Virus record (IMG/VR): IMGVR_UViG_3300044678_002668 | Span: 1-64,000 of that record | Source of the DNA: a virus | DNA length: 64,000 nt | Direction: 5' to 3' (one strand) | Part shown: one piece after another, positions 1 through 64,000 of the stretch | Numbering within the stretch: the first letter of the stretch is position 1 | Layout: each line of letters begins with the position of its first letter | The notes under the pieces: model-generated | Seen by the model: only the letters and a program-made list of their open reading frames with translations | Told to the model about the DNA's origin: nothing | Database searches by the model: none | Program-made: the position numbers and the translations under genes

Positions 1-89
1 GGTGTTAATAATAGCTTACGCCCCATCCTTAATTTTAAAGGTTGAGTGTATTGATTGTTTACAGTGCTTTTAATTCTTCTACTAGCCAT
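1..89 (-). CDS. 5' fragment of next virion-module gene (MASRRIKSTVNNQYTQPLKL...), runs off the window
   Basis: ATG at 89-87 overlaps the TAA of the upstream gene (TAATG), GGAG SD; frame open to position 1. Confidence 0.7.
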   Translation of the reverse strand, partial: MASRRIKSTVNNQYTQPLKLRMGRKLLLT

Positions 90-1177
90 TATTCTCCTAG
101 AGTAATACCAACAGTACCAACTCTAGTCTGACCAGCAGCAGTAATATTTAATTTAACTACATAATGAGTTAAATCTAAAATTGAAGCGGCATTAGTTGGA
201 ACTATTTCATAATAACCATTAACATCTGCTACAAGTCCAGATTGACTGATTCCAATACTATTCCCATCTTTATCATAAATAGTAAAACTAGCTGTTCCTA
301 AGAAAGCATCAATTAACTCACCGTCTCTAGTACACCACAGAGTTCCTTGAAGTTGATTTGATGCGTTAATTGAAAAAATAGCTCTTGGTTCATATTTAGG
401 ACCTGTTTCTGGATAAGTAATTGGTAAATTATAAATAATTTGCATACCATCAACAGGAATTGAAACTTTTACAGTATAAAAAGTATTGTCTAAACTTAAC
501 AAAGAAGGGATAGGAGTAATTTCAAAAAATCCTTCAGAGTCCGCTACAATGCCACTTTCTGTCATTCCTGGAACTAAGTTTCCATTGTTATCGTAAATAA
601 CATAAGTTGCAGAACCTAGTCGTGCAGGATTAGTAATAATGCCATCATTATCATTAACCCAAAAAGTAGCAATTAAATTGTTGTTTGTATTTACAGCAAA
701 AACTCCATTAATTTGAGCGTTTGTAGCTCCAGTAATACCAGGACTTGTTTGATTTAAGCTTACAGTATTATTATCCCTATTTCCAACTGCATCTACAGCA
801 CGTACACCAACATAATACCTAACTCCTGTTTGCAAAAGAGTTCCATTTGCAATGGCAAAAATATCAGCATTTAATTGAGTGGTGACAATGGCTATATTTG
901 CAGTAGAAAAAAGGTTTAAAGAATCGTTTGGTTTAACATACACTTCATATCTAATAGGATTACTTGTATCTGTAGCAGCTAACCAAGAAACTCTTAATTG
1001 ACCCAAAGGTCCCCTAGTTAAAAAATCAATACCAGCAAATACTGGAGGAATTAAATCCACAATACAAGCTTGACTTGTAGCTTGTTTTGAAGTACCAGTA
1101 ACTAACTGGTTTACAAAATCTAAGCCAAGCGTTGTATTTTGTACAATAGTTCCGCCAGATACTAATTGATTTGGCAT
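89..1177 (-). CDS. putative virion/tail protein, FN3-like N-terminal segment and two internal repeats
   Basis: 362 aa beta-rich; 'LRVSW..ATD..YEVY..YYVGVRAVDAVGN' FN3-like; repeated 'LGsAt..IYD.dGN...sGivAD..G.fEI.P'. Confidence 0.6.
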   Translation of the reverse strand: MPNQLVSGGTIVQNTTLGLDFVNQLVTGTSKQATSQACIVDLIPPVFAGIDFLTRGPLGQLRVSWLAATDTSNPIRYEVYVKPNDSLNLFSTANIAIVTTQLNADIFAIANGTLLQTGVRYYVGVRAVDAVGNRDNNTVSLNQTSPGITGATNAQINGVFAVNTNNNLIATFWVNDNDGIITNPARLGSATYVIYDNNGNLVPGMTESGIVADSEGFFEITPIPSLLSLDNTFYTVKVSIPVDGMQIIYNLPITYPETGPKYEPRAIFSINASNQLQGTLWCTRDGELIDAFLGTASFTIYDKDGNSIGISQSGLVADVNGYYEIVPTNAASILDLTHYVVKLNITAAGQTRVGTVGITLGE

Positions 1178-1179
1178 TT

Positions 1180-3522
1180 TTAACTATCCTTTAAAGAAGG
1201 TCGAACATCTGTTCCTGGAGGTGAAGTGAAGGTATAGCGAACAAGAGTTCCCACAGTATTTGGAATAGTTCCTAAAGGTAACCAGCTAATGCCATTATCA
1301 ATGGAGTATTGGAATCTAGTTGGTTGACTTGTAATAGAATCAGATACAAGTTGCGTGCCACTTAAATCAAAAGCTCTAAATGTAAGGGTGGAAGGAATAC
1401 CGCTTACATAAGCTTCTTTTAATCTAAATCCACATCTTGTTGGAGATCCGCTTGAAGAGTCATCGTAAGAGTATTCCCAGTTGTCTGAAAGTTCTTCTTG
1501 TGCTTCATAACCAATAAATAAATCAGAAACTTGAACGTGGCTTGTTCGATCAAAAGAAAAAGTTTTAAAAGAAAGTTTAAATTGAATTTGATCTGCAATA
1601 GGAATTGAAAGTTCTTGGTCCGCATCAAGTTCTGTCCAACCTCCTGAAATTGAACCAAACCCGCTTGTACGGTACTCAACCTTAACTTCACCGCCCGTTT
1701 TAACAAGTTCTCGCATGACCTGAACATCTTTTAAAATGCTATTATCAGGTAGATTAACTACTTTTGAAACAATGTAACTAACGTCAGCTAAAGTATCTGA
1801 ACGAAGATCCGCTGCAAAAACTCCTCTCTGTCCCGTAGCGCCTGACACAGCAAAAAGCCATCCTGAAGCATTTGTAAAGTTTAAATAAGGAAGTGATGGG
1901 CGAAGCTCATAAGATTCTTTGCTGGAAGCTTCAAGCCACTCCATGCAATAGTCTCCAAAAAGAGCTGTGATTTTATTATTTTCAACTTTTTTCAATAGGA
2001 ATCTAAAAGCATTCGTTGCAGCCTGACCAACAAGTACAATCGCTTGATCCAGAGAATCGGACCAACTTGCTGAGATAGTAACAGGGGCTACGATTTGCGA
2101 CGGTGTTCCAAGAAGATTTGATGTTGTAAGCGAAGGCCAAGTGGTTGTTCCTGAAGTAAGTTCATCAAGTCGGCCTAAATAAAGGTTTGTTGTGGTCGCA
2201 AAGAACGCGCACTTTTGACCATTCAAAAGACTGCCGTTCAAAGGGGCATTTACAGGATTTGCAATTGCATCAACGTCTGTTGTTGCAAGCAGGGTTCCGG
2301 CAATCGCTGGCAAGATGCTTGTTTGGTGAAGCCATTGGGAATTAGTGTAACCAAAAGCCTTTCCAAGTTCGCCCGTTCCGATGATTGAAGTGTTATTGAT
2401 TCCAGCACCACCGGCTGTAGCTGATAATTCAAAGTCATTTGCTGTTAAATTTCTTACAAAGTAAGTCGTATTAAGCGCAAAACCTGTGGGCATAACGCCT
2501 GACAAGAATTGAACTGGCTCGTTCTCAGTCAAACCATGCGCTGTGATTTGAACCTTTGCAGGCGAGGCCACGGTGATTTGTGCTGATTGTGTTGAATACG
2601 TAGGAGCAACTGAAATATCCCGAACAAAGTATTGTGGGTTAGCCGCAGTTCCGACATGGGTATAAAGGCGGTTTCCAGCAACATCAATAATCGCACCGAA
2701 AGCATCAAGCTCTTGGTTTAGCGGCTGCATTACGACGGAAGTCGGTCCAGCCGCAGCACCAATCGAAGCGCCGTTGAAAGTCGCCGACAATTCAAAGTCA
2801 TTCGCCGAAGCGTTTCGCACAAAGTATTTTGTGTTGACTACAAAAGTTGAAGCGGTCCACGCTGGACCAACTTGAGAAGTGAAATACACTTGATCGTTGT
2901 TTTGAAACCCGTGTCCAACAAAGTTGAATTTCACAGGAGTTCCAAGTGTAACGGTCATGCTTCGAGAATTTAAAGAAGCAAGACGGCCTAACTGATAAAC
3001 GGCTTTCTGATTGCTTCCTGTTGCAAAAGGAATTGTTGGAGGGGAAACTTGAGTGAAGTCGCTTCGAGCAATGTTGTTTGCCAGCAAGACTCCAGAGCCG
3101 CCAAGCAAAACGGTTCCGGTAGCAATCGCATAAATTTTCCAGCCAGATGTGCCAGTATCTAAAACCTTTAATGATCTGATTGTATGTACAATGGCAGGAG
3201 AAGCTGGGACAGCCATGTTGACACGACCAACATAAGTGTGAACACCTGTTGATTGATTAATTTCGTAGCAAAGAATTGGAAGAGCACCACCGGCAATTGT
3301 GCCAAGAACAAAAATTCGTCCATTATCACTTGCAAACATAATAGCGGTTGGAGTAACAGCTCCTACAGTATCTGAGAACACGTCAAGAAAGCGTGTTGGA
3401 CTTGGTCCTAAAACTGGCTTAGCGTCAATAGTTCTTTGTGTAACTCGACCAGCAAGAGTTGTTCGCGTTTGGTCGTAAGATGTCCCTACGCTATTTAATA
3501 AATTTAAATCTAAAAGTTTCAT
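1180..3522 (-). CDS. putative tail fibre / receptor-binding virion protein
   Basis: 780 aa T/S/G-rich; two 'HG....V.F...NT.YFVRN..ANDFELSAT' (E1-FCCH-like) repeats. Confidence 0.6.
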   Translation of the reverse strand: MKLLDLNLLNSVGTSYDQTRTTLAGRVTQRTIDAKPVLGPSPTRFLDVFSDTVGAVTPTAIMFASDNGRIFVLGTIAGGALPILCYEINQSTGVHTYVGRVNMAVPASPAIVHTIRSLKVLDTGTSGWKIYAIATGTVLLGGSGVLLANNIARSDFTQVSPPTIPFATGSNQKAVYQLGRLASLNSRSMTVTLGTPVKFNFVGHGFQNNDQVYFTSQVGPAWTASTFVVNTKYFVRNASANDFELSATFNGASIGAAAGPTSVVMQPLNQELDAFGAIIDVAGNRLYTHVGTAANPQYFVRDISVAPTYSTQSAQITVASPAKVQITAHGLTENEPVQFLSGVMPTGFALNTTYFVRNLTANDFELSATAGGAGINNTSIIGTGELGKAFGYTNSQWLHQTSILPAIAGTLLATTDVDAIANPVNAPLNGSLLNGQKCAFFATTTNLYLGRLDELTSGTTTWPSLTTSNLLGTPSQIVAPVTISASWSDSLDQAIVLVGQAATNAFRFLLKKVENNKITALFGDYCMEWLEASSKESYELRPSLPYLNFTNASGWLFAVSGATGQRGVFAADLRSDTLADVSYIVSKVVNLPDNSILKDVQVMRELVKTGGEVKVEYRTSGFGSISGGWTELDADQELSIPIADQIQFKLSFKTFSFDRTSHVQVSDLFIGYEAQEELSDNWEYSYDDSSSGSPTRCGFRLKEAYVSGIPSTLTFRAFDLSGTQLVSDSITSQPTRFQYSIDNGISWLPLGTIPNTVGTLVRYTFTSPPGTDVRPSLKDS

Positions 3523-3532
3523 TTATATCTCC

Positions 3533-4417
3533 TTAAACTATCGACCAAATACTGTTTGTTCTTTTGTATTTATTTCCATCTAAAACGTAATTAAAATCTC
3601 GTCTAATAATGCTTCCAGAAAAAGTTGCGCTTGTATAATCCACTCTAGTAATTCTTTGATTTTTAGTTCCAAAATCTGCATAAGTATATGTTTCTGTTCT
3701 ATCTTTTGAAGCCAAAACTTGTAATTTACGATTGTTAACAAAAGTTCTTTCTATTCCAGAGGGAGTACCATCCTCTGTACCAGAAATAATAAGAGGCTCA
3801 GCAACACTTACAGATCCAGTAATGGATACTGGAAGAGGGTTTATAAACTTAGTATCTAAAGAAGTTAACAAACTTTCCATTGAAGTTAAAGTGGAATTAG
3901 CTACCTGAAGTTCTGTTATTTGGCTGTCTTGTTTAGCTTCTGTAGCGGCTCCAGTTGGCAAAGGTAAAGATAGGGCTGTAATGGATATCGGAGAAGTAAG
4001 TTTACCATCAATGCTATTTAATATGGTAATTTGACTATCTTGTTTACTTTCTGTCGCTGCATTAGAAGCTAAAGGTAAAACAGTATTAATTAAATTTACA
4101 TCTAAGCCAGATTTAAGTCCCACTGTAGTGCCAGTAAATAGGATTGTGCCGTCTCCTAACCGAATACTATCATCTGTATGGTCAATAGTTAAAGCTAAAC
4201 TACCACCTGCAATATAAACGTCTAGAGCGTTTTTAGGACCTACAGGAGTTAAAGTATTTAATAAAACTCCGTCTCCAAGCCTAATACTATCCGTAGAGGC
4301 ATCTAAATCAACACTAATAGATCCAATAGATATCGTAGCTAAAACTTTTAACGATTCCGTAGGAGGATCGTAAACCTGTTTTATAACGTTACCAAAATCT
4401 AAATCTTTTGTAGCCAT
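3533..4417 (-). CDS. putative virion structural protein with internal repeats
   Basis: 294 aa; duplicated DSIRLGDG and AATE[SA]KQDSQIT segments. Confidence 0.55.
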   Translation of the reverse strand: MATKDLDFGNVIKQVYDPPTESLKVLATISIGSISVDLDASTDSIRLGDGVLLNTLTPVGPKNALDVYIAGGSLALTIDHTDDSIRLGDGTILFTGTTVGLKSGLDVNLINTVLPLASNAATESKQDSQITILNSIDGKLTSPISITALSLPLPTGAATEAKQDSQITELQVANSTLTSMESLLTSLDTKFINPLPVSITGSVSVAEPLIISGTEDGTPSGIERTFVNNRKLQVLASKDRTETYTYADFGTKNQRITRVDYTSATFSGSIIRRDFNYVLDGNKYKRTNSIWSIV

Positions 4418-4422
4418 ACAAT

Positions 4423-4433
4423 ATTATTTGTTA
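4423..4433 (-). promoter_or_regulatory. putative late promoter TAACAAATAAT
   Basis: one of five identical same-strand copies; 5 nt before ATG at 4417. Confidence 0.6.
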
Positions 4434-5206
4434 GTTTTTTTAAGTTCTTGATAATGTTTAAGAATTCTTTGTTCACGTTTTTGAAGGTCTGGATGAGCTT
4501 TGCTAAAATCCTTTTGAAAAGGAGCGTCTGGATTGCCCATATATTGCACAGCGGCCCTAACAGGATCTCCCTGTTGATTTTTAAGAAGCTTATTTATTAA
4601 ATGGTCCACTATAAGTTCTTGAGATGCTTTATCTTTTTCAAGTTTATCTGAAATTTCTTGAGGAGATAGGCCAGAATATCCTTGTTCTTTTAATACTTTA
4701 GCTAAAGGAGTGTTGCCATAACGTTTAAAAATATCCTGTACTACAATGGGTGTAATCCCATAAGTACCCACAGCACGGCTGCCTTTTTGTTCTCCAGACT
4801 CAATGGTGGGATGTCTAGTATTTTTTCCATAATTGCTTTCAGCAAATGCGATAAGATCTCTAGCAAGCTTACGAGCGTCTTTAGAAGCGTATTCAGGAGC
4901 TTTTCTACCCATAGGCATACCCGCTTTTTGCTCTTCTAAAGGCCTTGTAAGGCTTTCTAAAGAGCTAAATCTACGCATTACTGGAGTATCTTGAGTAGGC
5001 ATTTGTGGTAGTTCTAAAGGAAGTACTTTAGGAATGTTCTCCATACTAGAGCTTTCCTCTAGAAGTTGTAAGTTTTCTAAAGGATTTTTATCTGGTACTT
5101 CTATTGGACTAGCTTGTGGAGCTTCTGAAAGTTTTAAAGTGGCAAACTTTCTTTTAAATCGGTTTTCAGGCCGTACTCCAAAAATATCCGCTGGGTCTTT
5201 TTTCAT
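4424..5206 (-). CDS. lysozyme-like / lytic transglycosylase-domain virion protein
   Basis: 'LIAFAESNYG...AVGTYGIT...AAVQY' resembles SLT motifs (ES, GxxQ-like, AxxxY); low-complexity N-terminus. Confidence 0.55.
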   Translation of the reverse strand: MKKDPADIFGVRPENRFKRKFATLKLSEAPQASPIEVPDKNPLENLQLLEESSSMENIPKVLPLELPQMPTQDTPVMRRFSSLESLTRPLEEQKAGMPMGRKAPEYASKDARKLARDLIAFAESNYGKNTRHPTIESGEQKGSRAVGTYGITPIVVQDIFKRYGNTPLAKVLKEQGYSGLSPQEISDKLEKDKASQELIVDHLINKLLKNQQGDPVRAAVQYMGNPDAPFQKDFSKAHPDLQKREQRILKHYQELKKTNK

Positions 5207-5210
5207 CTTA

Positions 5211-8200
5211 TTAACTTCCCAACTGTTTCTTTAAATATTCAATTTCTTTTTCTAAATCAGACATTTGTTTTTTACTTAAACCAGGAATTTTAAGTTCTTC
5301 TATGGCGTTTTCAAGTTGTTTTTGATAGCGAGTACGCATCATTTCTTTTAAACGAGTGGCTTCTTTTTGATCTGCTTCAGAAACTTTAGGCTGTTCTTTT
5401 GGCTTTTCTTCAGCTTTAGGAGCAGGTTTTTTATAGTTTTTTTCTAAATTTTCTGTTTTATTAAGAACTTCTTTTTGTAATTTTTTTTCTTTTAAAGAGT
5501 TTTTTTCTAAATTTTCTTTTGCTTCTTTTAATCTTTTTTCTATTTCTTTAATGTTTTTTTCATATTGAGCTTTTTGTTTATAATTTTTTTGTAAAATTTT
5601 GTTTAAAGCTTTTGTATTTTTTAAATTATTTGACATTTCGTTTAAGTTTTTTGATAAAACAAGGTCTTTTTCGTATTTAATTTCATCTAAAGTTTCTTGT
5701 AAACTTTTTATTTTTTCATTGTTTCCCTTAACAACATCTTTTTGAATAGATAAAGTACTTTGTAATCTTTTTAAAGACTCAGAACTTTCAAAAGGATTTT
5801 CTTCTATAATTTCTTCAAATAAATCTTCTTCTACCTTATTAGGTTTTTTTTCAACTTTAACAGGAGTTTTGGGTAGTTCTTCTTTTTTAAGAGCCTGTAC
5901 AGGTACTTCTTCTTCAGGAGAAATAGTCTTAGTATTCTTCTTAGAATAGCGTCCCTTACCATACATAGTGGCTTTTTCAACATCTCCAGATTGTTTTTTA
6001 ACAATGTTTAGAGCTGCTTTATTTAAAATAGGACCTACATTTGGGTGATTTTTTACTAACTCTTCTTTGCTTATAACCGAAGTTTTTTTCTCAACAAGCC
6101 CTTCTTGAAGAGTTTTAAAAACCTTACTATATCCAGCCATATTGTTTTTTAGCTGATCTACTTCATTTTTGACTTTAGACCAAGTTTTAGGAGCAGTTCT
6201 TAATTGTTTATCAAAAAACTCAATTAAATCCAAAGTGGCTCTAGACAAAGCTTCAGAAGTAAGTTCTAATTGGTTTTTTTGTAAATTGGTAGAAATAAAA
6301 CCCTCAAGAGCTTGAGCATCTTTAGGTTCAAGTTTTGTTGTTTTAGCAATTTCTTTAACTTCATTGTAAAAAGGAGTGTCAAAATATCCTTTTTTACCAG
6401 CTACAGACCTACCCACCATAGTGTTAACAGTATTAGTAAGCTGGTCAAAAGCTTCTTGAGGAAGGCCTTTAGCCCTCATTTTTTCCCCAATTTCAATAAA
6501 AGAGTTATACAGGTCTTGTTTAACGTATTGAATAGCTTCATCACTATCTTGTAAAAAGTCGTCTACAATAGCTTTTTTAACTGCTTTTTTCTTTTCAGGT
6601 AAGGGAAGATCTTTTACTTCTTCTTTAATTTGCTCTTTGGTTTTTTTAACTTTAGGAGCTTTAATAGGAGCTGGTTTAGGAGCTGCCACTGGAGCAGGAG
6701 CTGGAATAGACATAGCTGGAGCAGCAACAGGAGGAGGAACAGGAGCTGAAGGTGGAGCTGTTGCAGGAGGCGTAGCTTTAGCGGTGGCATCTAAAGCAGC
6801 TTGTTCTTGCTTTAACATTTCCTGATAGAGAAGCTCTTGATCTAATTCTTTTTCTGTAGCTTTTTTAGCAGACTCTTGTAGCTTTTTTAAATCAGGAGCT
6901 TTTGTAGAAGCTTTTTTTACACCTTTTAACTCTCCTTGAGCTTTAAGCATTTCTTGATAGAGAAGCTCTTCAGGAACTTCAGCTTTAGCCTCAGCCTTAG
7001 CAACAGCTTGAAGCCCTTCCATATATTTTTTATTTAGCTCTTCTGCATAAGCCAGCTCTTTTAAAGCCTCATCGTCAACTTCTTTAGCAGCTTGTTTTTG
7101 AAGTTGTTCTAAAATAGCTTCTTGCTGTTGTTCAGAAAGCTTAAGAAAGTCTTCCTGTTTTTTTAAAGACTCTGTAAAAGACTTGTCCAAAACCTCTTCG
7201 GCTTGCTTTTTACTTAAAGCAGCCATTTCTTTCTCAATAACATCAATAGAAACAGGAGAATCTAAATCGTCAATAGACCCCTTACCAAGTCCTAAATCCT
7301 CAAACATTTTAAGAGTAGGTAGATCTTGCTCTAAAACAGTATCAGCAAAACCTTTTTCTAAAGGTACGTTTTCTTTAGTAACAGGATTACTAAGAATTTC
7401 TTTAATGGCTTTTTTAGAATCGGCTTGAAGAATTCCTTTTGGATTTTTAAAAACATCACTTAAACTATTAAAAAACTCTTCAAAGAGTTGTTCATTTTTT
7501 CCAATATTTAAATGAGCATCAGGAACTTCAGGTAAGTTTAAAAACCTTTTAGCTTTTTCTAAAATGTAAGGTCGTAAAGAAGCTTCTGGATTTGCATATT
7601 TAGGATTATTAAAAAAGACCTCAGCGGCTTCAATTTCTTTTTTAAGATCCGGTTCAATTTCTTTTAAAAGAATTAGCTCTTCTTTTTGTTTAGTGGAAAG
7701 CTCTTCAGAAACTTTATCAGTTTTAGCTTTTTTTTGAGCTGCGAGCTGTTCGTCTTCTAGCTCTTTTAATTTTTCTTCTACAGTTTTTTTAGAAGTTTTA
7801 GGAGCGGTGGCTGGAGAAGCTTTTGCATCGTATTCTTGAATCTTTTTTGCAAGCTCGTCTTTTTGAGCTTTTAAAGCAATAAGCTCTTCTTTAGTGGCAG
7901 TTTCAACACCCTCATCCAAAGCCTTTAACTTTTGTTTATTAGCAATATAGTCTAAAGCTTCAGGAACTTCTAAGTTCTTTAAGGTGGTAGTTTCAGCGTC
8001 AATTTGATTTTTAATTGCATTTAGACGAGTACGATCTGCTTGTAAAGTAGCAATGACTTCATCAGATTTTTCAGACTTTAACTGAAGATCAATCTTTTTT
8101 AATTGATTTTCAACGTCTTGAGTTTGTTTTAAATTTTCTTTTAAAGCTTTGCTAACTTCCCTAGATTGTTTAAAAGCTTCTTTTTGATTTGCAATAACAC

Positions 8201-8927
8201 CTTTAACGTCAATTTTAGAAAGGTCTTTTGCTTTTTCAACAACTTTTCCAGGAATTTCAGGTACTTTTTTAGCAGTGTCAATTGCTTTTTTTGTAAGTCT
8301 TCCAGCTTGATAGGAAGCTTTAACTAAAGCTGGATCTGTTCTTTTTCCCAGTGTTTGCAATCCTTTACCAGACAATGCACCACCAATCAAATCAGCTCCA
8401 AAAAGTCCTACCTTACCCAAAGTAGAATCCGCTTCAAATTCCGATGAAAGTCCATACGGAACATCTAAAACAGTGCTGTCAATAGCCCCCTCTTTAATAG
8501 CCTTTAAACGCTCTATAGCATCGTAATCCTCTCCAGAAAGAGCTTCTTTTGCTAATACCGCAGCACCAGCATATCCAGCTCCTAACATATTACCAGCACG
8601 CATAGCAGCATCAGCAAGAGTTTTACTTAAAGGAGACTTATTTCCATATAAAGAAAGCTCATCTTTCATTTCATCCGAGCTTACAGAAATACCTGGAAGA
8701 ACGTTTTCTTCTCTTTTAGAACGAGCCGTACCTTGTTGAGAAGCTACATAATCCTGAAGTTTTTGAAGTTCTTGTACAATGCTGCGATGGGCTTGTACTC
8801 GTTCTTCTTGAGATTCAAAGGGTTTAGAAGGCTCTGTTTCTTTTACAGAAACGGGAGCTTTAGTGCCGCTTAAAGACGCGGCAATTTCTTCATCTGTCAT
8901 CGTATCAAAATTTGGATATTTACTCAT
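5211..8927 (-). CDS. large K/E-rich coiled-coil protein, probable internal virion/ejection protein
   Basis: 1238 aa directly after portal; Pro/Ala linker; repeated ELLYQEMLK. Confidence 0.5.
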   Translation of the reverse strand: MSKYPNFDTMTDEEIAASLSGTKAPVSVKETEPSKPFESQEERVQAHRSIVQELQKLQDYVASQQGTARSKREENVLPGISVSSDEMKDELSLYGNKSPLSKTLADAAMRAGNMLGAGYAGAAVLAKEALSGEDYDAIERLKAIKEGAIDSTVLDVPYGLSSEFEADSTLGKVGLFGADLIGGALSGKGLQTLGKRTDPALVKASYQAGRLTKKAIDTAKKVPEIPGKVVEKAKDLSKIDVKGVIANQKEAFKQSREVSKALKENLKQTQDVENQLKKIDLQLKSEKSDEVIATLQADRTRLNAIKNQIDAETTTLKNLEVPEALDYIANKQKLKALDEGVETATKEELIALKAQKDELAKKIQEYDAKASPATAPKTSKKTVEEKLKELEDEQLAAQKKAKTDKVSEELSTKQKEELILLKEIEPDLKKEIEAAEVFFNNPKYANPEASLRPYILEKAKRFLNLPEVPDAHLNIGKNEQLFEEFFNSLSDVFKNPKGILQADSKKAIKEILSNPVTKENVPLEKGFADTVLEQDLPTLKMFEDLGLGKGSIDDLDSPVSIDVIEKEMAALSKKQAEEVLDKSFTESLKKQEDFLKLSEQQQEAILEQLQKQAAKEVDDEALKELAYAEELNKKYMEGLQAVAKAEAKAEVPEELLYQEMLKAQGELKGVKKASTKAPDLKKLQESAKKATEKELDQELLYQEMLKQEQAALDATAKATPPATAPPSAPVPPPVAAPAMSIPAPAPVAAPKPAPIKAPKVKKTKEQIKEEVKDLPLPEKKKAVKKAIVDDFLQDSDEAIQYVKQDLYNSFIEIGEKMRAKGLPQEAFDQLTNTVNTMVGRSVAGKKGYFDTPFYNEVKEIAKTTKLEPKDAQALEGFISTNLQKNQLELTSEALSRATLDLIEFFDKQLRTAPKTWSKVKNEVDQLKNNMAGYSKVFKTLQEGLVEKKTSVISKEELVKNHPNVGPILNKAALNIVKKQSGDVEKATMYGKGRYSKKNTKTISPEEEVPVQALKKEELPKTPVKVEKKPNKVEEDLFEEIIEENPFESSESLKRLQSTLSIQKDVVKGNNEKIKSLQETLDEIKYEKDLVLSKNLNEMSNNLKNTKALNKILQKNYKQKAQYEKNIKEIEKRLKEAKENLEKNSLKEKKLQKEVLNKTENLEKNYKKPAPKAEEKPKEQPKVSEADQKEATRLKEMMRTRYQKQLENAIEELKIPGLSKKQMSDLEKEIEYLKKQLGS

Positions 8928-8937
8928 CTATATTTCC

Positions 8938-10950
8938 TTAAGAAATAGGTAAGTTTTGAGCAAGAATAGGCAAGCCGTTAGGAGACTCAGGAAGATTAGC
9001 TGCCATTTGCTCTAATCCTTCTGCCATCTGATCTACTGGCATACCAGCCAACTCAGGAGGGATTGGACCTTCTTGAGGTGCTCCAGCATTAGGTTGTTGC
9101 TGCATCATCATGGCTGGATCTTGAATTGGCTGTTGACCCAATACCATTAAAGTGGCAGGGTCACCTTGTCTTAGCTGATTAATATGTTCCTGAATGTGAT
9201 TTAAAACTCGTGAAACTAACTCAGGATCTCTTCGTAAATCTGGATCTGCCAATACTCCACGATGTTCCCGAATATGTAGAACATGCTCGTCTACAAACGT
9301 CACCACTACCGAATCTCCTCGTACCATGGCTTCGTTTTCACCACGCACGAGAATAAGCTCTTTTTCTGTAGATTCAGTCATCACATCCAAATTACCCGTT
9401 TTAAGTACTGTAAAATACTGTTCTGGTGTAATTTTTTGGAATTGAAGAAGGTTATTTGCCATCTCAGCTCTACCCGCTTTAGTTTGAGCTAGAGGGTTAC
9501 CAAGATCTACAATTACTCGATTTACTAAATCAATATCAGCTCCTTGAAACTCTTTTAAATACGAGCGGTTAGATTGACCTACAATGGAAGCTACTCGAGG
9601 AGTTTGAGCAAAGTCTTTAAGCATGTTAATGAGACCTGTACCAACATCCTCAATGAGCTGTACATAACTCTGCTGAAGACCGGACATAAATTGAAGAGCC
9701 ATACTTTGAACAAGAGCTAAAGAGTTACCCGAACGAAGAGATGCTTCTGGATTACCTCGGGCTACAGAGTTCACTCCAGAAACTGTTTCCATCTCTTTAA
9801 TTAGAGTGGCAATCAAATTATAAGTTTCTGCTGGAGTGGCAGTGGGGTTAAACGCAGTGGGAGGACCTACTTTAGAATCATACTCAATGACGTTTAAACC
9901 TCCAAATAGCTGACTTGTAACAATATTACTATCTTGAGGTACTAAAAGATTCTGCACTCCAAAAGCCGTATTATTACTTAATGCGGCACTATAAAGAGAG
10001 TTTACCGCTTCCTGAAGAGGAAGTAAGTCAAACATTGGAGTGTAACCATAAGGAGTTCCTAGGATTTCACCAGGAACAATGCGATAGATGGGTAGGTCTC
10101 GATAAGGCATAGGACCGTCATATAAATTGATGTTCTCGCTTAAGAACATCATATAACGACCTTCAGGCAAAGATTCTGTACGTTTATGATAGAACTCATA
10201 AACAGGTACGTCTTCTGACTCGTCTTCCGTCACAACGCCATCAAAACGAAAACGGAATACTTCCCCTTTAGTGGGCAAACCTTTAATTTTATCTGCTTGA
10301 TCTGGATACTTGGCCACTAAATCCCATTTGTTTTTCCAAGTGCGACATACAATCCAATTGTGATTGAAGTCTTCTTTAGATCCATCAAACATCACATCAA
10401 AAGGAGAAAGGTTAGAAAAAGATACGTCTCCTTCGTAAATGGGAGTATCGTCAATATAGTCCCAAATTTCACCAGAAGTGGCATCCCATTCCATTTTAAC
10501 GTAGCCAGCACCCAATACAATGGCGTATTCTACAGCTTTACGTAAATACTTTTCTAGGCGCTTTTCACGCATATAATAGTCTAACAAACCATCAGCTAGC
10601 TTGGTTTGTACAATGGATTTATAATCTGTGTTTGTGGCACGAGCAATCATGGCGGGCCTATTAGCCGTCACCATTACCAACATATGCTGAGCAATGTTAT
10701 GATAGTGGTTTACAGCGAGATGGGTAATCTCACCTTGCTCTCCACCAAAAAAGATCTTGTGACCATCAGTGCCAAAATAGGCTCCATGATAGGCACGCCA
10801 ACTGTCACGAATTTTTTCTACATATCCATTACGAGAAAGTCCGTCAAAGAAATATTTAGACTTTCCCAAAAGGGACGAAGAAAGTTTTTCAGGATCTTGG
10901 GCGGCAAAGTATTGCGACTCCAAGATGGTTTTAACGTCATCTGCCATCAT
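8938..10950 (-). CDS. portal protein (P22/podovirus-like)
   Basis: 670 aa right after terL; portal-like patterns (GxGYVKMEWD, LSPFDV, SGVNSVARG); Q/P-rich tail. Confidence 0.85.
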   Translation of the reverse strand: MMADDVKTILESQYFAAQDPEKLSSSLLGKSKYFFDGLSRNGYVEKIRDSWRAYHGAYFGTDGHKIFFGGEQGEITHLAVNHYHNIAQHMLVMVTANRPAMIARATNTDYKSIVQTKLADGLLDYYMREKRLEKYLRKAVEYAIVLGAGYVKMEWDATSGEIWDYIDDTPIYEGDVSFSNLSPFDVMFDGSKEDFNHNWIVCRTWKNKWDLVAKYPDQADKIKGLPTKGEVFRFRFDGVVTEDESEDVPVYEFYHKRTESLPEGRYMMFLSENINLYDGPMPYRDLPIYRIVPGEILGTPYGYTPMFDLLPLQEAVNSLYSAALSNNTAFGVQNLLVPQDSNIVTSQLFGGLNVIEYDSKVGPPTAFNPTATPAETYNLIATLIKEMETVSGVNSVARGNPEASLRSGNSLALVQSMALQFMSGLQQSYVQLIEDVGTGLINMLKDFAQTPRVASIVGQSNRSYLKEFQGADIDLVNRVIVDLGNPLAQTKAGRAEMANNLLQFQKITPEQYFTVLKTGNLDVMTESTEKELILVRGENEAMVRGDSVVVTFVDEHVLHIREHRGVLADPDLRRDPELVSRVLNHIQEHINQLRQGDPATLMVLGQQPIQDPAMMMQQQPNAGAPQEGPIPPELAGMPVDQMAEGLEQMAANLPESPNGLPILAQNLPIS

Positions 10951-10972
10951 AAATCCTTTGTAAATCCCTAAG

Positions 10973-10983
10973 ATTATTTGTTA
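10973..10983 (-). promoter_or_regulatory. putative late promoter TAACAAATAAT upstream of portal
   Basis: identical 11-mer overlapping terL stop, 22 nt before portal ATG. Confidence 0.6.
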
Positions 10984-12447
10984 ATTGGGTTTAGATTTGC
11001 CCTTAAAGAGCTTAGATCCAGAAAAGACCTTTTTAATGTGTTCAGTGAACTTTTTGTCTTGAGGTTTTTGACCTTTTCTCCAAAAAGCATTTTCTTCATC
11101 CACGTCTCTAAAGTCATACCCAGCAGGATAGGGGTTCTTATTTTGCTTTACATGTCGTACTAAATACTTTAAAGCGTCAACTCCGTCAAAGTGGCCATAA
11201 CCTTCAGCTCGAATATAAGAGGTTCTAGCTCTATTCCAAGTAGCATTAGCTAAATGTGCAATGAGATTGGTACATTTAGGATTAATGATGATGCGTTTTT
11301 GTTGCAACCACATCCTAAGATTGTTAAGGGCGGCATTAGCTTCGTCCTTATCAGCAGGAGAAAACCTAATTCCATGCATCCTATCTAAATCATTGATTAA
11401 AATTAAGTTATTATCGCAAACTCTTAAATAGGGGCTTCTAACTTCATTTGTAACTGGATCAGTAAAGTTATTAGCCTCCACTGCCCTGATGGTTTCAGCT
11501 AACTTGTCTGTAGTCATTGACTTACCATTAAGAACATATTCGTCTTCAATGATGAGCTTACCGTTTTTAAAATCGTAATAGGCCACTAAACCAAAAGTTA
11601 AATCTTTAAAACCAATATCCATTCCAACATATACGTCATAAAACGAAGGACGTTTCCATTCCGTAACAATGGATTCACGCAATTCTTGAGTAAATTCAGG
11701 TACTACGGCATCTTCTTGAGAAATCAAAAAGACACATTCATATTCTCGTTTAAACTGAATATCTTCTTTACCCATTGGATAAGAAGCTATGATTTCTTTT
11801 AAATCTTCTTCAGTGATGCGAGGATTATCGTATACTGTACGAGTAATGAGACTTTTATTAATCTCAGCTTGGCGTTTAAACTCTTCAAAATCGTGTCCAG
11901 GCTCTCTGGGAGGAGTGGAAGAGAGGATTACCTTACCTTTTGTAGTGAGCGTGGTGGGAATTAAGATGGACTTTACTAAATAATCTAAATCAGAACAGAA
12001 ACCTGCCTCATCTACAATGCAAAGAACAGAACTGCCTCCTCGTAAAGAGTCAGCACTTCCATTATCAGAACCCGCTAATTGAAGTTCTGATCCATTTGGA
12101 AAGTAAAAAATATTGTCTTGAGAGTTAAAAGTGGGTTTAAGCTCTTTAGGGCAGTCTTCGGTAATGGTACGAACAATGGGACGAATGTCCCGCTTAATCA
12201 TCTTACCTTCAGGAGCTACATATTTGACAACAGAATTCTTATTTTGAAGACAATACTCCATTGCCATAAGAGTAAGCAGGAAAGACTTACCCATACGACG
12301 AGAAGCCGAAAGAACTTGTACCTTTTGCCCCATCCTTTTAAGTTGACTATAAATGCCAAGTTGATTAGGGTCTAATTTCCAATGAAGGTGGCCAAGTTCC
12401 CAAAGCTTTCTTACCGCTTCTTTTTTAGATATTACTACCTGGTTCAT
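10981..12447 (-). CDS. terL: terminase large subunit
   Basis: Walker A SRRMGKS, Walker B IVDEAG, coupling motif SSTP, nuclease GMDIG and HFDGVDALKY. Confidence 0.95.
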   Translation of the reverse strand: MNQVVISKKEAVRKLWELGHLHWKLDPNQLGIYSQLKRMGQKVQVLSASRRMGKSFLLTLMAMEYCLQNKNSVVKYVAPEGKMIKRDIRPIVRTITEDCPKELKPTFNSQDNIFYFPNGSELQLAGSDNGSADSLRGGSSVLCIVDEAGFCSDLDYLVKSILIPTTLTTKGKVILSSTPPREPGHDFEEFKRQAEINKSLITRTVYDNPRITEEDLKEIIASYPMGKEDIQFKREYECVFLISQEDAVVPEFTQELRESIVTEWKRPSFYDVYVGMDIGFKDLTFGLVAYYDFKNGKLIIEDEYVLNGKSMTTDKLAETIRAVEANNFTDPVTNEVRSPYLRVCDNNLILINDLDRMHGIRFSPADKDEANAALNNLRMWLQQKRIIINPKCTNLIAHLANATWNRARTSYIRAEGYGHFDGVDALKYLVRHVKQNKNPYPAGYDFRDVDEENAFWRKGQKPQDKKFTEHIKKVFSGSKLFKGKSKPN

Positions 12448-12844
12448 TTTCCTTCTTTGCAGCCTCTACAAGAGCCTCTACAGACACCCCAGTAACGTCT
12501 CTAGCGGTGTTAGCAGAATCCTTTTCTAGCTCTTTTAAGGTCTTTTTACCGCGTATCATAATGTCATAGATGCGGGCTTCTTCCAAAGAAAGGGGCCTTG
12601 TACGGGCAGCTTCTTCTAAACGTTTGAGTTCATAATCAGCCACCATTTCACCACTATCCATGCTGGATGGGCTTACCACTAGAGACTTAGAAGTGGACAT
12701 TAGCAGCTCTTTTAAGTGTTTATTTTCTTCTTCTAGAGCTTTAATGCGATTGTGAAGCTCCTCATGAGCATTTACCACCACGTCAAAGTGCTTAGCTTTT
12801 TCATGGATGTCTGCAATGGAGGTGACTTTAGGTGGTTTAGACAT
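12425..12844 (-). CDS. putative terminase small subunit
   Basis: 139 aa helical protein overlapping terL start; positional inference. Confidence 0.45.
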   Translation of the reverse strand: MSKPPKVTSIADIHEKAKHFDVVVNAHEELHNRIKALEEENKHLKELLMSTSKSLVVSPSSMDSGEMVADYELKRLEEAARTRPLSLEEARIYDIMIRGKKTLKELEKDSANTARDVTGVSVEALVEAAKKENEPGSNI

Positions 12845-13146
12845 CAGAACATCCTTTGTGGACGCTGTTGTTCAGCGAACTTACCTAAACTTTCTCTATT
12901 TTCAATTTTAGCAAGACGATTATTAAGCTCTTGGAGTTTTTTATTAATGGACTCTTCCATGGGCTTTACTTTAGTTTCAATTAAAAAGAAACGATAGGCG
13001 CTATAGGCAAACATTCCTAAAGCAATGATGGAAGAAGATAGGGTAATTTTATCAAAAAGAGAGATGAAAAGTAGATATACTACTAAAAATACTTGACTAT
13101 GGTCAGCTTTTTTGATAGACTGAACCATATCTTTAAAGAAAGACAT
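12844..13146 (-). CDS. small membrane protein (two TM segments + coiled coil)
   Basis: ATG 13146 with AAAGGA SD; two hydrophobic stretches. Confidence 0.55.
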   Translation of the reverse strand: MSFFKDMVQSIKKADHSQVFLVVYLLFISLFDKITLSSSIIALGMFAYSAYRFFLIETKVKPMEESINKKLQELNNRLAKIENRESLGKFAEQQRPQRMF

Positions 13147-13281
13147 GTCTAATCCTTTCTTGCCCAAACGGATACAAGATATGAAAGCTTCGGCCTAGGC
13201 TTAGAAGCGTTAATGTGAAGAAAGTGAGTATGAGCGTAACGGAATTTTGTGTTTATTTGTCACGTTGTGTGACATGTCCTA

Positions 13282-13310
13282 TTGCAAAATCCCCACAAAT
13301 CTTCTATAAT
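13282..13310 (+). promoter_or_regulatory. sigma70-type promoter of clpP-like/thyA unit
   Basis: TTGCAA-17 nt-TATAAT. Confidence 0.7.
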
Positions 13311-13319
13311 TATTTGTTA
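13309..13319 (-). promoter_or_regulatory. putative late promoter TAACAAATAAT heading the terminase operon
   Basis: identical 11-mer in divergent intergenic region, overlapping the opposite -10 box. Confidence 0.6.
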
Positions 13320-13350
13320 AGACCCTAAACCCATAACTGAAAGGCATATT

Positions 13351-14160
13351 GTGCTAGGTAAAACTGTAAAAACAACTTTGTTAGCTTTCGCTGTAGGTAC
13401 GGCAATAGTGGGAGCTTCTGTAATATTAATTGATAGCGTTTTTTCTCCTAAAGAAAAAGAGCCCCGTATTGTACCAGAAGCAGTGCAGAGCCTTCCTAAT
13501 GTGCCTCAAGTGGATGGAAGTAACCCACCAGCTTCCATTGATGGACGAGAAATTATTCCACTAACACTAACAGAACGCAACACTGTGGACTTTGCTTCAG
13601 ATGTGACCTATCCTTCAGCGTTAGAGGCAATTCAAAAGATTAAATCTTTAGCTCTATCTGAAAATACAGATAGGATCTATCTTCTAATCACTTCTCCAGG
13701 CGGTTCAGTATTTGCTGGACAAATGATATTAGAAACAATTGAAGGCAGTAGCGTACCAGTAGACACCATCTGTGTAGGACTTTGTGCCTCTATGGGTGCC
13801 CATATGCACCAAGCTGGGTCTAAACGCTACATGACCAATAAATCCACTCTTATGTTCCATCCAGCTTCAGGAGGAGTGCAAGGAGAAGTGGAAACAATGA
13901 GAAGTCAAATCCTCTATATTGATAGGATTGTCACTAAGTTAGATCAACATGTGGCTAAACGGGCTAATATTCCTTTAACTGAGTTTAAACGTCGTATTCG
14001 TTCTGAGTATTGGCTAGATAGCGAAGATGCTACAGACATGGGGTTTAATGATGGGATTGTTTACTTGGATGATGAGCGTATTAAAAAAGCTAAAGACGTT
14101 ATTTACTTTCAAGGAGCTAAAGACAAAGCTCCCCTTGACAAGTATTTTAAGCTCCAGTAA
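13351..14160 (+). CDS. ClpP-like (S14) protease with N-terminal membrane anchor
   Basis: ITSPGGSV, CASMGA (Ser), LMFHP (His), YWLDSEDA..MGF.D; hydrophobic N-terminal helix. Confidence 0.88.
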   Translation: MLGKTVKTTLLAFAVGTAIVGASVILIDSVFSPKEKEPRIVPEAVQSLPNVPQVDGSNPPASIDGREIIPLTLTERNTVDFASDVTYPSALEAIQKIKSLALSENTDRIYLLITSPGGSVFAGQMILETIEGSSVPVDTICVGLCASMGAHMHQAGSKRYMTNKSTLMFHPASGGVQGEVETMRSQILYIDRIVTKLDQHVAKRANIPLTEFKRRIRSEYWLDSEDATDMGFNDGIVYLDDERIKKAKDVIYFQGAKDKAPLDKYFKLQ

Positions 14161-14437
14161 AAACTATGTAAGCTTTAGTTCCTATCATGAAAAGCTAGAC
14201 AAAGATCAATATAAGTATGTGGTGTCAAGTGTGGCCTCTAACGAAGAGTTTAAGGCCATACTTACCCGATGGATAGCGGATAAAGAGTTTAAAATATACG
14301 CTAGAGAAATTCCTGGATTTGGTAAGCTATATGGTATATACTTTAATGTGACGGGAGTACTCTACATTGTAACGGAACCTGAAAGGCCACTTTTACCAGC
14401 TCCTAAAAAACCTAAACTAACCGTCGTAAAGGATTAA
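14027..14437 (+). CDS. hypothetical protein (true start probably after 14160)
   Basis: fills gap after clpP-like gene; start uncertain. Confidence 0.5.
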   Translation: MLQTWGLMMGLFTWMMSVLKKLKTLFTFKELKTKLPLTSILSSSKNYVSFSSYHEKLDKDQYKYVVSSVASNEEFKAILTRWIADKEFKIYAREIPGFGKLYGIYFNVTGVLYIVTEPERPLLPAPKKPKLTVVKD

Positions 14438-14441
14438 ATCA

Positions 14442-14726
14442 ATGGAAGCTAAACTAAAATATAGTAACGTATACTTTAACGAAAAATTAGCTTTAGGCTT
14501 TGTAGGATCTATTTGGAATTGCTTTTCTCCCACTTTAAACATGTCTTTTAGTATGGGGGCTTCTTTTGATGAGGCCCTAATTGTATTACCAGATGAGAGT
14601 ATGAAGCTTGGAAAAATGGCATCTTTTTTCTTGGAATTAGGGTTCATTAGTGTTAAAATTAACTTAACGTACTTATACAAAACCCTAAGCAATGAAGAAG
14701 TGTTAGAATATGCGGACCTCACATGA
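14442..14726 (+). CDS. hypothetical protein
   Basis: 94 aa, AAGGA SD, overlaps thyA start. Confidence 0.6.
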   Translation: MEAKLKYSNVYFNEKLALGFVGSIWNCFSPTLNMSFSMGASFDEALIVLPDESMKLGKMASFFLELGFISVKINLTYLYKTLSNEEVLEYADLT

Positions 14727-15540
14727 CGCTGCTTACCTATCAACCCTACGTAACGTTCTTCGAGATGGAGAGCTTACCAAAAACAGAACTTCAACTAATT
14801 GCTATAAAAGTTTTGGAGAGAAGACGGCTTATAATCTTAACGGAGCGAATACACGAGAAGGGGAAGGATTTCCTCTTCTAACCACTAAGAAACTTAACTT
14901 TGAGGCCATTAAAGCGGAACTCTTATGGTTTTTGTCAGGATCTACAAATGTAAAAGAGCTAAAAACTCTACACAAGACGCCTATTTGGGATGCTTGGGCT
15001 AATCCTGAAACAGGGGAACTAGGACCTATTTATGGAAAGCAATGGAGGGATTTTGGAGGGGTGGATCAAATCCTACAAGTCCAAGAAAATCTTAGAAAAG
15101 ATCCTTTTAGCCGAAGGCATATTGTGTCGGCTTGGAACCCATCTGAGATTAAAGACATGGCTCTCCCTCCTTGCCATGCTTTTTTTCAGTTTAATGTTAG
15201 TCAGCAACATACTTTGGATCTTCAACTCTATCAGCGAAGTGCAGACCTATTTCTTGGTGTGCCTTACAATGTTGCTTCTTATAGCCTACTTGTCTGTATG
15301 ATGAGTCAGTGTGTAGGCTTAAAGCCAGGTAAATTTATTCATATCATGGGGGATGCCCACATCTACGAGAACCACCTAGAGCAAGTAAAGACGCAACTAG
15401 CAAGACTTCAGGCGGCTCCCCCTTCTCCTATCCTCTGGCTTAATCCAGAGGTTAAAAGTATCTTGGATTTTAAGATGGAGGATGTTAAAATAGAGGAATA
15501 TAATCCAATGTCTTTTCTTAAAGCGGAAGTGAGCGTATAA
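14710..15540 (+). CDS. thyA: thymidylate synthase
   Basis: FPLLTTKK, ELLWFLSG, LGPIYGKQWR, MALPPCH, YQRSADLFLGVPYN, GDAHIYENH. Confidence 0.98.
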   Translation: MRTSHDAAYLSTLRNVLRDGELTKNRTSTNCYKSFGEKTAYNLNGANTREGEGFPLLTTKKLNFEAIKAELLWFLSGSTNVKELKTLHKTPIWDAWANPETGELGPIYGKQWRDFGGVDQILQVQENLRKDPFSRRHIVSAWNPSEIKDMALPPCHAFFQFNVSQQHTLDLQLYQRSADLFLGVPYNVASYSLLVCMMSQCVGLKPGKFIHIMGDAHIYENHLEQVKTQLARLQAAPPSPILWLNPEVKSILDFKMEDVKIEEYNPMSFLKAEVSV

Positions 15541-15545
15541 TAATA

Positions 15546-15704
15546 ATGGAAAACTTGTTTCACATTTCTACATATAAGTTTGTAGGAAATGTTTTTGATT
15601 CGTCAGCTAATTTTATTTCGTTTATAGATACTGTTAATAATAAAGGGTTTTTAAAAACGTCTTTGATTACAGGAAGTATAAGTTTTTTGGATTATTTAAT
15701 ATGA
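15546..15704 (+). CDS. micro-protein A1 (MENL..., 52 aa)
   Basis: manual translation; ATGA-coupled to next. Confidence 0.65.
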   Translation: MENLFHISTYKFVGNVFDSSANFISFIDTVNNKGFLKTSLITGSISFLDYLI

Positions 15705-15859
15705 AACGATTAAACACTCTAGAAGCCACTTATTTATTATATAATCCTCAATACAGTCCAGAATACGTTGGATATAGCCTCTATATCTTTAATCCTAAAG
15801 AAGATACGGTTAAAGCGGCGGTTAGATTCACCATAAAACATAACGCAGAGTATTTATGA
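15701..15859 (+). CDS. micro-protein A2 (MKRL..., 52 aa)
   Basis: ATGA overlaps at both ends. Confidence 0.7.
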   Translation: MKRLNTLEATYLLYNPQYSPEYVGYSLYIFNPKEDTVKAAVRFTIKHNAEYL

Positions 15860-15999
15860 TTAGTTTAGGTATAGGTAACATGCACATGTATAGGTGGTAT
15901 TATTGGGACTCCCAATACATCCTAGAAATCTTTGATGGACTTAGCTTTGATTTCTTTGTTGGGTTTAACGGCTATTCTGAGGTGTATGAATTTATATGA
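15856..15999 (+). CDS. micro-protein A3 (MISL..., 47 aa)
   Basis: ATGA overlaps at both ends. Confidence 0.7.
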   Translation: MISLGIGNMHMYRWYYWDSQYILEIFDGLSFDFFVGFNGYSEVYEFI

Positions 16000-16142
16000 G
16001 TAGTTTAGAAAGTACTCCCTTTTTTAAATACCGTTTAGAGGTCTATCTAAAAGACCTAACTTATATGCAAATAGACTATGGACCTTGGCTACACTCTATT
16101 CATTTAGGACATTGGCACTACTTTCACCAGGGAAGTATTTAA
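15996..16142 (+). CDS. micro-protein A4 (MSSL..., 48 aa)
   Basis: ATGA / TAATG overlaps. Confidence 0.7.
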   Translation: MSSLESTPFFKYRLEVYLKDLTYMQIDYGPWLHSIHLGHWHYFHQGSI

Positions 16143-16453
16143 TGGAAAAGGTACATAAATACAGTCTTCAAGAGCTGGAAGAAAAGATGGAGACCCTATT
16201 TATCAAGTTAGAATACACTGCCAATTCTCTGGATACTTTAGGAGAAAAAATTAGAGAACTTTATAAGGACCCAATGAAATCCGAAACTCTCCATAAATAT
16301 TACATCCGAGAATTTAGCTTGGCCATTGAAAACCACAACTACCAACAAGACCTAGAAATAGTAGTACAATATATCCTAGACGACCATCCAACTCATTTTA
16401 ATGCGAACAGAATAAAGCGGTCTATGAAAAGCTTTAATAGGTGCGTTGAATAA
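16142..16453 (+). CDS. hypothetical helical protein
   Basis: ATG 16142 in TAATG overlap within ORF 16085..16453. Confidence 0.65.
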   Translation: MEKVHKYSLQELEEKMETLFIKLEYTANSLDTLGEKIRELYKDPMKSETLHKYYIREFSLAIENHNYQQDLEIVVQYILDDHPTHFNANRIKRSMKSFNRCVE

Positions 16454-16575
16454 CCCAGCGATATCAAGCATTTGTAAAACAACGCCCTCATATTGGATAT
16501 GAACCCTAATTATATTGCAGGTGAAGCTTTGCTTCCGCCGCAGCCCCTTAAGGGGCTCTTAGAAAGGACTTCCCC

Positions 16576-16869
16576 ATGTACCTGCCCCTACCCACCTCTC
16601 CCCATAAAGCCTGGCTTGCAGCGGGTTTTGTGAGCTTTACAGCCCTACCAGCCTATAGCCTCACTGAATACTATATGCTCCACTACCCTGTAAAAGACGG
16701 GGGTATTCAGGATCATCCAGCCGCTGACCCTAACGTGGAAAGCCTCGTATCCGACTATGGCCCCTATAGCCCCTTAGAAGGCCATAGGAGCTTTTTAGTT
16801 AAGCTTAAAGACCCATCAGCCTACCTATCCCACCCCAAGGTTCACATCACTTCCATGGAGACCTTATGA
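16576..16869 (+). CDS. hypothetical protein
   Basis: 97 aa, AAAGGA SD. Confidence 0.6.
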   Translation: MYLPLPTSPHKAWLAAGFVSFTALPAYSLTEYYMLHYPVKDGGIQDHPAADPNVESLVSDYGPYSPLEGHRSFLVKLKDPSAYLSHPKVHITSMETL

Positions 16870-17102
16870 AATATCCCTTCCAGCCCATAGCCTCGGCTGT
16901 AGGCCCCTATGGCCAGCAACTCCGCATAGAGGCCTGTATGCCCGCTAAATACAGCTCAGAGAAGACTCCAGGCATGACGGCGGTGTATGGCCCCATTTTT
17001 AGGATTGTGATGGAGGAGATAGATCCTAAAGGTAACGTTAAAGAAATTGCGGAGATGTGGGTGGATGAGAAGGCCTTATTAAGTTTAGGTGTGAAAATTT
17101 AG
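16866..17102 (+). CDS. hypothetical protein
   Basis: 78 aa, ATGA overlap, GGAG SD. Confidence 0.65.
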   Translation: MKYPFQPIASAVGPYGQQLRIEACMPAKYSSEKTPGMTAVYGPIFRIVMEEIDPKGNVKEIAEMWVDEKALLSLGVKI

Positions 17103-17220
17103 TGTTTGTGCATAGTAATAGCCCAAGTCACAGTCAAAGTCATCTATACCCCCCCCCAGCAAAACTAAACAAACCTTTAGACAACTCCAAGCGCAAGCGA
17201 TATTACAGTCCGCGCCAAAT

Positions 17221-17252
17221 AAAAAAAAAGGGAGAGGCTTTCGCCCCTCCCC
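17221..17252 (-). terminator. rho-independent terminator
   Basis: minus strand GGGAGGGGC-GAAA-GCCTCTCCC followed by T9, just after stop at 17260. Confidence 0.9.
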
Positions 17253-17259
17253 GTTTCAT

Positions 17260-17604
17260 TTATCCGATCTTCGCTCGTCGCTTTGGCTCAGGACTTGACT
17301 CGCCCTTCGCCTTGGCTTTATAAGCCGCTTTGTTAATCGCTTGGGCCTCAAGGTCTGCTTTTCGTGCCTCATCGTGTGATCCGTCTTCCAGCTCCGTGTC
17401 GGCTTGGACGATCTTCGAGGCGACCTCGAGGAGCTTGATCCACGCCTCACGACCGATCACCGCTTGGCCGCGTGAAAGTTTCACTCGAACCGCTCCGTTG
17501 GCGCAATAGACCGCAACATCCGAATTTATGTCGAGCAACATACGACCGTTGTCTTCTGTTTTTACTTCGAACTGAGAACCTGAAACCTGTTTGAGTTTTG
17601 CCAT
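17260..17604 (-). CDS. stand-alone early gene, hypothetical protein
   Basis: 114 aa with own promoter, TAAGGAG SD and terminator; GC-richer than neighbours. Confidence 0.8.
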   Translation of the reverse strand: MAKLKQVSGSQFEVKTEDNGRMLLDINSDVAVYCANGAVRVKLSRGQAVIGREAWIKLLEVASKIVQADTELEDGSHDEARKADLEAQAINKAAYKAKAKGESSPEPKRRAKIG

Positions 17605-17657
17605 CTGGCCTTTATCTCCTTAGTGTCGCGGTCTTAATTGACCGTTTCGACATACCC

Positions 17658-17686
17658 AGAATAGCGCATCTAATTTTGAAAGTCAA
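17658..17686 (-). promoter_or_regulatory. leftward sigma70-type early promoter
   Basis: TTGACT-17 nt-TATTCT. Confidence 0.8.
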
Positions 17687-17745
17687 GTAATGGATTACGA
17701 ATCTCATTTTGAGACAGAGTGCGTTGTGCGCACCAAGTAAAAAGA

Positions 17746-17952
17746 AAGGGGGCACTGTTAAGGCAGAGTGTTTTAGTAAAGGGGGCACTGTTAAGCTTAC
17801 ACACTCGCGCAAGAAGAAACGCGTTACGCGCATGAAGGGGGCACTGTTAAGAAAATAATTTTGTTTCAATTTGAGATTATTTAATTATATGAGTATGATA
17901 TTATTTTTTATTCCCTTCCCTTGGTTTGATTCAGATTAGGGGCAGTGTTAAG
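17746..17952. repeat. iteron-like direct repeats AAGGGGGCACTGTTAAG
   Basis: exact copies at 17746, 17779, 17835; variant AGGGGCAGTGTTAAG at 17938; AT-rich tract 17852-17910. Confidence 0.85.
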
Positions 17953-18163
17953 TATCAGATTGATATTTAGCTAGGGGATTAGTGTTTTCGCATAATCAAA
18001 TCACTATCTTTTCTCTCCTCATTCTCTCTCCTCATTATCCTTCATTTCTCATGTCCCTGACAGTAGGTATAATAACTTATATCCTAAATATAAATAATAA
18101 TCATACTTAATCTTTGCCCGACCCGAGTCGTTCCGCAGGGTTACGCCACACGAAAAAAATCGT

Positions 18164-18193
18164 TTGACACGACCGGCGGCTCGGTGCTATTCT
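18164..18193 (+). promoter_or_regulatory. rightward sigma70-type early promoter
   Basis: A-tract, TTGACA-18 nt-(TGc)TATTCT. Confidence 0.8.
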
Positions 18194-18250
18194 GGTTTTG
18201 GTCGGCCGCTCCCTCGCACTAATTAAGCCCGCTCTAATAAGGAGGTTGTT

Positions 18251-18523
18251 ATGTTATACAGAGTTATTCCTTTCTGGTATAAGCATGAGCAGTTCTTTAA
18301 TGTATATGACGAGGTGAATAAGCGCACTGTTAAGAGCTTCTTTCTCTCTAAGGTTGAAGCGGATCTCTATATTAGAAAGCTTCTTGGTGAGGACACTATC
18401 ATTCAAGATAAGCCCGCTTCTTTCCATAAGAATCCTTGGAAGTCTTGTAGAGAGAAGCGCCTTCTTAGAGAGAAGGCTTTGAATACTAAATTGGATAATA
18501 TTAAGAAGAAGTTTGCCCTTTAA
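18251..18523 (+). CDS. early hypothetical protein
   Basis: 90 aa, TAAGGAGGT SD. Confidence 0.8.
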   Translation: MLYRVIPFWYKHEQFFNVYDEVNKRTVKSFFLSKVEADLYIRKLLGEDTIIQDKPASFHKNPWKSCREKRLLREKALNTKLDNIKKKFAL

Positions 18524-18539
18524 TTTAGGAGGTTCTCTT

Positions 18540-18752
18540 ATGAACGTCAGCAAAAATATCGTTGTGTGGCCATACTATTACAAACCTATTCCAAAACCTT
18601 TTGTAGTTGTTCAATTGGAAGATCATTTTATGGTTTGCAAGGTAGCCGAAGATGGCGAGCTTTTGGAGGAAGTGTCAGTGAAACACTGGAATAAGCTTCG
18701 TGTTCGACGATGGGCCTTTGAATTCGCCAATTTTAATTCCATTAAAAATTAA
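18540..18752 (+). CDS. early hypothetical protein
   Basis: AGGAGGT SD before ATG 18540. Confidence 0.75.
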   Translation: MNVSKNIVVWPYYYKPIPKPFVVVQLEDHFMVCKVAEDGELLEEVSVKHWNKLRVRRWAFEFANFNSIKN

Positions 18753-18784
18753 GGTTGATCCCATATCTACAAAGGACAAGTGTT

Positions 18785-18976
18785 ATGAACAAATTTGTTG
18801 TTAAGGCTAAGTTTAGAGGTCCTAAACTTGACATCATGGTGGTTGATAGGTTTGCCACTCGTGAAGAAGCTGAAGAATTCATTGAGTATTGTTTTGATTT
18901 AGGATATGTGAAGAGAGATCATGGCTACTATCACATAGACATGTTTGAGGGACTGTTCATAGAAGACTTTACTTAA
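18785..18976 (+). CDS. early hypothetical protein
   Basis: AAGGA SD before ATG 18785. Confidence 0.7.
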   Translation: MNKFVVKAKFRGPKLDIMVVDRFATREEAEEFIEYCFDLGYVKRDHGYYHIDMFEGLFIEDFT

Positions 18977-18987
18977 GAGGTTCTCAT

Positions 18988-19134
18988 ATGCACCGTCTTG
19001 ATTACATTGGCTCCTATCTTAAATATGAAATCCATCGTATTACCATTAAGGGTGGCGGTACGACATATGATAAGAGTCTTTTATTTGGATGGCATGAAGC
19101 TGCAAAAGAGGGCGTCTATTATGCGCTCTTGTAA
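18988..19134 (+). CDS. micro-protein (MHRL..., 48 aa)
   Basis: GAGG SD; overlaps next gene; not in ORF track. Confidence 0.65.
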   Translation: MHRLDYIGSYLKYEIHRITIKGGGTTYDKSLLFGWHEAAKEGVYYALL

Positions 19135-19441
19135 GAAGTGTGGAGACTCCTATAATCCAGAACTTAGGCGAGGTAAGGGTGGCCTCATTACAGAATGTCA
19201 ATTCTGTGCTGAAGAGAAGGTAGTTAAATATACGGGCAACATGATATATGACCATAAGACTGGATGTTCCATACAAATCAATACAGACCCTAGTCTTACG
19301 GCCTATATTAGAAAGTCCACAGAGCTTAAGAACAAAGGTTCTAACCTCGCTAATAACCTCAAGGTAAGTGGCATAACAAAGGGTATGGGTAGATGTTTGG
19401 TTTCTGTAGCGGCGTCTAATGCTAAAGGAAGGAAGGTATAA
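19121..19441 (+). CDS. Zn-ribbon (CxxC...CxxC) protein
   Basis: MRSCKKC...ECQFC; start 19121 within ORF 18998..19441. Confidence 0.65.
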   Translation: MRSCKKCGDSYNPELRRGKGGLITECQFCAEEKVVKYTGNMIYDHKTGCSIQINTDPSLTAYIRKSTELKNKGSNLANNLKVSGITKGMGRCLVSVAASNAKGRKV

Positions 19442-19442
19442 G

Positions 19443-19826
19443 ATGGACTTAACAGGCTTTTTTATTTTCTCCACTGATAATCCTAAACACACTCCAAAGA
19501 AAGATAAGCATGCCGTATTGGGCTATCTTATGGAGAACTCAGAGGTTATGTATAAAACTTCTGGAGTATTTGGAGGTAAAGAAGAGGTTACATACATGGC
19601 TAAGTTTAAGGGAGAGGCCATGTTTTATAGGATTAAAGATGTCATCTTGGAAGACTTAGGTCAAGAAGCTTTCTTAGAAGTTACACAAACAAAAGTAATA
19701 TTCCACACTTTAGGAAACAGTGATTTCTTTTTAAGGAAAGAAGAGATTTCTGTTAGCGATACTAGAGACCATGTTAAGCTGCCTGATGGACGTAGTTTAC
19801 ATTTTGTAATGGAGGTATCTTTGTGA
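19443..19826 (+). CDS. hypothetical protein
   Basis: GGAAGG SD before ATG 19443. Confidence 0.7.
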   Translation: MDLTGFFIFSTDNPKHTPKKDKHAVLGYLMENSEVMYKTSGVFGGKEEVTYMAKFKGEAMFYRIKDVILEDLGQEAFLEVTQTKVIFHTLGNSDFFLRKEEISVSDTRDHVKLPDGRSLHFVMEVSL

Positions 19827-19999
19827 TACGTATACCAAGATGGAAAAAAGACAATAACAATTATAGATTTGCCATTAGAAAAGATAGAAAAATAGAAGCC
19901 TCCTATAGTGCAAGGTTTACATACTATTGTTTGAATGTTGGTAAAGTTATTGGCGCTTTTGAAGAAGTGTTTAGAAACTCTTGGAGGCTTTCATGTTAA
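19823..19999 (+). CDS. micro-protein B1 (MIRI..., 58 aa)
   Basis: GTGA overlap, GGAGG SD. Confidence 0.65.
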   Translation: MIRIPRWKKDNNNYRFAIRKDRKIEASYSARFTYYCLNVGKVIGAFEEVFRNSWRLSC

Positions 20000-20151
20000 G
20001 TACTATGGGTGTACTTATGTCTCTTGCTGGGTTTGTTATGTCTGTTGCCTATCTTCCACTTAATGCACAGACCTCTTATCATTTCTTTTGTGTAGCGGTG
20101 GTGTTTGGATTAGTGGCCGCCATTGGAGCTTATGCAGAGCAGAAAGAGTAG
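19993..20151 (+). CDS. small two-TM membrane protein (52 aa)
   Basis: GGAGG SD; MLSTMGVLMSLAGFVMSVAYLP...FFCVAVVFGLVAAIGAY. Confidence 0.65.
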   Translation: MLSTMGVLMSLAGFVMSVAYLPLNAQTSYHFFCVAVVFGLVAAIGAYAEQKE

Positions 20152-20158
20152 GGTGTAT

Positions 20159-20305
20159 ATGGAACAGATTCCTAATTGGAATGGTAGGTTTCACATCATA
20201 GGACTTCTTGTTCAAGAGTTTGGCATGGATGTTCAATACTCAACTCAGCCTAGAAGTTTTTTAGAAATCAGAGATTTCTCTTGGTATTTAGATAGGTCCA
20301 TATGA
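20159..20305 (+). CDS. micro-protein B2 (MEQI..., 48 aa)
   Basis: ATG 20159; ATGA-coupled to next. Confidence 0.65.
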   Translation: MEQIPNWNGRFHIIGLLVQEFGMDVQYSTQPRSFLEIRDFSWYLDRSI

Positions 20306-20472
20306 GAAGTTTATTTAAGCGTACAGGTTGTGTGTGGTATATTAAGTTATTTATTGATTCTGGAATTCCAGTCATGCGGTATGATAGTGCCACTAACATT
20401 AAACATTTCGCCACCTATAACGATTTAACAGAAGGGCTTCATTATGTTTTGGTTTGTATATACGTGGTCTGA
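20302..20472 (+). CDS. micro-protein B3 (MRSL..., 56 aa)
   Basis: ATGA overlap. Confidence 0.6.
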   Translation: MRSLFKRTGCVWYIKLFIDSGIPVMRYDSATNIKHFATYNDLTEGLHYVLVCIYVV

Positions 20473-20623
20473 TGGTACATATATCCATTCTGAATGTGTT
20501 GAGAGCTTCGATGAGATGAGAGAGACTTTAAGAAAATATAGAGAAGCTTTTGGTCCTTGTGTTAAGGTGTGGTATAGAGGTATGGATAGAGGAGAAGCTA
20601 CACAAATTAAGAAGGTAGGTTAA
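20444..20623 (+). CDS. small hypothetical protein (MFWF..., 59 aa)
   Basis: manual translation, tiles between neighbours. Confidence 0.6.
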   Translation: MFWFVYTWSDGTYIHSECVESFDEMRETLRKYREAFGPCVKVWYRGMDRGEATQIKKVG

Positions 20624-20624
20624 C

Positions 20625-20804
20625 ATGAAATTTTGTAAAGTATATCTGCTCTTTAATGATGGCTACACTCTCACCTTTCTATGCACACCTGATAAGTGTG
20701 AGTCCTACATCAATCGCATTACTCATAGCCGCCCTGCTAAACACGTATCTGTTAAGGAGTTCATTAAGCTTCCTCAAAGTGAAAAAGAATATTGGGAGTA
20801 TTGA
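20625..20804 (+). CDS. small hypothetical protein (MKFC..., 59 aa)
   Basis: AGGT SD; manual translation. Confidence 0.6.
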   Translation: MKFCKVYLLFNDGYTLTFLCTPDKCESYINRITHSRPAKHVSVKEFIKLPQSEKEYWEY

Positions 20805-20806
20805 TA

Positions 20807-20956
20807 ATGAGACGTCTTGACAATTACAAATATTCCGCTGCTAGTTTTTATTATGCTCCTCAACACGTTTTCGATTTATTTTCAGAAGAATTTGAAAAGA
20901 TTTTATTGGTTAGTTCTTTTGTATATTCTTTTCGAGCTTGTTTAACAAGATTATAA
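20807..20956 (+). CDS. micro-protein B4 (MRRL..., 49 aa)
   Basis: GGAG SD; aligns ungapped to B5. Confidence 0.7.
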   Translation: MRRLDNYKYSAASFYYAPQHVFDLFSEEFEKILLVSSFVYSFRACLTRL

Positions 20957-20967
20957 AAGAGGTGAGC

Positions 20968-21117
20968 ATGAATAAGTTAAATGATAGTGGATATTTTGTA
21001 TGTAGACATATATACAGTCCTCCTGAAATTTGGAATATATATAGCGATTATGTACAAGCACAGCTTTGTGTTGGAGAAATACGAAATTATTTCAAACAAG
21101 TACTTGGAGTGTTATAA
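20968..21117 (+). CDS. micro-protein B5 (MNKL..., 49 aa)
   Basis: GAGGTG SD; aligns ungapped to B4. Confidence 0.7.
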   Translation: MNKLNDSGYFVCRHIYSPPEIWNIYSDYVQAQLCVGEIRNYFKQVLGVL

Positions 21118-21119
21118 AA

Positions 21120-21326
21120 ATGCAAACATTATTCCGAACTAGATATGCTAAGTATGCCGCTTTTAACTTTAGAAAAACAAAAGGAGGAGAGCTAGTTGTA
21201 GACATTATTGTTAGGCCAGAAAGTAGTCAAGAAAAGCTCATTAAGAAGGAGGTGTCTTATACCCGCTTTGTTAAACACATCAAAACAAATGGGTGGTTAA
21301 ATGAAATTCGCAAAGCTTCATCCTAA
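21120..21326 (+). CDS. hypothetical protein
   Basis: ATG 21120 with GGAG SD. Confidence 0.6.
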   Translation: MQTLFRTRYAKYAAFNFRKTKGGELVVDIIVRPESSQEKLIKKEVSYTRFVKHIKTNGWLNEIRKASS

Positions 21327-21501
21327 GTATGGTTTGTTACAGTTTGAATATAACAAAGAGAGGTGTACACTCAAAGTAATTGACGGTATTGGTAATGACC
21401 TGATGCTAAAGTGGCCTAAGAAAATGTCTCGTTTGTATTTCGATTATGTTATGTTAGATAAAGCAATGGAAGAGGAGATGAAGAAATGTCCAATGAACTG
21501 A
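21301..21501 (+). CDS. hypothetical protein
   Basis: 66 aa ORF tiling the operon. Confidence 0.6.
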   Translation: MKFAKLHPKYGLLQFEYNKERCTLKVIDGIGNDLMLKWPKKMSRLYFDYVMLDKAMEEEMKKCPMN

Positions 21502-22163
21502 ACCTAACCCCAGCACAACAGCAAATTGTAGAAGATGTCAAGAAAGAGTTTCTTAAATACAACCTTGACACCACACAAGAAAAACATGCAGATGCAGAAG
21601 AAGCCATTAAGCGTTTGTATAAGTATGAGAAACGTAAAGAAGCAGATGACTTGGTATTTATGTGGGTAAAGAATCCCATTCAAGGTGCTAAGCTCGCTGC
21701 TTATTTCCATCTTGAGAAGAATAAAAACATGAGTAAGGAGGAACTCCAACAAGCCTATCAAGACTACCTTGATGGTAAGCTAAAAGGATTTAAGAACATC
21801 AATGCTAACCATGCTAAAGAACAGACTAGCTCAGCTTCTTATGGTAGCTTTGAGTCTTATTGGGTGGCTGTCTATCATGCTGTTAAGAACGTAATTCAGG
21901 GTGAGAACAACGAGCTTATTCACATTCTTGTAGACATCGTTAAGAAATGTGGGGTATTCTGGAGGTTTGATAAGGGTGTCATCCTTTGCAACAAACCTTT
22001 GGAAATTCATACGCTTAATAACGAACGTCTCCATAATGATAAGGGACCAGCTCTTGTATATCCTGGACTTAAGATGCACTTCTACAAAGGAGAGTTTAAG
22101 AACAGTCTTTTGGATTTGATGATGGCTAACAAAATTAATTTGGAAAAGTCTAGTAACGAGTAA
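21486..22163 (+). CDS. DUF6745-like protein
   Basis: C-terminal 'GSFESYW...CG.FW...ILCNKP..IH...RLHN.KGPA..Y' pattern. Confidence 0.65.
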   Translation: MSNELNLTPAQQQIVEDVKKEFLKYNLDTTQEKHADAEEAIKRLYKYEKRKEADDLVFMWVKNPIQGAKLAAYFHLEKNKNMSKEELQQAYQDYLDGKLKGFKNINANHAKEQTSSASYGSFESYWVAVYHAVKNVIQGENNELIHILVDIVKKCGVFWRFDKGVILCNKPLEIHTLNNERLHNDKGPALVYPGLKMHFYKGEFKNSLLDLMMANKINLEKSSNE

Positions 22164-22193
22164 GGTTTTATTAACGAGTTTGAAGGGAGCTTT

Positions 22194-23357
22194 ATGAATA
22201 TTCGTACACTTAAAAAGGTATTGCCCGTATTGTTTTCACATAACATCGTTCCATTCTTGTGGGGTAATCAAGGTATTGGTAAGACCCAATCAGTAGGACA
22301 GCTAGCTAAAGAGCTGGGCTATGGATTTGTCCATCTCAACTTTGCCACTCAAGAGGTGGGTGATTTGGTAGGTTTGCTTGATAAGCGGCCTGATGGTACA
22401 GTGGCCCACTTGCGTCCTAATTGGATGCCCACTGACGAGGATGGTCCCCACATCATCTTCATGGATGAGCTTAACCGCTCTCATCCTGACGTGATTCAGG
22501 CCCTATTCTCGCTCATTACAGAGCGTCGTATCCATCAACATAAGCTGGGTAAGGAGTGTTATTTAGTGGCTGCTGGCAACTACAATAACGAGAAGTTCAC
22601 TGTCACTGACACGTCAGATCAGGCATGGAACTCTCGCTTCTGCCATCTTGATGTGACTCCATCGGTGGAAGAGTGGCTTGATTACATGTCTGATAAGCAT
22701 GGAACTAAAGCTTCAGATGTGTTGGATTTTATTAGGGAACTTCCCTCTAATCTAGAGGGCTCTAGTAAATCTTCTTCCACTCTTGACACTAACTTCTTGC
22801 GTCCTGATAGACGTTCATGGGAGTCCATCATCAAGCTTGATTGTGAAGAACGGCTTAGTGAGGGAGTTAAGTTCGAGGTATTTCAAGGTCTTGTAGGTAC
22901 GGCATCAGCCGCTAGCTTCCTTTCTCATAAAGAAAACAAGGAGAAAGCTGTAAACCTTGACGACATTCTCCTTCGTTTTGATAAGGGAGTTAAGGAACGC
23001 TTGGATAAGCTTGTTAATAAAGCCGTCTCTACGGAAGTTCGGTTTGACATCTACAGTCAACCTGTTAATGAGCTGCTAGAGAAAGCCACAACGAAGCCTA
23101 AGTACCTGCTTGAGAATGTGCATAACTTGATTAAGTTCCTTGAACATATGCCTTCAGAGATGGCGGTTAATGTTCTCACTAAGCTGGGTTCTCTCAGCCA
23201 AGATCAAGTTAAGGAAGATGATTTGGATATTGTTAGGGAGCTTAAAGACAACACAGTTAACAATGCAGAACTGTTGTCTAAGGTTCTCTTGAACAAAGAG
23301 AAAGAAGCCGAGCAGGTTCTTCCTAAGAAACGTGGTCGGCCTCGTAAGGTAGTTTAA
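22194..23357 (+). CDS. MoxR/dynein-related AAA+ ATPase
   Basis: Walker A GNQGIGKT, GDLVG, Walker B FMDELNR, AAGN, D.A..SRF, RSW; C-terminal AT-hook-like KRGRPRK. Confidence 0.92.
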   Translation: MNIRTLKKVLPVLFSHNIVPFLWGNQGIGKTQSVGQLAKELGYGFVHLNFATQEVGDLVGLLDKRPDGTVAHLRPNWMPTDEDGPHIIFMDELNRSHPDVIQALFSLITERRIHQHKLGKECYLVAAGNYNNEKFTVTDTSDQAWNSRFCHLDVTPSVEEWLDYMSDKHGTKASDVLDFIRELPSNLEGSSKSSSTLDTNFLRPDRRSWESIIKLDCEERLSEGVKFEVFQGLVGTASAASFLSHKENKEKAVNLDDILLRFDKGVKERLDKLVNKAVSTEVRFDIYSQPVNELLEKATTKPKYLLENVHNLIKFLEHMPSEMAVNVLTKLGSLSQDQVKEDDLDIVRELKDNTVNNAELLSKVLLNKEKEAEQVLPKKRGRPRKVV

Positions 23358-23400
23358 TAATTAAGTATTGTTTAAGGCTCTTTATTTAGGAGATAATTAT

Positions 23401-24669
23401 ATGAGTATTGTTCCAATGAATACTAAAGCTAACGGAGTTCCCTTCAAACTCGATGAGCTTATGATTAAGCTCCTGACTAAAGAGCCTTTCTTTGCTAACC
23501 TAATCTATCAATGTAAGATTAAGTACGACCACCCTAAGATTCCCACAGCGGCAGCCACATTTGAAAAGTATACTCCTGTCATCTTCATCAACAGAGACTT
23601 CATGAGCATGTATACTCAAGATCAACAGGTAGCCGTACTTAAACATGAAGTGTTGCACCTATTACTTGGCCATGTGCAAGATGCCCGAGCTAAGGGTAAA
23701 CATATGCAGGTATGGAACTATGCTGTTGATTGTGCCATCAATCAATACATTGAAAATATTCCTGAGAAGATGTGGGTATTTAATCCCGAATCTAAAGAGT
23801 GGGAATTAGGAGGTTCTGCCATCACCCTTTCCACCCTTAGAAAAATGCTTAACCAACCTAATCTAGAAGCTCTACAAGCCGCTGAATACTATTATGAAAA
23901 GCTTATGGAGAAAGGTAAAGAGAACTTTGAGAAGAACAAAAGCATGGGCTCCGTTATGGATGTTCATGAAGATATTCCTGACAGTGGAGAGGGTACAGAA
24001 GAAGGTCAAGAGGAAGGTAATACTCCAGGACAAGGAAGCCTACAACAAGAACAGATGAAAGCCGCCGCTAAGGATATGTTAAGTAAAGCCCTTAAGCAAA
24101 CTAGTCCAGGTTCTGTTCCTGGAGATTTGGTTAAAGCTTTTGATTTCTTGTTCCAAGAATCTTCGCTTAGCTGGAAGTCTATGCTTCGTAACTTTGTGGC
24201 TAGTGCCACGTCAAGCAAACGTAAGGCCACACGTAAGAAGCCCCATCGTAGGTTTGGATTGGAAGTTCCTGGATATAAGAAACATCGGGAGCTTAAGGTG
24301 GCCTATTGCATGGATACTTCTGGTAGTGTTAGTGAAGAGCAGTTTAATTCCGGTGTATCGGAAATGATTAACATGCTTAAGAGCGGGATGATTAGTGAGC
24401 TGCATGTGATTTATGCAGACTGTAAGGTTAACAAGGTAATCAAGGTGGATAAGGTAAGCAAGGTGCCATATGAGCGACATGGCTATGGTGGTACTGCCTA
24501 TCAACCAGCCATTGACAAAGCTAAAGAGATTGGATGTGATGCCATTATTTATTTCGGTGATATGGATACCGCTGATACTCCTGAGAATCCTCATATCCCT
24601 TTTATGTGGCTAACTGTTGGGTCCACTGAAAAGCCTGGAAATTTTGGACTTATGGTGGAGCTTAAGTAA
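23401..24669 (+). CDS. HEXXH metallopeptidase-like + VWA domain protein (DUF2201-type)
   Basis: HEVLH, WNYAVDCAIN, MIDAS DTSGS, GYGGT, YFGD. Confidence 0.9.
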   Translation: MSIVPMNTKANGVPFKLDELMIKLLTKEPFFANLIYQCKIKYDHPKIPTAAATFEKYTPVIFINRDFMSMYTQDQQVAVLKHEVLHLLLGHVQDARAKGKHMQVWNYAVDCAINQYIENIPEKMWVFNPESKEWELGGSAITLSTLRKMLNQPNLEALQAAEYYYEKLMEKGKENFEKNKSMGSVMDVHEDIPDSGEGTEEGQEEGNTPGQGSLQQEQMKAAAKDMLSKALKQTSPGSVPGDLVKAFDFLFQESSLSWKSMLRNFVASATSSKRKATRKKPHRRFGLEVPGYKKHRELKVAYCMDTSGSVSEEQFNSGVSEMINMLKSGMISELHVIYADCKVNKVIKVDKVSKVPYERHGYGGTAYQPAIDKAKEIGCDAIIYFGDMDTADTPENPHIPFMWLTVGSTEKPGNFGLMVELK

Positions 24670-24818
24670 TGGAAGTAATAGTAGGTGGATTAAAAGCTAT
24701 CAGGTGGTCTATACCATCTGCACAACTTAATCGTAGGATTTTAATTTCTCCTTGGAGAAGAGGCCTATCAACCAGTATGTTAGAACTTTATTTTGAAAGA
24801 ATGTTATGGATTTTATAA
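24669..24818 (+). CDS. micro-protein C1 (MEVI..., 49 aa)
   Basis: TAATG-coupled to VWA gene. Confidence 0.65.
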   Translation: MEVIVGGLKAIRWSIPSAQLNRRILISPWRRGLSTSMLELYFERMLWIL

Positions 24819-24943
24819 AAAATCTTTCTTTTTATAGAGAGGAAAATCGCCATCCTTATTTGCACACACTAAATACAAAATATTTTATTCTTAGATTTGA
24901 ATATGTACACATCTTAAATCTAGCTCAAAGCTATTTGCATTAG
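24806..24943 (+). CDS. micro-protein C2 (MDFI..., 45 aa)
   Basis: 13-nt overlap with C1. Confidence 0.65.
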   Translation: MDFIKNLSFYREENRHPYLHTLNTKYFILRFEYVHILNLAQSYLH

Positions 24944-24951
24944 GGGGAACT

Positions 24952-25095
24952 ATTTTTTTAATAGAAAGACTTATTAGAATTCTCTATAGAAGTTCCACGT
25001 ATAATGTGGAGATTGAATTTTTAGTTACTTATCAAGGAGGTTGGTCTCCTTTAGTTAGAACAACTTTGATGAGATTGTTATATGACGTTTATTGA
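24952..25095 (+). CDS. micro-protein C3 with ATT start (xFLI..., 47 aa)
   Basis: AGGGGGA SD, ATT codon, open frame fills the gap exactly. Confidence 0.45.
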   Translation: MFLIERLIRILYRSSTYNVEIEFLVTYQGGWSPLVRTTLMRLLYDVY

Positions 25096-25240
25096 ATATA
25101 TTTTTTCAGAATATGGTCCCAGTTATGAAATGTATAACATGTTCAAATGGTATAGCGATTATAAAAGATTAATGGATACGAATGGTGTTTCTAATTTTAT
25201 AATGGAAGATAGTTTACAATTTAACCTGGACAGTATATGA
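25082..25240 (+). CDS. micro-protein C4 (MTFI..., 52 aa)
   Basis: MYNMFKW motif. Confidence 0.7.
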   Translation: MTFIEYIFSEYGPSYEMYNMFKWYSDYKRLMDTNGVSNFIMEDSLQFNLDSI

Positions 25241-25383
25241 GTAGGATTAAATTTAGGGGTTCAAGAAGTAGATTGCAAATGGTTGAGATGTTTTTTTGGA
25301 TGGGTGATGGTTATTCTCAATATATAGACAGCTCTCAATTTAAATCAATAATACGTGTTTTTATGGAAGAGAGGGTGTTGTGA
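25237..25383 (+). CDS. micro-protein C5 (MSRI..., 48 aa)
   Basis: ATGA overlap; MVEMFFW motif. Confidence 0.7.
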   Translation: MSRIKFRGSRSRLQMVEMFFWMGDGYSQYIDSSQFKSIIRVFMEERVL

Positions 25384-25556
25384 ATAAGATTAAGTATTTG
25401 AACTCAGATTTTATTCGTCATGCTGATGCAGCCCACAGTATGCGAAACATATTTAACTGGTCAAAATTACCTTCAAAACTTTCTTCAAGTTTTTATCATG
25501 GTATGACTGTGTTTGGTATTAAAGAACATTTCTTTGAGTGTTTAGAGTGTTTATAA
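25380..25556 (+). CDS. micro-protein C6 (MNKI..., 58 aa)
   Basis: GTGA overlap; MRNIFNW motif. Confidence 0.7.
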   Translation: MNKIKYLNSDFIRHADAAHSMRNIFNWSKLPSKLSSSFYHGMTVFGIKEHFFECLECL

Positions 25557-25569
25557 GGAGTATGTGCCA

Positions 25570-26283
25570 ATGTCTAAGTTCCAATATAAGTTCCTCATGT
25601 TAACCTTTGTAATATTGTTCTTTCTATTAGGCCTTAAGGCAGGAGCTACTGGCGACCAAGTAAAGGTATTGGTGGTGGATGGAGAGCTTCCCTATGGGGC
25701 GTATAAGAAGAATGGAGGGGTGTCTTGTGGTATGGCTCCCATTACAGAACCCTTTTATCCTAATAACGAAACTGTTAGACATGCCCTTAACATTGCCTTA
25801 ACCATTAGTCAGGATAATGATGGGGTATGTGTGGATGTTATGCCTCTCTACACCACGTCCAGTAATGCCGATAAGGGGGGATGGGAATATGATGGGGACC
25901 TCTATCATGCCGCCCTTAAGGCTGGTCTTAAGTACGACATTGTACACCTGTCCTTGGCTGGAGATAGGGAAGCTTCCATTGAGAAGCGTCTCATTAAGGA
26001 TTTAATTAAGTCTGGAGTCATTGTGGTGGTTAGCTCAGGTAATTGTGAGGAGAATGTTGAGACATGTAAGAAGGTACAATGGCCAGCTAACTACATTCGA
26101 GAAGAGGTCTTTAAGAACTCTAATAGGTTCGTAGTGGTGAGAGCTAAGAGCGTATCTAATAATCTGGAATATGAGGATGTGGCCTTCACTGAGAAAGCTT
26201 GTAGCCATCCTAGAGGCATGACTAAAGGAATGTGTGGGAGTAGTCAAGCCGCTGCTTGGTATACAAGGAAGCTCATTCCATGA
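25570..26283 (+). CDS. exported minimal subtilisin-like (S8) peptidase
   Basis: signal peptide; VKVLVVDG (Asp), RHALNIA (His), VVSSGN (oxyanion Asn), GSSQAAA (Ser). Confidence 0.75.
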   Translation: MSKFQYKFLMLTFVILFFLLGLKAGATGDQVKVLVVDGELPYGAYKKNGGVSCGMAPITEPFYPNNETVRHALNIALTISQDNDGVCVDVMPLYTTSSNADKGGWEYDGDLYHAALKAGLKYDIVHLSLAGDREASIEKRLIKDLIKSGVIVVVSSGNCEENVETCKKVQWPANYIREEVFKNSNRFVVVRAKSVSNNLEYEDVAFTEKACSHPRGMTKGMCGSSQAAAWYTRKLIP

Positions 26284-26405
26284 AAATGCTAAGCAGCCTC
26301 ACACTCGTAGTTCCCATATCAAACATAGATGATTTAATTAGTAAACAAACTCCGTATTTAGATTCACAATATCAAATATGGAATGAAGGAATATTAATCC
26401 TATGA
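26280..26405 (+). CDS. micro-protein D1 (MKML..., 41 aa)
   Basis: ATGA overlap; clear paralog of D2. Confidence 0.75.
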   Translation: MKMLSSLTLVVPISNIDDLISKQTPYLDSQYQIWNEGILIL

Positions 26406-26548
26406 TAAAATTAAACAGTTTCCTCAACTTAACCTACGACTTACGCATCTTAGCTCCCATCTCAATTGTACATGATTTAATTCATAAACCGACTTTGTAT
26501 TTAACTTATCGTGAAGATATGTGGAATAAAGGATGTGTTTATGCGTAG
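26402..26548 (+). CDS. micro-protein D2 (MIKL..., 48 aa)
   Basis: ATGA overlap; clear paralog of D1. Confidence 0.75.
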   Translation: MIKLNSFLNLTYDLRILAPISIVHDLIHKPTLYLTYREDMWNKGCVYA

Positions 26549-26663
26549 CTTAAAACCTATTTATAACTTGTTTGGATGGGATGATTTGTTGGATAGGATG
26601 TATTCTCATATACCTTATGCCACCTATGAATTCTGGAAAGAGGCTTCTGAATGGAATACTTAA
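26541..26663 (+). CDS. micro-protein D3 (MRSL..., 40 aa)
   Basis: AAAGGA SD; 8-nt overlap. Confidence 0.7.
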   Translation: MRSLKPIYNLFGWDDLLDRMYSHIPYATYEFWKEASEWNT

Positions 26664-26812
26664 TTGTTTTCCGTGAAAAATATAGTTATAAACTACATAT
26701 GATAAACACCATAGAACCTTCAATGGAAATTGATTATAAAATGTTAGAACATGAAAGCTATAGACCAGCCCATTTTACCTTTTGGTCGAATGTAAATTGG
26801 AATGTGGTATGA
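26651..26812 (+). CDS. micro-protein D4 (MEYL..., 53 aa)
   Basis: GAGG SD; 13-nt overlap. Confidence 0.7.
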   Translation: MEYLIVFREKYSYKLHMINTIEPSMEIDYKMLEHESYRPAHFTFWSNVNWNVV

Positions 26813-26955
26813 ACAATATTTCTAATCTTTATCTAGCATTGTATACTAGTACGTATTTTATTATTAAAGCAAGAGAGAATAATCCTATAGCTATAGATGC
26901 TCCTGCTTATTGGAGCGACATCATTAAGAAAGTTGAAAGGTATGAGTATGTCTAA
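26809..26955 (+). CDS. micro-protein D5 (MNNI..., 48 aa)
   Basis: ATGA overlap. Confidence 0.7.
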   Translation: MNNISNLYLALYTSTYFIIKARENNPIAIDAPAYWSDIIKKVERYEYV

Positions 26956-27094
26956 ATTAAAAGAGCTTTATAGGATTGTGTTTGAACGCAGAGATCTTCA
27001 TGTTAAGATTAACCCTCTTTATTTTCATGAAGAGTTTTATCCTGGGCATAACTTCTTTTGGGATACCGCTATAAGGAAAGGGAATTTTCTGTGA
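26948..27094 (+). CDS. micro-protein D6 (MSKL..., 48 aa)
   Basis: AAAGG SD; 8-nt overlap. Confidence 0.7.
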   Translation: MSKLKELYRIVFERRDLHVKINPLYFHEEFYPGHNFFWDTAIRKGNFL

Positions 27095-27252
27095 CTAATT
27101 TAGAATACAATATGTGGGATGAATGTAATGTTATATCTGAACATAATGTTTGGGTAGAACACACTACTCCTGAAAATAGAAATCATTTTCAAGCTTCTTT
27201 TACAAGTAACTGGTCTTGGTGGATTATGAAAACAGGGGAATATATTACATGA
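27091..27252 (+). CDS. micro-protein D7 (MTNL..., 53 aa)
   Basis: GTGA overlap. Confidence 0.7.
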   Translation: MTNLEYNMWDECNVISEHNVWVEHTTPENRNHFQASFTSNWSWWIMKTGEYIT

Positions 27253-27584
27253 AATACGAAAAGTATAAAGATTTCACACAGTTAACAGGATCGTTAGAGG
27301 ACATTGCTCTTGGTCTTGAGGATGAGCTAGTTAATGTGGACATTAAAGTCAAGCGTAAGAACTTCTTGGAGTGGTTGGGAGGAGATGAAGTTATCCTAGA
27401 ATCTGAATGGCCTCTTTATTGGGGCTCATCCTTTACTCTTAAAGGAGTATTGGAACCTCAAGAAGGAACCTGGGAAGTGGAGTTAGCGGTTACTGAGGGG
27501 GGAGATGAGGTGAGTGTATACGATATGGGGAACACTCTCTATTCCTACTTAGACGAACTCTTATCAGATTACACTAATACGTGA
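27249..27584 (+). CDS. acidic hypothetical protein
   Basis: ATGA overlap at 27249; E/D-rich, 111 aa. Confidence 0.7.
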   Translation: MKYEKYKDFTQLTGSLEDIALGLEDELVNVDIKVKRKNFLEWLGGDEVILESEWPLYWGSSFTLKGVLEPQEGTWEVELAVTEGGDEVSVYDMGNTLYSYLDELLSDYTNT

Positions 27585-27599
27585 CATCCTGTTTATAGC

Positions 27600-27995
27600 T
27601 ACCCTTGCGCTTCGTGCTTTTAGGCACTACGCTTTTGGCGTTTGCTTAGATACACTAACCCTATTACGGGACTTTAAGTTACGCCGTTCCTTTTGGGAAC
27701 ATTGGCGGGACATATAGCTTAGAACCCTTATGGGTTCAGTCTAGGGTGGCTTATGCCACCGAGCTGTTCAAGAGGGTAGAGCCTCTCTAGGGTAGTATGC
27801 CCAGCTCTTGACCACCTGTGGTTAGGCTAGTAGAATATATATCTACAGTCGGTTAACCTAACTCTTTGGGCGGGCCTTGCGCCTTCACTATATGTCCAGG
27901 TTCAGACCCTTGATTGTCCTTTAAGAAGGGGCACTAGTAGTCTAACCTGTTTGGCCTGGCCTCATTAGCTTCGGCGTCTAATGGGTAGGTCTTAC
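27600..27995 (+). ncRNA. candidate large structured non-coding RNA/ssDNA element (strand from G-U pairs; leftward promoter argues for minus)
   Basis: no ORF >=60 aa; more than 12 stems incl. GGACATATAG(27708-17)/CTATATGTCC(27888-97), GAACCC-ttat-GGGTTC, GGTGGC-ttat-GCCACC. Confidence 0.65.
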
Positions 27996-27999
27996 TATT

Positions 28000-28028
28000 A
28001 TTGTAATATTATTTGTTACTTAAGTAAA
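28000..28028 (-). promoter_or_regulatory. leftward promoter(s) facing the structured element
   Basis: TAACAAATAAT at 28018-28008 nested in TTTACT-17 nt-TACAAT. Confidence 0.55.
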
Positions 28029-28053
28029 GAATAAAAAGAGTAAAAGGAGTGAC

Positions 28054-28245
28054 ATGATTATCTTAGATTACTTTGATGGGTCTCTTATTAAAGAGTTAAG
28101 ACGAGAGATTAAGAACTTACAATTTCAACAAGAATATATGAAACAGTTTGAAGATATTTATGTAGGTACTCGAGACAGTTTTTTAAGTATTGGAATAAAT
28201 TATATTTCTGACCATTATAAGAGGTATATGGATACATGGTTTTAA
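28054..28245 (+). CDS. micro-protein E1 (MIIL..., 63 aa)
   Basis: AAGGAG SD; RDSFL motif. Confidence 0.75.
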   Translation: MIILDYFDGSLIKELRREIKNLQFQQEYMKQFEDIYVGTRDSFLSIGINYISDHYKRYMDTWF

Positions 28246-28418
28246 TCACAAATGAACTTGGATTTTATAACCACTATCTAAAACATACAGATGGAGATAT
28301 TCCTGCTGAAGAAGATAGTCCAATCTGGTATTATTTTTTTGGTAGTGATAGGGATGGTATGCTAGTATCTCATTCATATTTATGGGAATTTATTAAAGAA
28401 CATATGGAGACTATGTAA
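28236..28418 (+). CDS. micro-protein E2 (MVLI..., 60 aa)
   Basis: RDGML motif. Confidence 0.75.
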   Translation: MVLITNELGFYNHYLKHTDGDIPAEEDSPIWYYFFGSDRDGMLVSHSYLWEFIKEHMETM

Positions 28419-28419
28419 G

Positions 28420-28608
28420 ATGACGAGCCTACATGAGTTTGGAATTGTAAGATATTATCTTTTTGATAGCGGCGCCACTTTAGACATCTTAGAGCTTAAA
28501 AAAACTCTCTATTATAGAGAACAGCCTTCCATGAGAGACAGTTTTTTATCTATAAAAACAACTTATTTATTCTCTGATTTGGATACTTATTTAGAAAGAG
28601 GTTTATGA
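28420..28608 (+). CDS. micro-protein E3 (MTSL..., 62 aa)
   Basis: RDSFL motif. Confidence 0.75.
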   Translation: MTSLHEFGIVRYYLFDSGATLDILELKKTLYYREQPSMRDSFLSIKTTYLFSDLDTYLERGL

Positions 28609-28760
28609 AAATCTTATCTTATGAGAATGCAATACCAGCATACTTTGACTATGATGTTGTTTACTATCTTTTTTTCGCAGCTTCTGGTGATGGTTTTTTA
28701 ACATTAGGAGATTGCGATACGATGCTACGTATTATGGAAAAGGTTTTGGAAAATTTATGA
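28605..28760 (+). CDS. micro-protein E4 (MKIL..., 51 aa)
   Basis: ATGA overlaps; GDGFL motif. Confidence 0.7.
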   Translation: MKILSYENAIPAYFDYDVVYYLFFAASGDGFLTLGDCDTMLRIMEKVLENL

Positions 28761-28939
28761 ATCCTATATATAAGCCTATTAGCCTGATATTAAACATGTA
28801 CTATAGTGTTAAACAAAACCTGTTAGTAAATAATGTAGCTCATAATGGTGGATTTACTTATCTAAGAGATGGATGGTTTACTAGAAATACTTCTAAACTT
28901 TTATTTGAAATTTTTGAAGAGGCTTTTAATGTACTCTAA
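28757..28939 (+). CDS. micro-protein E5 (MNPI..., 60 aa)
   Basis: ATGA overlap; RDGWF motif. Confidence 0.7.
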   Translation: MNPIYKPISLILNMYYSVKQNLLVNNVAHNGGFTYLRDGWFTRNTSKLLFEIFEEAFNVL

Positions 28940-29714
28940 ATATGATGACCATACCTTTCTTCCCCTAACAATTAACGAACATGGCCGTCCCGATGGAGGA
29001 GATAGTTTAGCTAACTTTGCAAGATATTACCTAGCATGTTTAGCCACTGGCAAACCCTTTACATTAGAACCTCTAACACATGTCCTCTCCCCAGAAGGAG
29101 TTTGTATTAGACATCCAGGAGAAGGCTTTTATTGCAGCTTCTATTATCAAGGTCCGCTTTTTTGGAACAACCCTAAAGAAGTTAGTAGGGACCAAATGAA
29201 AGCTTTAATGTGGGTTATGGCCTATTATAAGAAACATCCCGAATTGTTAAAGGACAAGCCCAAATTCGCAACACTCTTCACACAGCTCGAATACCTTTAT
29301 TCTAAAAGGCTATATATGTTTGCCCAGAATGGTGACGTTATGTTGCCTTTCTTTATGGCTAAATCTTATCCTTGGCTCCTGTTTAGAGATTTAGAAATGT
29401 TAATTAACCTTGCCATTGTTTGTGGGGTATTACCAATTGTAAGGCATGATAAGCCTTGGGGATTTGGTAAAGGATACAAGGTCATGTTTAGTTGGCAAGA
29501 TAAGGAAGACTGGTGTGATGGAGATTGCAACATGCTTGTTGACTTGATTGGTTCTTTTCTGATAAAAGATACCTGGATGTCAAAGTGGATGCGACGTATC
29601 TATAATAAAATTAGAGGAGATAAATATATCCAACACTATTATAGAAATGAATCTGGCAATAATGAAGAGATTGGTAGGGAGCTAGCTTTAGCTGGAAAGA
29701 GCAGTACTTTATGA
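28929..29714 (+). CDS. hypothetical enzyme-like protein
   Basis: start 28929 (GAGG SD); DGGDS, IRHP and SRDQ motifs. Confidence 0.7.
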   Translation: MYSKYDDHTFLPLTINEHGRPDGGDSLANFARYYLACLATGKPFTLEPLTHVLSPEGVCIRHPGEGFYCSFYYQGPLFWNNPKEVSRDQMKALMWVMAYYKKHPELLKDKPKFATLFTQLEYLYSKRLYMFAQNGDVMLPFFMAKSYPWLLFRDLEMLINLAIVCGVLPIVRHDKPWGFGKGYKVMFSWQDKEDWCDGDCNMLVDLIGSFLIKDTWMSKWMRRIYNKIRGDKYIQHYYRNESGNNEEIGRELALAGKSSTL

Positions 29715-29854
29715 AATCCATTAAAGATCGAGATGAATTTAATTCTCATGTATATGATTCTTCAATAGCGTATTGTTTTTTTGAACATCGTAGCTCTGCC
29801 ATAAGTTCAGATTTTTCTAACACTCTTTTAGAGGAATATATATGGAACTTATAA
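29711..29854 (+). CDS. micro-protein F1 (MKSI..., 47 aa)
   Basis: ATGA overlap. Confidence 0.65.
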   Translation: MKSIKDRDEFNSHVYDSSIAYCFFEHRSSAISSDFSNTLLEEYIWNL

Positions 29855-29970
29855 GTGTTATGTATCTTATTAAAAATAGGCTGTATAGCTTCTATATAGA
29901 AGTTCTATACAATACAAAATTTTACTTAGTTACTGAGTTTTATTATGGTTTTATACAGGAGTGGTTTTGA
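29842..29970 (+). CDS. micro-protein F2 (MELI..., 42 aa)
   Basis: GAGGA SD; 13-nt overlap. Confidence 0.65.
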   Translation: MELISVMYLIKNRLYSFYIEVLYNTKFYLVTEFYYGFIQEWF

Positions 29971-30095
29971 ATCTTTTACAAGATATACATAGCATGCAAA
30001 ATCATTCATTGCAATATATACATATAATTTACTTTTTAGAAGGAACCTCTCTTATTAGTTTTCCAAACTATACACCATACATAGAGTATTTATAA
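29967..30095 (+). CDS. micro-protein F3 (MNLL..., 42 aa, TTG start)
   Basis: AGGAG SD; TTGA overlap. Confidence 0.65.
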   Translation: MNLLQDIHSMQNHSLQYIHIIYFLEGTSLISFPNYTPYIEYL

Positions 30096-30217
30096 TGCGT
30101 TTATTACGAAGCTTATCAGCAGAACATTTTCCTACTTTTATCTTTCTTAAAACTTTTTATACTTTTAAATGGCAACTTTATGAAGGATTAAAAAGAGGTT
30201 GCAAATGTTTTTATTAG
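30095..30217 (+). CDS. micro-protein F4 (MRLL..., 40 aa)
   Basis: TAATG overlap. Confidence 0.65.
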   Translation: MRLLRSLSAEHFPTFIFLKTFYTFKWQLYEGLKRGCKCFY

Positions 30218-30342
30218 ATACAGTTTCAAGAAAACTAAACAATAAAGATCTCACAATGAATCTTTTTTCTTTGCGAGATTATGAAAAGTCTTTTAAATAC
30301 CGTTTAGTTGTGGACATAATGAAAAAAGGAGAAAGGCTATAA
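30205..30342 (+). CDS. micro-protein F5 (MFLL..., 45 aa)
   Basis: GAGGT SD; 13-nt overlap. Confidence 0.65.
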   Translation: MFLLDTVSRKLNNKDLTMNLFSLRDYEKSFKYRLVVDIMKKGERL

Positions 30343-30343
30343 T

Positions 30344-30544
30344 ATGACTTTTGATGAAGCGCACATGTATCTATTTGAAATGTTTGAAGAACTTAAAGAA
30401 AGTTTCTCTGAAGAAATGCAAGAAGTGTTGGTGGATACCCTAGCTCATCCACAAGAGCTAACTCTAGAAGATCTAAACGCTTTAGCAGAGGTAATGAATA
30501 TATCCTTAGAAAAAGTAAAACCAACCCTTTACATCGTAAAGTGA
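30344..30544 (+). CDS. small acidic helical protein
   Basis: 66 aa, SD present. Confidence 0.65.
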   Translation: MTFDEAHMYLFEMFEELKESFSEEMQEVLVDTLAHPQELTLEDLNALAEVMNISLEKVKPTLYIVK

Positions 30545-30556
30545 TTGGAGTACAAT
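30528..30556 (+). promoter_or_regulatory. sigma70-type promoter
   Basis: TTTACA-17 nt-TACAAT. Confidence 0.55.
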
Positions 30557-30563
30557 AAGGGAT

Positions 30564-30668
30564 ATGACTAACTTAATTAATACTGCTTTCAACATTTCTT
30601 TAGTGGCGTTTATGATTTGGGCACCACTATTTTCAGTTTGGATTATATGGAAACATTCTTCAAAATAG
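30564..30668 (+). CDS. single-TM peptide (34 aa)
   Basis: MTNLINTAFNISLVAFMIWAPLFSVWIIWKHSSK; AAGGG SD. Confidence 0.5.
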   Translation: MTNLINTAFNISLVAFMIWAPLFSVWIIWKHSSK

Positions 30669-30738
30669 TGTTCATTATCTTTATGTTAAAGCTAAGTGGT
30701 ACCTTTATTGATTGGGTATCTGGAAAGGAATAAGTTAT

Positions 30739-31038
30739 ATGGCTAGACCACCAATGGCTAACAGAATTCGTTATGTTAAAGTAGAAGACGGAGTATATAA
30801 ATCCTTCCGTCGTTATAATGGCTATCTAGTTTTGCTTTACGTGAAGCTTAAGTCTTTTAAGATTATTGATGATCTTGGTAAGTCAGTAGTAGAAGGCACC
30901 ATTATGGGAGGTAGCCACCAGTTAAAAGTGGCAGCTAAGAAAGCTTTAATGAAACTGGGAGTGGCGTTTAAAGAAGAAGGACGAGATAATACAAGTCGCA
31001 TCTTAAAGAAAGCTAAAGAGAAAGGATTGATTAAATGA
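30739..31038 (+). CDS. basic hypothetical protein
   Basis: AAAGGA SD before ATG 30739. Confidence 0.65.
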   Translation: MARPPMANRIRYVKVEDGVYKSFRRYNGYLVLLYVKLKSFKIIDDLGKSVVEGTIMGGSHQLKVAAKKALMKLGVAFKEEGRDNTSRILKKAKEKGLIK

Positions 31039-31451
31039 GCAAAGCTTTAGGTTTTTTATTTGCATGTTTTATGTTAGGATGTCAACCAGCTTCTTATCAT
31101 TATCCTTATAATGACGAACATTTAATTCAAGCAGACAAAGAGTTAAAGGAAGCCATTGCCGCTTTACAAAATAGTATTACAGATCTTCAAGTAAGACAAG
31201 CAACTTTAGAGGGTTATGGATATGTAGCGGCAATTGTAGATCCCTGCACAGATCATCCAACAAAGATTGATGAAATCTTTTTAAGGTTAAGTGATGGAAG
31301 TCTTATTGCTTCTTTTTCAGATAATGCTAACGGACTAAATACAAGGTGGAGTATAATCCAAAATGGAACATATTCAACCACTGATGGTACGGGATGTACT
31401 TTCACTGTAAGCAATGGAGTAGTTAGTCCTTCTATTGTTAAGGAGCTTTAA
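31035..31451 (+). CDS. putative lipoprotein
   Basis: lipobox MLGC, coiled coil, C-terminal DPC...DE...TTDG..C domain. Confidence 0.65.
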   Translation: MSKALGFLFACFMLGCQPASYHYPYNDEHLIQADKELKEAIAALQNSITDLQVRQATLEGYGYVAAIVDPCTDHPTKIDEIFLRLSDGSLIASFSDNANGLNTRWSIIQNGTYSTTDGTGCTFTVSNGVVSPSIVKEL

Positions 31452-31517
31452 TACATGTCTCAAAGTGGTTGAAGAGGGTCGTCAACAAGTAGACTTAAAA
31501 GAAGATTGGAGGGGGTT

Positions 31518-31838
31518 GTGACATTTTATGAAGCATTAAAAGCGAACGAAACAAAGAGGGTGCGGTCTAAGCGCACTGGAATTATCTGGCTAGACGGTGA
31601 GTTGATTAAAGAGCTTAACGAAGGAAATTTTCATTTGAAGCCCAGCATCGAATACGAGTGGGAAGTCTTCGAGGAGCCCCAGGAGTTTTGGGGTGTTTTA
31701 GCAAACGACGATACCTTATCAATTTTGCGTAGTTCAAAGGAGTTAGCCATCGAGGCTTCAAAGAATTTCGGTAAATATTACAACAAAATCGCCCTATTCC
31801 GCGAAGTGCCAGGCACGCGTGAAGAGGTGAAGCCGTGA
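31518..31838 (+). CDS. hypothetical protein
   Basis: GGAGG SD before GTG 31518. Confidence 0.7.
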   Translation: MTFYEALKANETKRVRSKRTGIIWLDGELIKELNEGNFHLKPSIEYEWEVFEEPQEFWGVLANDDTLSILRSSKELAIEASKNFGKYYNKIALFREVPGTREEVKP

Positions 31839-31899
31839 AGCGATGGGAGTATTTCGAGAAGTGGAATAGCAAGCGCACAAGCGCAGAAAGTGAGAAGCG

Positions 31900-32235
31900 A
31901 TGAGCAAAATTAGATTCATTACATTCCGAAGCAACGGCGGACTTTATGGCTTTCCTGCGCGACTCGCGGCGGAAAGTCGCGCTAAATATTACGCCGCGAG
32001 AGATCAAGAAACTACATTCGGTGAAGAGTTTGAATATACCATGCAAGACGACTATGCGGCGGTTGACTGGTTTCGGAACGCCATGGACCCGACCGATGTC
32101 GCGGAACATTTGCGGTGCTTTGTTCAGCCCAACACTGACAATGCTTCGCTCATCGCTGAAGGCGTGGATTTTGATTTGCGTGACTACGACGCCGACGATT
32201 TGCCTCCTATGATGCCAAACAAAAAATTCAAATAA
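31900..32235 (+). CDS. hypothetical protein, GC-richer (probably recently acquired)
   Basis: 111 aa; flanked by imperfect 23-nt direct repeats. Confidence 0.7.
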   Translation: MSKIRFITFRSNGGLYGFPARLAAESRAKYYAARDQETTFGEEFEYTMQDDYAAVDWFRNAMDPTDVAEHLRCFVQPNTDNASLIAEGVDFDLRDYDADDLPPMMPNKKFK

Positions 32236-32269
32236 TGCGCTCGATCCACGACGCGGAAAGTGAGGAGAT

Positions 32270-32623
32270 ATGAGTCTTACAATGTGGTTCTATTGGATTG
32301 ATGTTTTGCAGAAAGTAGGAATTCTTTTTATTGTTTCTGGAGCGGCTTTGATTTTTCTTAGCGGTTTTATTGCTTTGTTTGCTAATGAGGTATTTGAAAT
32401 ACCGGAATTAAAAGCTAAAAAACTAATGGTTCTATCTTGGATTTGTGGATTTCTGTTAATTACACTTAGCATGTTTATTCCGTCAAAAGAAACCATGCAC
32501 GCTATGCTGGCCGCAGAAGCTGCTAACGAAATAGTGAAGCATCCTGAAGTTCAAAAAATCGGAGGTCGTGCGCTTGATATTCTGAATAAAAAACTTGATG
32601 AGATGGAAGGAGAAAAGAAATGA
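32270..32623 (+). CDS. two-TM membrane protein
   Basis: two hydrophobic helices then FIPSKETM. Confidence 0.75.
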   Translation: MSLTMWFYWIDVLQKVGILFIVSGAALIFLSGFIALFANEVFEIPELKAKKLMVLSWICGFLLITLSMFIPSKETMHAMLAAEAANEIVKHPEVQKIGGRALDILNKKLDEMEGEKK

Positions 32624-32889
32624 CACAACCTAAAACTTTGTTGCTATATCCTAGTCATGCCCGATGGTTTTTAAACAATCTTGACGTATATGAAAACCCT
32701 TGGACAAGTGAAATTGAAGACAAATATATTCGTGATATACATTATCACATGGCTCATGTTATGTATGATGAACCCATCGAAGTAAAAGTCCTTGGAACAA
32801 GTTGGGTAGCGGATAACACTTTTCGCATTCAACATCCAAGCGGCTCTAGTTATTATGTTGAAACTAAAGATGGAAAAACAGTTCGATAG
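32620..32889 (+). CDS. hypothetical protein
   Basis: ATGA overlap. Confidence 0.65.
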   Translation: MTQPKTLLLYPSHARWFLNNLDVYENPWTSEIEDKYIRDIHYHMAHVMYDEPIEVKVLGTSWVADNTFRIQHPSGSSYYVETKDGKTVR

Positions 32890-32907
32890 AATAGAAAAGG
32901 AGATTAA

Positions 32908-33117
32908 ATGACTGAAAAAGATTTACTTTCACTTTTACTTATTTTTTGTACTAAAACAAATGACTTAAATTATACTCACAAAGAGGTTGTTACAGCTCGA
33001 ATAAAATGTGTGAGTACATTAAGTAAATGTTCTATTGATGAAAAAACTCAAAAGTTTTCTTATAAGAAATTTTTAACAGATTGTGAAGAATCGGTTAAAC
33101 ATATAGTATTGAGGTAA
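32908..33117 (+). CDS. Cys-rich hypothetical protein
   Basis: GGAG SD, 69 aa. Confidence 0.6.
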   Translation: MTEKDLLSLLLIFCTKTNDLNYTHKEVVTARIKCVSTLSKCSIDEKTQKFSYKKFLTDCEESVKHIVLR

Positions 33118-33118
33118 C

Positions 33119-33331
33119 ATGACCTATATTGATTTTTCTCAAACCGAAGAAGCTAGAGTATTACCTCCTACTTTACAAACCCTCACCATCACTCTCAACG
33201 TATCCTCTTCCTCTCTTAAAGAGAACTTAGAAAAGTTAGCTAAAGAAAAGGATATGAGTGTAGAACAAATGTTAACAGAACATATGCAAGAAACTCTTGA
33301 GTATGTTTATAATCCAGAGGTACCTGTATGA
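33119..33331 (+). CDS. hypothetical protein (possible ribbon-helix-helix)
   Basis: 'TITLNVS..LKENLEKLAKEKDMSVEQML' RHH-like. Confidence 0.5.
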   Translation: MTYIDFSQTEEARVLPPTLQTLTITLNVSSSSLKENLEKLAKEKDMSVEQMLTEHMQETLEYVYNPEVPV

Positions 33332-33891
33332 TGATTAACGTACCCACCACGAAGGTTTATGTAAAGCCTGAATACTTAGGTCTATCTCCAGACCTTCCTT
33401 TACAAGAAGCCTATCTAATTGCGGTGGAAGGAAAACAAAATGAGTCTCTTAAGCACACTATACACCTTTCGTCTGGAGCTTTATTTGGTGGTTTACCGAT
33501 TGAATGTCTATACTGGAAAGAGGCAGCAGCTTCTTCTGAGCATGCTTTATTTTGGGACACCTCTGTATTACAACCGTATAGCTGTACAGAAGGGCCTATC
33601 CACTGTGTAGAGCTTTCCTATCTTCGCAACTATCAAGGAGTGGCTAGAATTGATGGAGCAGATTATAACGTAGAATATATGTTTACTATTTCCTATAGTG
33701 GTATTGGACTTACTTCTGACCCAGAACAGAATAAGACTCATAACTATGTAAAACTTTTAGACAACGGTCAAATTGCTGCGTTGCCTAATAACAAGCTTCT
33801 TTGGATTGATGAACATTTTACAGACAATGGAGATCCTGTAACATGGCCCCCTTATCGAAGGGTGAGCAAAAAGTATTTGGCTGGCAGTTAA
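33328..33891 (+). CDS. hypothetical phage protein
   Basis: 187 aa; ATGA overlap. Confidence 0.7.
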   Translation: MMINVPTTKVYVKPEYLGLSPDLPLQEAYLIAVEGKQNESLKHTIHLSSGALFGGLPIECLYWKEAAASSEHALFWDTSVLQPYSCTEGPIHCVELSYLRNYQGVARIDGADYNVEYMFTISYSGIGLTSDPEQNKTHNYVKLLDNGQIAALPNNKLLWIDEHFTDNGDPVTWPPYRRVSKKYLAGS

Positions 33892-33905
33892 GTTTCTGAT
33901 ATAAT
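33877..33905 (+). promoter_or_regulatory. promoter upstream of RNR
   Basis: TTGGCT-17 nt-TATAAT with extended TG. Confidence 0.6.
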
Positions 33906-33940
33906 AAAAATCCTAACCCCCAACACTCAAGGAGCCATTA

Positions 33941-36748
33941 GTGAATCCAAGCAACAAGATTCTCTCAGACATCACCGCCTTTACTAAGTATGCTAAATAC
34001 TTACCTCATCTAGGACGACGAGAAACCTTGGCAGAAACCATTAACCGCTGTATGTCAATGCACCTGGATAGGTTTTCTCATCTGTCTTATGACATCACTA
34101 AAGCCTTTCAACGGGTACATGATTTGCGCGTTATGCCTTCCATGCGTTCCCTTCAGTTTGCAGGAGAGGCCGTATTAAAAAATCCAGCCCGTCAATATAA
34201 CTGTTCCTACACTCCTATTAACGACACTAAAACTTTTAGTGAGGTTTTGTTTCTTCTTCTGTCTGGAGTCGGTGTGGGGTTCTCTGTTCAACGAGACCAT
34301 GTAAACCAACTTCCTAAAATCACAATGCCCAAAGAACAAGGTCTTTATGTTGTGCAGGATTCCATTGTGGGATGGGCTGAAGCTCTTAATACTTTAATGG
34401 AAGCTTATTTCTTTGGAAAGATTAAGCCAGAATATGATTTCTCACAAGTACGTCCTAAAGGCTCATATCTCGTCACCACGGGTGCTAAAGCTCCTGGCCC
34501 TGAGCCCCTTAAGTACATGCTTAAAACAGTGGAGGGAAAGCTATTAGAAGCAATGGGACGTAGGCTAAAGCCCATTGAAGTACATGACATTGTATGTATT
34601 ATTAGCGATTGCGTTCTTTCTGGAGGTATTCGTAGGGCTGCCCTTATTTCTGTATTTGATAGAGACGATATGGAAATGCTAAAAGCTAAGCATGGAGAGT
34701 GGTGGGTTAAACATCCCTATAGAGCTAGATCAAATAACTCTGCCGTTCTTCCTTATGATAAGGTCACTAAGGAAGAGTTCTTTGAAATTTTTAAAATCTG
34801 TCAAGACTCTAATTCTGGAGAGCCTGGATTTAGTTGGACCAATAACACAGATTGGTCTTTTAACCCATGTGTATCAGGTAACACAGAAATTCTAACTCGT
34901 AATGGATACGAGCGTATTGACTCTGTTGTAGATACTGAAGTGGAAGTTTGGAATGGTTTTGAATGGTCTAAAGTAACTCCTAAAGTAACAGGCACAAACC
35001 AAGAAATGCTTACCATTACTTTTAATAACGGCATTTCACTAGAGTGTACTAAATATCATAAGTTCCATATTGCCACTAACTACACGGGCGGAGTTAAAAT
35101 TGTTGAGGCTAAAGATCTTGAGCCTGGAATGAAGTTAATCAAACATGAATTTCCTATTATTGAGCATGGAAAAGTTTTAGAAAACGCTTATACACAAGGA
35201 TTTGTGTCAGCGGAAGGGATGGATAATTACAAATTTTGTTGGGTATATGAACCTAAAAAAATGTGTATTGAACGGTTAAAAGAAAACGCTTCACGAATTA
35301 GTGAAGAAAGTTTTGGAAGAGTTTCTGTACATTTTAAAACAGCTCTTCTTCCAAAGAACTTCGTGCCATTTGAATATAATCTCAAATCAAAACTAGATTG
35401 GTTGTCTGGATTATTTGATGGAGATGGGTGTGAGCTAAAAGAAGGAGGCTTGCAATTAACTTCCATTGACAAGCAGTTTCTTCTAAATGTTCAAAAACTT
35501 TTATCCACTGTGGGAGTTTCTTCTAAGGTAGTGGCTGGAATGAAGGCTGGACTAAGAAGTTTACCAGACGGTAAAGGAGGACACAAAGACTTTAATTGTC
35601 AAGAAGCTTATAGAATCCTTGTAGGATCTGTACAAATGCAAAGCTTAAAAAAGCTAGGACTTTCTTGTGAGCGTCTCAAGTTTGACAAGTCTCCTCAACG
35701 AGACGCTTCACAGTTTGTGTCTGTAGTGGATGTTGTTGATTCTGGAGTGGCAGAAAAAGTATATTGTTTTAACGAGCCTAAAAATCATACAGGAATTTTT
35801 GGTGGAGTTATTACAGGACAGTGCCATGAGATTGCACTGAATCCCAACCAGTTTTGCAATTTGTCCACAATCAATCAATCTAATATTAAAGATAAGCGAG
35901 ACTTTATGAATAGGGTTCATTCAGCCACGCTTATTGGAACTCTTCAAGCGGCTTATACAGACTTCCATTATTTGCGTCCTATTTGGCGAGAGCAAACAGA
36001 ACGTGAGGCTTTGTTGGGTGTGAGCTTTACTGGTATTGCTGATGGTACAGGTATTGTTACAAACGAATGGCTAAAAGAAGGAGCAGAGTTCGCTAAAGAG
36101 ATTAATCTTAAATATGCTAAGAAGCTAGGAATTAACCCAGCGGCTCGCATCACCACCACTAAACCAGAAGGCACTAGCTCTTGTATTTTAGGATCTTCTA
36201 GTGGTGTACATGCTCGTCATGCTCCATATTACATTCGCCGTATCCGAATGAATAAAGACGATGCTCTAGCTGTATACTTACGAGCCATGCTACCAGACTT
36301 GGTGGAAGACGATAAGTTTTCTTCTACTGGAGTAGTGGTTAGTATTCCACAAGAAAGTCCAAAGAACTCTGTTATTAGAAATGATGAGACGGCGTTTACA
36401 CTATTCCAGCGTACTCTAGATTACAATACTCATTGGGTACGTAATGGGCATCGCTATGGAGATAACCACCATAATGTAAGCGCCACCATTTCAGTACGTC
36501 CAAATGAATGGGACACTCTTAAAGAACAAATGTGGGAGAATAGGTATTCCTATCATGGCATTAGCTTACTTCCATACGATAATGGAACTTATGTACAAGC
36601 TCCCTTTGAAGAGTGTACGGAAGAAAAGTATAATGAAATGATGACTCTTGTTAAAGAAGTAGACCTCACTCAAGTAAGGGAAGAAGAAGATAAAACTACC
36701 AGAGCTGAAGAATTAGCTTGTGTTGGCGGTGTTTGCTTGGTAGAATAA
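33941..36748 (+). CDS. nrdJ: class II (adenosylcobalamin-dependent) ribonucleotide reductase, intein-containing
   Basis: PSMRSL, YNCS, GVGVGFS, SGGIRRAALI, NP[intein]CHEI, FCNL, KPEGT, C-terminal CVGGVC; no NrdB gene seen. Confidence 0.93.
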   Translation: MNPSNKILSDITAFTKYAKYLPHLGRRETLAETINRCMSMHLDRFSHLSYDITKAFQRVHDLRVMPSMRSLQFAGEAVLKNPARQYNCSYTPINDTKTFSEVLFLLLSGVGVGFSVQRDHVNQLPKITMPKEQGLYVVQDSIVGWAEALNTLMEAYFFGKIKPEYDFSQVRPKGSYLVTTGAKAPGPEPLKYMLKTVEGKLLEAMGRRLKPIEVHDIVCIISDCVLSGGIRRAALISVFDRDDMEMLKAKHGEWWVKHPYRARSNNSAVLPYDKVTKEEFFEIFKICQDSNSGEPGFSWTNNTDWSFNPCVSGNTEILTRNGYERIDSVVDTEVEVWNGFEWSKVTPKVTGTNQEMLTITFNNGISLECTKYHKFHIATNYTGGVKIVEAKDLEPGMKLIKHEFPIIEHGKVLENAYTQGFVSAEGMDNYKFCWVYEPKKMCIERLKENASRISEESFGRVSVHFKTALLPKNFVPFEYNLKSKLDWLSGLFDGDGCELKEGGLQLTSIDKQFLLNVQKLLSTVGVSSKVVAGMKAGLRSLPDGKGGHKDFNCQEAYRILVGSVQMQSLKKLGLSCERLKFDKSPQRDASQFVSVVDVVDSGVAEKVYCFNEPKNHTGIFGGVITGQCHEIALNPNQFCNLSTINQSNIKDKRDFMNRVHSATLIGTLQAAYTDFHYLRPIWREQTEREALLGVSFTGIADGTGIVTNEWLKEGAEFAKEINLKYAKKLGINPAARITTTKPEGTSSCILGSSSGVHARHAPYYIRRIRMNKDDALAVYLRAMLPDLVEDDKFSSTGVVVSIPQESPKNSVIRNDETAFTLFQRTLDYNTHWVRNGHRYGDNHHNVSATISVRPNEWDTLKEQMWENRYSYHGISLLPYDNGTYVQAPFEECTEEKYNEMMTLVKEVDLTQVREEEDKTTRAEELACVGGVCLVE
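34868..35821 (+). mobile_element. intein with LAGLIDADG homing endonuclease (318 aa)
   Basis: starts CVSGNTEIL, block B CTKYH, WLSGLFDGDG, ends GVITGQ before Cys+1. Confidence 0.93.
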
Positions 36749-36781
36749 AAGAACTTCATCGGCCCTCCTTTCGCACTTGTG

Positions 36782-36812
36782 GCCCCGAGAGTTAAATCGG
36801 GGCGTTTATTTT
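36782..36812 (+). terminator. rho-independent terminator after nrdJ
   Basis: GCCCCGA-loop-TCGGGGC then GTTTATTTT. Confidence 0.7.
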
Positions 36813-37034
36813 ATGGGACCAGAATTAGTATTGTTAGCTTCTATTGTAGCTCTTCAACCAGAAACCAGAGCCCCCATTTCTAGGGAAGCTGTTTCCTATG
36901 TTAAAGTTGATAAGATGGTGGAAGAGTACTATAAAAAACAACTTACAAAACAAGAACGAGAAATATTAGAAAAAACTTCTTTGTATATTCTTCCTTTAGT
37001 AGAGCGAAAAATTGTGTATAAGATGGAGTTTTAA
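36813..37034 (+). CDS. hypothetical protein
   Basis: ATG 36813 within ORF 36777..37034. Confidence 0.55.
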   Translation: MGPELVLLASIVALQPETRAPISREAVSYVKVDKMVEEYYKKQLTKQEREILEKTSLYILPLVERKIVYKMEF

Positions 37035-37526
37035 ATGCCAATTAGTCAAGCTACCATTGCAGAATTTCATGAAAAGTTTACTTACAATAAAGCTACAGGT
37101 AAACTCAAAAGCCGCACTACACTAAAAGAAATTGGCCATCAGAAAAAAGACGGCTATGTGTATATTCTCCATAATAAAAAATCCTATCCTATACATAGAG
37201 TGGTGTATGCCATGGTTATGGGAGAAGATCCCCCAGGATTAATGGACCATAAGAATGGAGATAAGGCAGATAACCGATGGGTAAATCTAAGACTGGTTAG
37301 CCATAAGGAAAATGCCTACAATGCTGGCATTCCTAAACACAACACTTCTGGATATAAGGGAGTATGTTGGCATAAGCACAAGAAACGCTGGTACTCTTAC
37401 ATTAAAATGAATGGAAAGACTTTACATGTTGGGTATTTCCGTACAGCTAGGGAAGCGGCGAGAGCTTATAATAGGATGGCTAGGAAATTGCGTGGAGAGT
37501 ATGCAAAAGTAAACCCCAATACGTGA
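37035..37526 (+). CDS. HNH homing endonuclease with AP2 domain
   Basis: HRVVY...DHKNGDKADNRWVNLR...EN; NTSGYKGVCW...W...GYF..AREAARAY. Confidence 0.93.
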   Translation: MPISQATIAEFHEKFTYNKATGKLKSRTTLKEIGHQKKDGYVYILHNKKSYPIHRVVYAMVMGEDPPGLMDHKNGDKADNRWVNLRLVSHKENAYNAGIPKHNTSGYKGVCWHKHKKRWYSYIKMNGKTLHVGYFRTAREAARAYNRMARKLRGEYAKVNPNT

Positions 37527-37564
37527 TGGTTTAGACATATAAAGGACGTATTATACGTGGGGGC

Positions 37565-37593
37565 TTGACTTATTGGTGGAGTTAGGGTAGAAT
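37565..37593 (+). promoter_or_regulatory. sigma70-type promoter upstream of dut
   Basis: TTGACT-17 nt-TAGAAT. Confidence 0.75.
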
Positions 37594-37637
37594 GTAAGTG
37601 TTGAAAGACGCGGCTTGTCTATTTTTGGAGGTTATCT

Positions 37638-38084
37638 ATGCGTAAAGTTGAAGTGAAAGTAAAATCTTTAGTTGAGGAGCTACCTAAATATGAAACTCTT
37701 GGGGCTGCGGGAATGGATGTACGAGCATCTATCCCAGATGAAGGAATCGTATATGTGTTATCCGGCCAACGTGCGATTATTGGAACCGGGATTGCGGTAT
37801 CAGTACCTAATGGGTATGAAATTCAAGTCCGATCTAGATCTGGTTTAGCTGCCAAAACAGGACTTATGGTATTAAATGGAGTTGGTACTATTGATAGCGA
37901 CTATCGAGGAGAGATTAAAGTGATTCTCTACAATTCAGGCAGCAGTCCAGTTACCGTTAAGAACGGAGATCGTATTGCTCAGCTAGTATTGTCAGAGGTT
38001 CCTAAGATTGATTGGGTTCCAGTAAACGAACTAACAGAAACTGAAAGAGGAGAAGGTGGACTTGGTTCCACAGGAGTAAATTAA
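37638..38084 (+). CDS. dut: trimeric dUTPase
   Basis: AAGMD, RSRSGLA, GTIDSDYRGE, RIAQL, RGEGGLGSTG. Confidence 0.97.
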   Translation: MRKVEVKVKSLVEELPKYETLGAAGMDVRASIPDEGIVYVLSGQRAIIGTGIAVSVPNGYEIQVRSRSGLAAKTGLMVLNGVGTIDSDYRGEIKVILYNSGSSPVTVKNGDRIAQLVLSEVPKIDWVPVNELTETERGEGGLGSTGVN

Positions 38085-38085
38085 A

Positions 38086-38301
38086 ATGAAATTCAAAAAT
38101 CCTGATATGTTTAAAGAAGCTTCCCTGAAAAACTTTAAAGAACCTAGTGTCAGTGTGACTGACTATGCTAAACGTTTAGCTAAACTTCATGGTAAAGAAG
38201 GGGCTCTTAAGCTAGCTTCTAAATATGCTAATGAAAAAAATCAGCTAACAGATAACCTCACTAAGAACTTCTTTACTTTAGTTATTCGGGAACTTAAATA
38301 A
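38086..38301 (+). CDS. hypothetical protein
   Basis: 71 aa tiling ORF. Confidence 0.65.
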   Translation: MKFKNPDMFKEASLKNFKEPSVSVTDYAKRLAKLHGKEGALKLASKYANEKNQLTDNLTKNFFTLVIRELK

Positions 38302-38504
38302 TGAAAAGCAAGGTTGTTGATATTGACGTATTGCGTTGGTGGGATGTTGGTGCCACCACTAAAGTTCAAGTTCGTTTAACTTATGAACGAGAAGATGGCC
38401 TACGTTATACAAAAGATTTAGAAAAGTTTTTAAACAGTGATTTAAAAACAGTGAGCAACATTAACCAAATGTTTAAGGAATTAATTACAGATCTGGAAAG
38501 CTAA
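38301..38504 (+). CDS. hypothetical protein
   Basis: TAATG overlap. Confidence 0.65.
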   Translation: MKSKVVDIDVLRWWDVGATTKVQVRLTYEREDGLRYTKDLEKFLNSDLKTVSNINQMFKELITDLES

Positions 38505-38870
38505 ATGAAAAAGCGTTTTGTTAGGCTAGCTAAAAAATGTGCCACTAATAGTGAACATAAATTCCAACTTGGATGTGTAATTGTAAAGAACAATAAAGTT
38601 ATTGGGGCTGGTTGGAATACTACCAAAACCCATACAAAATCTCCTCAAAAATATAAAACTCTTCATGCCGAAATGTCAGCTCTTTTTTCCGCTAAGAAAG
38701 CTCCTGTAAAAGGGGCTGAAGCCTACGTGTTTCGTATTCTTAAAAACGGAGAATATGCTTTGGCTAAGCCCTGTCCAATTTGCGAAAACATGTTAAAGCT
38801 TGCGGGAATTAAGAAAGTCCACTATACTACAGATAGTAAAGGGTTTATCTGTACGGAGCACTATAAATGA
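38505..38870 (+). CDS. dCMP/cytidine deaminase-like protein
   Basis: LHAE...PCPIC zinc motif. Confidence 0.88.
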   Translation: MKKRFVRLAKKCATNSEHKFQLGCVIVKNNKVIGAGWNTTKTHTKSPQKYKTLHAEMSALFSAKKAPVKGAEAYVFRILKNGEYALAKPCPICENMLKLAGIKKVHYTTDSKGFICTEHYK

Positions 38871-39967
38871 AAACAAAGCTAAGTCACTCAGCGGTAAGTA
38901 AATATCAAGATTGTCCAACAGCCTATCGCTACCATTACATTGAAGGCTACCGCTCTAAAACAAAAAGCGGAGCTTTATTTTTTGGTACTGCAATTGATAA
39001 GGCCATGGAAGAACTTCTCATCACTGGTCAAGGTGGAGTGGAAACTTTTGAAGCTAATTGGCTAGAGCAAGAACACAATGGAAGGAAACTATATCTTCCT
39101 CTTTCCACTGAGATTGTATATGCCGAATCAGACTATGATGAAGATTTAATGCTTCCTGAAGATTGGCAATCTATTTCTAATATGTTGGATCTTCCTGAAG
39201 GGTTTGACATTAAAGAAAAACTTGCTTCTATCTATAAACAAAAGAAAGCCATTGGATTTGATTTACTTTCAAAAGATAACAAAACCTTATTAAATCTAGC
39301 AAACTGGAAATGTTTGCGAAGAAAAGGTTTGGTTATGATTGAAGCTTTAAAGCAAGAAGTATTGCCAAACATTGAACAAGTATTGGGAACTCAAGAAAAA
39401 GTGGAGCTAGTAAATGAGCTTGGAGACAGTGTTGTTGGATATGTAGACATTGTAGCTAAACTTAAAGGACACGATGAACCTGTAATCCTAGATTTAAAAA
39501 CATCCACTAGGATGTATGAGGAAGATAGTGTTCTTACAAGTCCACAACTATCTCTTTACGTATGGGGATTACATGACAAGTATAAAACAAGTAAGGCTGG
39601 CTATGTTGTTCTCCTTAAATCCATATCTAAAAATAAACTCAAGCTATGCAAGTCCTGCGGTAATGATGGATCTTCTGGCTCTCACAAGACCTGTAATGCA
39701 ACGGGACCAGATGGAAAACGTTGCCATGGCGAATTTAATATAACAATTAATCCTAAAGCTTCAGTTCAAATTATTATTGACTCCATTCCAGAAAGAGTGC
39801 AGAATATGGTGGTGGAAAACTTTAATGAAGTTAACCATGCTATTAAGTCTGGAACGTTTACAAAGAATTTGCAGTCTTGCATTAAGCCTTATGGCAAATG
39901 TGCTTTCTATAACATTTGCTGGAAAGGTACAGAGGAAGGATTAGTAAAGAGTGAAACCTCTCGTTAA
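38867..39967 (+). CDS. PD-(D/E)XK (Cas4/RecB-like) exonuclease
   Basis: SHS..YQDCP, GYVD...DLKT...QL.LY, C-terminal C....C.F..IC. Confidence 0.85.
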   Translation: MKTKLSHSAVSKYQDCPTAYRYHYIEGYRSKTKSGALFFGTAIDKAMEELLITGQGGVETFEANWLEQEHNGRKLYLPLSTEIVYAESDYDEDLMLPEDWQSISNMLDLPEGFDIKEKLASIYKQKKAIGFDLLSKDNKTLLNLANWKCLRRKGLVMIEALKQEVLPNIEQVLGTQEKVELVNELGDSVVGYVDIVAKLKGHDEPVILDLKTSTRMYEEDSVLTSPQLSLYVWGLHDKYKTSKAGYVVLLKSISKNKLKLCKSCGNDGSSGSHKTCNATGPDGKRCHGEFNITINPKASVQIIIDSIPERVQNMVVENFNEVNHAIKSGTFTKNLQSCIKPYGKCAFYNICWKGTEEGLVKSETSR

Positions 39968-40172
39968 AGCTGCTTTTTGGGCTAGTTTAGCTAGGCTTAT
40001 CAGTATTGCTCTAGCTGCTGGAGCTGGTAATATTATTCATCAAACTGTAGGAGGGGGATTACAAGCTTGGCCTGTAGCTGCATTTATGGCAGTGGTTAGT
40101 TTTTTACTTATGTGGTTTAGTGAAATACAAAGAGAGGAAAATAGAAATGCCCAAAGCAACAGAAAGATATAA
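39951..40172 (+). CDS. small membrane protein
   Basis: two hydrophobic segments. Confidence 0.65.
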   Translation: MKPLVKAAFWASLARLISIALAAGAGNIIHQTVGGGLQAWPVAAFMAVVSFLLMWFSEIQREENRNAQSNRKI

Positions 40173-40425
40173 AAAGATTAAAGAAGATATTTTAAAAGAA
40201 GAACAAAAAGTAAATGAGGTGGTTGAATATAGCCACTTCATTTATGATTGTTATAAATCGGAGGAAGGAAAATATGTAATTGTAAAACTAAGCTTTAATT
40301 CAAACGGAGACGTGTCACTGGAGCTTACAGGAAAAGAGTTTGACAATCCTGCTAAAGCAGACTACAATATACAAGAACTCAATGGTAATGAACGAGTTCG
40401 AAGATTAAGAAAGGGTAATTTATGA
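40147..40425 (+). CDS. hypothetical protein
   Basis: GAGGA SD before ATG 40147. Confidence 0.65.
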   Translation: MPKATERYKKIKEDILKEEQKVNEVVEYSHFIYDCYKSEEGKYVIVKLSFNSNGDVSLELTGKEFDNPAKADYNIQELNGNERVRRLRKGNL

Positions 40426-40943
40426 AAACGGTAAAAACGCCAAAAGGTACAGAACTACAGGTAATGTCTCTTAAGGGTAAAGACTACATGCAAGTTCAAC
40501 AGCGGTTGATCTGGTTTGTAGAGGAAAATCCTCGCTATGACATCCAGACTACAGTGGATACTTCTGTGGCAGATCAAGCCACTGCTCGATGCACAGTCGT
40601 AATCTTTGATGAAGATAGCAAGGTTATCCGAAAGGTAACTTCACATAAAACAGAAACTGCTAAAGGCTTTGCTGATTATATTGAAAAAGCTGAGACAGGC
40701 TCTTTAGGCCGGGCTCTATCCCTTCTAGGATATGGTACACAGTTTAGTGCCGAACTAGATGAAGGTGACCGCATCGTTGACAGTCCTGTAACGGTAACTA
40801 AATCTTCAGCAGTAACTACAATGTCAGAAGCTTTGTCTTCAATGTCTGGAAGTTCTGAGTCTTCTGCTGCATCTACCACTGTAGCTTCTAGTACAACAAA
40901 GCCAAAGTTTACACGTAAATCTTCTTCAGGATTTAGTATCTAA
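40422..40943 (+). CDS. putative single-strand annealing protein (Rad52/Sak-like)
   Basis: KGKDYMQVQQRL...EKAETGSLGRAL..LGYG; flexible tail; near exonuclease. Confidence 0.65.
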   Translation: MKTVKTPKGTELQVMSLKGKDYMQVQQRLIWFVEENPRYDIQTTVDTSVADQATARCTVVIFDEDSKVIRKVTSHKTETAKGFADYIEKAETGSLGRALSLLGYGTQFSAELDEGDRIVDSPVTVTKSSAVTTMSEALSSMSGSSESSAASTTVASSTTKPKFTRKSSSGFSI

Positions 40944-41272
40944 TGGAAAGCCAAATTAAAACTGAAAAGGTAAGCGTGGAAAGTGAAGATCCTAAAGTTC
41001 AAGAGCTTCTTAAAGTTGCTGAACATGATCTTAAAACTTTAGGTCCAATGTTCAATCGTCTCTTAGAGCAGAGTTCTGCTGGTGGAGTAAAACGTATTCT
41101 TAAAACAATTGCTACGTTTCAAGACGTTAAGCTAAAAAAAGAAGAGTTTGAACTTCATGCCTTGACAGAACATCTACTTAAGAGTAAACTAAGTATTATG
41201 TTAACCGCTGCACACCAAGCAGCTAACAAACAGAAAGAAGAAGGAGTACAAGAAAATGAATCGCAAGGGTAA
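40943..41272 (+). CDS. hypothetical protein
   Basis: TAATG overlap. Confidence 0.65.
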   Translation: MESQIKTEKVSVESEDPKVQELLKVAEHDLKTLGPMFNRLLEQSSAGGVKRILKTIATFQDVKLKKEEFELHALTEHLLKSKLSIMLTAAHQAANKQKEEGVQENESQG

Positions 41273-41534
41273 TTATAACGGCAATAAGTCTGGTGGTAGT
41301 GCTTGGCGGCGTGTAGGAGAAATCCTAGTTAGCAAACAAGGTAAAGCTTACGTCAAAATTAAAGAAGACGTAACTCTACAAAAAGACATGGTATTGCAGA
41401 TGCAAGATCCTCGTGACCGTATCCACAAAGCTGTAGAAGCTGGACGCATGACTGAGGAACAAGCAGAAGAACGTTTGAGCAAGATTAAAGACTTCGTAAA
41501 GTATGAGCTAGTCCTCGCTCCTCCACGAGACTAA
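41256..41534 (+). CDS. hypothetical protein (possible ssDNA-binding)
   Basis: 92 aa in recombination/replication cluster. Confidence 0.55.
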   Translation: MNRKGNYNGNKSGGSAWRRVGEILVSKQGKAYVKIKEDVTLQKDMVLQMQDPRDRIHKAVEAGRMTEEQAEERLSKIKDFVKYELVLAPPRD

Positions 41535-41562
41535 AGACTCCTTTACGATGATGTGACCCTGT

Positions 41563-41596
41563 AGGGGAGGTAGTGCAATGCTGCCTCCCCTTTTTT
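41563..41596 (+). terminator. rho-independent terminator
   Basis: AGGGGAGGTAG...CTGCCTCCCCT then T run. Confidence 0.8.
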
Positions 41597-41617
41597 AAAA
41601 ACGCTTGGAGGTTGGAG

Positions 41618-43582
41618 ATGATTGAAATGGCTCAGAAAAAATATGTTCGTGTTTCTCAGGGTGTGAATAAATATACGTTGGTACCTGAAGATCAGGTAGA
41701 ATCTCAAATTAAATCTAACGAAGAAGATTATTATACGTCTCTTTATACATATAATGAATCTCACTATAATACTTGGAAAAGCTCTAAGTCTGTAGCGGGC
41801 ATTCGAGATGTTGTTACTAATCGCATCTTCTTTGACTTTGATAAGAAGGATGATGTAGAGGCAGCTCGTAAAGACGCTGTGACTTTAGTGGACCGTCTAG
41901 TTAAAGACGGCATTAATCCCACTAACATTCAAATCTGCTTTTCTGGAAGCAAAGGTTTTTCCATTGAAGTGCTGTCAACAAACTATTTAAATCCTCAACA
42001 GTTTAAGAACTTAGTGTTTTCTTATGCTTCTGACCTTAAGACTTTCGATCAAGTTGTAAATGATCCTAATCGACTAATTCGAGTAGTGGGTACAAAGCAT
42101 AAAGAATCAGGCCTATATAAGTTTCCTCTTAAGGCCGATCAGCTTAAGTTTCTTAAAGTGGAAGAAATCCTAAATCTTGCTAAAGATTTGGACAATGCAG
42201 ATGAGTCTTTGACTCAAGGGTGGATTCCTGTAGCTTTGCCTAAAGAAGTACATGAGCGAGCTTTTAAAGACACTCGACCAGAAAAACCAAAGGTAGAAAT
42301 GAATTTGGCAGTAATTGATTCCATTAAAGATTTGCCTTGGTACACTAAACCTAAGTGGCTTACAAACTGTAAGTTTTCCATTATGAATGGTTTCGTACCT
42401 CAAGGCCAACGAAACAATGCGTTAATGGCTTTGGCTGCCACTCTTAAAGCTCAAGGTTTTTCTAAAGAACATACTTTAGCTTCTTTAAAAACCACCACAG
42501 AGAAGATGGCTTCTCTAACTGGAGAGGATATCTTTCCTGAAGACGAGCTTAAGAAGAATGTTATTGAGTATGTGTATGGTCCTTCCTGGAAAGGTGGAGC
42601 TTACACTTGCCGAGAAGAGGGTTGGCTTAAAAACTATTGCGATAGCTTAGGCCACCATAAGTGCCAACATACTCAAGTACTTGGAGATAGCCCACGTACC
42701 ATTATTGATGTTAGTCCAAAGTTCAAAGAGTTCGTAATGAACATTGAACAAAACACCATTAAGACTGGAGTACCCTCTCTAGATGAAAACCTATTCATCA
42801 CCACAGGAATGGGTCTTGGACTTGTTGGCGCTCCAGGTAGCGGTAAGAGTTCTTTGGCTTTGGAGATTTTAAACAACACTTCTAAGCAAGGTATTCCCTC
42901 TGTCTTTGCTTCTTTGGATATGACTGCCACTCGTATTTATGAAAAGCTTGCCTATCGTCTTACAGGCCAATCTCGTAAACAACTCTATGAGATGTTCCGA
43001 CAGAACAAAGAAGAGAAGTATTTGGAAACTCTACAAGAGGAGTTTGGAAACGTTTTCTTCTACGATAAGAGTAGCCCCACTGTTCGGGAAATCCGAGATT
43101 ACATTGTTGCTTGTGAACAGGAGAGTGGAAAGAAAATTAAGCTTGTAGTTATTGATTACTTTGAGAGAGTATTTTCTGACGTATCAGACGATACCGCTGC
43201 AAGTAAACGAGTGGCCGCTGAGATTCAGGACTTGATTAACGATTTGGGAGTCTGTGTAATTGTTCTGCTTCAGCCAAATAAAATGTCTGGAGACCTATCA
43301 GATCCAATTACATCCTACTTATCCATTAAAGGAAGTTCCTTTATTCAGCAGTCTCTACGTATGATTTTGTCCGTATACAGGGAAGGTTTTGATCCTCGCC
43401 ATCCTCAAGACGACCGCTATCTAACCATTAACGTTCTTAAGAACGATTTGGGAGAAACCAATAGTTTTGACTTCCTATGGGAAGGCAAGCGTGGTAAAAT
43501 CTATGAAGCTTCTCCTGAAGATCTAGATGACTTAGATGCTATTCGTAAACGGAGAAAGCAAGAGGATTCGGAGGGCTGGTGA
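41618..43582 (+). CDS. primase (AEP/prim-pol)-DnaB-like helicase fusion
   Basis: FFDFD, FSGSKGF, RLIR..GT.H, PriCT-like G.RNNAL, Walker A GAPGSGKS, VVIDY. Confidence 0.9.
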   Translation: MIEMAQKKYVRVSQGVNKYTLVPEDQVESQIKSNEEDYYTSLYTYNESHYNTWKSSKSVAGIRDVVTNRIFFDFDKKDDVEAARKDAVTLVDRLVKDGINPTNIQICFSGSKGFSIEVLSTNYLNPQQFKNLVFSYASDLKTFDQVVNDPNRLIRVVGTKHKESGLYKFPLKADQLKFLKVEEILNLAKDLDNADESLTQGWIPVALPKEVHERAFKDTRPEKPKVEMNLAVIDSIKDLPWYTKPKWLTNCKFSIMNGFVPQGQRNNALMALAATLKAQGFSKEHTLASLKTTTEKMASLTGEDIFPEDELKKNVIEYVYGPSWKGGAYTCREEGWLKNYCDSLGHHKCQHTQVLGDSPRTIIDVSPKFKEFVMNIEQNTIKTGVPSLDENLFITTGMGLGLVGAPGSGKSSLALEILNNTSKQGIPSVFASLDMTATRIYEKLAYRLTGQSRKQLYEMFRQNKEEKYLETLQEEFGNVFFYDKSSPTVREIRDYIVACEQESGKKIKLVVIDYFERVFSDVSDDTAASKRVAAEIQDLINDLGVCVIVLLQPNKMSGDLSDPITSYLSIKGSSFIQQSLRMILSVYREGFDPRHPQDDRYLTINVLKNDLGETNSFDFLWEGKRGKIYEASPEDLDDLDAIRKRRKQEDSEGW

Positions 43583-43887
43583 AAATTAGTAGAACCTTTC
43601 TTCTAGCGTTTCAAAGGCAGCACGTACTTATTCTTTTAAAAAATGTTGGAGCAGTGAGTCTAGATCAATCCGCAGATGGAGAGTTCCGAGTAAGTGGAGC
43701 TGCCGCTGTAATGGGATATGTCATAGACCACTGCGATAACTTCCTATACTTAGGAAACAAAGAAGGTACGGTTATTGAAAAGGCAGTGTCCATTGTGGAT
43801 ATTTCTTCCATCTCTTTACACGAAGAAGAGGAAGAAATTTCCTTAATCACCGCTGAAGGTCCTAAGAGCGATATGGAGATTAACTAA
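43579..43887 (+). CDS. hypothetical protein
   Basis: GTGA overlap. Confidence 0.6.
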   Translation: MKISRTFLLAFQRQHVLILLKNVGAVSLDQSADGEFRVSGAAAVMGYVIDHCDNFLYLGNKEGTVIEKAVSIVDISSISLHEEEEEISLITAEGPKSDMEIN

Positions 43888-46136
43888 TGTCTGACATTGA
43901 AGTGACCATTTTAAAAAATAAACAAGACCTAGATGAAGTACTAGGCTATTTAAAACAACATTTTAACGATGGTTCAGTTCATGTATTAGACGTGGAAACA
44001 GATAGCTCCACTCCTCAAACAGCTACCTTGTATGGGCTTGGTATTTCAGTGGACGAAAACCAAGCCTTCTATATCCCCTTTAAATCTCCTGAAGGCAAGA
44101 GCCTTGTTGGAGACCTATACAAAAAAGATATCCAAAACTTTCTTCTATCTCAAAACATGCGGGTAGTGGGACATAATCTAAGCTACGACGTTATTGTTTT
44201 AAAACAGCAATTAGGAGTGGACTTAGTTCCTAAGATCTATTGTGACACTATTCTTTTAAAGCACACGGTGGATGAAGAGAGACCTCATGGTCTTAAAGAA
44301 ACCGCTGTGAAGTACTTAGGTTCTTGGGCTGATAAAGCCCAGCAGGACCTTTATGACAGTATTGAAGATAACGGCGGGTCCACCACCAAAGAAAATTTGG
44401 AAATGTATAAAGCCTCTACAGAGGTATTAGGAACCTATTGCGGTTGGGACGTATGTCTAACCTATAAACTTCTTAACATATTGTCTAAAAAGCTTGAAGA
44501 AGAAAAGCTTCAAGAGTTGTTTTACGAAAAAGAAGTGATGCCTCTTTACAAAGAAGTCACTATTCCCATGATAGAAAAAGGCTTTCCTGTAGACACAAAT
44601 CATCTACAGAAGCTTCAAGTACAGATTCAAAGCGAAATAGATCAGATTGAGTCAGGCTTATACAATACTCTTAAAGACATCTTGATATTGCGAGAAGCTG
44701 AAGTATTAGAAAAGAAAGCTCCAGTTAAACGTTCTGGAAAGTTCCCAGTAGTGTTGGCTGAGGTTAGTGGAGTAAAGCTCCCCATTAATCCTAAAACTGG
44801 CCAGGTTACGCTTTCTGCTAAAGCCTTGGCAGAAACCCTAGATCAAGAAAGCCCTTTCTATAAGTGGATTACAGAGCAATCAGAAGGAGAGGGCCTATTA
44901 TTAGAACAGGCCCAAAAGGAACTATATTTCTCTAAATATCCTAATCGTAGGTATGTATTTAATTTTAAGAGTGCAGATGACTTAAAGTGGCTTTTCTTTG
45001 ACCAGCTAAAAAAAACTCCCCTTTCCACCACTGAAACAGGGGAGCCCCAGGTTAATGAAGATTTTATTGAAACTATGGATTATCCATGGGTTCAGGATTT
45101 ATTGGACTTTAAACGCTTAATTAAACTAGAGTCTACCTATATTACTGGAATGTTAGACGTACAGATTAATGGAGTGGTATATCCATCCTGGATGCAGTTT
45201 GGCACTACATCAGGCCGTTATTCTTGTTCTGGCCCCAATCTTCAACAGATTCCTAGGATTAGAGAAGAAGATAGTGATGAGATTTCTGAACGGGTTAAGA
45301 AGTATTTTAATCAGATCAAAGCGGCTTTCATTGCTCCAGAAGGCTATAAGCTAGTTAATGCTGACTATTCCCAGCTAGAACCTTGTGCCTTTGCTTGCGC
45401 TTCTGGAGACGCTAAGCTCCAAGAATCCTTTAGAAAAGGACATGATTTATATTCCTCAATTGCCATTGAAGCTTTTGGATTAGAAGGATACAGCGCAAAC
45501 AAAAAAGATTCTAACTATCTAGGAGCCCATAAAAAAGACTTACGTCAGGTGGCTAAGGTTATTGCTCTTGCCACTGTATATGGAGCTGGAGCTGGACGGC
45601 TTTCTTCTACACTAAAGGTAGACAAAGAAGAAGCTCAAAAGATTATTGACGACTATTTAAGTGCCTATCCTCAGCTTAAAAGTTATATGGAAACTTGTGA
45701 TTTACAGGCCATTACTTTAGGTAAGGTTACCTCTAGGTTTGGAAGAGTGCGCCATTTAAAAGAAGCTAAAGAGCTTTATAAGATTTATGGAGATGATATT
45801 TTAGATGAAGAGTTATGCCGTAGAAATAAAAAACTTAGAGAACCTTTTTGGAAACTGAAGGGTTTACTTAACCTAGCAAAGAATCATCCTATTCAAGCAA
45901 CAGCGGCCTATATCGTTAATCAAGCTTCCATTGCCGTCACTAGAAAGATGAAAGAAGTTGGTATTGAAGGTTATGTTGCTGGTCAAGTACATGATGAGAT
46001 TTGCTGTATTGTTAAAGAAAAAGATGCAGATAAAGTAAAAGAACTCTTGAAAAGTTCTATGGAATCAACTACAATTATCGAAGTACCTTTAAGAGCCGAT
46101 CCTCTTATTGGAAAAAATTGGGCAGAAGCAAAATAA
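43887..46136 (+). CDS. polA: family A DNA polymerase with 3'-5' exonuclease
   Basis: DVET, GHNLSYD, YCGWD; TSGRYS..PNLQQIP, DYSQLE, AKVIALATVYG, VHDE. Confidence 0.95.
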   Translation: MSDIEVTILKNKQDLDEVLGYLKQHFNDGSVHVLDVETDSSTPQTATLYGLGISVDENQAFYIPFKSPEGKSLVGDLYKKDIQNFLLSQNMRVVGHNLSYDVIVLKQQLGVDLVPKIYCDTILLKHTVDEERPHGLKETAVKYLGSWADKAQQDLYDSIEDNGGSTTKENLEMYKASTEVLGTYCGWDVCLTYKLLNILSKKLEEEKLQELFYEKEVMPLYKEVTIPMIEKGFPVDTNHLQKLQVQIQSEIDQIESGLYNTLKDILILREAEVLEKKAPVKRSGKFPVVLAEVSGVKLPINPKTGQVTLSAKALAETLDQESPFYKWITEQSEGEGLLLEQAQKELYFSKYPNRRYVFNFKSADDLKWLFFDQLKKTPLSTTETGEPQVNEDFIETMDYPWVQDLLDFKRLIKLESTYITGMLDVQINGVVYPSWMQFGTTSGRYSCSGPNLQQIPRIREEDSDEISERVKKYFNQIKAAFIAPEGYKLVNADYSQLEPCAFACASGDAKLQESFRKGHDLYSSIAIEAFGLEGYSANKKDSNYLGAHKKDLRQVAKVIALATVYGAGAGRLSSTLKVDKEEAQKIIDDYLSAYPQLKSYMETCDLQAITLGKVTSRFGRVRHLKEAKELYKIYGDDILDEELCRRNKKLREPFWKLKGLLNLAKNHPIQATAAYIVNQASIAVTRKMKEVGIEGYVAGQVHDEICCIVKEKDADKVKELLKSSMESTTIIEVPLRADPLIGKNWAEAK

Positions 46137-46141
46137 GGAGT

Positions 46142-46858
46142 ATGAGAGTGAAAGCAAAAAAGCAGCCTAAAATTTTGGTTATTGGAGATACGCATTTTCC
46201 AGCGGCGGATCAAAGGGTTCTAGAAGCCATTTACAAAGAAGCTCAGGAAATGAAGCCTGACTATATTGTACAGCTTGGAGACCTATATGATTTTTTCTGT
46301 TTCTCTAAGTTTGCTCGATCTCTTAATTGGATGACTCCAGAAGAAGAGATTAATTTAGGACGAGAACAAGCTGAAGAGTTTTGGAAACGTTTACAGAAAG
46401 CTGCTCCTAAAGCTCAGTGTTACCAGCTTCTTGGAAACCACGATCAACGTTTATTAAAACGAGTGTTAGATAAAGTTCCAGAGCTTGAGTCCATTATGTC
46501 TGCTCAAAAAGAACTGTTTAACTTTTCTAAAGTCACTAGCATGAAAGATGCCACTAGTGAACTCATCTTAGGGGATATCCTCTTTATTCATGGATATAAG
46601 AGTGGGCTTGGTGCTCATATGCGCCGCAATGGTAAGAAGACTGTAGTGGGTCATTCCCATCTTGGTGGCGTAGTAAATGAGAAGTTTCTTGGTTCCGTAT
46701 TGTGGGAAGCCAATGCTGGCTACACTGGAGACCCTTCTCAACCAGTGTTTAAATATGGAAGTCAAGACACTGACAAGTGGACTCGCGGCTATCTCACTAT
46801 TGATGAGAAAGGTCCTAAGTTTATTTGTCTAGAAGACCAACTCTACAAGGGGAAATAA
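46142..46858 (+). CDS. metallophosphoesterase (calcineurin-like)
   Basis: GDTH, GDLYD, GNHD, HG, GHSH. Confidence 0.92.
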   Translation: MRVKAKKQPKILVIGDTHFPAADQRVLEAIYKEAQEMKPDYIVQLGDLYDFFCFSKFARSLNWMTPEEEINLGREQAEEFWKRLQKAAPKAQCYQLLGNHDQRLLKRVLDKVPELESIMSAQKELFNFSKVTSMKDATSELILGDILFIHGYKSGLGAHMRRNGKKTVVGHSHLGGVVNEKFLGSVLWEANAGYTGDPSQPVFKYGSQDTDKWTRGYLTIDEKGPKFICLEDQLYKGK

Positions 46859-47266
46859 ATGAAAGTGGCTCGATTTAATTACATGGGCGATACTTGGACT
46901 ATCTATCTGACTTCTCCAGAAGAAGTGGCTCAGCTTGCAGATGATCCTAGCTGCCCTGCATTTGTTGAGCCAGATGATAGACAGATTTATTTTTCTAATA
47001 CATATGATTTAAACTCTGTTAATATTCGCCACGAGCTTTGGCATGTCTGTTTTCATTATAGATATTTAGACTCCACCATTGGACTTTCTGTACAAGACGT
47101 TGAAGAAATTAGTGCAGAAACATTTGCCAGAGAGGGTGAAAAGCTGGTACAATTATCTATACTCTTAGAGAAGAAGCTCAAAGAACTAGCGGAATCTAAA
47201 TCAGAAGAAGACATGGAGATTGACCTTGAAGAAACAAAAGAAAAAGGAAGACGGAAAAAAGAATGA
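46859..47266 (+). CDS. HEXXH zincin-like protein
   Basis: IRHELWH...EE. Confidence 0.6.
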   Translation: MKVARFNYMGDTWTIYLTSPEEVAQLADDPSCPAFVEPDDRQIYFSNTYDLNSVNIRHELWHVCFHYRYLDSTIGLSVQDVEEISAETFAREGEKLVQLSILLEKKLKELAESKSEEDMEIDLEETKEKGRRKKE

Positions 47267-47618
47267 CCAGAATAAACCCTCCCTCTCTCTTATTCCTGGA
47301 GAGGCCATATGGGCATGTGGACAGGCTCTATCACATGGTGCTAAGGTCTATGGTAGGTACAATTTTCGCAAGGGACTCTCTCATTCGCGCCTTTTGGACT
47401 CTGCACTTAGACATATTACACAGAGGTTAATGGGAGAAGAAATTGATAAGGATTCAGGTAATCTCCATATTTGGAATGCCATGGCTAGTTTAGCTATGTA
47501 TGAATGGATGAGAGTTAATAGACCCGACTTAAACGATTTGTACGAGTATCCTAAAAAGAAAGGCCTTAAAAATGCAAGTAATAACAAACGAACTAAGAGT
47601 CGCGGTGGACGTAGATAA
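47220..47618 (+). CDS. dATP/dGTP diphosphohydrolase N-terminal domain (DUF5664-like) protein
   Basis: GKKND..K..LSLIP...GAKVYG.YN.RKG...LDSALRH. Confidence 0.82.
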   Translation: MTLKKQKKKEDGKKNDQNKPSLSLIPGEAIWACGQALSHGAKVYGRYNFRKGLSHSRLLDSALRHITQRLMGEEIDKDSGNLHIWNAMASLAMYEWMRVNRPDLNDLYEYPKKKGLKNASNNKRTKSRGGRR

Positions 47619-47919
47619 CACCATTATTAAATGGGTAAACTCACCTACAGAAAATTCAAAAACAGTTTCTTATTACGGCACGTCTAAAGAAGTAGAGCCT
47701 AATCAAGCAGTGATTGCTTTTGTAAAATCTTTAAAGCAACGAGGCTATCACGTCACAGTACATTCTAACAACGGTTGGCAATGGGCTAAGAATGTAGTGG
47801 AGGCTTTGGAACTAGAGTCAGTGGTGGATTTAGTATGTACTAAAAGCAGTAAGTGTATTGATGATGAACTAAATGTAGAACATATTATTGGTACTCTCAT
47901 TAATCCAGAGATATTATGA
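47572..47919 (+). CDS. HAD-superfamily phosphatase
   Basis: VAVDVDNT, K...IDD. Confidence 0.75.
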   Translation: MQVITNELRVAVDVDNTIIKWVNSPTENSKTVSYYGTSKEVEPNQAVIAFVKSLKQRGYHVTVHSNNGWQWAKNVVEALELESVVDLVCTKSSKCIDDELNVEHIIGTLINPEIL

Positions 47920-48233
47920 TTAATCTATATTTTATGACTGTTCAAAAATTGCAATATCAAGTTGCAGCACAAATTATTTTTTATACTGGAAGATCTCCTT
48001 ACTACCTACTTTCTGCACACTATATGTTAGAAGCTCCATATACTAACTTAGACAATTTTTATTTAATTTACAACAACTCTTTTGTACATAAATTACATAG
48101 CTTTTTTAATAAGTTTTTTGGTTCTAATACAGATCCTTTATACATAAAGGAAGAGCAGTTTAAAAATATCTTGCTAGACATACGAAAACATTGGTACAAT
48201 AATTTGTTTGAACATGGATTTAAAGTACTATGA
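47916..48233 (+). CDS. aromatic-rich protein G1 (MINL...), possibly two fused micro-protein units
   Basis: ATGA overlap; same AT-rich, Y/F-rich composition as arrays. Confidence 0.6.
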   Translation: MINLYFMTVQKLQYQVAAQIIFYTGRSPYYLLSAHYMLEAPYTNLDNFYLIYNNSFVHKLHSFFNKFFGSNTDPLYIKEEQFKNILLDIRKHWYNNLFEHGFKVL

Positions 48234-48346
48234 ATCTTTTATGTAGAGTTTTAGATTATAGGGAACCTACCGCTTTTGGTATAACTTTATGGTATAGAAA
48301 AGTATTTGATATGTTTATAGATATTCCAACACATGAGTATAGTTAA
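48230..48346 (+). CDS. micro-protein G2 (MNLL..., 38 aa)
   Basis: ATGA overlap; manual translation. Confidence 0.55.
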   Translation: MNLLCRVLDYREPTAFGITLWYRKVFDMFIDIPTHEYS

Positions 48347-48394
48347 ATGCAAAGACATTCAAGAAGAGTAGTGCAACATAGAAAGAAAGGACAC

Positions 48395-48685
48395 ATGTCC
48401 AAGAGTAAGAGTCATAAAGAGGGTGAAGACTTACGACAAGAAATTAAAAAATGGAAGACCTATGCTCGCCATCTTGAAAAGCGGTTAAAACAGTATGAAA
48501 AATTAGATCATTACTTGGAAGAGGCTCTAGAAACTGTACATGAATCTGAAGCTTCTAAAGAACATGAAACATCATATAAAGATCCTAAATGTCCAGACTG
48601 CCATAAAGGTACTCTACGGGTATTGGATTTAGGAAGGTTTACCTATCATGCGTGCTCGCACTGCTCGTACCGCAAAAAGATCTAA
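48395..48685 (+). CDS. coiled-coil + Zn-ribbon protein
   Basis: CPDC...CSHC; AAAGGA SD. Confidence 0.65.
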   Translation: MSKSKSHKEGEDLRQEIKKWKTYARHLEKRLKQYEKLDHYLEEALETVHESEASKEHETSYKDPKCPDCHKGTLRVLDLGRFTYHACSHCSYRKKI

Positions 48686-49067
48686 GAAAAAACCTAAAGT
48701 AAAACGAGTAAAGAAAAAGAAGGAGTGGCGTCTAGAGCGGTATTTAATTCCAGCTCTTAGACGCATTTGGCGTTATTATCCTATTCGTAGGTCTGTAAAA
48801 AGTTCTTGCATTTTACCCAACGGTATGATAGCATGTAATATGTGTAAGCTTCAATTTAGAGAAGAAAACATTCAAGTAGACCACATCATACCTGTAGGCT
48901 CTCTTCCTAAGCTTGAATCTGGCAAAATTGATTGGAACACCTATATTGAAAGACTCTTGTGTGTTCCTGAAAATCTTCAGTGCTTGTGTGAATCTTGTCA
49001 TAAAGATAAAACACAGCGAGAAAACCAGGAGAGAAAACGTGCAAAAAAGCTTTTGGACCCCAGCTAG
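48648..49067 (+). CDS. HNH endonuclease
   Basis: CNMC...VDHIIP...NLQCLCESCH..KT. Confidence 0.88.
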   Translation: MRARTARTAKRSKKKPKVKRVKKKKEWRLERYLIPALRRIWRYYPIRRSVKSSCILPNGMIACNMCKLQFREENIQVDHIIPVGSLPKLESGKIDWNTYIERLLCVPENLQCLCESCHKDKTQRENQERKRAKKLLDPS

Positions 49068-49740
49068 AGTTTTTGTATATTCCGTTCTTTTAATGTTAAC
49101 CGCCCTTACAACTCACTTATATCTTCAAGGATTGGGCTATTTTGTAAGAGAAGAGTTTTCTTACGACTTGCCTCCAATGAAGCTTTGTGAAGAATATAAA
49201 GCTTATATGAACGATTCTCCAGAAGTTCGTTTAAGGGGCACTGGATCTTTCTGTTCTGGTGTTGTGGTTAGTTCTAAATACATTTTAACTGCTGCCCATT
49301 GTGTAGAGGAACTTAAACAACCTTTAAGCATTGAGGACACTTCCTTACACTATCTTGGCATTGCTAGAGTGGTGGGCATTAGCGACAAATACGATAGTGC
49401 TTTGTTGTTAGCGGATTTAAAACATCTCATTAGACCTGCCAAAGTGGATTTTACGGGAGAGTTTTCTAAATCTATGACAGTGCCCATTATCACTTGTGGA
49501 TGGCCAGAAACACAAAAGCACCTTCTTTGTACTCCTGGAATGTTAACTGGTACACTATTCTTTAAACGTACTGGTAAGGGTCTTTTGTATCAGGGAATGT
49601 CTGGAGGACCTACCTATCACGCTTTAAACAGAGTGGTGGTGGGTCTTAATTCCGCTGTAACTGTAAACTCCATTGTGGTGGCTCCCATTGTAGGATTACC
49701 TGAATTATTTAATGTGAGGGTATTGCATGAATGTCAATAA
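49039..49740 (+). CDS. trypsin-like (S1) serine protease with N-terminal TM
   Basis: CSGV...LTAAHC (His), DSALL (Asp), GMSGGP (Ser); GTG 49039 with AGGAG SD. Confidence 0.85.
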   Translation: MQKSFWTPARVFVYSVLLMLTALTTHLYLQGLGYFVREEFSYDLPPMKLCEEYKAYMNDSPEVRLRGTGSFCSGVVVSSKYILTAAHCVEELKQPLSIEDTSLHYLGIARVVGISDKYDSALLLADLKHLIRPAKVDFTGEFSKSMTVPIITCGWPETQKHLLCTPGMLTGTLFFKRTGKGLLYQGMSGGPTYHALNRVVVGLNSAVTVNSIVVAPIVGLPELFNVRVLHECQ

Positions 49741-50005
49741 TGTGTTAACATTAGTTTTAGGATTAATTATAGGAGTGGGAGCTACTTGGTACTTTACAAA
49801 TGATCCTGAAGCTAATAGACGATTTTTAGAACAGATTAAAGAGTTAGAAAAAGATAAAGCTAGGTTAGAAGAGCAGCTAAAACAAGCTAAAAAAGAAGAG
49901 TTACAAATTGTAGAAAGGGTTCGCAATCGTGAAAAATCTAAAGATGTTAAAGAAGTTCTTGCTTATTGGCGCTCTGCTAAACATTACACTCCAGGCCCAT
50001 ACTGA
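49727..50005 (+). CDS. N-anchored coiled-coil protein (spanin-like?)
   Basis: N-terminal TM then coiled coil. Confidence 0.5.
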   Translation: MNVNNVLTLVLGLIIGVGATWYFTNDPEANRRFLEQIKELEKDKARLEEQLKQAKKEELQIVERVRNREKSKDVKEVLAYWRSAKHYTPGPY

Positions 50006-50321
50006 GGAATACCTTGGAGCAGCTTTTGTAGATAAAGGAGAACCCGCTCCCTTTGCTGGATTTTTATTAACTCCTCAAAAAGAATTTGCCATTCGAGAAG
50101 AGCGAGAGATTAACCTTGAGCGTTTGGATAATTATAAAATCCAAAACGACATCCTTTCTAAGTTAGTGGGGGCTCAACATACTCAAATTGAAGTACTCAC
50201 TAAAGATCATTTGCGATTAGAAGAAGAGCTAGAAGAGTCTAAATCCCGACAACGTATTACTTTTGTAGCTGGAGTGGCAGCTACATTAGGCACTATGTTT
50301 GTCCTATCTAACGTAAGGTAA
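49929..50321 (+). CDS. exported coiled-coil protein with C-terminal TM (spanin-like?)
   Basis: signal peptide, APFAGFLLTP, coiled coil, C-terminal hydrophobic helix. Confidence 0.5.
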   Translation: MKNLKMLKKFLLIGALLNITLQAHTEEYLGAAFVDKGEPAPFAGFLLTPQKEFAIREEREINLERLDNYKIQNDILSKLVGAQHTQIEVLTKDHLRLEEELEESKSRQRITFVAGVAATLGTMFVLSNVR

Positions 50322-50322
50322 G

Positions 50323-50781
50323 ATGAAAAAAGGCAAGAAAGAATATGAAACCCTGGGACATCTAAGCAAAGATGATCCTGATTATTTACGAGCTGTGGAG
50401 GAGCTTGTATCTAAGGTTAAATCAGCTCCCAGTGAGCTTAGCGAGGAGCGCAATCAAAACATTGAAGCGTTCCTTACAACCTTTCAAATCAAGTCAGGTA
50501 CTTCAAAAATCCGAGCTAATTGGATTTACCATCTATATACCACTCTAGCTAAAGAGTCGGCTCTTTCTTATTCCTCTTTCTTTAAAGCGTTTTCTCCTAA
50601 GTTTCCTAGCCGCCACACTAAATACGGCAGGGTATATTTACTTAATAAAGAACCTTTTACATATTATTTTGAACTCAACAAAGATAAACAACATAGCATA
50701 GGAAAACCCATCTATGAAAAAACAGGATCAAAGATCATCGAGAAGCTCCAAGAAGATGAAAGCTCTGGACAAGAAACATAA
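50323..50781 (+). CDS. hypothetical protein (possible winged-helix DNA-binding)
   Basis: 'IRANWIYHLY...SYSSFFKAF...GRVY' wHTH-like. Confidence 0.5.
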   Translation: MKKGKKEYETLGHLSKDDPDYLRAVEELVSKVKSAPSELSEERNQNIEAFLTTFQIKSGTSKIRANWIYHLYTTLAKESALSYSSFFKAFSPKFPSRHTKYGRVYLLNKEPFTYYFELNKDKQHSIGKPIYEKTGSKIIEKLQEDESSGQET

Positions 50782-51181
50782 GCAGAGAGCTAAGAATTCA
50801 AAAAGAAGCCGAGCAGCTTTTCCAAATCTTCAAAAGAAATTTCATAATCTAAATGTTCATGAGTTTTTAGACTACGATTATATTGGACAGCTTTCTACAG
50901 AAGAAAAAAAGTGGTTCGATAAGTTTAATGAAGAGTATTATAGAGCTTATTTTAACAAGAAAACAAACAAGCACGTACATAAAAAAGCTCAAAGAAAAGA
51001 AGTATATAGTGCAAATAATGCTAGGAATAGGGACTTATACGCCCAATCCTTAAAGACTCGTACTTTAGAATTAGTGGAAGATTCTAAGACGTATATGGAA
51101 AAAGCTGTAGAAAACTATGAAGATGAGCTAATTGAGTGTTTGGACAATCAGGTAATTATTGATGTACAGGAAGAAGAATAA
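50714..51181 (+). CDS. basic hypothetical protein
   Basis: 155 aa, last plus-strand gene before the convergence point. Confidence 0.65.
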   Translation: MKKQDQRSSRSSKKMKALDKKHKQRAKNSKRSRAAFPNLQKKFHNLNVHEFLDYDYIGQLSTEEKKWFDKFNEEYYRAYFNKKTNKHVHKKAQRKEVYSANNARNRDLYAQSLKTRTLELVEDSKTYMEKAVENYEDELIECLDNQVIIDVQEEE

Positions 51182-51182
51182 G

Positions 51183-52415
51183 TTAATCTTCTTCTTTTTT
51201 AAGCAAATCTGTAATTAAATCAGCAATACTCAAACCACCAGAAGCATAGTTTAAAGGGTTTGTAGCTAGTTCTGTAAGGCCTTCTACGATGGGTAGAGCA
51301 ACATCAGACTCTTTGCTATAAGACTTATCTACGGCTTTTATAGGATTTGCATATATTTTATCTACAATAGCTTTAGACACAGGTTTAACAAAAGCCTCTA
51401 CTGGTTTACGAACAGTTGTAGCGGCTTCTCTAGTACCTTCTACAAGATCCTTAAAAGGATTTAAACTTTGGAATTGACGTTTAGCTTGGGGTTGATAAAA
51501 CTCTGCTGCCTCTGCGTCTTGCCCAGCAGCCATACCAGCCCCAATAGTTAAAGGAACCGCAAGTCCTGCTGGCTTTTTTCTTTGAAGGATATCAAACATT
51601 TTTTTAAGCTCAAAGCCTTGAGGATGTTCTGCTGAATGTCCTACAGAAGGTTTTACCACTCTAGTAAAAGCTTCTATTTCTGGACTTTGTTCTGTGGCTA
51701 ACTCTGTTAAAAGAGATCTTTCTTTAGAAGTAATTAAAGGAAGTCTTCCTAGAGACTCCGGAATATCTTCTGGAATAGATTGAAGATTTTTAAGTCTAGT
51801 TAAAGCGGAATTTTTAACGTTTTTTAAAAGAGTTTTTCCTAAAGTTAAATTTTTAGCATCCGTACTTTGATGTCCGCCAAGTTCATGAAAAGAAGTTGCC
51901 AACAAATCTACAGGAGTTTTTAAATAGTTTGAGTTTAAAAGAGTTTGTTTTGTTCTTGGATTATAGCTACCAAAAACGTTTTTAGAAAACTCGTCTGCTT
52001 GTTTTTTAGCCGCTTCATAAATTACAGCCAAGTCTCTTTCAGAGAGTTCTTTATTTGTGTTTTTTATTTTTGCTGTATATAAATCATTAAAAAGACTATT
52101 AAAAAGCTCTTGGGCTTGTTCTGGATCTTTTGGATCTACTAATACAAGGTTAGGCTTACCTAAACTATCATTGTAAAAATTATTATAAAGATATACAAGG
52201 GCTTCATCTAAGTCTTTAATGTTCTGTTCTTCCATGACTTTGGAAGCGTTGAATTTGCCTAGAGCGCGTCTTAAAATAAGTTTATTTGTGTCTAAAGGTA
52301 GTTGGGTTGTGTTAATAAGTTTTTCAGCCGTTGCCATTCTTTTAGCAGGATCTTGAATTTTATCCAATTCTTTAAAAGCAAGATATAGCTCACTAACAAG
52401 CTTATTTTTGCTCAT
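51183..52415 (-). CDS. putative internal virion protein with HEXXH-like segment
   Basis: GSYNP...L...HELGGH; C-terminal TNPLNY motif. Confidence 0.5.
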   Translation of the reverse strand: MSKNKLVSELYLAFKELDKIQDPAKRMATAEKLINTTQLPLDTNKLILRRALGKFNASKVMEEQNIKDLDEALVYLYNNFYNDSLGKPNLVLVDPKDPEQAQELFNSLFNDLYTAKIKNTNKELSERDLAVIYEAAKKQADEFSKNVFGSYNPRTKQTLLNSNYLKTPVDLLATSFHELGGHQSTDAKNLTLGKTLLKNVKNSALTRLKNLQSIPEDIPESLGRLPLITSKERSLLTELATEQSPEIEAFTRVVKPSVGHSAEHPQGFELKKMFDILQRKKPAGLAVPLTIGAGMAAGQDAEAAEFYQPQAKRQFQSLNPFKDLVEGTREAATTVRKPVEAFVKPVSKAIVDKIYANPIKAVDKSYSKESDVALPIVEGLTELATNPLNYASGGLSIADLITDLLKKEED

Positions 52416-52842
52416 CGCTTTTATTCTCTTCTTTCGGAGGCTGGATTAGCTGCATTACTTTTTGTTTAAAGTCTAAACCAGTAATCCTAGAAAGATTTTC
52501 ATATACGCTTAGAAGCTCTGTGGCTCCAATTAAACCAGCCACTACATGTACAACGGGAACGGTATCTCCCATAAGGTATTTTTGAGCTACAAAACCAGAA
52601 CAAACAGCTAGTAGATAAGCTGCTGATTTACTTACACTTCTACGTAACTTAGCACTTTCAATCTTTTGACCAATCTTTAAAGCGGCCCATACTCCTGTAA
52701 TTAAATCCGCCACAATTAAAAACCCTACAGAGAAGAGCACTTCTTTGATGGGAGCAAAGAAAAGAGCTATCCAAGCCATAGCTTTAAGTAGAACTTTTTG
52801 TACTTCACCGTCAGCTAAAGCAGCTTCTATGTAGCGTTTCAT
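52402..52842 (-). CDS. phage holin (Phage_holin_4-like)
   Basis: ADLITGV.AA...I.S..LR..V.K...ELLSVYENL; three TMs. Confidence 0.82.
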   Translation of the reverse strand: MKRYIEAALADGEVQKVLLKAMAWIALFFAPIKEVLFSVGFLIVADLITGVWAALKIGQKIESAKLRRSVSKSAAYLLAVCSGFVAQKYLMGDTVPVVHVVAGLIGATELLSVYENLSRITGLDFKQKVMQLIQPPKEENKSDEQK

Positions 52843-52843
52843 T

Positions 52844-54796
52844 TTAATTCTCCAAGTGGTCAGTCAAATGCGATTTTACGAAGTCTCTAAATACGGGGGT
52901 TTGTAACATAACATATAACATGGCAGCTCGTTTTTTACCTTCTGCATTATATAGGCCATGTAAATATTGAGCAATCTTAGGCTGGTCTAATTGATTGGCT
53001 AAACGAGAAAGATAGTTGTAAATTCCAGCGTCAGTAAGAACACTAGCCATGGCACCAGGACTACGAAGAGCAGCACTGGTGGCTTGTTTACCAATAATGC
53101 CTTGTACAGAAGATCTTAAAAAGTCCGCTGCTTCTGCACTAATGGCAGTACCTTGAGTAATGAGACCTCGAGCACTAATACCTAAGTTACCTCTACCAGA
53201 TTGTCCAAGAGCTGCACGCTGTTGAGCAGTACCACCAAGATCGGCAAACAATAGGTCATCTTTTAAATCAGCTAAGTTTTTATTATATTTATTAACTAAA
53301 CCCTCATATTCTGGAATATATTTTTCTCTGCCTGTTTCTTTAAGACGCTCTTTCATTTCTTCAAGAACTTTTTTATCTCCTAAAAATTTATTTACTTTTC
53401 CAGAAGTAACTTTTTCATAATATTTTCTAATAGCTACTCCTGTTGGATTAACAGAAGAAGGATCGTTTAAGTCTGTTAATTTACCGATAAATAAAGCAAT
53501 ATCTTTTTCTAAGCTAGAAACATCTCCGTAATAAAGATTTTCAAGACCTGTTAAGTCTTTAAAAATAGCTATGTCATTTTTAATTTCAGAAATTTCATCT
53601 AATTTTTGAGAAAGTTTAGGATCAATTTGACGAAGTTTTGTAGAAATTTCAGATTCAATATTTTTTAAAATTTGACGACCTTGATTTCTAATTGGCTCAG
53701 AATAGCCAATAGAAGGAAGTCCCCGTTCTCCTCTAAGCTCTGCCATGGATGGGTTTCTAGTCATCATTAAATCTAAATCTTCAGTTATTTGACGAGCTTT
53801 GTCAATTGATAATTGTCTAGTGCCAGGAATTAAAAACCCATCTTTATTAACTGATAAAATGTTGTTTTTAGTTAAATACTTAGCAAGAGCTTCTGCTGGA
53901 TCAAATTCAGAACCAACAGTGTTAGCTTTCATTCTATTTAATAGTTCAATCCATCCAGTAGGATTGATATTAACAGGATCTGTTACGTTTTTAGAAGCTT
54001 CATTTACAAGTTTTTTATACGTAGTTCCTAAAACTTGTTCTGCATTCATTAAATCTTTAGCAGTACGTATAGCTGTTTCATGTAATTTTGATCCAGCTTT
54101 TTCACTAAAAGTTCTAGAACCTACTAATCCAAAATCAGAAAATTCTGGATTGTCTTTCACTTTACGTACAACGTCAATGGTTTCTCGAATGTCTTGAAGA
54201 GTTCGAGAATCATCTACTCGCTTTAAAAGGTTTTTAGCAATGGGCATTGCCACTTCCATAGTTTCGCCTAAAGCAGCACCTAAAGCACCACCAAAAGCTG
54301 CACTAGTAGCAGCATCTTTTAAACTCATATCTTCAGACTTAGTTCTTCCTAAATAGTCTAAAGCTCCAGCAGTGCCTCCTTGGGCAGCATATCCTGTAGC
54401 TCTCACAAGTCCTGAAGGAACCTTTGCTAGGTTAGCAGAAGTTTTAGCTAGTTTTGTAGCTTTTAATCCTAAGCTACCAATACCCGCTCCAGGAACAGAC
54501 ACTGCTCCTGCCACGGTACCTGCACCATAAGCTAACGGATTTTGAGCAGCTAGCCGTTGGTCTTCTAAATCGTATTCTTCTTGAAGCTCTTTATATTCTT
54601 TATCAGAAAAAGGAGCCACTACACCAGCTAGGAGTTCATCTCCCCAGTTAAACAAAGCACCTTGAGCAGCTCCAGCTCCAAAAGCTTTAGCTGTATCTGC
54701 AAATCCACCTGGCTCAGTAGTGTCCATTTCTGGTTTTACAGAGGGGCTTTGAGCAATAAGTGCTTCTAATTCTTCTGGAGTCCAAGCTGATGACAT
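52844..54796 (-). CDS. putative internal virion/DNA ejection protein
   Basis: GAAQGALFNWGDEL...NP.AY.AG...G motif, Gly/Ala-rich N-half. Confidence 0.65.
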   Translation of the reverse strand: MSSAWTPEELEALIAQSPSVKPEMDTTEPGGFADTAKAFGAGAAQGALFNWGDELLAGVVAPFSDKEYKELQEEYDLEDQRLAAQNPLAYGAGTVAGAVSVPGAGIGSLGLKATKLAKTSANLAKVPSGLVRATGYAAQGGTAGALDYLGRTKSEDMSLKDAATSAAFGGALGAALGETMEVAMPIAKNLLKRVDDSRTLQDIRETIDVVRKVKDNPEFSDFGLVGSRTFSEKAGSKLHETAIRTAKDLMNAEQVLGTTYKKLVNEASKNVTDPVNINPTGWIELLNRMKANTVGSEFDPAEALAKYLTKNNILSVNKDGFLIPGTRQLSIDKARQITEDLDLMMTRNPSMAELRGERGLPSIGYSEPIRNQGRQILKNIESEISTKLRQIDPKLSQKLDEISEIKNDIAIFKDLTGLENLYYGDVSSLEKDIALFIGKLTDLNDPSSVNPTGVAIRKYYEKVTSGKVNKFLGDKKVLEEMKERLKETGREKYIPEYEGLVNKYNKNLADLKDDLLFADLGGTAQQRAALGQSGRGNLGISARGLITQGTAISAEAADFLRSSVQGIIGKQATSAALRSPGAMASVLTDAGIYNYLSRLANQLDQPKIAQYLHGLYNAEGKKRAAMLYVMLQTPVFRDFVKSHLTDHLEN

Positions 54797-54798
54797 AA

Positions 54799-56343
54799 TT
54801 ATTTACCTTCTCGTTTTTTCAATTCTGCTGTAAGTTCACGAAGTTTAGCGAGTGTTTGAGGATCTGTTTGCCCAGATTTAACTTGCTCTTGAAATTTTTC
54901 AAATGCGGTTTCAAGTTGAGAAGTTGTAAATCTAGAAAAAGGACTGTCTGATTTGGGGCTCTGTCTTTCAAAATCCCAATAAGGAAAAGCTTGTTGTTCT
55001 AGTTTTTTAATCATTTCAGGATTATCTATTCCGTAAATTTCCATTTTAGTTTTAATTAAACTTTGTGTGGGTTTAATTACAGTGTTGTTAAACTCATCTC
55101 GTTTATATTCTGACATTTTTTCTAACTGTTTAACTAAGTTTCTAAATGTAGTGGAACCGATAGCTTTTGGATTATCTCCATATACCCTAGAAAGATTTGC
55201 TTCAACCCAATCAGAGAAAGTAGAGGCTCCTAAGAACATCTTGATTTCACCTTCTCTAACAGCAGAATCTTGATCTAATTGTTTAATAATATTATAGATT
55301 TCCATAATCTGCTGTGCAGAGTTTACTTTTTTAGGATTTTCAGCATATTCTCTTAGTTGTCTAATCTTCTCATCAAATCCTACAAGGCTTCTAGCTGTTT
55401 TACGTACATCTCTATCAGAAGATGCTTTATATAAAGTATCTGACAATTCAGCTTGTACTTTACGAAGAGATTCTTCTTGTTTTGTTTGTTTTTCTTGAGA
55501 TTTTTTAGCAGCTTCAGCTTTAGCTTTAATTTGAGGCTCAAGCATTGGATATAGTTTAGTGACTTGAGAATAGTTTAATTTATCAAAAGAAGCAGGAAGA
55601 CTCATTCCTAAATTATCAAACATGTCCTTAAGAGAGTCTCTTGCCACTTGGCTAATAGTGGACCCAGTATCATATTGGTCCATAGATTCCATGGTGGGAG
55701 TTATGGCTAGTTCTTGATTAATATTTTGTAAAGGAGTTTTGTATAGCTCTCCAATACCTGCCTGACCAACTACCCTAGCTTCAGTTGGAGTATAACCAGC
55801 ACCTGCAATGGCGCGGCTAATAGACTCTCCAGACTTCATAATAGACTCTAACTGTTGTCCTTTGCTAGCCTGTTCTTGAGCTTGTTTATAACGAGCCATT
55901 AAATCCTTTAGAGGATCTGTAGTTTGTGGCATAGCTGTAGCTACAGTGGTGCCAATCTTTTCTTCAGCTTCTGGCAAATCTACACTGGCAGGTTGTTTTA
56001 AAATTTCTTGAGTTGTAAGGTCAGCTTCAAATCGGTCAGCATAATCCTTAGCTAATTTAGAAAGCTTACCAAAGCTTTCTTTAATGGTGGGATCTGTAGC
56101 TTCTGAAGCCCTGGTTTCTGTAATGGAGGCAAACTCTCGTAACTTAGCGGGATCTTTAGTATTAGTTAAAAAGTCTCCCATTGTGGAAAAATCAGGAGCA
56201 TTTTCCTCAAATGTTTCATATTGAGCAGGATTAAACATTTTACGGGTTCCAGCTTCAATAGCTTCAACTTGGCGTTGTTGAAGCTGTCGAAACTTATCTT
56301 CCGCTGTAAGATCGTCTTGTCCAAAAAGAGGTTGTCTTGGCAT
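54799..56343 (-). CDS. putative internal virion/DNA ejection protein
   Basis: helical; K.LD.DSAVREGE motif. Confidence 0.6.
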   Translation of the reverse strand: MPRQPLFGQDDLTAEDKFRQLQQRQVEAIEAGTRKMFNPAQYETFEENAPDFSTMGDFLTNTKDPAKLREFASITETRASEATDPTIKESFGKLSKLAKDYADRFEADLTTQEILKQPASVDLPEAEEKIGTTVATAMPQTTDPLKDLMARYKQAQEQASKGQQLESIMKSGESISRAIAGAGYTPTEARVVGQAGIGELYKTPLQNINQELAITPTMESMDQYDTGSTISQVARDSLKDMFDNLGMSLPASFDKLNYSQVTKLYPMLEPQIKAKAEAAKKSQEKQTKQEESLRKVQAELSDTLYKASSDRDVRKTARSLVGFDEKIRQLREYAENPKKVNSAQQIMEIYNIIKQLDQDSAVREGEIKMFLGASTFSDWVEANLSRVYGDNPKAIGSTTFRNLVKQLEKMSEYKRDEFNNTVIKPTQSLIKTKMEIYGIDNPEMIKKLEQQAFPYWDFERQSPKSDSPFSRFTTSQLETAFEKFQEQVKSGQTDPQTLAKLRELTAELKKREGK

Positions 56344-56355
56344 GTTAACTAATCC

Positions 56356-57375
56356 TTAATCTTCAGGAAAATTTTGAAAAGCAAAGTACTCATCTTTTTG
56401 TTTTTGAGTATTTGCAGAAGGTTTTCCAGCCCCAAATGCAGCGGCAATAGAACCAACACCAGAGCCAAGAGTTCCCCACATATTAGCCGTGGCATTAGCT
56501 TGCTGTTGGGCGGCTTGGGCTTGACCTGTCATAGCACCTGCTCTAGCTGATCCTAACCCAAGACGATTTTGGAACTGTTGTTGTAATAATCCTCTATTAT
56601 ATTGCTGTTGTTGATTACGAAGAGCTACGTTTTGATCTGCAAAAGATTGACGAGCAGCTAAATTAGCAGCTTCTACTTGTCGGGCTCTATCTATATTTCT
56701 TTGAGCAGCATTTAATCTATTTGCTAGATTAAATCTTTCTACAGCGTCTTTAGATTGAGCAATATTAGACTGTTCATTAAACTCTTGACCCCTTAGTGAT
56801 CCAGCTAACTCTCCACCTTTTGACATAGCATTTAGTCTATTTTGAAAAGCTTGTGCCCTTAAATCATCCATAGAAGCAGCTAAAGCATTTCCAGCCTGTT
56901 GAGAAGAACCTAAACGAGCAGCGGCTTCAATACCGCTTCCACCAGCTCCACGAGCTGCCATATTTTGAAGGATGGAAGCTTGACGAGCCGCTTCAGCAGC
57001 TTGAGCTTGTTGAGCCATACGAGCAGCCATAATTTGATCTGCTTCAGTAAGTCCTGTTTTGGAAATTTCTCCAAGCATATCTAAATAAGAACGTTGTTGC
57101 TGTTTTAAACGTGGATCAATTTGAAGAGCTTCCATGGCGGAAGCTTGTAATTGTTCTGGGGTTTGTTCCATTAAGCTTGAAAGAAGACCTTGAAGTTGAT
57201 ATTCTTCTAAAGCTAGCTTTTGATCCTCAATATTAGGTATTTCAAAATTAAACTGACCAGCGGCACGATTAATTAAATCCCTTGAACGAGCCCTGTCACC
57301 TTCAGAAAGAAGGTTTCCAGCAATGCCTCCAACGGCCTGAGCACCTAAAATAGCAGCTAATGTCATTGGGTCCAT
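56356..57375 (-). CDS. putative DNA pilot/ejection protein
   Basis: MDPMT start, Q/A-rich, AARGAGGSG. Confidence 0.7.
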   Translation of the reverse strand: MDPMTLAAILGAQAVGGIAGNLLSEGDRARSRDLINRAAGQFNFEIPNIEDQKLALEEYQLQGLLSSLMEQTPEQLQASAMEALQIDPRLKQQQRSYLDMLGEISKTGLTEADQIMAARMAQQAQAAEAARQASILQNMAARGAGGSGIEAAARLGSSQQAGNALAASMDDLRAQAFQNRLNAMSKGGELAGSLRGQEFNEQSNIAQSKDAVERFNLANRLNAAQRNIDRARQVEAANLAARQSFADQNVALRNQQQQYNRGLLQQQFQNRLGLGSARAGAMTGQAQAAQQQANATANMWGTLGSGVGSIAAAFGAGKPSANTQKQKDEYFAFQNFPED

Positions 57376-57381
57376 TTTATA

Positions 57382-59301
57382 TTATCCTTTTCGTAGTCTA
57401 TCAAGAGCACTTAAAATTTGAGGAGAAGCATAATTTAAAGCTTGTCCGGCAGTGTTAAGACCAGCTACTGATCCAGCACCACCAGCAAGAACTGCTCCTG
57501 GTCCTAAAGTTAACATTGCGGCGGTTAAAAACGGGTTCTTAGCCGTATCATCAATTACCCCAGAAGCTAAGTTTAAAGATTCTCTAAAAGGTTGAGAAAT
57601 AGGTCCTAAACGAACTAAGGCTTCATCTTTAGCTAAGTTGCCTACAGATCTACCCACTTCTCTAACTGGAGCGGCAGCTAATTCATTTAATTGTTCAAAA
57701 AAAGTAGAACCGCTTCTACGTCCATAAGCTGGACCGCCAATGTCCTGACCTACGAATTGACCTTCTTTTTTAAGTAAAGATTCTCCTGTGGCTGTTTGAC
57801 CTCGTTGTAAATAAGGTCTCATTTGTTCGATGAGGTTTTGAGCCCTACCCCATCCAATACCCATCTGTTCAGCTAAATCATTAATACGAATATCATCAAA
57901 GCTTCCAGCTTCGGCAGCTCTACGAAAAGCTGCTCGTAGATCCGCTTCATCTTGATTACCAGCAATGTAAGCTTGACGTTGTTCAGGAGTCATAGACTCA
58001 AAGTCACGATTAAAATAACCAGCCACATCAGCTCTATTATTATAAGCTCCAAGAAGCTCATTCATAGCCGCTTCATATTCTGAAGCACGTTGAGCGGTAG
58101 TTTTTTCCGATTCCATAATACGAGTTCTTAAATTTTCTAGAACATTTTTATCTAGACCAATTGCCATATCAGCTTGAGCTTTATCTAAATATTCTCTGCC
58201 AGCAAGCTCATCTTCTAATCCATATAAAGATTTAAGCCTTTTCCTTTGATCCGCTGTCATAGCTTCTTCAGCGGTTCTAGGACCTAATCCAGTGGCGGCT
58301 TTACGAAGAGTGGAAATAAGCTCTGCTTGACCGATATCAGTAATGTCTGCTTTATCTAAATCAATTCCAGCACCACTGAGAAGATTACGAATTTGCATAG
58401 CGGCAGAAGGGGGGAGTCCAGCTCCTTTTCCACCACCAGCTAATACATCTTCAACAGACCCTTCAGGAGAGAGTTTTTGAAAAGTTTGTACTGGCTGTCC
58501 AGTTAATTGAGTTAAAAGGTCTTCTTTTCCTAAGAAGTCTTTAAGAGCTTTTACTTGTTCATTGTATCCTTCAGCGGCTTCTTTAGCTCCAGTTTCAAGG
58601 CCAGTGATGGCTTGTGTACGAGCTTTTAGGATATTTTCACGAGCTGTTTTAGCTTGTTCTGCTAAAGCTTTGTTTGAAGCTTCAATAGACTGAGCTTGTT
58701 TTTGAGCCTCTCTATCAAGGCTAAAACCCTGTCTAGCCGCTTCATTAGCCGCTGTTTGTAGGTTTACACTACGAGCCAACAAACTGCTATCCAAAGCTCC
58801 TAAAGCCCCAGCACGAGGCTGGGAAGTAAGAGACCTACCAGCAGCCCTAGCAATGGCTTGCTGCCTTGCCATGGGGTCAAAACCAATGTTACGAGTCTCT
58901 TCTACAGCGGAACCAAGAGTTCCTTGCATAGCTTGAATACCACCCGTATCAGCGGTTTGAGCTTTGCCAGAACTGAGGTTTTTATATAATTCTTTATTTA
59001 CGTCTGTAGGAGCGTTTTGTAAAGTTCCAATAAGACCTTGAGCTTGTCCTAAACGCTGAGTTTCCGCTTGGGTTTGAGCCCCAGCGGCTTGCACAGCTCC
59101 TTGAAGTTGTCCTTGAGCCCCTTGTACTTGTTGCTGTAAGCCCTGTTGAATTTGAGAGCCAATAGCTTGAACAGGCTGTACGTTCTGTTGTACAGTCTTT
59201 TCAAGACCTTGGTAGCCAGACCCTTGCTTTTTCTTTTTCCCTGATAAATCAAGGGGTTGCAAGGGTTGTACTTGTGTGGATGGAGGCTTCATCATGTTCA
59301 T
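57382..59301 (-). CDS. putative internal virion protein
   Basis: Q/A/G-rich helical, 639 aa. Confidence 0.6.
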   Translation of the reverse strand: MNMMKPPSTQVQPLQPLDLSGKKKKQGSGYQGLEKTVQQNVQPVQAIGSQIQQGLQQQVQGAQGQLQGAVQAAGAQTQAETQRLGQAQGLIGTLQNAPTDVNKELYKNLSSGKAQTADTGGIQAMQGTLGSAVEETRNIGFDPMARQQAIARAAGRSLTSQPRAGALGALDSSLLARSVNLQTAANEAARQGFSLDREAQKQAQSIEASNKALAEQAKTARENILKARTQAITGLETGAKEAAEGYNEQVKALKDFLGKEDLLTQLTGQPVQTFQKLSPEGSVEDVLAGGGKGAGLPPSAAMQIRNLLSGAGIDLDKADITDIGQAELISTLRKAATGLGPRTAEEAMTADQRKRLKSLYGLEDELAGREYLDKAQADMAIGLDKNVLENLRTRIMESEKTTAQRASEYEAAMNELLGAYNNRADVAGYFNRDFESMTPEQRQAYIAGNQDEADLRAAFRRAAEAGSFDDIRINDLAEQMGIGWGRAQNLIEQMRPYLQRGQTATGESLLKKEGQFVGQDIGGPAYGRRSGSTFFEQLNELAAAPVREVGRSVGNLAKDEALVRLGPISQPFRESLNLASGVIDDTAKNPFLTAAMLTLGPGAVLAGGAGSVAGLNTAGQALNYASPQILSALDRLRKG

Positions 59302-59312
59302 AACTACTCTAA

Positions 59313-59323
59313 ATTATTTGTTA
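59313..59323 (-). promoter_or_regulatory. putative late promoter TAACAAATAAT
   Basis: identical 11-mer 11 nt before ATG 59301. Confidence 0.6.
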
Positions 59324-59761
59324 ATTCGTAAATATTAGGATGTTTAACTGATAGCGTTTGTTAGCCACTAAGCCAGAAACATTCTGAATATTTAAAAGAT
59401 TGTTTTGATCCACTGAAAAAGTAATGTAAGGGGTAGACGTTACAAACAAGCTACTATCGTCTATACACGTCGCTTTAACTACAAGGCTACCAAATATAGT
59501 ACCAGTGCTTGGATTCTTAATACGGGCCGTTAAACGCGAATCAGACCCATCCACAAGAGGAGTACCATTAGCGTCTACTTTTACAATGAAGTTTGTTAGC
59601 AAACCCCATTTAAAATTACTTAAACTTAGCTCTCCTTGTAAAGTTTGCCAAAACTCTTCAAGAGCTGGATTAATTACGTCTGCCATTTTTTCCACAGTTG
59701 GACGGATTTCTTCATCAAAATCCGAAGCTACAATGCGAGCGGGTTTTTGAATATTAGCCAC
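59321..59761 (-). CDS. putative virion structural protein
   Basis: GTG 59761 overlapping upstream stop. Confidence 0.6.
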   Translation of the reverse strand: MANIQKPARIVASDFDEEIRPTVEKMADVINPALEEFWQTLQGELSLSNFKWGLLTNFIVKVDANGTPLVDGSDSRLTARIKNPSTGTIFGSLVVKATCIDDSSLFVTSTPYITFSVDQNNLLNIQNVSGLVANKRYQLNILIFTN

Positions 59762-62700
59762 GATATGCCCTTTCGCTTGCGCTACTTGGTACAACGCTTA
59801 CTCCAAGAAGAGAAAAAGTATGACGAGCCACGTTATGTTTAAGTCTAAAGAACCAGTAACGGCCTCTTTGTTTTTCTCTTGGAAGATAAGTTCTAAACGG
59901 ATAAGAAGGTCCTGACCCACCATATACACTTTCACCCCAATTAAAATTACCCCAAGTTCCAGAACCTTGCATTGTAAAGTTTACGAAATCATACGAAGCG
60001 TCTAGATCAGTGGCATAGCCCATAGAGGCGTTTTTAAACGTGGTGTTTTCAAAAAGAGTAGTGGTTTCACGTACCTGTTTCATCATGCTAGGATCTCCTA
60101 AAGAGATGGGAGCATAAATTAAATCAGATTCAATGGCTTTTACATGTAATGAAGGTCCCACTACAAAAGGAGGAGTGTCATCAATTTTTACAATACGAAC
60201 ATTAGAAAGTACTTCTGTAATGTTAGTTTCATAAAGTTTTGTTCCAACACTATGTTTATAGTCTGAAAAAGAAGGCACTAAGCTTAAATTTAAGCTATCA
60301 ATAAAAGCATTATATTGTGTTTGAAACGTAGCTGGATTAGGATCTGAAGGAGCTACAAACGCAGTGGATAAATCTGCATTTAATTGAGTTACTAGTGCGC
60401 TCATCAAAGTAGTTAAATTAGATCCAGGCAATACTGAAAAGTTTTGATAAAAGCTAACACTGCCGCTTGGAATAGAAGCATCTAAAGCTAGTTTAAGAGA
60501 AAGGTTTTTAATGTCTGCTAAAGTTACATATTGAGTTTGTAATAGAGCGTCTCCTGCTTTTACTAAAGCAATAGATGGTAAAAGAAGTTCTTTATCTGCA
60601 TATATATAAAAGTTTGTAGTAAATTCAGTGTTAAACTCTCTGTCTGCATAATCTGTTCTATCAAAATTCTTACGTTCTTCTTCTACAACAGCTAAATCAG
60701 CTACGCCCAAGTATAATTTATTGCTTGAAAGAGATACCAATCCAGATGTAGCGGGCTTATTCCAGTTAGTCCAAGACTGTGTAAAAAGATTATATCTGTA
60801 ACACTGGGAAGCAGAGGTGTCGTCAGAAGATGATGGGACATATAAGATAAGGGCTCGATCTGTTTCATAAGAAATACCAAAAGTTAAGAATTTAAAATCA
60901 GAGTTATTTAAAAGAGGGAAAAGTTTATTTTCAATAGAACGAGAAATTACTTGTACTCCGCTGTCACTCACAGCTACAATACCTTGGTTTGAAAACATAT
61001 AAACCAAGTTACTTAATACTACGGCACTGTCTGGAGCTAAAATAAAATTAGTTAAATCAAGTGGATATGTAGTAAAATTAGGAGCTTGAGTCCCAGTTAC
61101 TCGGAATACTCCGTCTTCTTTTAATACAAGCAGACTATCTCGAAGAGCTAAAATGCGCTCAATGGCTTTATTTTTAGCTCCTAAATCTACATAATTTAAA
61201 AGAGGAAAAGCTTCTGGCTGTTGGTATTTAGAAAAATATAGCCTGTTTGGATTTGTAGAAGCCGCAGAAAATACTGTGGCTTTATACCATAAAACTCTTC
61301 CAGCAGTTTCTGCTCCAGGTAATTCCACAGTGAAAATCGTAGAAGTTGGAGCAGTTAATACTTCATATACTCCGCTATAAGTAGGAAGCTCTAATCCTAC
61401 TTCATCTCCTACAAGTAGTCCATGAGCCACATCTGTAGTTACGGTGATGATGGTGGCGCCATTGCAAGACCCTCCCAACACTTCAGGAAGAGTTGGTTCA
61501 AAATCATCTCTACCAGCAGTACCAACAGTATCTCTAAAGCCTAAAAAGATTTCGTTATCTTCTAACGTATTGGCTGTAAATGTAATACGAGGAGTAAAGT
61601 CTTGAGTTCCAGAAGTATAAAAGAGTTTGACAAAAGTATTGTCAGGATCTGTGTTTGCCACTTTAATTAAGCTTCTAGCTGTTTCGTCAATCTTATCAGA
61701 AACTGTAATAAAATCTGAACGTTTTACTAAAAGTTTATCTTCTACAAGAACTTCTCCAAAAGCCCTACTTAAAAGGGATGCAGAAAAAGCTCCAGTTGAA
61801 CTAGTATCAACATATAAATCTTGGTTTACTGCTGAAGAGGGGAGTCCCCACCAACCAGAAGTGGCATTTTCCGCTGTTATGCGGTTTGAATGGATTGTAT
61901 GTACCCCAGTACCAATAGAAGTAAAATTAACTAAAGTGGTGAGTCCAGAATCTCTATATAGCTTAAATTCATTAGCATTTAATACGTTAACATAATAGCC
62001 ACTAGATCCCATAATTACGGAAGTAATGGGACCTGTTCCAGAGCTGGTAATGTATATTTGATCTCCAGTAGATAAACCATGAGAAGTAATTAAAATGCTG
62101 TCGTTTAATAGATCTAAATCATCGGGTTCAAAAGAAAGCTCATAAGCTTTTAGATTTTTCCAGTCTCCAAAAGCAGTTAAAGCCTCCACTAAATTAGCGG
62201 CAACTTGAGCTTTATTTGATTTTTTAAATAAAGTTCCTGCTCCAGTTAAAGATAGAGCCGCACCATTATAAGTTGGAGTTACAGAAAAAGTAGTATCAGT
62301 AAGCTTTAGTACATAGAGCTGATCTCCAGCTACTGCACCAGTAACTCCCAGAGTTCCTAAAGCAATTAAATCTCCAGTAGAAAGTCCATGATTGGTAGTG
62401 GTGGTGGCCACTGTTCCTAATACAGAGCTAACTGTAACTTCAGAAGAAGTTTGCACTATGTTTACAGGAATTCTTTGAGCAGTTTCTGGAAACGTAATTG
62501 TAGATAGAGGAGGAGCAGTTTCATTGTCGGAAGTATAGAAATAATACTTTCTTTGTCCATCATACGAATTTAGATAAAACAGTTTATCTTCAAAAGAAGA
62601 TAGAGTATCTAAAGTGGAATCTGTAACTTTAAGAGTAAACTTACCAGTTGAGCCACCAATATAATATTTTAAATATCCCAAAGCTCCTTCTTTTTGAAGA

Positions 62701-64000
62701 GCTAAATGAGAAGTGATAACACGGGCTCCTTGAGCTGATACGATGGTTTGATTAGCAGGAAGAGTAATTACTAAAGTAGAGCCAGTAGAAAGAGCTTCAG
62801 CATCAAACCTACCTACAACTCCACCATGAATTCTAAGATCTGCTGTTGTTCCAGAAGTTAAATCTAAAACAGATCCCATATCATTAACAAGCTGTACTAG
62901 ACTTGTTCCATCATACCGTTTAATGCGGTAGTAAGTATTAGCAATAGCACCGCCAGGTAAACTACCAATAAAACGAGCCTTGAACCCTTCATAAGCGTAT
63001 AACGTAGAGTCATTTAGGATATTTAAAGTAGTGTCTAAACTGACTCCAGTCCTTTCAATGTAGGAGTCAGGAAAAGCCACATAGCACTCATCTCCCACTT
63101 GGAGATTATGAGAACCTGACAAGGTTAAAGTATAAGTTTGACCAGAACTTGTAAAAGAGTTTACATCAAGTCCTTCAAAACCCTCTACACTAAGTACATT
63201 AATGTCCAAAGTATGTTTAGTGCGAGTATTAGCAGCAAATAAACTTCCTTGAAATTGAGTTAAATCCTTAGCAAAAGGAGGAGTGTAGTTGGATTGTAAA
63301 AGTCCCTCTCCACTAAATTCATTAGTGTATAAGAATGCAGACACTTCCCAAACTTCAGCGGTGGTGGTGTCTGTTAAATCTACATATCCTTTAGCAATAT
63401 CTTCAGAGGTGAGAACATGTTCAGCTACTTGCTGCATTTCATCGTTAGGAACTACAGCCGTGGCTAAAAGATCTAAAGAGCTTGTAAAAGGATTGTTACT
63501 GCGATATACCTGAACAAAGTAGTCTGTAGTGAGATTTTCAGGTAGCAATATACGTAAATCTACATTACAAGTATTAGAGCTTACGTTAGTGATAATTACT
63601 CGATTAGAAGGAGCACCTAAAAGTAAGTTGCTATTGTTGTCATTATATCCAACCACAATGCGATAGGCCACCTTAGATAAAGGTAGCATAAAGCCCGTAG
63701 TGGTGTAGTTAGTGTTTAAAATAGGATCTAAAGCTTGAGGAATTCCAGCATCTAATAGCTTGTTTTCTCCAGAAGAAGCGATAAAAGCATTTGTAGAAGA
63801 GCTGATCTTTTTAATACCTTGAGACGTGGTGACGTATAAGTTTCCATTAACTTCAGCAGATCTAACTCTACGTCCAGTTTCAGTGGGAGCGCATTCAGCA
63901 TCTGTGCTGCCATCTGCTTGTTTAAAAGTCTGTAAAGTGGTAGAGGACCCATCATCATAAGCTAGATTGGTACCATATTGGGCTAAAATACGGTCTCTAT
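59754..64000 (-). CDS. tail nozzle / tubular protein B-like (5' end outside window)
   Basis: frame stays open past the track start 63689 to the window end; NRLYFSK..PE.FP beta-propeller-type motifs; several HGL..GD inserts. Confidence 0.7.
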   Translation of the reverse strand, partial: RDRILAQYGTNLAYDDGSSTTLQTFKQADGSTDAECAPTETGRRVRSAEVNGNLYVTTSQGIKKISSSTNAFIASSGENKLLDAGIPQALDPILNTNYTTTGFMLPLSKVAYRIVVGYNDNNSNLLLGAPSNRVIITNVSSNTCNVDLRILLPENLTTDYFVQVYRSNNPFTSSLDLLATAVVPNDEMQQVAEHVLTSEDIAKGYVDLTDTTTAEVWEVSAFLYTNEFSGEGLLQSNYTPPFAKDLTQFQGSLFAANTRTKHTLDINVLSVEGFEGLDVNSFTSSGQTYTLTLSGSHNLQVGDECYVAFPDSYIERTGVSLDTTLNILNDSTLYAYEGFKARFIGSLPGGAIANTYYRIKRYDGTSLVQLVNDMGSVLDLTSGTTADLRIHGGVVGRFDAEALSTGSTLVITLPANQTIVSAQGARVITSHLALQKEGALGYLKYYIGGSTGKFTLKVTDSTLDTLSSFEDKLFYLNSYDGQRKYYFYTSDNETAPPLSTITFPETAQRIPVNIVQTSSEVTVSSVLGTVATTTTNHGLSTGDLIALGTLGVTGAVAGDQLYVLKLTDTTFSVTPTYNGAALSLTGAGTLFKKSNKAQVAANLVEALTAFGDWKNLKAYELSFEPDDLDLLNDSILITSHGLSTGDQIYITSSGTGPITSVIMGSSGYYVNVLNANEFKLYRDSGLTTLVNFTSIGTGVHTIHSNRITAENATSGWWGLPSSAVNQDLYVDTSSTGAFSASLLSRAFGEVLVEDKLLVKRSDFITVSDKIDETARSLIKVANTDPDNTFVKLFYTSGTQDFTPRITFTANTLEDNEIFLGFRDTVGTAGRDDFEPTLPEVLGGSCNGATIITVTTDVAHGLLVGDEVGLELPTYSGVYEVLTAPTSTIFTVELPGAETAGRVLWYKATVFSAASTNPNRLYFSKYQQPEAFPLLNYVDLGAKNKAIERILALRDSLLVLKEDGVFRVTGTQAPNFTTYPLDLTNFILAPDSAVVLSNLVYMFSNQGIVAVSDSGVQVISRSIENKLFPLLNNSDFKFLTFGISYETDRALILYVPSSSDDTSASQCYRYNLFTQSWTNWNKPATSGLVSLSSNKLYLGVADLAVVEEERKNFDRTDYADREFNTEFTTNFYIYADKELLLPSIALVKAGDALLQTQYVTLADIKNLSLKLALDASIPSGSVSFYQNFSVLPGSNLTTLMSALVTQLNADLSTAFVAPSDPNPATFQTQYNAFIDSLNLSLVPSFSDYKHSVGTKLYETNITEVLSNVRIVKIDDTPPFVVGPSLHVKAIESDLIYAPISLGDPSMMKQVRETTTLFENTTFKNASMGYATDLDASYDFVNFTMQGSGTWGNFNWGESVYGGSGPSYPFRTYLPREKQRGRYWFFRLKHNVARHTFSLLGVSVVPSSASERAYRG

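Follow-up and report, generated by a model that had tools for sequence, protein, structure and literature searches.

An uncultured phage with a 79.5-kb genome encodes about 38 microproteins of 38–105 residues, whose genes lie in blocks interspersed with its conserved early and DNA-metabolism genes. We give roughly even chances to the reading that these are fast-evolving early accessory proteins, generated by duplication and divergence, that share a requirement at the N-terminus acting at the level of the protein. The sequence examined was a 64,000-nt window, read on one strand, and its arrays were labelled A–G.

Coupled gene arrays and their neighbours

All ORFs listed in a preliminary description of this DNA were found where it had placed them, on the + strand, as are all genes given below. 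Array A, downstream of ClpP-like and ThyA genes, comprises A1 (15546–15704, 52 aa, starting MENL; its exact sequence is in the public collection) and, each entered through an ATGA junction, A2 (15701–15859, 52 aa, MKRL), A3 (15856–15999, 47 aa, MISL), and A4 (15996–16142, 48 aa, MSSL), of which an 87%-identical variant keeps both the frame and Leu4. Array B opens with B1 (18988–19134, 48 aa, MHRL), which is doubtful because a 147-aa ORF in another frame (18998–19441) overlaps it, and includes B2 (19823–19999, 58 aa, GTG start at a GTGA junction, (M)IRI), the hydrophobic, membrane-like B3 (20005–20151, 48 aa, MGVL), B4 (20159–20305, 48 aa, MEQI), B5 (20302–20472, 56 aa, MRSL, ATGA junction), B8 (20807–20956, 49 aa, MRRL), B9 (20968–21117, 49 aa, MNKL), and B10 (21120–21326, 68 aa, MQTL). 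Its remaining members, B6 (20444–20623, MFWF), B7 (20625–20804, MKFC), and B11 (21301–21501, 66 aa, MKFA), fall outside the rule of Leu or Ile at residue 4 that is treated below.

Two conserved neighbours, an AAA+ (MoxR-like) gene (22194–23357) and a zincin metallopeptidase-VWA (DUF2201) gene (23368–24669), precede array C; 289 relatives were found. Array C is coupled to the zincin-VWA gene by TAATG at C1 (24669–24818, 49 aa, MEVI) and continues with C2 (24806–24943, 45 aa, MDFI; codon 4 is forced by the C1 stop, and the gene with this start is absent from the calls of the public collection), the open frame C3 (24952–25095), which lacks an ATG, GTG, or TTG start and needs ATT at 24952, giving (I)FLI, C4 (25082–25240, 52 aa, MTFI), C5 (25237–25383, 48 aa, MSRI, ATGA junction), and C6 (25380–25556, 58 aa, GTG start at a GTGA junction, (M)NKI). 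A conserved S8-like gene (25564–26283; a weak assignment), the product of which has a hydrophobic, signal-peptide-like N-terminus, lies between arrays C and D and is coupled by ATGA to D1 (26280–26405, 41 aa, MKML), a paralogue of D2 (26402–26548, 48 aa, MIKL). The rest of array D consists of D3 (26541–26663, 40 aa, MRSL, 8-nt overlap), D4 (26651–26812, 53 aa, MEYL), D5 (26809–26955, 48 aa, MNNI, ATGA junction), D6 (26948–27094, 48 aa, MSKL; public callers give a 65-aa form from 26897 that begins MLLL, residue 4 again being Leu), and D7 (27091–27252, 53 aa, GTG start at a GTGA junction, (M)TNL).

Array E is made up of E1 (28054–28245, 63 aa, MIIL, with a strong Shine-Dalgarno site), E2 (28236–28418, 60 aa, MVLI, 10-nt overlap), E3 (28420–28608, 62 aa, MTSL), and two genes with ATGA junctions, E4 (28605–28760, 51 aa, MKIL, retained in the roughly 70%-identical orthologue P0172) and E5 (28757–28939, 60 aa, MNPI). 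Array F holds F1 (29711–29854, 47 aa, MKSI, ATGA junction), F2 (29842–29970, 42 aa, MELI), F3 (29967–30095, 42 aa, (M)NLL, with a TTG start at a TTGA junction that public callers did not confirm), F4 (30095–30217, 40 aa, MRLL, 1-nt overlap), and F5 (30205–30342, 45 aa, MFLL). Array G, upstream of a trypsin-like gene, has two members with ATGA junctions, G1 (47916–48233, MINL) and G2 (48230–48346, 38 aa, MNLL); at 105 aa, G1 exceeds the 38–63 aa that had been given for all listed members.

Tiling, codon composition, and public gene calls show that the array ORFs are genuine, translationally coupled genes, as the preliminary description had proposed. Plus-strand ORFs of at least 38 aa cover 1.00 of arrays A, D, E, and F and 0.84 of array C, compared to means of 0.10–0.19 in first-order Markov simulations, where none of 300 runs matched the observed coverage. 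Overlaps of 4 nt (NTGA) occur 17 times, those of 13 nt at C1/C2, D3/D4, F1/F2, and F4/F5, and one of 14 nt at C3/C4, the others being of 8 nt (twice), 10 nt (once), and 1 nt (twice). A Shine-Dalgarno 4-mer core is present at −18 to −5 in 23/39 ORFs, versus 17% of random positions. Codon-position composition is similar to that of the large genes (T at position 3: 0.445 in array ORFs, 0.425 in large genes), with G peaking at position 1, and codon log-odds lie well above those of spurious ORFs (p = 3e-12). Two results count against our preferred reading: the codon score is intermediate, being lower than that of large genes, and codon-position periodicity was not significant in array C. Public gene callers agreed with the array ORFs. 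Thirty sequences were queried, made up of 24 array ORFs and six neighbouring genes or alternative starts, and the public collection contained 27 of them; none of the unambiguous ATG starts queried was missing, and several internal starts were matched as well. An internal start was used instead of the longest ORF for eight members, and among members whose start was internal or chosen in the preliminary description, 7/10 were present exactly as first drawn. The frames also stay open in variants that are 2–16% diverged.

Leucine or isoleucine at residue 4

Leu or Ile occupies residue 4 in 36/40 array ORFs versus 6/64 of the phage's own genes that encode 100 aa or more (p = 3e-17), so that the rule noted earlier holds, at a level far above chance. 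The contrast extends to other coupled small ORFs: Leu/Ile4 is present in each of the 17 array ORFs with an NTGA junction, compared to 136 of 841 such ORFs (16%) in 160 related loci (p = 9e-14). With starts picked solely as the nearest to the upstream stop, the count was 30 of 45 ORFs (p = 5e-11 against 0.21). About four junctions had been said to force codon 4, which proved accurate for the four 13-nt overlaps; at the 14-nt overlap, the third base of that codon is determined. Seven codons are used at this position (TTA, CTA, CTT, TTG, ATT, ATA, and ATC) and none of the 36 ORFs has Val, Phe, or Met there (Phe and Val make up 7.8% and 5% of the protein bodies), therefore the constraint is on the amino acid; the homologous E1–E5 use TTA, ATC, CTA, TTA, and ATA, respectively. 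The rule is specific to this gene class and lineage, and we read its cause as probably lying at the protein level.

Polar residues fill position 5 in 24/36 ORFs and position 6 in 23/36, and hydrophobic ones fill position 7 in 24/36. Leu/Ile4 may be where burial begins in an amphipathic segment at the N-terminus (Met1, Leu/Ile4, hydrophobic 7), and the proteins would depend on it to fold, to stay stable, or to contact a partner that they share. The total absence of Val and Met at residue 4 is stricter than a soft structural requirement predicts, and this counts against our interpretation.

A separate signal marks the junctions. T precedes 16/17 NTGA junctions at −1, versus 243/803 controls (p = 9e-8), and the ORF upstream ends in a codon nT(A/G/T), which encodes Leu, Ile, Val, or Phe; Glu is frequent at −3. 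Judging from the nucleotide logo, the final codon probably takes this form because it falls where ribosomes bind for the following gene, a stretch made up of a GAGG-like Shine-Dalgarno site, a spacer rich in U, and the NTGA overlap.

Divergence within the phage and among its relatives

The view that all arrays belong to one expanded superfamily was not borne out, given that no method linked separate arrays. Only D1–D2 was clear in all-vs-all blastp (E = 3e-7), recovery by leave-one-out HMMs was restricted to arrays D and E, hhalign of D versus E returned a probability of 0.1%, and an N-terminal PSSM (leave-one-array-out, residue 4 omitted) gave no signal. Detectable paralogue groups, each with its own conserved motifs, are confined to D, E, and C4–C6; E1–E5 have YY and RD(G/S)(F/W/M)(L/F) in common. 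Across arrays, no similarity was detected, and the first 14 residues share nothing except residue 4. AlphaFold2 models of E3 (pLDDT 52) and D2 (pLDDT 57) were of low confidence, therefore a shared fold was not shown. The proteins contain more Tyr, Phe, and Trp than do large genes or random translation, in agreement with the preliminary description; relative to random expectation, Tyr, Trp, Glu, and Asp are in excess and Cys is depleted.

The microprotein genes are restricted to the phage's own lineage and change faster than their neighbours (in a 21-kb relative, 19/322 residues differ versus 11/497). Pfam and PHROGs searches returned no match for the array proteins, and word-based and exhaustive HMMER searches matched solely within that lineage, so that the earlier statement that no described family fits them stands. 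In relatives with about 39% VWA identity, unrelated small ORFs occupy the same slots. The related loci L097, L081, and L083 carry such ORFs downstream of the AAA gene, the VWA gene, and a ~235-aa gene of unchecked family in the equivalent position. The residue-4 rule is absent from relatives in which the AAA and VWA genes and the small-ORF slots are retained.

The T-even internal-protein locus with its capsid targeting sequence (Repoila et al. 1994, reviewed in PMC3012670) likewise groups phage genes whose small, highly varied products have only an N-terminal feature in common, and its documented role is counter-defence (IPI* against GmrSD; PMC3012670). However, that sequence comprises ~10 conserved residues and is cut by the prohead protease, whereas the arrays have residue 4 alone fixed and no cleavage motif, and they hold about 38 genes among early/replication genes rather than 3–5. 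Jumbo phages G and 121Q have also gained long same-strand arrays, with >30 similar genes, by tandem duplication (Hua et al. 2017, PMC5646251). Those copies are described as very similar, whereas most copies here lack detectable similarity and are spread over at least six blocks of a 79.5-kb genome. In T4-type and other large phages, conserved modules are separated by plastic regions filled with small orphan genes, and the arrays resemble these in that small ORFan genes sit in slots where relatives (here L097 and L083) carry unrelated ones. They differ in the near-universal residue-4 rule; we know of, and found in the literature, no description of such a single-residue N-terminal rule for plastic regions.

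Competing explanations and probable role

Residue 4 or its codon might instead aid re-initiation or early elongation of weak, coupled micro-ORFs, leaving the N-terminus itself without meaning. In Escherichia coli, the amino acids at codons 3–5 strongly set yield via pausing and abortive synthesis, and the favoured motif K|N-Y|I includes Ile (PMC6920384). The T at −1, U-rich spacer, and weak Shine-Dalgarno site of the junctions fit this explanation, and losses at each start would multiply along a coupled chain. We nevertheless consider it rather unlikely: the large, presumably highly expressed genes use the same ribosomes with Leu/Ile4 in the few cases counted above, the coupled small ORFs of related phages show it at 16%, the E. 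coli-favoured Tyr, Lys, and Asn are never found at residue 4, where Leu does occur, and the pure A/T codons AAA, AAT, TAT, and TTT are missing from codon 4. It is quite improbable that the products are irrelevant, with ORFs open only for ribosome cover of a long early transcript (e.g., against Rho or RNases) or representing decaying duplicates with drifting bodies. Near-equal pN and pS in D1 versus D2, an amino-acid composition partly towards random translation of AT-rich DNA, the intermediate codon score, and the lack of homologues outside the lineage are compatible with irrelevance, but the compositional excesses and Cys deficit, the conserved motifs within D, E, and C4–C6, and sizes held to 38–68 aa (apart from G1) are not, and filler ORFs should have no amino-acid-specific rule at residue 4.

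An N-terminal signal read by a common phage hub, with variable bodies recognising targets, is the superfamily proposal of the preliminary description; the AAA+/zincin-VWA pair or the phage peptidases (ClpP-like, S8-like, and trypsin-like) are candidate hubs. The specificity of the rule for gene class and lineage, the adjoining or neighbouring peptidase genes of arrays A, C, D, and G, and the precedent of the T-even internal proteins, which combine a constant capsid targeting sequence with diverse bodies (PMC3012670), favour it. It is unlikely, given that arrays lack mutual homology, share only residue 4, and have relatives with AAA, VWA, a gene of unchecked family at the position of the S8-like one, and small-ORF slots that do not follow the rule. 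One Leu/Ile residue also carries about 2.5 bits, which cannot specify a partner because 16–18% of unrelated small ORFs have Leu/Ile4; it is therefore a possible requirement and not a sufficient address. In a highly improbable alternative, the N-terminus would guide the microproteins to the prohead, to be injected along with the DNA like T4 internal proteins. The hydrophobic 1, 4, 7 pattern, which we take to resemble the T4 capsid targeting sequence, and an encoded protease of the ClpP family, a kind used in head maturation, speak for this route. Against it, the genes are on the + strand beside replication and nucleotide-metabolism genes whereas a candidate late promoter motif is exclusively on the − strand (5/5 copies), a conserved 10-residue N-terminal peptide is absent, and [LI]-x-E occurs at residues 4–6 in just 2/36.

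Duplication and divergence under a protein-level N-terminal requirement is the explanation that we prefer. Tandem duplication with rapid divergence would have given rise to several small paralogue groups, clear in D, E, and C4–C6. No similarity between arrays supports a common origin, and the D1–D2 values (pN 0.38, pS 0.40) look neutral or diversifying rather than purifying; both points count against this explanation. The microproteins would most likely be early accessory proteins of host takeover or counter-defence.

Genomic setting and coding potential of the arrays

The phage genome is a single contig of 79,502 bp, of which the window covers the first 64 kb. The minus strand carries the genes for terminase, portal, and tail, and a plus-strand block extends from 13351 to 51181 and includes the arrays of tandem small ORFs (A–F, 15546–30342; G, 47916–48346). 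This block begins with genes for a ClpP-like protease (13351–14160), thymidylate synthase, a DUF6745 protein, an AAA+ (MoxR-like) ATPase, and a zincin metallopeptidase-VWA (DUF2201) protein (23368–24669). It also encodes a weak S8-like protein (25564–26283, with a hydrophobic, signal-peptide-like N-terminus), a class II ribonucleotide reductase whose gene is split by an intein with a LAGLIDADG domain (33941–36748), an HNH-AP2 homing-type endonuclease (37035–37526), a dUTPase, and a PD-(D/E)XK nuclease, and it ends with a primase-helicase, a family A DNA polymerase, a metallophosphoesterase, and a trypsin-like peptidase (48913–49740). The ClpP-like, zincin-VWA, S8-like, and trypsin-like products, all encoded on the plus strand, make four peptidase-like proteins in the block, several of which directly adjoin microprotein arrays. 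The best match of the polymerase is to Flavobacterium phages (33% identity), and there is no close isolated phage. Searches for tRNA genes and Rfam families were negative.

The array genes lie within the plus-strand early/replication block, whereas a candidate late promoter motif occurs on the minus strand only. Five copies of this motif, TAACAAATAATAT, were found with at most one mismatch (0.5 expected), at 4421–4433, 10971–10983, 17898–17910, 28006–28018, and 59311–59323; three stand directly upstream of minus-strand structural genes and two within the early block. One of them is at the right edge of a ~470-nt island devoid of ORFs (27585–28053), located between the gene at 27249–27584 and array E, which had no Rfam match at gathering thresholds. 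Another belongs to a minus-strand unit embedded in the plus-strand block (17229–17910), composed of the TAAAAAATAATAT motif (17898–17910), an 85-aa ORF (17612–17869), a 114-aa ORF (17260–17604), and a strong hairpin that, with its T-run, resembles a terminator (17252–17229). This unit had no match in PHROGs, and the surrounding region (16.5–18.2 kb) has a higher GC content (44%). In addition, a 147-aa ORF (18998–19441) that overlaps B1, the first member of array B, in another frame encodes a zinc-ribbon-like CxxC...CxxC arrangement with weak PHROG matches to HNH endonucleases; it may actually start near 19127 and would then be coupled to B1.

Every small ORF listed in the preliminary description was present. 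Arrays A, D, E, and F are covered to 100%, and array C to 84%, by plus-strand ORFs with a minimum length of 38 aa, compared to 10–19% in simulations preserving the dinucleotide make-up of the sequence, none of which (0/300) reached the observed value. Upstream of 23 of the 39 ORFs there is a Shine-Dalgarno core (17% of random positions). The array ORFs show a G peak at codon position 1 and a T frequency at codon position 3 (0.445) close to that of large genes (0.425); the codon positions differ strongly from each other in B, D, and E, less so in A, F, and G, and not significantly in C. Their codon log-odds score (+0.03) is above that of spurious ORFs (−0.25; p = 3e-12) and below that of true gene segments (+0.25). 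The encoded proteins contain more Tyr, Trp, Glu, and Asp, and less Cys, than random translations of the same base composition. When 30 sequences (24 array ORFs and six neighbouring genes or alternative starts) were looked up in a public protein collection (NCBI, IMG, ENA, and Logan gene calls), 27 were present, the exceptions being C2, D6, and F3 with the starts first assigned to them. Contigs of 21,196, 27,069, and 30,081 nt, at 97–98% identity, carry variants in which the frames stay open; one variant of A4 shows 87% identity, and an orthologue of E4 ~70%. This sequence-level evidence says that the array ORFs are very probably genes, and it is quite improbable that they are mere filler ORFs.

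Junctions between array ORFs comprise 17 four-nucleotide stop/start overlaps (NTGA), four overlaps of 13 nt, one of 14 nt, and a few of 1, 8, or 10 nt. At 16 of the 17 NTGA junctions the base at −1 is T (30% in controls; p = 9e-8), so that the last residue of the upstream ORF is Leu, Ile, Val, or Phe. Glu is frequent at −3 of the upstream ORF, and the junction logo shows GAG at −11 to −9 followed by a T-rich spacer. The C-terminal pattern is probably a by-product of the ribosome-binding region of the next gene. When 28605–28939 was compared with the proteins P0145, P0172, and P0147, E4 of near relatives was seen to end in ETYESYI (55 aa) and not in ENL (51 aa), as would be expected from a 1-nt indel in the ATGA that joins E4 and E5, and on a 970-nt contig E5 is called from Met14. 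The junctions themselves therefore differ between strains.

Leucine or isoleucine at residue 4

The preliminary description had noted Leu or Ile as the fourth residue of the array proteins, an observation that holds. When each start was taken simply as the start codon closest to the preceding stop, 30 of the 45 small ORFs between 15.5 and 30.7 kb have Leu/Ile at this position (p = 5e-11), most exceptions being located in the 17–18 kb region and in array B. All NTGA-coupled array ORFs do so (17/17), compared to 136 of 841 coupled ORFs (16%) defined in the same way from 160 related-phage loci (p = 9e-14) and six of the phage's own 64 genes that encode 100 aa or more. When these loci and the genome itself were compared, its plus strand was the sole outlier (p = 8e-10); the next best locus (L083) reached p = 0.003 before correction. 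Because of these contrasts, the residue-4 rule is real and limited to this gene class and this lineage.

Codon 4 is variously TTA, CTA, CTT, TTG, ATT, ATA, or ATC, and even the homologous E1–E5 use TTA, ATC, CTA, TTA, and ATA. Val, Phe, and Met are absent (0/36), although the protein bodies contain 7.8% Phe and 5.0% Val. TTT does not occur, even though T is the commonest base at +10 and is present at +12, and AAA, AAT, and TAT are likewise missing. The variety of Leu/Ile codons, together with these absences, therefore points to selection acting on the amino acid. At five junctions codon 4 is forced through the upstream stop (in the 14-nt overlap, its third base only).

Other candidate accounts of codon 4 were rejected. 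A backup stop, in which codon 4 followed by A or G supplies TAA or TAG at +11 to +13 in the upstream frame, as in many members, was discarded because the next in-frame stop after TGA is not nearer than in controls (median 7 vs. 10 codons, p = 0.2), and eleven members that lack such a stop nevertheless keep Leu/Ile4. Hopping of the ribosome from the final codon of the upstream ORF onto a codon 4 that matches it fails because take-off and landing codons differ at most junctions (e.g., ATA vs. TTA at A1/A2 and A3/A4). Reading of TGA as a sense codon was rejected given that large genes are intact under table 11 and tRNA genes are lacking, and plain A/U-richness given that AAA, AAT, TAT, and TTT are never used.

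Relatedness and distribution of the microproteins

The proposal of a single superfamily gained no support, with no detectable homology across arrays by blastp, leave-one-out HMMs, or hhalign of D against E (probability 0.1%). In all-vs-all blastp, D1–D2 matched at E = 3e-7, and E1–E3, E2–E4, and D4–D6 only marginally; leave-one-out HMMs built on the bodies recovered D and E members, and none of A, B, C, or F. Copies are recognizably alike in D1–D2, E1–E5 (sharing YY and RD(G/S)(F/W/M)(L/F)), and C4–C6 (sharing M-x-[NE]-[MI]-F-x-W), and not in arrays A, B, and F. Members of D share an invariant Trp, and several begin with MxxLxxLY. Beyond residue 4, the N-termini show a weakly amphipathic trend (polar residues 5 and 6, hydrophobic residue 7), and a leave-one-array-out PSSM of residues 2–14 without residue 4 performed no better than internal segments or unrelated small ORFs. 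AlphaFold2 gave helical models for E3 and D2 that are unreliable (pLDDT 52 and 57), and the Atlas model of E2 (pLDDT 0.63) had no meaningful structural neighbours. D1 and D2 have diverged with pN 0.38 and pS 0.40, and their ungapped local alignment offsets the N-termini by 7 residues. This register shift was considered as proof of convergence and set aside as not decisive, given that M1, L4, and S6 are matched just as well once a 7-residue indel is allowed.

Pfam and PHROGs returned no hits, in line with the earlier remark that no described family matches. The E profile, searched against 1.84 billion representatives, found its own lineage only, besides two repeat proteins (P0170 and P0171) that reached E of about 1e-4 only through summed tandem repeats and were judged spurious; word-based searches with the D and E profiles likewise returned only this lineage. 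Megablast and blastn against phages found no close DNA relative, an exact 23-mer search of viral contigs found nothing, and scans with the VWA protein reached relatives of at most 39% identity. A nearer protein, P0002, encoded by a Logan contig, has 58% VWA identity. The array ORFs had no homologue among ORFs of the 160 related loci, and their interpretation as remnants of decayed larger genes was rejected for the lack of a match to any of these ORFs. At three loci with ~39% VWA identity (L097, L081, and L083), unrelated small ORFs occupy the corresponding slots, which follow the AAA gene, the VWA gene, and a ~235-aa ORF equated with the S8-like gene by position alone. Two of them carry their own small-ORF arrays in these slots (L083:7528–9441 and L097:9664–14862), including three paralogues of 43–48 aa in L083 that start with MFHL, MFRL, and MFKL, and several small ORFs in L097 that end in W-x-L-x-Y/E-Q-L-like motifs. 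In a 21-kb near relative, 19 of 322 residues are changed in the small ORFs compared to 11 of 497 in the large neighbours.

Possible causes and known systems

With about even confidence, we favour a protein-level requirement for residue 4 that is shared by early accessory microprotein genes which duplicated and then diverged. The N-terminus would form an amphipathic segment with Leu/Ile4 as its first buried residue, and the microproteins would need this residue either to be stable or to contact a partner that they have in common. We favour this reading because a translation rule and an address label are unlikely, and common descent alone is insufficient. Descent by itself would not explain why one residue is strictly kept among saturated neighbours. 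A cause at the level of translation is unlikely: a general rule should extend to the large genes of this phage and to the coupled small ORFs of related phages, which lack it, and the residues favoured during early elongation in Escherichia coli (Lys/Asn, then Tyr/Ile; PMC6920384) do not match it. The model originally put forward, an N-terminal M-x-x-[L/I] docking or handling signal read by a phage hub, is doubtful; a single Leu/Ile residue carries only ~2.5 bits, therefore it is unlikely to serve as a specific address label. It is rather improbable that the ~36 microproteins form a 'constant handle, variable body' repertoire, in which a helix face of fMet1, Leu/Ile4, and hydrophobic residue 7 would engage one phage-encoded hub (one of the four peptidases or the MoxR/zincin-VWA pair) that would load, process, or present the bodies against host targets. 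Such a repertoire would parallel the T4 capsid-targeting system, but among early genes.

Among documented systems, the T-even internal-protein locus comes closest in its logic: the counter-defence proteins encoded there are diverse and have only a capsid targeting sequence in common (PMC3012670). The defining features of that locus, however, differ from those found here. All T-even internal proteins carry a conserved N-terminal targeting peptide of ~10 residues, whereas the PSSM detects no such peptide in the arrays. The T-even peptide ends in the prohead-protease cleavage motif Leu/Ile-x-Glu, and [LI]-x-E occurs at residues 4–6 in only two of 36 microproteins (D6 and E3). The internal proteins are expressed late with the head genes and are found in virions; the array genes are situated in the plus-strand early/replication block, and the candidate late promoter motif is confined to the minus strand. 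A capsid-targeting analogue is extremely unlikely. RiPP precursor families combine a conserved leader with adjoining modification enzymes; the arrays lack a conserved leader by the PSSM, and no RiPP-type enzymes were found among the neighbours scanned with Pfam. In the tandem duplication arrays known from phages G and 121Q (PMC5646251) the copies resemble each other, which here is true only for D1–D2, E1–E5, and C4–C6. The feature that agrees is that of the plastic ORFan regions of large phages, where small orphan genes between conserved genes are replaced in relatives. The arrays are best filed with these regions, with the addition of the residue-4 rule, of which we found no description for such regions in the literature.

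Of all parts of phage genomes, the small genes are understood least, and anti-defence and host-takeover factors are known to come from them. Here ~38 such genes occur together and follow a positional rule of unusual clarity (residue 4 is Leu or Ile, and never Val, Phe, or Met) that can be probed by mutation. If a shared partner exists, the rule would show how a phage handles a whole effector repertoire; if the cause lies in translation, coupled micro-ORFs would obey a rule that is new. Either way, gene callers and experimenters gain a means of approaching a gene class that is usually ignored.

Follow-up and report, generated by a model that had tools for sequence, protein, structure and literature searches.

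We confirmed that a stretch of about 400 nucleotides in the early region of this phage genome (27585-27995, either strand) is a real, non-coding, and exceptionally structured element. The ORF, GC, and folding analyses describe it as ORF-free, GC-rich, and densely base-paired. As to its role, we tentatively favor a lineage-specific composite inter-operon control region, an account that we hold to be plausible rather than probable. Judged from the sequence, such a region would combine a structured operon end with an embedded early promoter and leader and with a convergent late antisense promoter.

The window, i.e., the whole stretch of 64,000 nucleotides that was analyzed, comprises bases 1-64000 of a parent IMG/VR virus record of 79,502 bp, which is estimated to be 95% complete and has an overall GC content of 0.38. 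Late block 1 (89-12447, minus strand) contains the terminase and a P22-type portal, and late block 2 (51.2-79.5 kb) also lies on the minus strand. The early/middle block (about 13.3-51.2 kb, plus strand) encodes ClpP, thymidylate synthase, a MoxR/VWA pair, RNR, an HNH-AP2 endonuclease, a PD-(D/E)XK nuclease, a primase-helicase, and PolA, and the structured GC-rich element sits within this block. Of the ORFs with 80 aa or more, 52% are preceded by Shine-Dalgarno-like sequences (background, 12%).

The element is flanked by an orphan ORF and by micro-ORFs of 60-63 aa. The orphan ORF lies upstream (27249-27584, plus strand) and encodes 111 aa if read from its ATG or 122 aa if a TTG at 27216 is the start. 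The ATG and the stop of the last micro-ORF of array D overlap, so that the two ORFs are translationally coupled, and the TGA stop of the orphan ORF is 30 nt upstream of the first hairpin of the element. Downstream, a Shine-Dalgarno sequence (AAAGGAG) and the ATG of the first array-E micro-ORF occupy 28040-28056 on the plus strand, with the ATG at 28054. The preliminary description had placed the element between arrays D and E; array E does follow on the right, but the 111/122-aa ORF intervenes after array D. The 122-aa protein had no Pfam match, and its sole match among 5.8 billion proteins was its own cluster at 90% identity or more. Its AF2 model was unconfident (pLDDT 47), and its Atlas neighbors were uninformative. 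We therefore rejected the element as an RNA partner of this orphan protein.

No ORF was found in 27585-28023 in any frame. Each of the six frames contains 9-14 stops within the element, and both TAA and TAG occur in every frame, so the reassignment of a single stop codon would open none of them. A recoded ORF was rejected on the latter ground and a recent pseudogene on the number of stops. The GC content of the element is 0.48-0.50, as compared with 0.26-0.35 in the neighboring arrays (about 0.30), and elsewhere in the early block the ORF-free gaps are rich in AT and lack structure.

The folding statistics were obtained in two ways. In the first, a 469-nt stretch was compared with 100 dinucleotide shuffles on each strand; it folded with -162.2 kcal/mol on the plus strand (z -4.0) and with -140.6 kcal/mol on the minus strand (z -3.9), and none of the shuffles was as good on either strand. 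In the second, a whole-genome scan of 794 windows of 200 nt on both strands, in which the MFE was corrected for GC by regression rather than by shuffles, returned the plus-strand windows 27601 and 27701 as the top two outliers of the genome (both z -3.7), and the best minus-strand value at the element was z -2.5. Most of the signal resides in 27585-27842 (z -3.5), and 27843-28056 yields z -1.7. The preliminary description of a densely structured, ORF-free, GC-richer island thus holds in each respect, the element being the strongest folding outlier of the genome, and the significance of folding against dinucleotide shuffles, which that description had named as a check, was obtained on both strands. 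Additionally, all the stems it listed are present at the positions it gave, although two of them (AGTCTA/TAGGCT and GTGC/GCAC) are valid stems that represent alternatives to the MFE pairings.

The 5' part of the element, domain A (27614-27707, plus strand), folds with z -2.2 on the plus strand and z -1.75 on the minus strand. It consists of a nested 16-bp hairpin at 27614-27655 and of the helix CGCC-GTTCCT/GGGAAC-GGCG at 27682-27707. Within the former, the 8-bp helix 27619-26/27643-50 requires two G-U pairs and hence forms on the plus strand only.

The core domain (27708-27897, either strand) is closed by a perfect 10-bp stem (27708-17/27888-97) around seven hairpins, and its MFE is -78.6 on the plus strand (z -3.0) and -75.7 on the minus strand (z -5.2), with the centroid near the MFE structure. 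By itself, the 10-bp stem is insignificant, as about 0.07 such stems are expected by chance per 400 nt on our own estimate. Two of the core hairpins, GAACCC/GGGTTC (27722-37) and GGTGGC/GCCACC (27745-60), have 6-bp stems and TTAT loops. A three-way junction, GAGCT...AGCTC (27761-27807), encloses AGAGG/CCTCT and GGGTA/TGCCC, and a GTAGA/TCTAC stem is also present.

Two further hairpins follow on the right. Hairpin C (27898-27950, plus strand), in which CAGGTT-AGAC/GTCT-AACCTG encloses TGTCCTTT/AAGGGGCA, is stable on the plus strand only, with a z of merely -1.6. Hairpin D is long and imperfect, with a CUUCGG loop, and together with the TTACTATTATT that follows it spans 27953-28003 on the plus strand; by eye, it resembles a weak intrinsic terminator. 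Bulges and many G-U pairs mark its long stem (27953-27991), and in the adjoining TTACTATT five of the eight bases after the stem are T. A terminator scan of 26500-29000 called no intrinsic terminator on either strand. To the right of hairpin D, a spacer of about 60 nt with about 75-80% A+T leads to the ribosome-binding site of array E.

The evidence on the strand is mixed, and the plus strand is somewhat more likely. The plus strand gives the element as a whole an advantage of 15-21 kcal/mol in stability over the minus strand and also favors the flanking hairpins A, C, and D, with -32.8 (plus) against -23.2 kcal/mol (minus) for 27898-27995. The core helices, in contrast, are perfect Watson-Crick helices that fold on both strands, and the core alone scores better on the minus strand. 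The non-Watson-Crick pairs had been described as G-T on the plus strand; this is a tendency only, with 13 G-U pairs in the plus-strand MFE structure and seven in that of the minus strand.

Known RNA families do not account for the element. Rfam 15 (4227 covariance models, among them group I/II introns, RNase P, tmRNA, 6S, SRP, GOLLD, ROOL, HEARO, OLE, raiA, riboswitches, and small ribozymes) gave no match that reached the gathering score anywhere in the 64-kb window. When the filters were relaxed and E-values up to 10 were accepted for 1001 nt and 411 nt of sequence, the sole match was a 16-nt hairpin to P26, which is meaningless at 13.8 bits (gathering score, 36). ARAGORN at default settings found no tRNA or tmRNA gene in the window or in the whole genome. 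These searches agree with the preliminary reading, in which no tRNA, tmRNA, RNase P, or group I/II intron had been recognized.

Several specific identities were also considered and rejected. A tRNA remnant was called by ARAGORN only at 70-80% of the default thresholds, and the calls were mutually inconsistent. A group I/II intron is contradicted by the absence of an interrupted gene and of exon continuity, as no frame stays open beyond the element and the ORF that comes next is served by a ribosome-binding site of its own. A retron msr-msd would match the long-range stem, yet no RT domain was found in the proteins scanned, which represent part of the ORFs of the genome. A MITE was discarded because there is no target duplication and the element is present in a single copy in the genome.

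We searched for relatives of the element at the levels of DNA, structure, and neighboring proteins. The element and the surrounding 16 kb were submitted to blastn against 50,697 GenBank phages, and nothing was found, even at E<=10. A covariance model of the core (R1), whose E-values are rough, matched only its own locus in the genome (245 bits). Both blastn and R1 found the element absent from 28 IMG/VR phage relatives (portal identity of 60% or less; nine at least 90% complete), from the 15 MAGs that hold relatives, and from 401 Flavobacteriaceae genomes, with only chance matches of about 20-30 nt. Two loop-and-junction descriptor patterns with masked stems had no match in IMG/VR. Among the neighbor proteins, the 122-aa, 281-aa, VWA, and PolA proteins retrieved no near kin as IMG/VR queries, and a metagenome scan with the 63-aa downstream protein was empty. 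The 122-aa and 281-aa neighbors matched, among the 5.8 billion proteins, their own clusters and one 50% homolog on a 1.4-kb Logan contig.

None of the nine complete or nearly complete relatives contains a comparable GC-rich, ORF-free, strongly folding gap, and hardly any proteins of this phage recur in their early regions. The structured AT-rich gap of one relative (G012) was rejected as a homolog for lack of both protein and DNA similarity, and so was the gap of another (G001), which is not alignable. Since the element is absent from the relatives examined, it appears to be confined to the nearest kin of this phage. Exact-sequence look-ups showed that relatives with protein identity of at least 90% exist, on JGI, ENA, and Logan contigs of 21-27 kb. 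More distant portal relatives number in the thousands in metagenomes, with 56-75% identity on contigs of 70-89 kb (those with 67-75% identity on contigs of 80-85 kb), which indicates a large, uncultured phage group. Relatives were binned with Flavobacteriaceae, cyanobacterial, Bdellovibrionota-type, and other MAGs.

Two kinds of putative expression signals bear on the role of the element. The first is TAACAAATAAT, the commonest 11-mer of the genome, with ten exact copies, all on the minus strand. Nine of them belong to the late blocks, being located inside these or at their head. An ATG follows at a distance of 5-35 nt in eight of the ten copies (seven were checked against called minus-strand ORFs), and in two the leader measures about 140-160 nt. 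The tenth copy, in the extended form TAACAAATAATATT, occupies 28008-28018 on the minus strand within the AT-rich spacer; it points into the element and has no ORF downstream. It matches an extended 14-mer common to three other copies, for which IMG/VR contained single chance matches only. From their position, the copies are taken as putative promoters rather than as RNA-level signals.

Relatives carry variants of the motif (TAACAAATAT, TAACAACTAT, TAACAAGTTA, and ATAACATATA) with the same strand bias with late genes, and motifs of the TAACAAATAAT type are likely the late-gene signal of this phage group. In the most collinear relative, G001, the layout recurs: about 190 nt free of ORFs are followed by an antisense copy of that phage's 13-nt late motif and then by the ribosome-binding site of the next early micro-ORF. 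The ORF-free stretch folds with a modest z of -2.15 in the sense direction and 0.1 in the antisense direction. Its sequence is not alignable to the element, so that the likeness in layout may reflect convergence or chance. In another relative (G007), the antisense copy of the motif precedes, and would drive, a 304-aa ORF.

The second signal is a sigma-70-type promoter match, TTGACC-17-TAGAAT, inside the core (27808-27836, plus strand), which agrees with the consensus at ten of twelve positions and predicts an RNA start near 27843. The scan that returned it is a consensus match only. With at least 10/12 positions matched, it found 20 sense and four antisense matches in the 38.7-kb early block, and four and seven in the two late blocks together. 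Most of the matches between 12.4 and 32.3 kb are in or at ORF-free gaps. Given the 20:4 sense bias and the location in gaps, this class of matches looks largely real. A single match is not rare, however, as about 0.2 are expected per 400 nt on the sense strand of the early block. Two palindromes coincide with the match in the core: GTAGA-ATATATA-TCTAC overlaps the -10 hexamer and the start site, and TGACCA-CCTG-TGGTTA overlaps the -35 hexamer. No promoter match occurs directly upstream of 27600. As the embedded promoter would split the 10-bp stem between two transcripts, the stem and the promoter cannot both matter for the same RNA.

These signals also bear on the proposal, made in the preliminary description, of one novel large RNA of about 400 nt. 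The real, non-coding, structured, and family-less character of the element stood. The unity of a single RNA became questionable, with a promoter match inside the core and none upstream, an antisense motif on the right, and a folding signal that comes mainly from 27585-27842.

From the observed structure, the non-coding status, and the motifs with their statistics, we infer the transcripts and effects of the control region as follows. Early transcripts that read through the upstream operon would fold into the multi-hairpin block 27600-27900, and the folded block may mark, protect, or process the 3' end of that operon. The embedded promoter would restart transcription near 27843, by which array E would gain a structured leader of about 210 nt ending in hairpin D and the U-rich tail. 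Late in infection, TAACAAATAAT would initiate a non-coding minus-strand RNA near 28000, which would extend in the reverse direction over the leader, the promoter, and the block. This antisense RNA could then silence array E and the upstream early genes by convergent-transcription interference and by sense/antisense pairing. Both transcripts would be structured, given that the helices of the core are perfect palindromes.

A control region of this kind leaves the size and stability of the element unexplained, as a plain terminator or leader needs neither about 15 helices nor a GC island. For this reason, two readings in which the element yields one RNA each keep a small share of the probability. 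The first of them, which we regard as doubtful, is a discrete, trans-acting plus-strand RNA of about 400 nt, made early and either processed from a polycistronic transcript or ended at hairpin D. On the plus strand, the complete element has a closed, well-defined fold whose centroid lies near the MFE structure, and the terminator-like 3' hairpin with its U-rich tail would provide an end. The two leading windows of the genome scan, the larger number of G-U pairs, and the stabler flanking hairpins all belong to this strand, and a GC island amid AT-rich DNA is typical of RNA genes. Such an RNA is, however, difficult to reconcile with a promoter match inside the core and none just 5' of 27600, with the better score of the core on the minus strand, and with the absence of the element from the 28 related phage records and of an analogous GC-rich gap from the nine complete or nearly complete relatives. 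Its loops are U-rich, and no GNRA-type or other recognizable tertiary-contact loops are among them.

The second is a late non-coding RNA of the minus strand, started from TAACAAATAAT at 28018-28008, whose first 400 nt would be the reverse complement of the element with the same set of hairpins; we regard it as equally doubtful. No other reading has its own dedicated and statistically solid expression signal, with all ten copies oriented alike and no ORF behind this copy, but the promoter role of the motif is read from position only. The core reaches its best score (z -5.2) on this strand; hairpins A, C, and D, in contrast, lose stability, and the 98-nt 3' part drops from -32.8 to -23.2 kcal/mol (z -0.8). 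The loops become A-rich (AUAA twice and AAAA), as is often the case in unpaired parts of folded RNAs, and the only reading frame there is a very basic ORF of 28 codons (27713-27627). Further points against this RNA are the left edge, which has no minus-strand terminator, and the matching minus-strand stretch of G001, which is unstructured (z 0.1).

A related claim, and one that we consider rather unlikely, is that the element represents the first of a new class of large, structured RNAs of phages, about 400 nt long, with a job of its own (e.g., a decoy, a scaffold, or a regulator made late) and with a fold under selection in closer relatives. The best candidate for such a class would be the minus-strand transcript from the late-gene motif, and the alternative would be the plus-strand species.

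The remaining explanations dispense with selection on RNA folding. As a DNA-level element, the region would hold protein-binding palindromes (operators) or a replication or recombination site by the AT-rich spacer. Perfect palindromes in the core that fold equally on both strands, their overlap with the -10/start site and -35 of the promoter match, and an adjoining spacer of about 60 nt with about 75-80% A+T are in line with this. The palindromes all differ in sequence, though, so that each would need its own protein, and the two TTAT-loop hairpins agree in their loop and in the length of their stems but have different stem sequences, as is predicted by selection for a hairpin and not by duplex recognition. 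Moreover, we found no iterons or direct repeats involving the element, and the flanking helices require G-U pairs. We consequently judge this explanation improbable. We think it just as improbable that the element is a functionless relic, i.e., a decayed foreign insert, left for example by a mobile element, an intron, or some other RNA gene, whose folding is inherited: a GC-richer island limited to the nearest kin, the 10-bp inverted repeats around a 170-bp core, and a homing-type element elsewhere in the genome (the HNH-AP2 endonuclease placed after the RNR gene) would fit, but the inverted repeats show no target-site duplication, no gene is interrupted, the genome contains no second copy, even at E<=10 no weak Rfam similarity to introns or ribozymes appears, and the best-folding 400 nt of a genome is unexpected for a decaying element.

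If the RNA fold is selected, a new family-less structured RNA would join the few large ones of phages, and it would come from a widespread, uncultured group of environmental phages of about 80 kb. If the element is only a lineage-specific spacer, the finding would be an ordinary one. Its context nevertheless yields a likely late-gene signal, namely motifs of the TAACAA-N-TA type whose orientation strictly follows that of the late genes, as well as consensus matches to host-type promoters on the early strand. The probable convergent pair of early and late promoters provides a testable model for the switch-off of early genes.

The likely late-gene signal can be compared with T4-type late promoters (e.g., TATAAATA). 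Like these, TAACAAATAAT is short, A+T-rich, strictly oriented, and repeated before late genes with short leaders, but its sequence is different. Some copies are only 5-12 nt from the ATG, unlike in T4, so that the mRNAs would be nearly leaderless. Pfam and PHROG scans of about 30 larger proteins found no gp55/gp33-like factor and no phage RNA polymerase.

Among large phage RNAs, GOLLD and ROOL (RF01998, RF03087) are likewise intricately folded, non-coding, and phage-borne. Neither of the two was among the matches of the Rfam searches. In comparison with them, the element is smaller and is not conserved across related phages. It also has no adjacent tRNAs, as the genome has none, and its U-rich loops are not of tertiary-contact types.

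Other parallels are found among regulatory regions of early operons. Early mRNAs of the T7 type carry intercistronic RNase III hairpins and 3' stabilizing stem-loops; the T7 sites are single hairpins that measure about 60 nt and contain an internal loop. Like these sites, the element would be structured non-coding RNA between cistrons of a polycistronic early transcript, placed immediately behind a stop codon and ahead of a strong ribosome-binding site, and it differs from them in its approximately 15 helices and closed multiloop domain, with processing that is here predicted only. Phage cis-antisense switches with convergent promoters include the P22 sar RNA against ant and the oop and paQ RNAs of lambda; their promoter lies inside or just downstream of the early unit, the RNA runs back over the leader, and the RNAs are simple and 70-200 nt long. 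In a similar manner, the late motif at 28018-28008 faces the sense promoter match at 27808-27836 at a distance of about 160-190 nt. The arrangement, known here from motifs alone, differs from P22 sar and lambda oop in that the overlap would extend into a 400-nt GC-rich multi-hairpin block and that the antisense signal is a phage-specific late motif, not a host-type promoter. By analogy, the region therefore appears to resemble the known cis-antisense switches and the T7-type intercistronic elements in kind, while being larger, more ornate, and lineage-specific.

Across the whole genome, the most frequent 11-mer is TAACAAATAAT, and 10 of its 10 exact copies are carried by the - strand. Most of these copies are located 5-35 nt upstream of late-gene ATGs; those within the window are at 4423-4433, 10973-10983, 13309-13319, 28008-28018, and 59313-59323, all on the - strand. 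Relatives of this phage carry strand-biased variants of the motif (TAACAAATAT, TAACAACTAT, TAACAAGTTA, and ATAACATATA). The TAACAAATAAT-type motif likely marks late promoters or late leaders in a large group of uncultured ~80-kb phages. Neither a phage RNA polymerase nor a late sigma-like factor was identified in scans of ~30 of this phage's larger proteins.

For the early/middle block, taken as window positions 12501-51182, we assumed a sigma-70-type promoter match to be at least 10 of 12 positions by consensus. The search resulted in 20 sense vs. 4 antisense matches, the top one being TTGACA-17-TACAAT at 40340-40368, and the late blocks contained few such matches. This sense excess, together with the scarcity in the late blocks, suggests that the matches represent early promoters of the host RNAP. 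A textbook intrinsic terminator (GGGGAGGGGC-GAAA-GCCTCTCCCT followed by T8) is harbored by the - strand at 17229-17252, within the + strand early block. It adjoins an ORF-free gap (17885-18226) with three promoter matches. Further along the + strand, the RNR gene (33941-36748) is directly followed on its 3' side by a free-standing homing-type endonuclease with HNH_3 and AP2 domains (37035-37526, + strand). As the RNR product comprises 935 aa vs. the 701 positions of the PHROG profile, it may contain an insertion, such as an intein.

The antisense late motif at 28018-28008 points into the strongly folding element (27585-27995), and the sole frame downstream of it is a 28-codon - strand ORF (27627-27713), predicted to encode a very basic peptide, MSRQCSQKERRNLKSRNRVSVSKQTPKA. 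This ORF may well be due to chance. On the + strand, the upstream ORF stops with a TGA (region 27582-27623), and a small hairpin begins 30 nt past it; readthrough as far as the next stop, a TAG, would append 12 codons (HPVYSYPCASCF) that include a C-x-x-C motif. Nothing tested gave any indication of recoding at this TGA.

Portal relatives with 35-57% identity (L211-L225) were found on contigs of 67-88 kb that belong to MAGs assigned to Flavobacteriaceae/Bacteroidia, cyanobacteria (Dolichospermum, Synechococcus), Melainabacteria, and Saccharibacteria. Relatives from this set were also located within the chromosome of a Bdellovibrio and within a Pseudobdellovibrionaceae contig of 986 kb, and these may be prophages.

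The early block of the relative G012 contains a 500-nt ORF-free gap (L184 15763-16281, - strand; G012:75763-76281), AT-rich yet strongly folding (z -5.0), with a canonical terminator (GGGAAGGGG and a U-run) and a TTGACA promoter ahead of a micro-ORF array. We rejected this gap as a homolog of the element. In the relative G001, one copy of that phage's own late motif (AATAACATATAGT) lies antisense, with a ~190-nt ORF-free stretch on one side and the next early micro-ORF's ribosome-binding site on the other (L172 8327-8518; G001:28327-28518), and this layout matches that of window positions 27995-28053.

Follow-up and report, generated by a model that had tools for sequence, protein, structure and literature searches.

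In the genome of an uncultured phage of about 80 kb, an island free of open reading frames (ORFs) is tentatively identified here as a late-transcribed gene for a structured non-coding RNA, predicted to be read from the minus strand and to measure ~400-440 nt. That the minus-sense transcript is itself the structured RNA is the simplest reading of this DNA, and it was absent from the three offered by a first-pass annotation, namely a late antisense RNA, a primer or R-loop transcript at a folded single-stranded origin, and a template whose complement is the functional molecule.

The course of events that we infer, including promoter activity, late firing, the transcript ends and RNA function, would be as follows. 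The polymerase or factor that reads the motif TAACAAATAAT at the capsid, portal, lysis and terminase genes would also start at ~28003, late in infection, and would produce a GC-rich RNA of ~400-440 nt. The ends of this RNA would pair (27983-27988 with 27599-27604) and a 10-bp helix would close a core of five hairpins, leaving A-rich loops and linkers exposed, with a short conserved 3' block following. Such an RNA would owe its activity to its folded shape, serving as a scaffold or as a decoy of a protein (host or phage), and not only to complementarity with early messages.

The phage genome

The phage, coded G000, is IMG/VR record IMGVR_UViG_3300044678_002668 (79,502 nt, estimated to be 95% complete), and the window analysed is the stretch of bases 1-64000 of that record. 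Structural, packaging and lysis genes occupy the minus strand at 89-12447 and 51183-79449, and the plus-strand genes form one block, 13351-51181. This 38-kb early module encodes ClpP, thymidylate synthase, a MoxR/VWA pair, RNR, an exonuclease, a primase-helicase and a family A DNA polymerase, the last two forming a T7-type replisome, and it also holds many tiny ORFs. The top phage-database matches of TerL and the polymerase are at 31-33% identity, so G000 is without a cultured relative. Those relatives that were compared for the motif (G002, G004-G007 and G011) have TerL proteins 45-54% identical to that of G000, and nearer ones (63-83%) were present only in Logan/ENA assemblies. Metagenome-assembled genome (MAG) bins holding related TerL contigs are labelled Flavobacteriaceae or Bacteroidia, with further bins labelled Proteobacteria, Saccharibacteria, Bdellovibrionales and Methanomicrobiales, which gives a weak hint as to the host.

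A late-promoter-like motif with one orphan copy

The 79.5-kb genome has ten exact copies of the 11-mer TAACAAATAAT. Every one is on the minus strand and the plus strand has none; first-order Markov genomes contain 0.19 on average and two at most. Late genes lie downstream of nine copies, including those for the major capsid (major head) protein, portal and endolysin and the head of the terminase operon; the tenth is an orphan. The copies discussed here are as follows.

4423-4433, minus strand: motif copy before gene 3533-4417, 5 nt upstream of its start
10973-10983, minus strand: motif copy before the portal gene, 22 nt upstream of its start
13309-13319, minus strand: motif copy heading the minus-strand late super-operon, in the gap from which the late and early modules diverge
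28008-28018, minus strand: orphan motif copy, the only one of the ten inside the plus-strand early module
59313-59323, minus strand: motif copy before gene 57382-59301, 11 nt upstream of its start

Eight copies are followed within 5-35 nt by a minus-strand start codon, and at the major head protein gene a 163-nt leader separates the upstream copy from the gene. A Shine-Dalgarno sequence often stands directly behind the motif, 4-7 nt away, and the fifth base past the motif is a purine in seven of the ten cases, both of which place the start of transcription probably ~5 nt after the motif. For the orphan copy this corresponds to ~28003 on the minus strand, a motif-based estimate that falls inside the start window of 27990-28003 proposed in the first-pass annotation. 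Judged by its distribution, TAACAAATAAT is a genuine over-represented, strand-specific and late-gene-associated promoter-like element that presumably acts as a promoter, the term "late" being taken from the genes served.

Equivalent elements were found in the relatives, each of which has its own version among its top-ranked strand-biased words: TTAACAAGTTA in G006 and G007, TTAACAACTAT in G011, TTAACAACT(TAGTAT) in G005, TTAACAAGTA in G002 and TTAACATAT in G004. All six share the core TAACA(A/T) and occupy the same kinds of site as in G000; in G002, G004, G005, G006 and G011 the capsid gene has a motif copy with a leader of 131-176 nt. The capsid gene of G007 is interrupted. The presence of these versions at equivalent places marks the motif as a promoter-like late element of the whole family. 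A search of IMG/VR with the 15-mer promoter word returned isolated random matches only, and a literature search on the motifs returned nothing relevant.

The position of the orphan 11-mer at 28018-28008 and its overlap with a sigma-70-like sequence had been given correctly in the first-pass annotation. That a late-type, promoter-like element points into the structured stretch is supported for TAACAAATAAT, on the strength of its ten copies and the late genes that they precede, but not for the sigma-70-like overlay.

28000-28028, minus strand: sigma-70-like TTTACT-17-TACAAT (TTTACT at 28028-28023, TACAAT at 28005-28000), overlapping TAACAAATAAT

This sequence scores 9/12 against TTGACA-17-TATAAT, and sites of the kind number nine in 3 kb (11.5 +/- 4.1 in shuffles) and 54 in 20 kb (56.5 expected). 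The overlay is at chance level and adds no evidence for a promoter of the sigma-70 type. What was found instead are the generic marks of a late promoter: over-representation, strand bias, placement at late genes and conservation in relatives.

In T4-type late promoters, TATAAATA at -10 is read by gp55 and gp33 with the host polymerase. The motif of G000 resembles these in being a short A/T-rich element without a -35 partner, placed immediately before late genes and present in many copies on the late strand. However, AACAAATA agrees with the T4 motif at only 6/8 positions, and the core here is TAACAA plus ~5-10 further bases that vary between relatives. Unlike in T4, the Shine-Dalgarno sequence lies 4-7 nt behind the motif, so that the start must be ~5 nt after it. 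Furthermore, no gp55-like or sigma domain was detected, whether with the Sigma70_r2 profile across the genome or with Pfam, which gave no match for 20 early-module proteins (90-281 aa, plus and minus strand). On this comparison TAACAAATAAT would not belong to the T4 type. A promoter for a T7-type single-subunit polymerase would be a contiguous motif of ~17-20 bp that ends at the start site. The extended motif is contiguous and ends in a TA(T/G)AG-like sequence just ahead of the Shine-Dalgarno sequence; the polymerase family PF00940 had no match in the genome, a family for which the control genomes cannot respond. N4-type hairpin promoters were rejected, as the largest ORF encodes 1478 aa, far below the ~3500 aa of the virion polymerase.

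The ORF-free island

The orphan copy lies at the right-hand end of an island that has no counterpart elsewhere in the window. Its features are listed below.

27585-28053, no strand assigned: island of 469 nt without ORFs, flanked by the plus-strand genes 27216-27584 and 28054-28245
27596-28003, minus strand: predicted structured RNA body in the sense of the promoter, with 50% of its unpaired bases A
27708-27897, no strand assigned: central multibranch domain, closed by the perfect 10-bp helix 27708-27717/27888-27897
27599-27604 (3' half) and 27983-27988 (5' half), minus strand: end-closing helix of 6 bp in the minus-strand ensemble
27571-27584, minus strand: 14-nt block GTCACGTATTAGTG, ~420 nt downstream of the predicted start
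27953-27991, plus strand: long imperfect hairpin with a C(UUCG)G tetraloop at 27969-27976, followed by a T-rich tract
27808-27836, plus strand: sigma-70-like TTGACC-17-TAGAAT in mid-element, 10/12, the total of such sites being at chance

This is the window's only gap of more than 140 nt that lacks an ORF of at least 35 aa on both strands; the next ORF-free gap of at least 120 nt spans 138 nt (24944-25081). GC content is 0.45 in the island and 0.49 in its core, against 0.38 in the genome. About 400 nt of GC-enriched, structured, ORF-free DNA among gaps of less than 140 nt argues that the structure itself is selected.

Within the multibranch domain lie the hairpins 27722-27737, 27745-27760, 27761-27807 (with 27771-27786 inside it) and 27830-27846, and all helices of the domain are Watson-Crick and predicted for both strands. 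The helix 27983-27988/27599-27604, which would join the ends of the RNA, is confident in the minus-strand ensemble only. The GTCACGTATTAGTG block overlaps the stop codon of the convergent plus-strand ORF. The hairpin at 27953-27991 is followed by a tract with five T in 8 nt that includes the complement of the motif; it is a possible plus-strand terminator and, on the minus strand, would form the 5' hairpin of the RNA. It was not called in the terminator scan, which requires a simple stem, as it is bulged. The TTGACC-17-TAGAAT sequence is a possible plus-strand promoter for the downstream genes.

No repeats or iterons were found within the element, and its complementarity to the rest of the genome, scored as 12-mers, is at chance level. 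The scan found no minus-strand intrinsic terminator downstream, so the 3' end is not fixed and the transcript may run on antisense to the neighbouring genes. An intron was considered and rejected: the upstream ORF ends in a stop codon, the downstream one starts from an ATG and a Shine-Dalgarno sequence of its own, and there was no match to group I or II introns.

Both strands fold, with a lean towards minus sense

Folding energy is well below that of dinucleotide shuffles on both strands, as expected of a structured RNA. The z-scores are -4.0 (plus) and -3.9 (minus) for 27585-28053, -4.2 and -5.7 for 27596-28003, and -3.3 and -4.3 for 27565-28003; with DNA parameters they are -3.7 and -4.5. 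The minimum free energy (MFE) of the plus strand is lower (-162 vs -141 kcal/mol), which is attributable to composition, since this strand is rich in G+U and its shuffles fold better too. Forty pairs exceed a probability of 0.7 on both strands, all of them Watson-Crick, and these shared confident pairs include the 10-bp helix and the hairpins 27682-27707, 27722-27737, 27745-27760, 27761-27807 and 27830-27846. The first-pass annotation had taken its G-U pattern as pointing to the plus strand as the folding one, which set up a paradox with a promoter firing from the other strand. Among confident strand-specific pairs, G-U accounts for 8/52 on the plus strand and 5/46 on the minus strand, counts that do not discriminate between strands, and the z-scores are equal or favour minus. 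The comparison of MFE and z for both strands thus removes the paradox, because by energy the minus strand folds at least as well as the plus. In general terms, lower raw energy and more G-U pairs on a G+U-rich strand are composition effects and cannot name the functional strand.

Composition provides indirect arguments. The unpaired bases are 50% A and 20% U in the minus-strand ensemble, and 47% U and 24% A in that of the plus strand; structured RNAs typically have A-rich single-stranded regions. In the phage group, four capsid leaders, whose sense strand is known, show this A-rich signature on that strand, and the relatives' non-coding stretches show it on the strand read from the promoter. 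At -0.22 (plus-read), the AT skew of the element is more negative than in any of the 176 plus-gene windows and ranks at the 7th percentile among minus-gene windows. Unpaired-base composition, AT skew and the end-closing pairs all lean towards minus sense.

Promoter-led non-coding stretches in relatives

G006, G011 and G005 likewise each have one isolated late-motif copy in their early region, with 0.4-1.2 kb free of ORFs behind it. The G006 copy, at 17620 on the plus strand, lies among minus-strand early genes and precedes ~450 nt without ORFs. In G011 the copy is at 3987 on the minus strand among plus-strand early genes, and the following 0.4-0.7 kb without ORFs leads to a 107-aa HNH endonuclease ORF on the same strand, of which, from its placement, it could be the leader. 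G005 has a single plus-strand copy, at 48558, which matches the extended 15-nt form of the G005 motif and is followed by ~1.2 kb without ORFs. This copy is co-oriented with the neighbouring genes, whereas those of G000, G006 and G011 are antisense to theirs, and a unit that runs in the sense of its neighbours argues for a stand-alone RNA gene over a purely antisense device. Position relative to the MoxR/VWA genes is not conserved among the relatives.

The stretches of G006, G011 and L358 are homologous to each other, with shared collinear blocks, one of which (17 specified bases) occurs nowhere else in IMG/VR. The likeness of the G000 element to them is confined to the 14-nt block at 27584-27571 (minus), near-identical versions of which lie on the 3' side of the promoter-led stretches in G006, L358 and G011. 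The distance from this block to the promoter is about 380-420 nt in G000 and G006, and G000 and G011 have a second short word in common, ~21 nt beyond it. The shared block, and the second word with G011, are suggestive of common descent. Aligning the G000, G006 and G011 stretches three ways with MAFFT gave an unreliable result, which was kept out of the structure work.

A broader proposition, held with considerably more reserve than the RNA gene itself, is that this phage group keeps one late-promoter copy for a dedicated large structured RNA gene among its early genes. The body of the gene would differ almost completely between lineages (the G000, G006/G011/L358 and G005 types), with the short 3' block retained in three of four lineages. 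The G000 RNA would then found a new class of late RNAs of ~0.4 kb with an end-closing helix and a five-hairpin core, serving as a scaffold or decoy, for example in assembly or counter-defence, and not as an antisense regulator.

Searches for homologues and known RNA families

No homologue of the element was found by BLAST against a phage database or against 25 related IMG/VR records, and searches with the flanking proteins in IMG/VR and metagenomes gave no route to one. The two-arm pattern of the 10-bp helix was absent from IMG/VR; in metagenomes it had 70 matches, all unrelated and mostly to a human-gut repeat element. A single-sequence covariance model of the 194-nt core found no match in 44 relatives' records and five MAGs, and its positive control worked. 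Rfam gave no match in the 64 kb at gathering thresholds, two noise matches only in 27400-28200 at E up to 10, and nothing in the relatives' non-coding stretches. No tRNA or tmRNA genes were found. Known Rfam RNAs, including GOLLD, ROOL, group I and II introns, tmRNA, RNase P and 6S, were rejected as candidates, as no model matched.

Alternative explanations

The late antisense RNA of the first-pass annotation is retained here as the main, though unlikely, rival to the minus-sense structured RNA. The late promoter would fire against the early super-operon, and the transcript or the polymerase traffic would silence genes from 27584 leftwards, with the structured first 400 nt only stabilising the 5' end of the RNA or insulating the two directions. 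This is consistent with the orientation of the copy against its neighbours in G000, G006 and G011, with the missing minus-strand terminator, which would let transcription go on for kilobases, and with a direct precedent in LUZ19 and the phiKMV-like phages (PMC10914365). However, such a promoter needs no dedicated 400-nt GC-rich ORF-free island, the orphan copy and 1.2-kb stretch of G005 run in the sense of their neighbours, and the excess of folding together with the A-rich loops suggests selection on structure.

It is rather improbable that the island functions in plus sense, as an intercistronic site of termination, attenuation or processing, or as a long 5' leader to the genes from 28054, with the minus-strand motif a regulator or idle. 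Both flanking genes are on the plus strand, which has the lower MFE at a z of about -4, a long C(UUCG)G-capped hairpin at the right edge with a T-rich tract behind it, and in TTGACC-17-TAGAAT one of the eleven best sigma-70-like matches (10/12) in 20 kb. Yet the lower MFE reflects composition, the plus shuffles folding better too; sigma-70-like and terminator-like sites occur at chance frequency; and 47% U among unpaired bases, with an AT skew outside all plus-gene windows, would be unusual in this genome. Two points about the plus strand do speak against a minus-sense RNA. The plus strand also folds significantly, and its C(UUCG)G hairpin with a U-rich tail is a possible terminator of early transcripts; and if the flanking plus-strand genes share an operon, the plus strand is transcribed at least as read-through.

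A DNA-level element, such as a replication origin at which transcription from the promoter opens the duplex or leaves an R-loop primer and the hairpins form in single-stranded DNA, is a remote prospect. Origins that consist of a promoter and a downstream element are known, as in T4 oriF/oriG and the T7 primary origin, and ColE1 RNA II is a structured primer, a multi-hairpin RNA of ~550 nt. The G000 element resembles these in having a promoter that fires into a non-coding stretch; a T7-type replisome is encoded, and with DNA parameters both strands beat their shuffles. Unlike them, it has no AT-rich unwinding element (the DNA downstream of the promoter is GC-enriched, 0.49 vs 0.38), no iterons and no G-rich RNA: C slightly exceeds G in the transcript, a composition that does not favour stable R-loops. 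The stretch at 17.7-18.3 kb, which combines an AT-rich tract with five direct repeats of 18 nt, is a better candidate for an origin. The primer or R-loop proposal of the first-pass annotation thus found no positive evidence.

Comparably remote is the prospect that motif and island have no functional link, the motif copy being a chance or decaying one and the island the remnant of an inserted or selfish element. At least one minus-oriented TAACAAATAAT anywhere in the 38-kb early module has a chance of P = 0.05, the island exceeds the genome in GC content, a trait it has in common with gene 17260-17604, which looks clearly foreign, and the searches made found no homologue. Set against this, the copy is exact (11/11) and is followed by ATT, as are four others, and the arrangement recurs in three relatives. 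There is only one long ORF-free gap, and the orphan copy lies within ~10 nt of its right edge, for a joint chance of ~1e-4; adjoining this sole island makes coincidence unlikely. Finally, the suggestion that the minus transcript is a reverse-transcribed template with a functional complement has next to nothing in its favour, and a retron or similar element was rejected with it, since no reverse transcriptase domain (PF00078) was found in the 79.5-kb record (95% complete), with positive controls, although a host reverse transcriptase is conceivable.

Known systems and significance

In LUZ19 and all phiKMV-like phages, a phage-specific promoter lies antisense in the early region and has been proposed to block early-gene transcription (PMC10914365). 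That of LUZ19, P001, has 20 bp and serves the single-subunit RNA polymerase that the phage encodes; the transcript from it runs over coding genes (PMC10914365). As with P001, G000 has one copy of its own middle/late motif opposite to the early genes, at a position conserved across relatives. Unlike in LUZ19, a dedicated structured island of 400 nt without ORFs lies behind the G000 promoter, the cognate polymerase or factor was not found, and in one relative (G005) the unit points the same way as the genes around it.

Large phage RNAs of unknown function include the ~800-nt RNA of ICP1, GOLLD and ROOL, all of which accumulate during lytic growth (PMC7567579, PMC12286853). The G000 element is similar in that a phage gap without ORFs would give rise to a highly structured RNA of several hundred nucleotides, here predicted from sequence. 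It differs from them in matching no Rfam family by sequence or structure (neither GOLLD nor ROOL), in its smaller size (~0.4 kb) and in having no tRNA neighbours.

The lone reversed late promoter in an early region, documented for phiKMV-like phages, recurs here in an unrelated and uncultured phage group, where it is tied to dedicated non-coding DNA. If the interpretation as an RNA gene is true, a late structured RNA of several hundred nucleotides would join the short list of large phage non-coding RNAs, and the single, exactly defined promoter copy would provide a clean genetic handle on it.

Leaders and non-coding stretches in the phage and its relatives

In the phage genome G000 and its relatives G002, G004, G005, G006 and G011, every major head protein gene has in front of it a copy of the late motif, a strand-biased promoter-like word of which G000 has an 11-mer and each relative its own version, and an unusually long leader (131-176 nt). 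Folding of the sense strand of the G000 leader goes slightly beyond that of its shuffles (z -2.6). When 217 nt at the second ORF-free gap of this genome were folded, a folding excess was absent on both strands (z +0.5 and -0.1). In coordinates of G000, with those of its later stretch, L357, in brackets, the two regions are:

75494-75667 (11494-11667): capsid-gene leader region
73849-74065 (9849-10065): second ORF-free gap, between the capsid and endolysin genes

Stretches of G011, G006 and a further relative, L358, form a separate homologous family, each member being promoter-led and non-coding:

L106 (from G011), 2867-3990
L098 (from G006), 17620-18075
L358, about 6700-7350, minus strand

The three have in common the blocks TAATAG..AAAA.CAAGG, TCAA.TTGA.AC and ATCCCAA..TGATACG.CAC, and none of them matched Rfam. 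Behind the G011 stretch comes an ORF for an HNH homing endonuclease.

From its sequence, the capsid gene of another relative, G007, seems to be broken after about 50 codons by an insertion of about 0.8 kb, for which group I intron models gave no match:

L105 about 1070-3240 (G007 61072-63240): apparently interrupted capsid gene, the insertion carrying a 195-aa ORF

Repeated words and the two-arm search

Two further relatives carry abundant short words. In G014 (L262-L266) the 9-11-nt word CACTTGATTCC and its variants occur in at least 44 copies (e.g. 69911-70206), some of which form tandem-like arrays with a spacing of about 120-156 nt. In G013 (L271-L275), AAACTCCTC has 24 copies on one strand and 0 on the other and CCTCAGTTG has 18 copies; they may represent a promoter or terminator word that differs in that lineage.

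The palindromic two-arm pattern GGACATATAG...CTATATGTCC, taken from the structured element of G000, matched an element of 185-186 nt that recurs across many assemblies from the human gut (metagenome contigs L287-L356) and has several GGACATATA-type repeats inside it. This element has no relation to the phage G000.

A minus-strand gene within the plus-strand module

One minus-strand gene lies within the early plus-strand module:

17260-17604, minus: 114-aa gene, GC about 55%, strong Shine-Dalgarno sequence
17252-17229, minus: strong intrinsic terminator at the end of this gene
17745-18334: an 18-nt direct repeat (AAAGGGGGCACTGTTAAG and variants) present five times, upstream of the gene

The upstream DNA also has a tract rich in A and T, together with a TTGACA-18-TATTCT site, and the 114-aa product has no Pfam match. 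Judged by these sequence features, the region 17229-18334 looks like either a regulator with its operators or an iteron-type origin.
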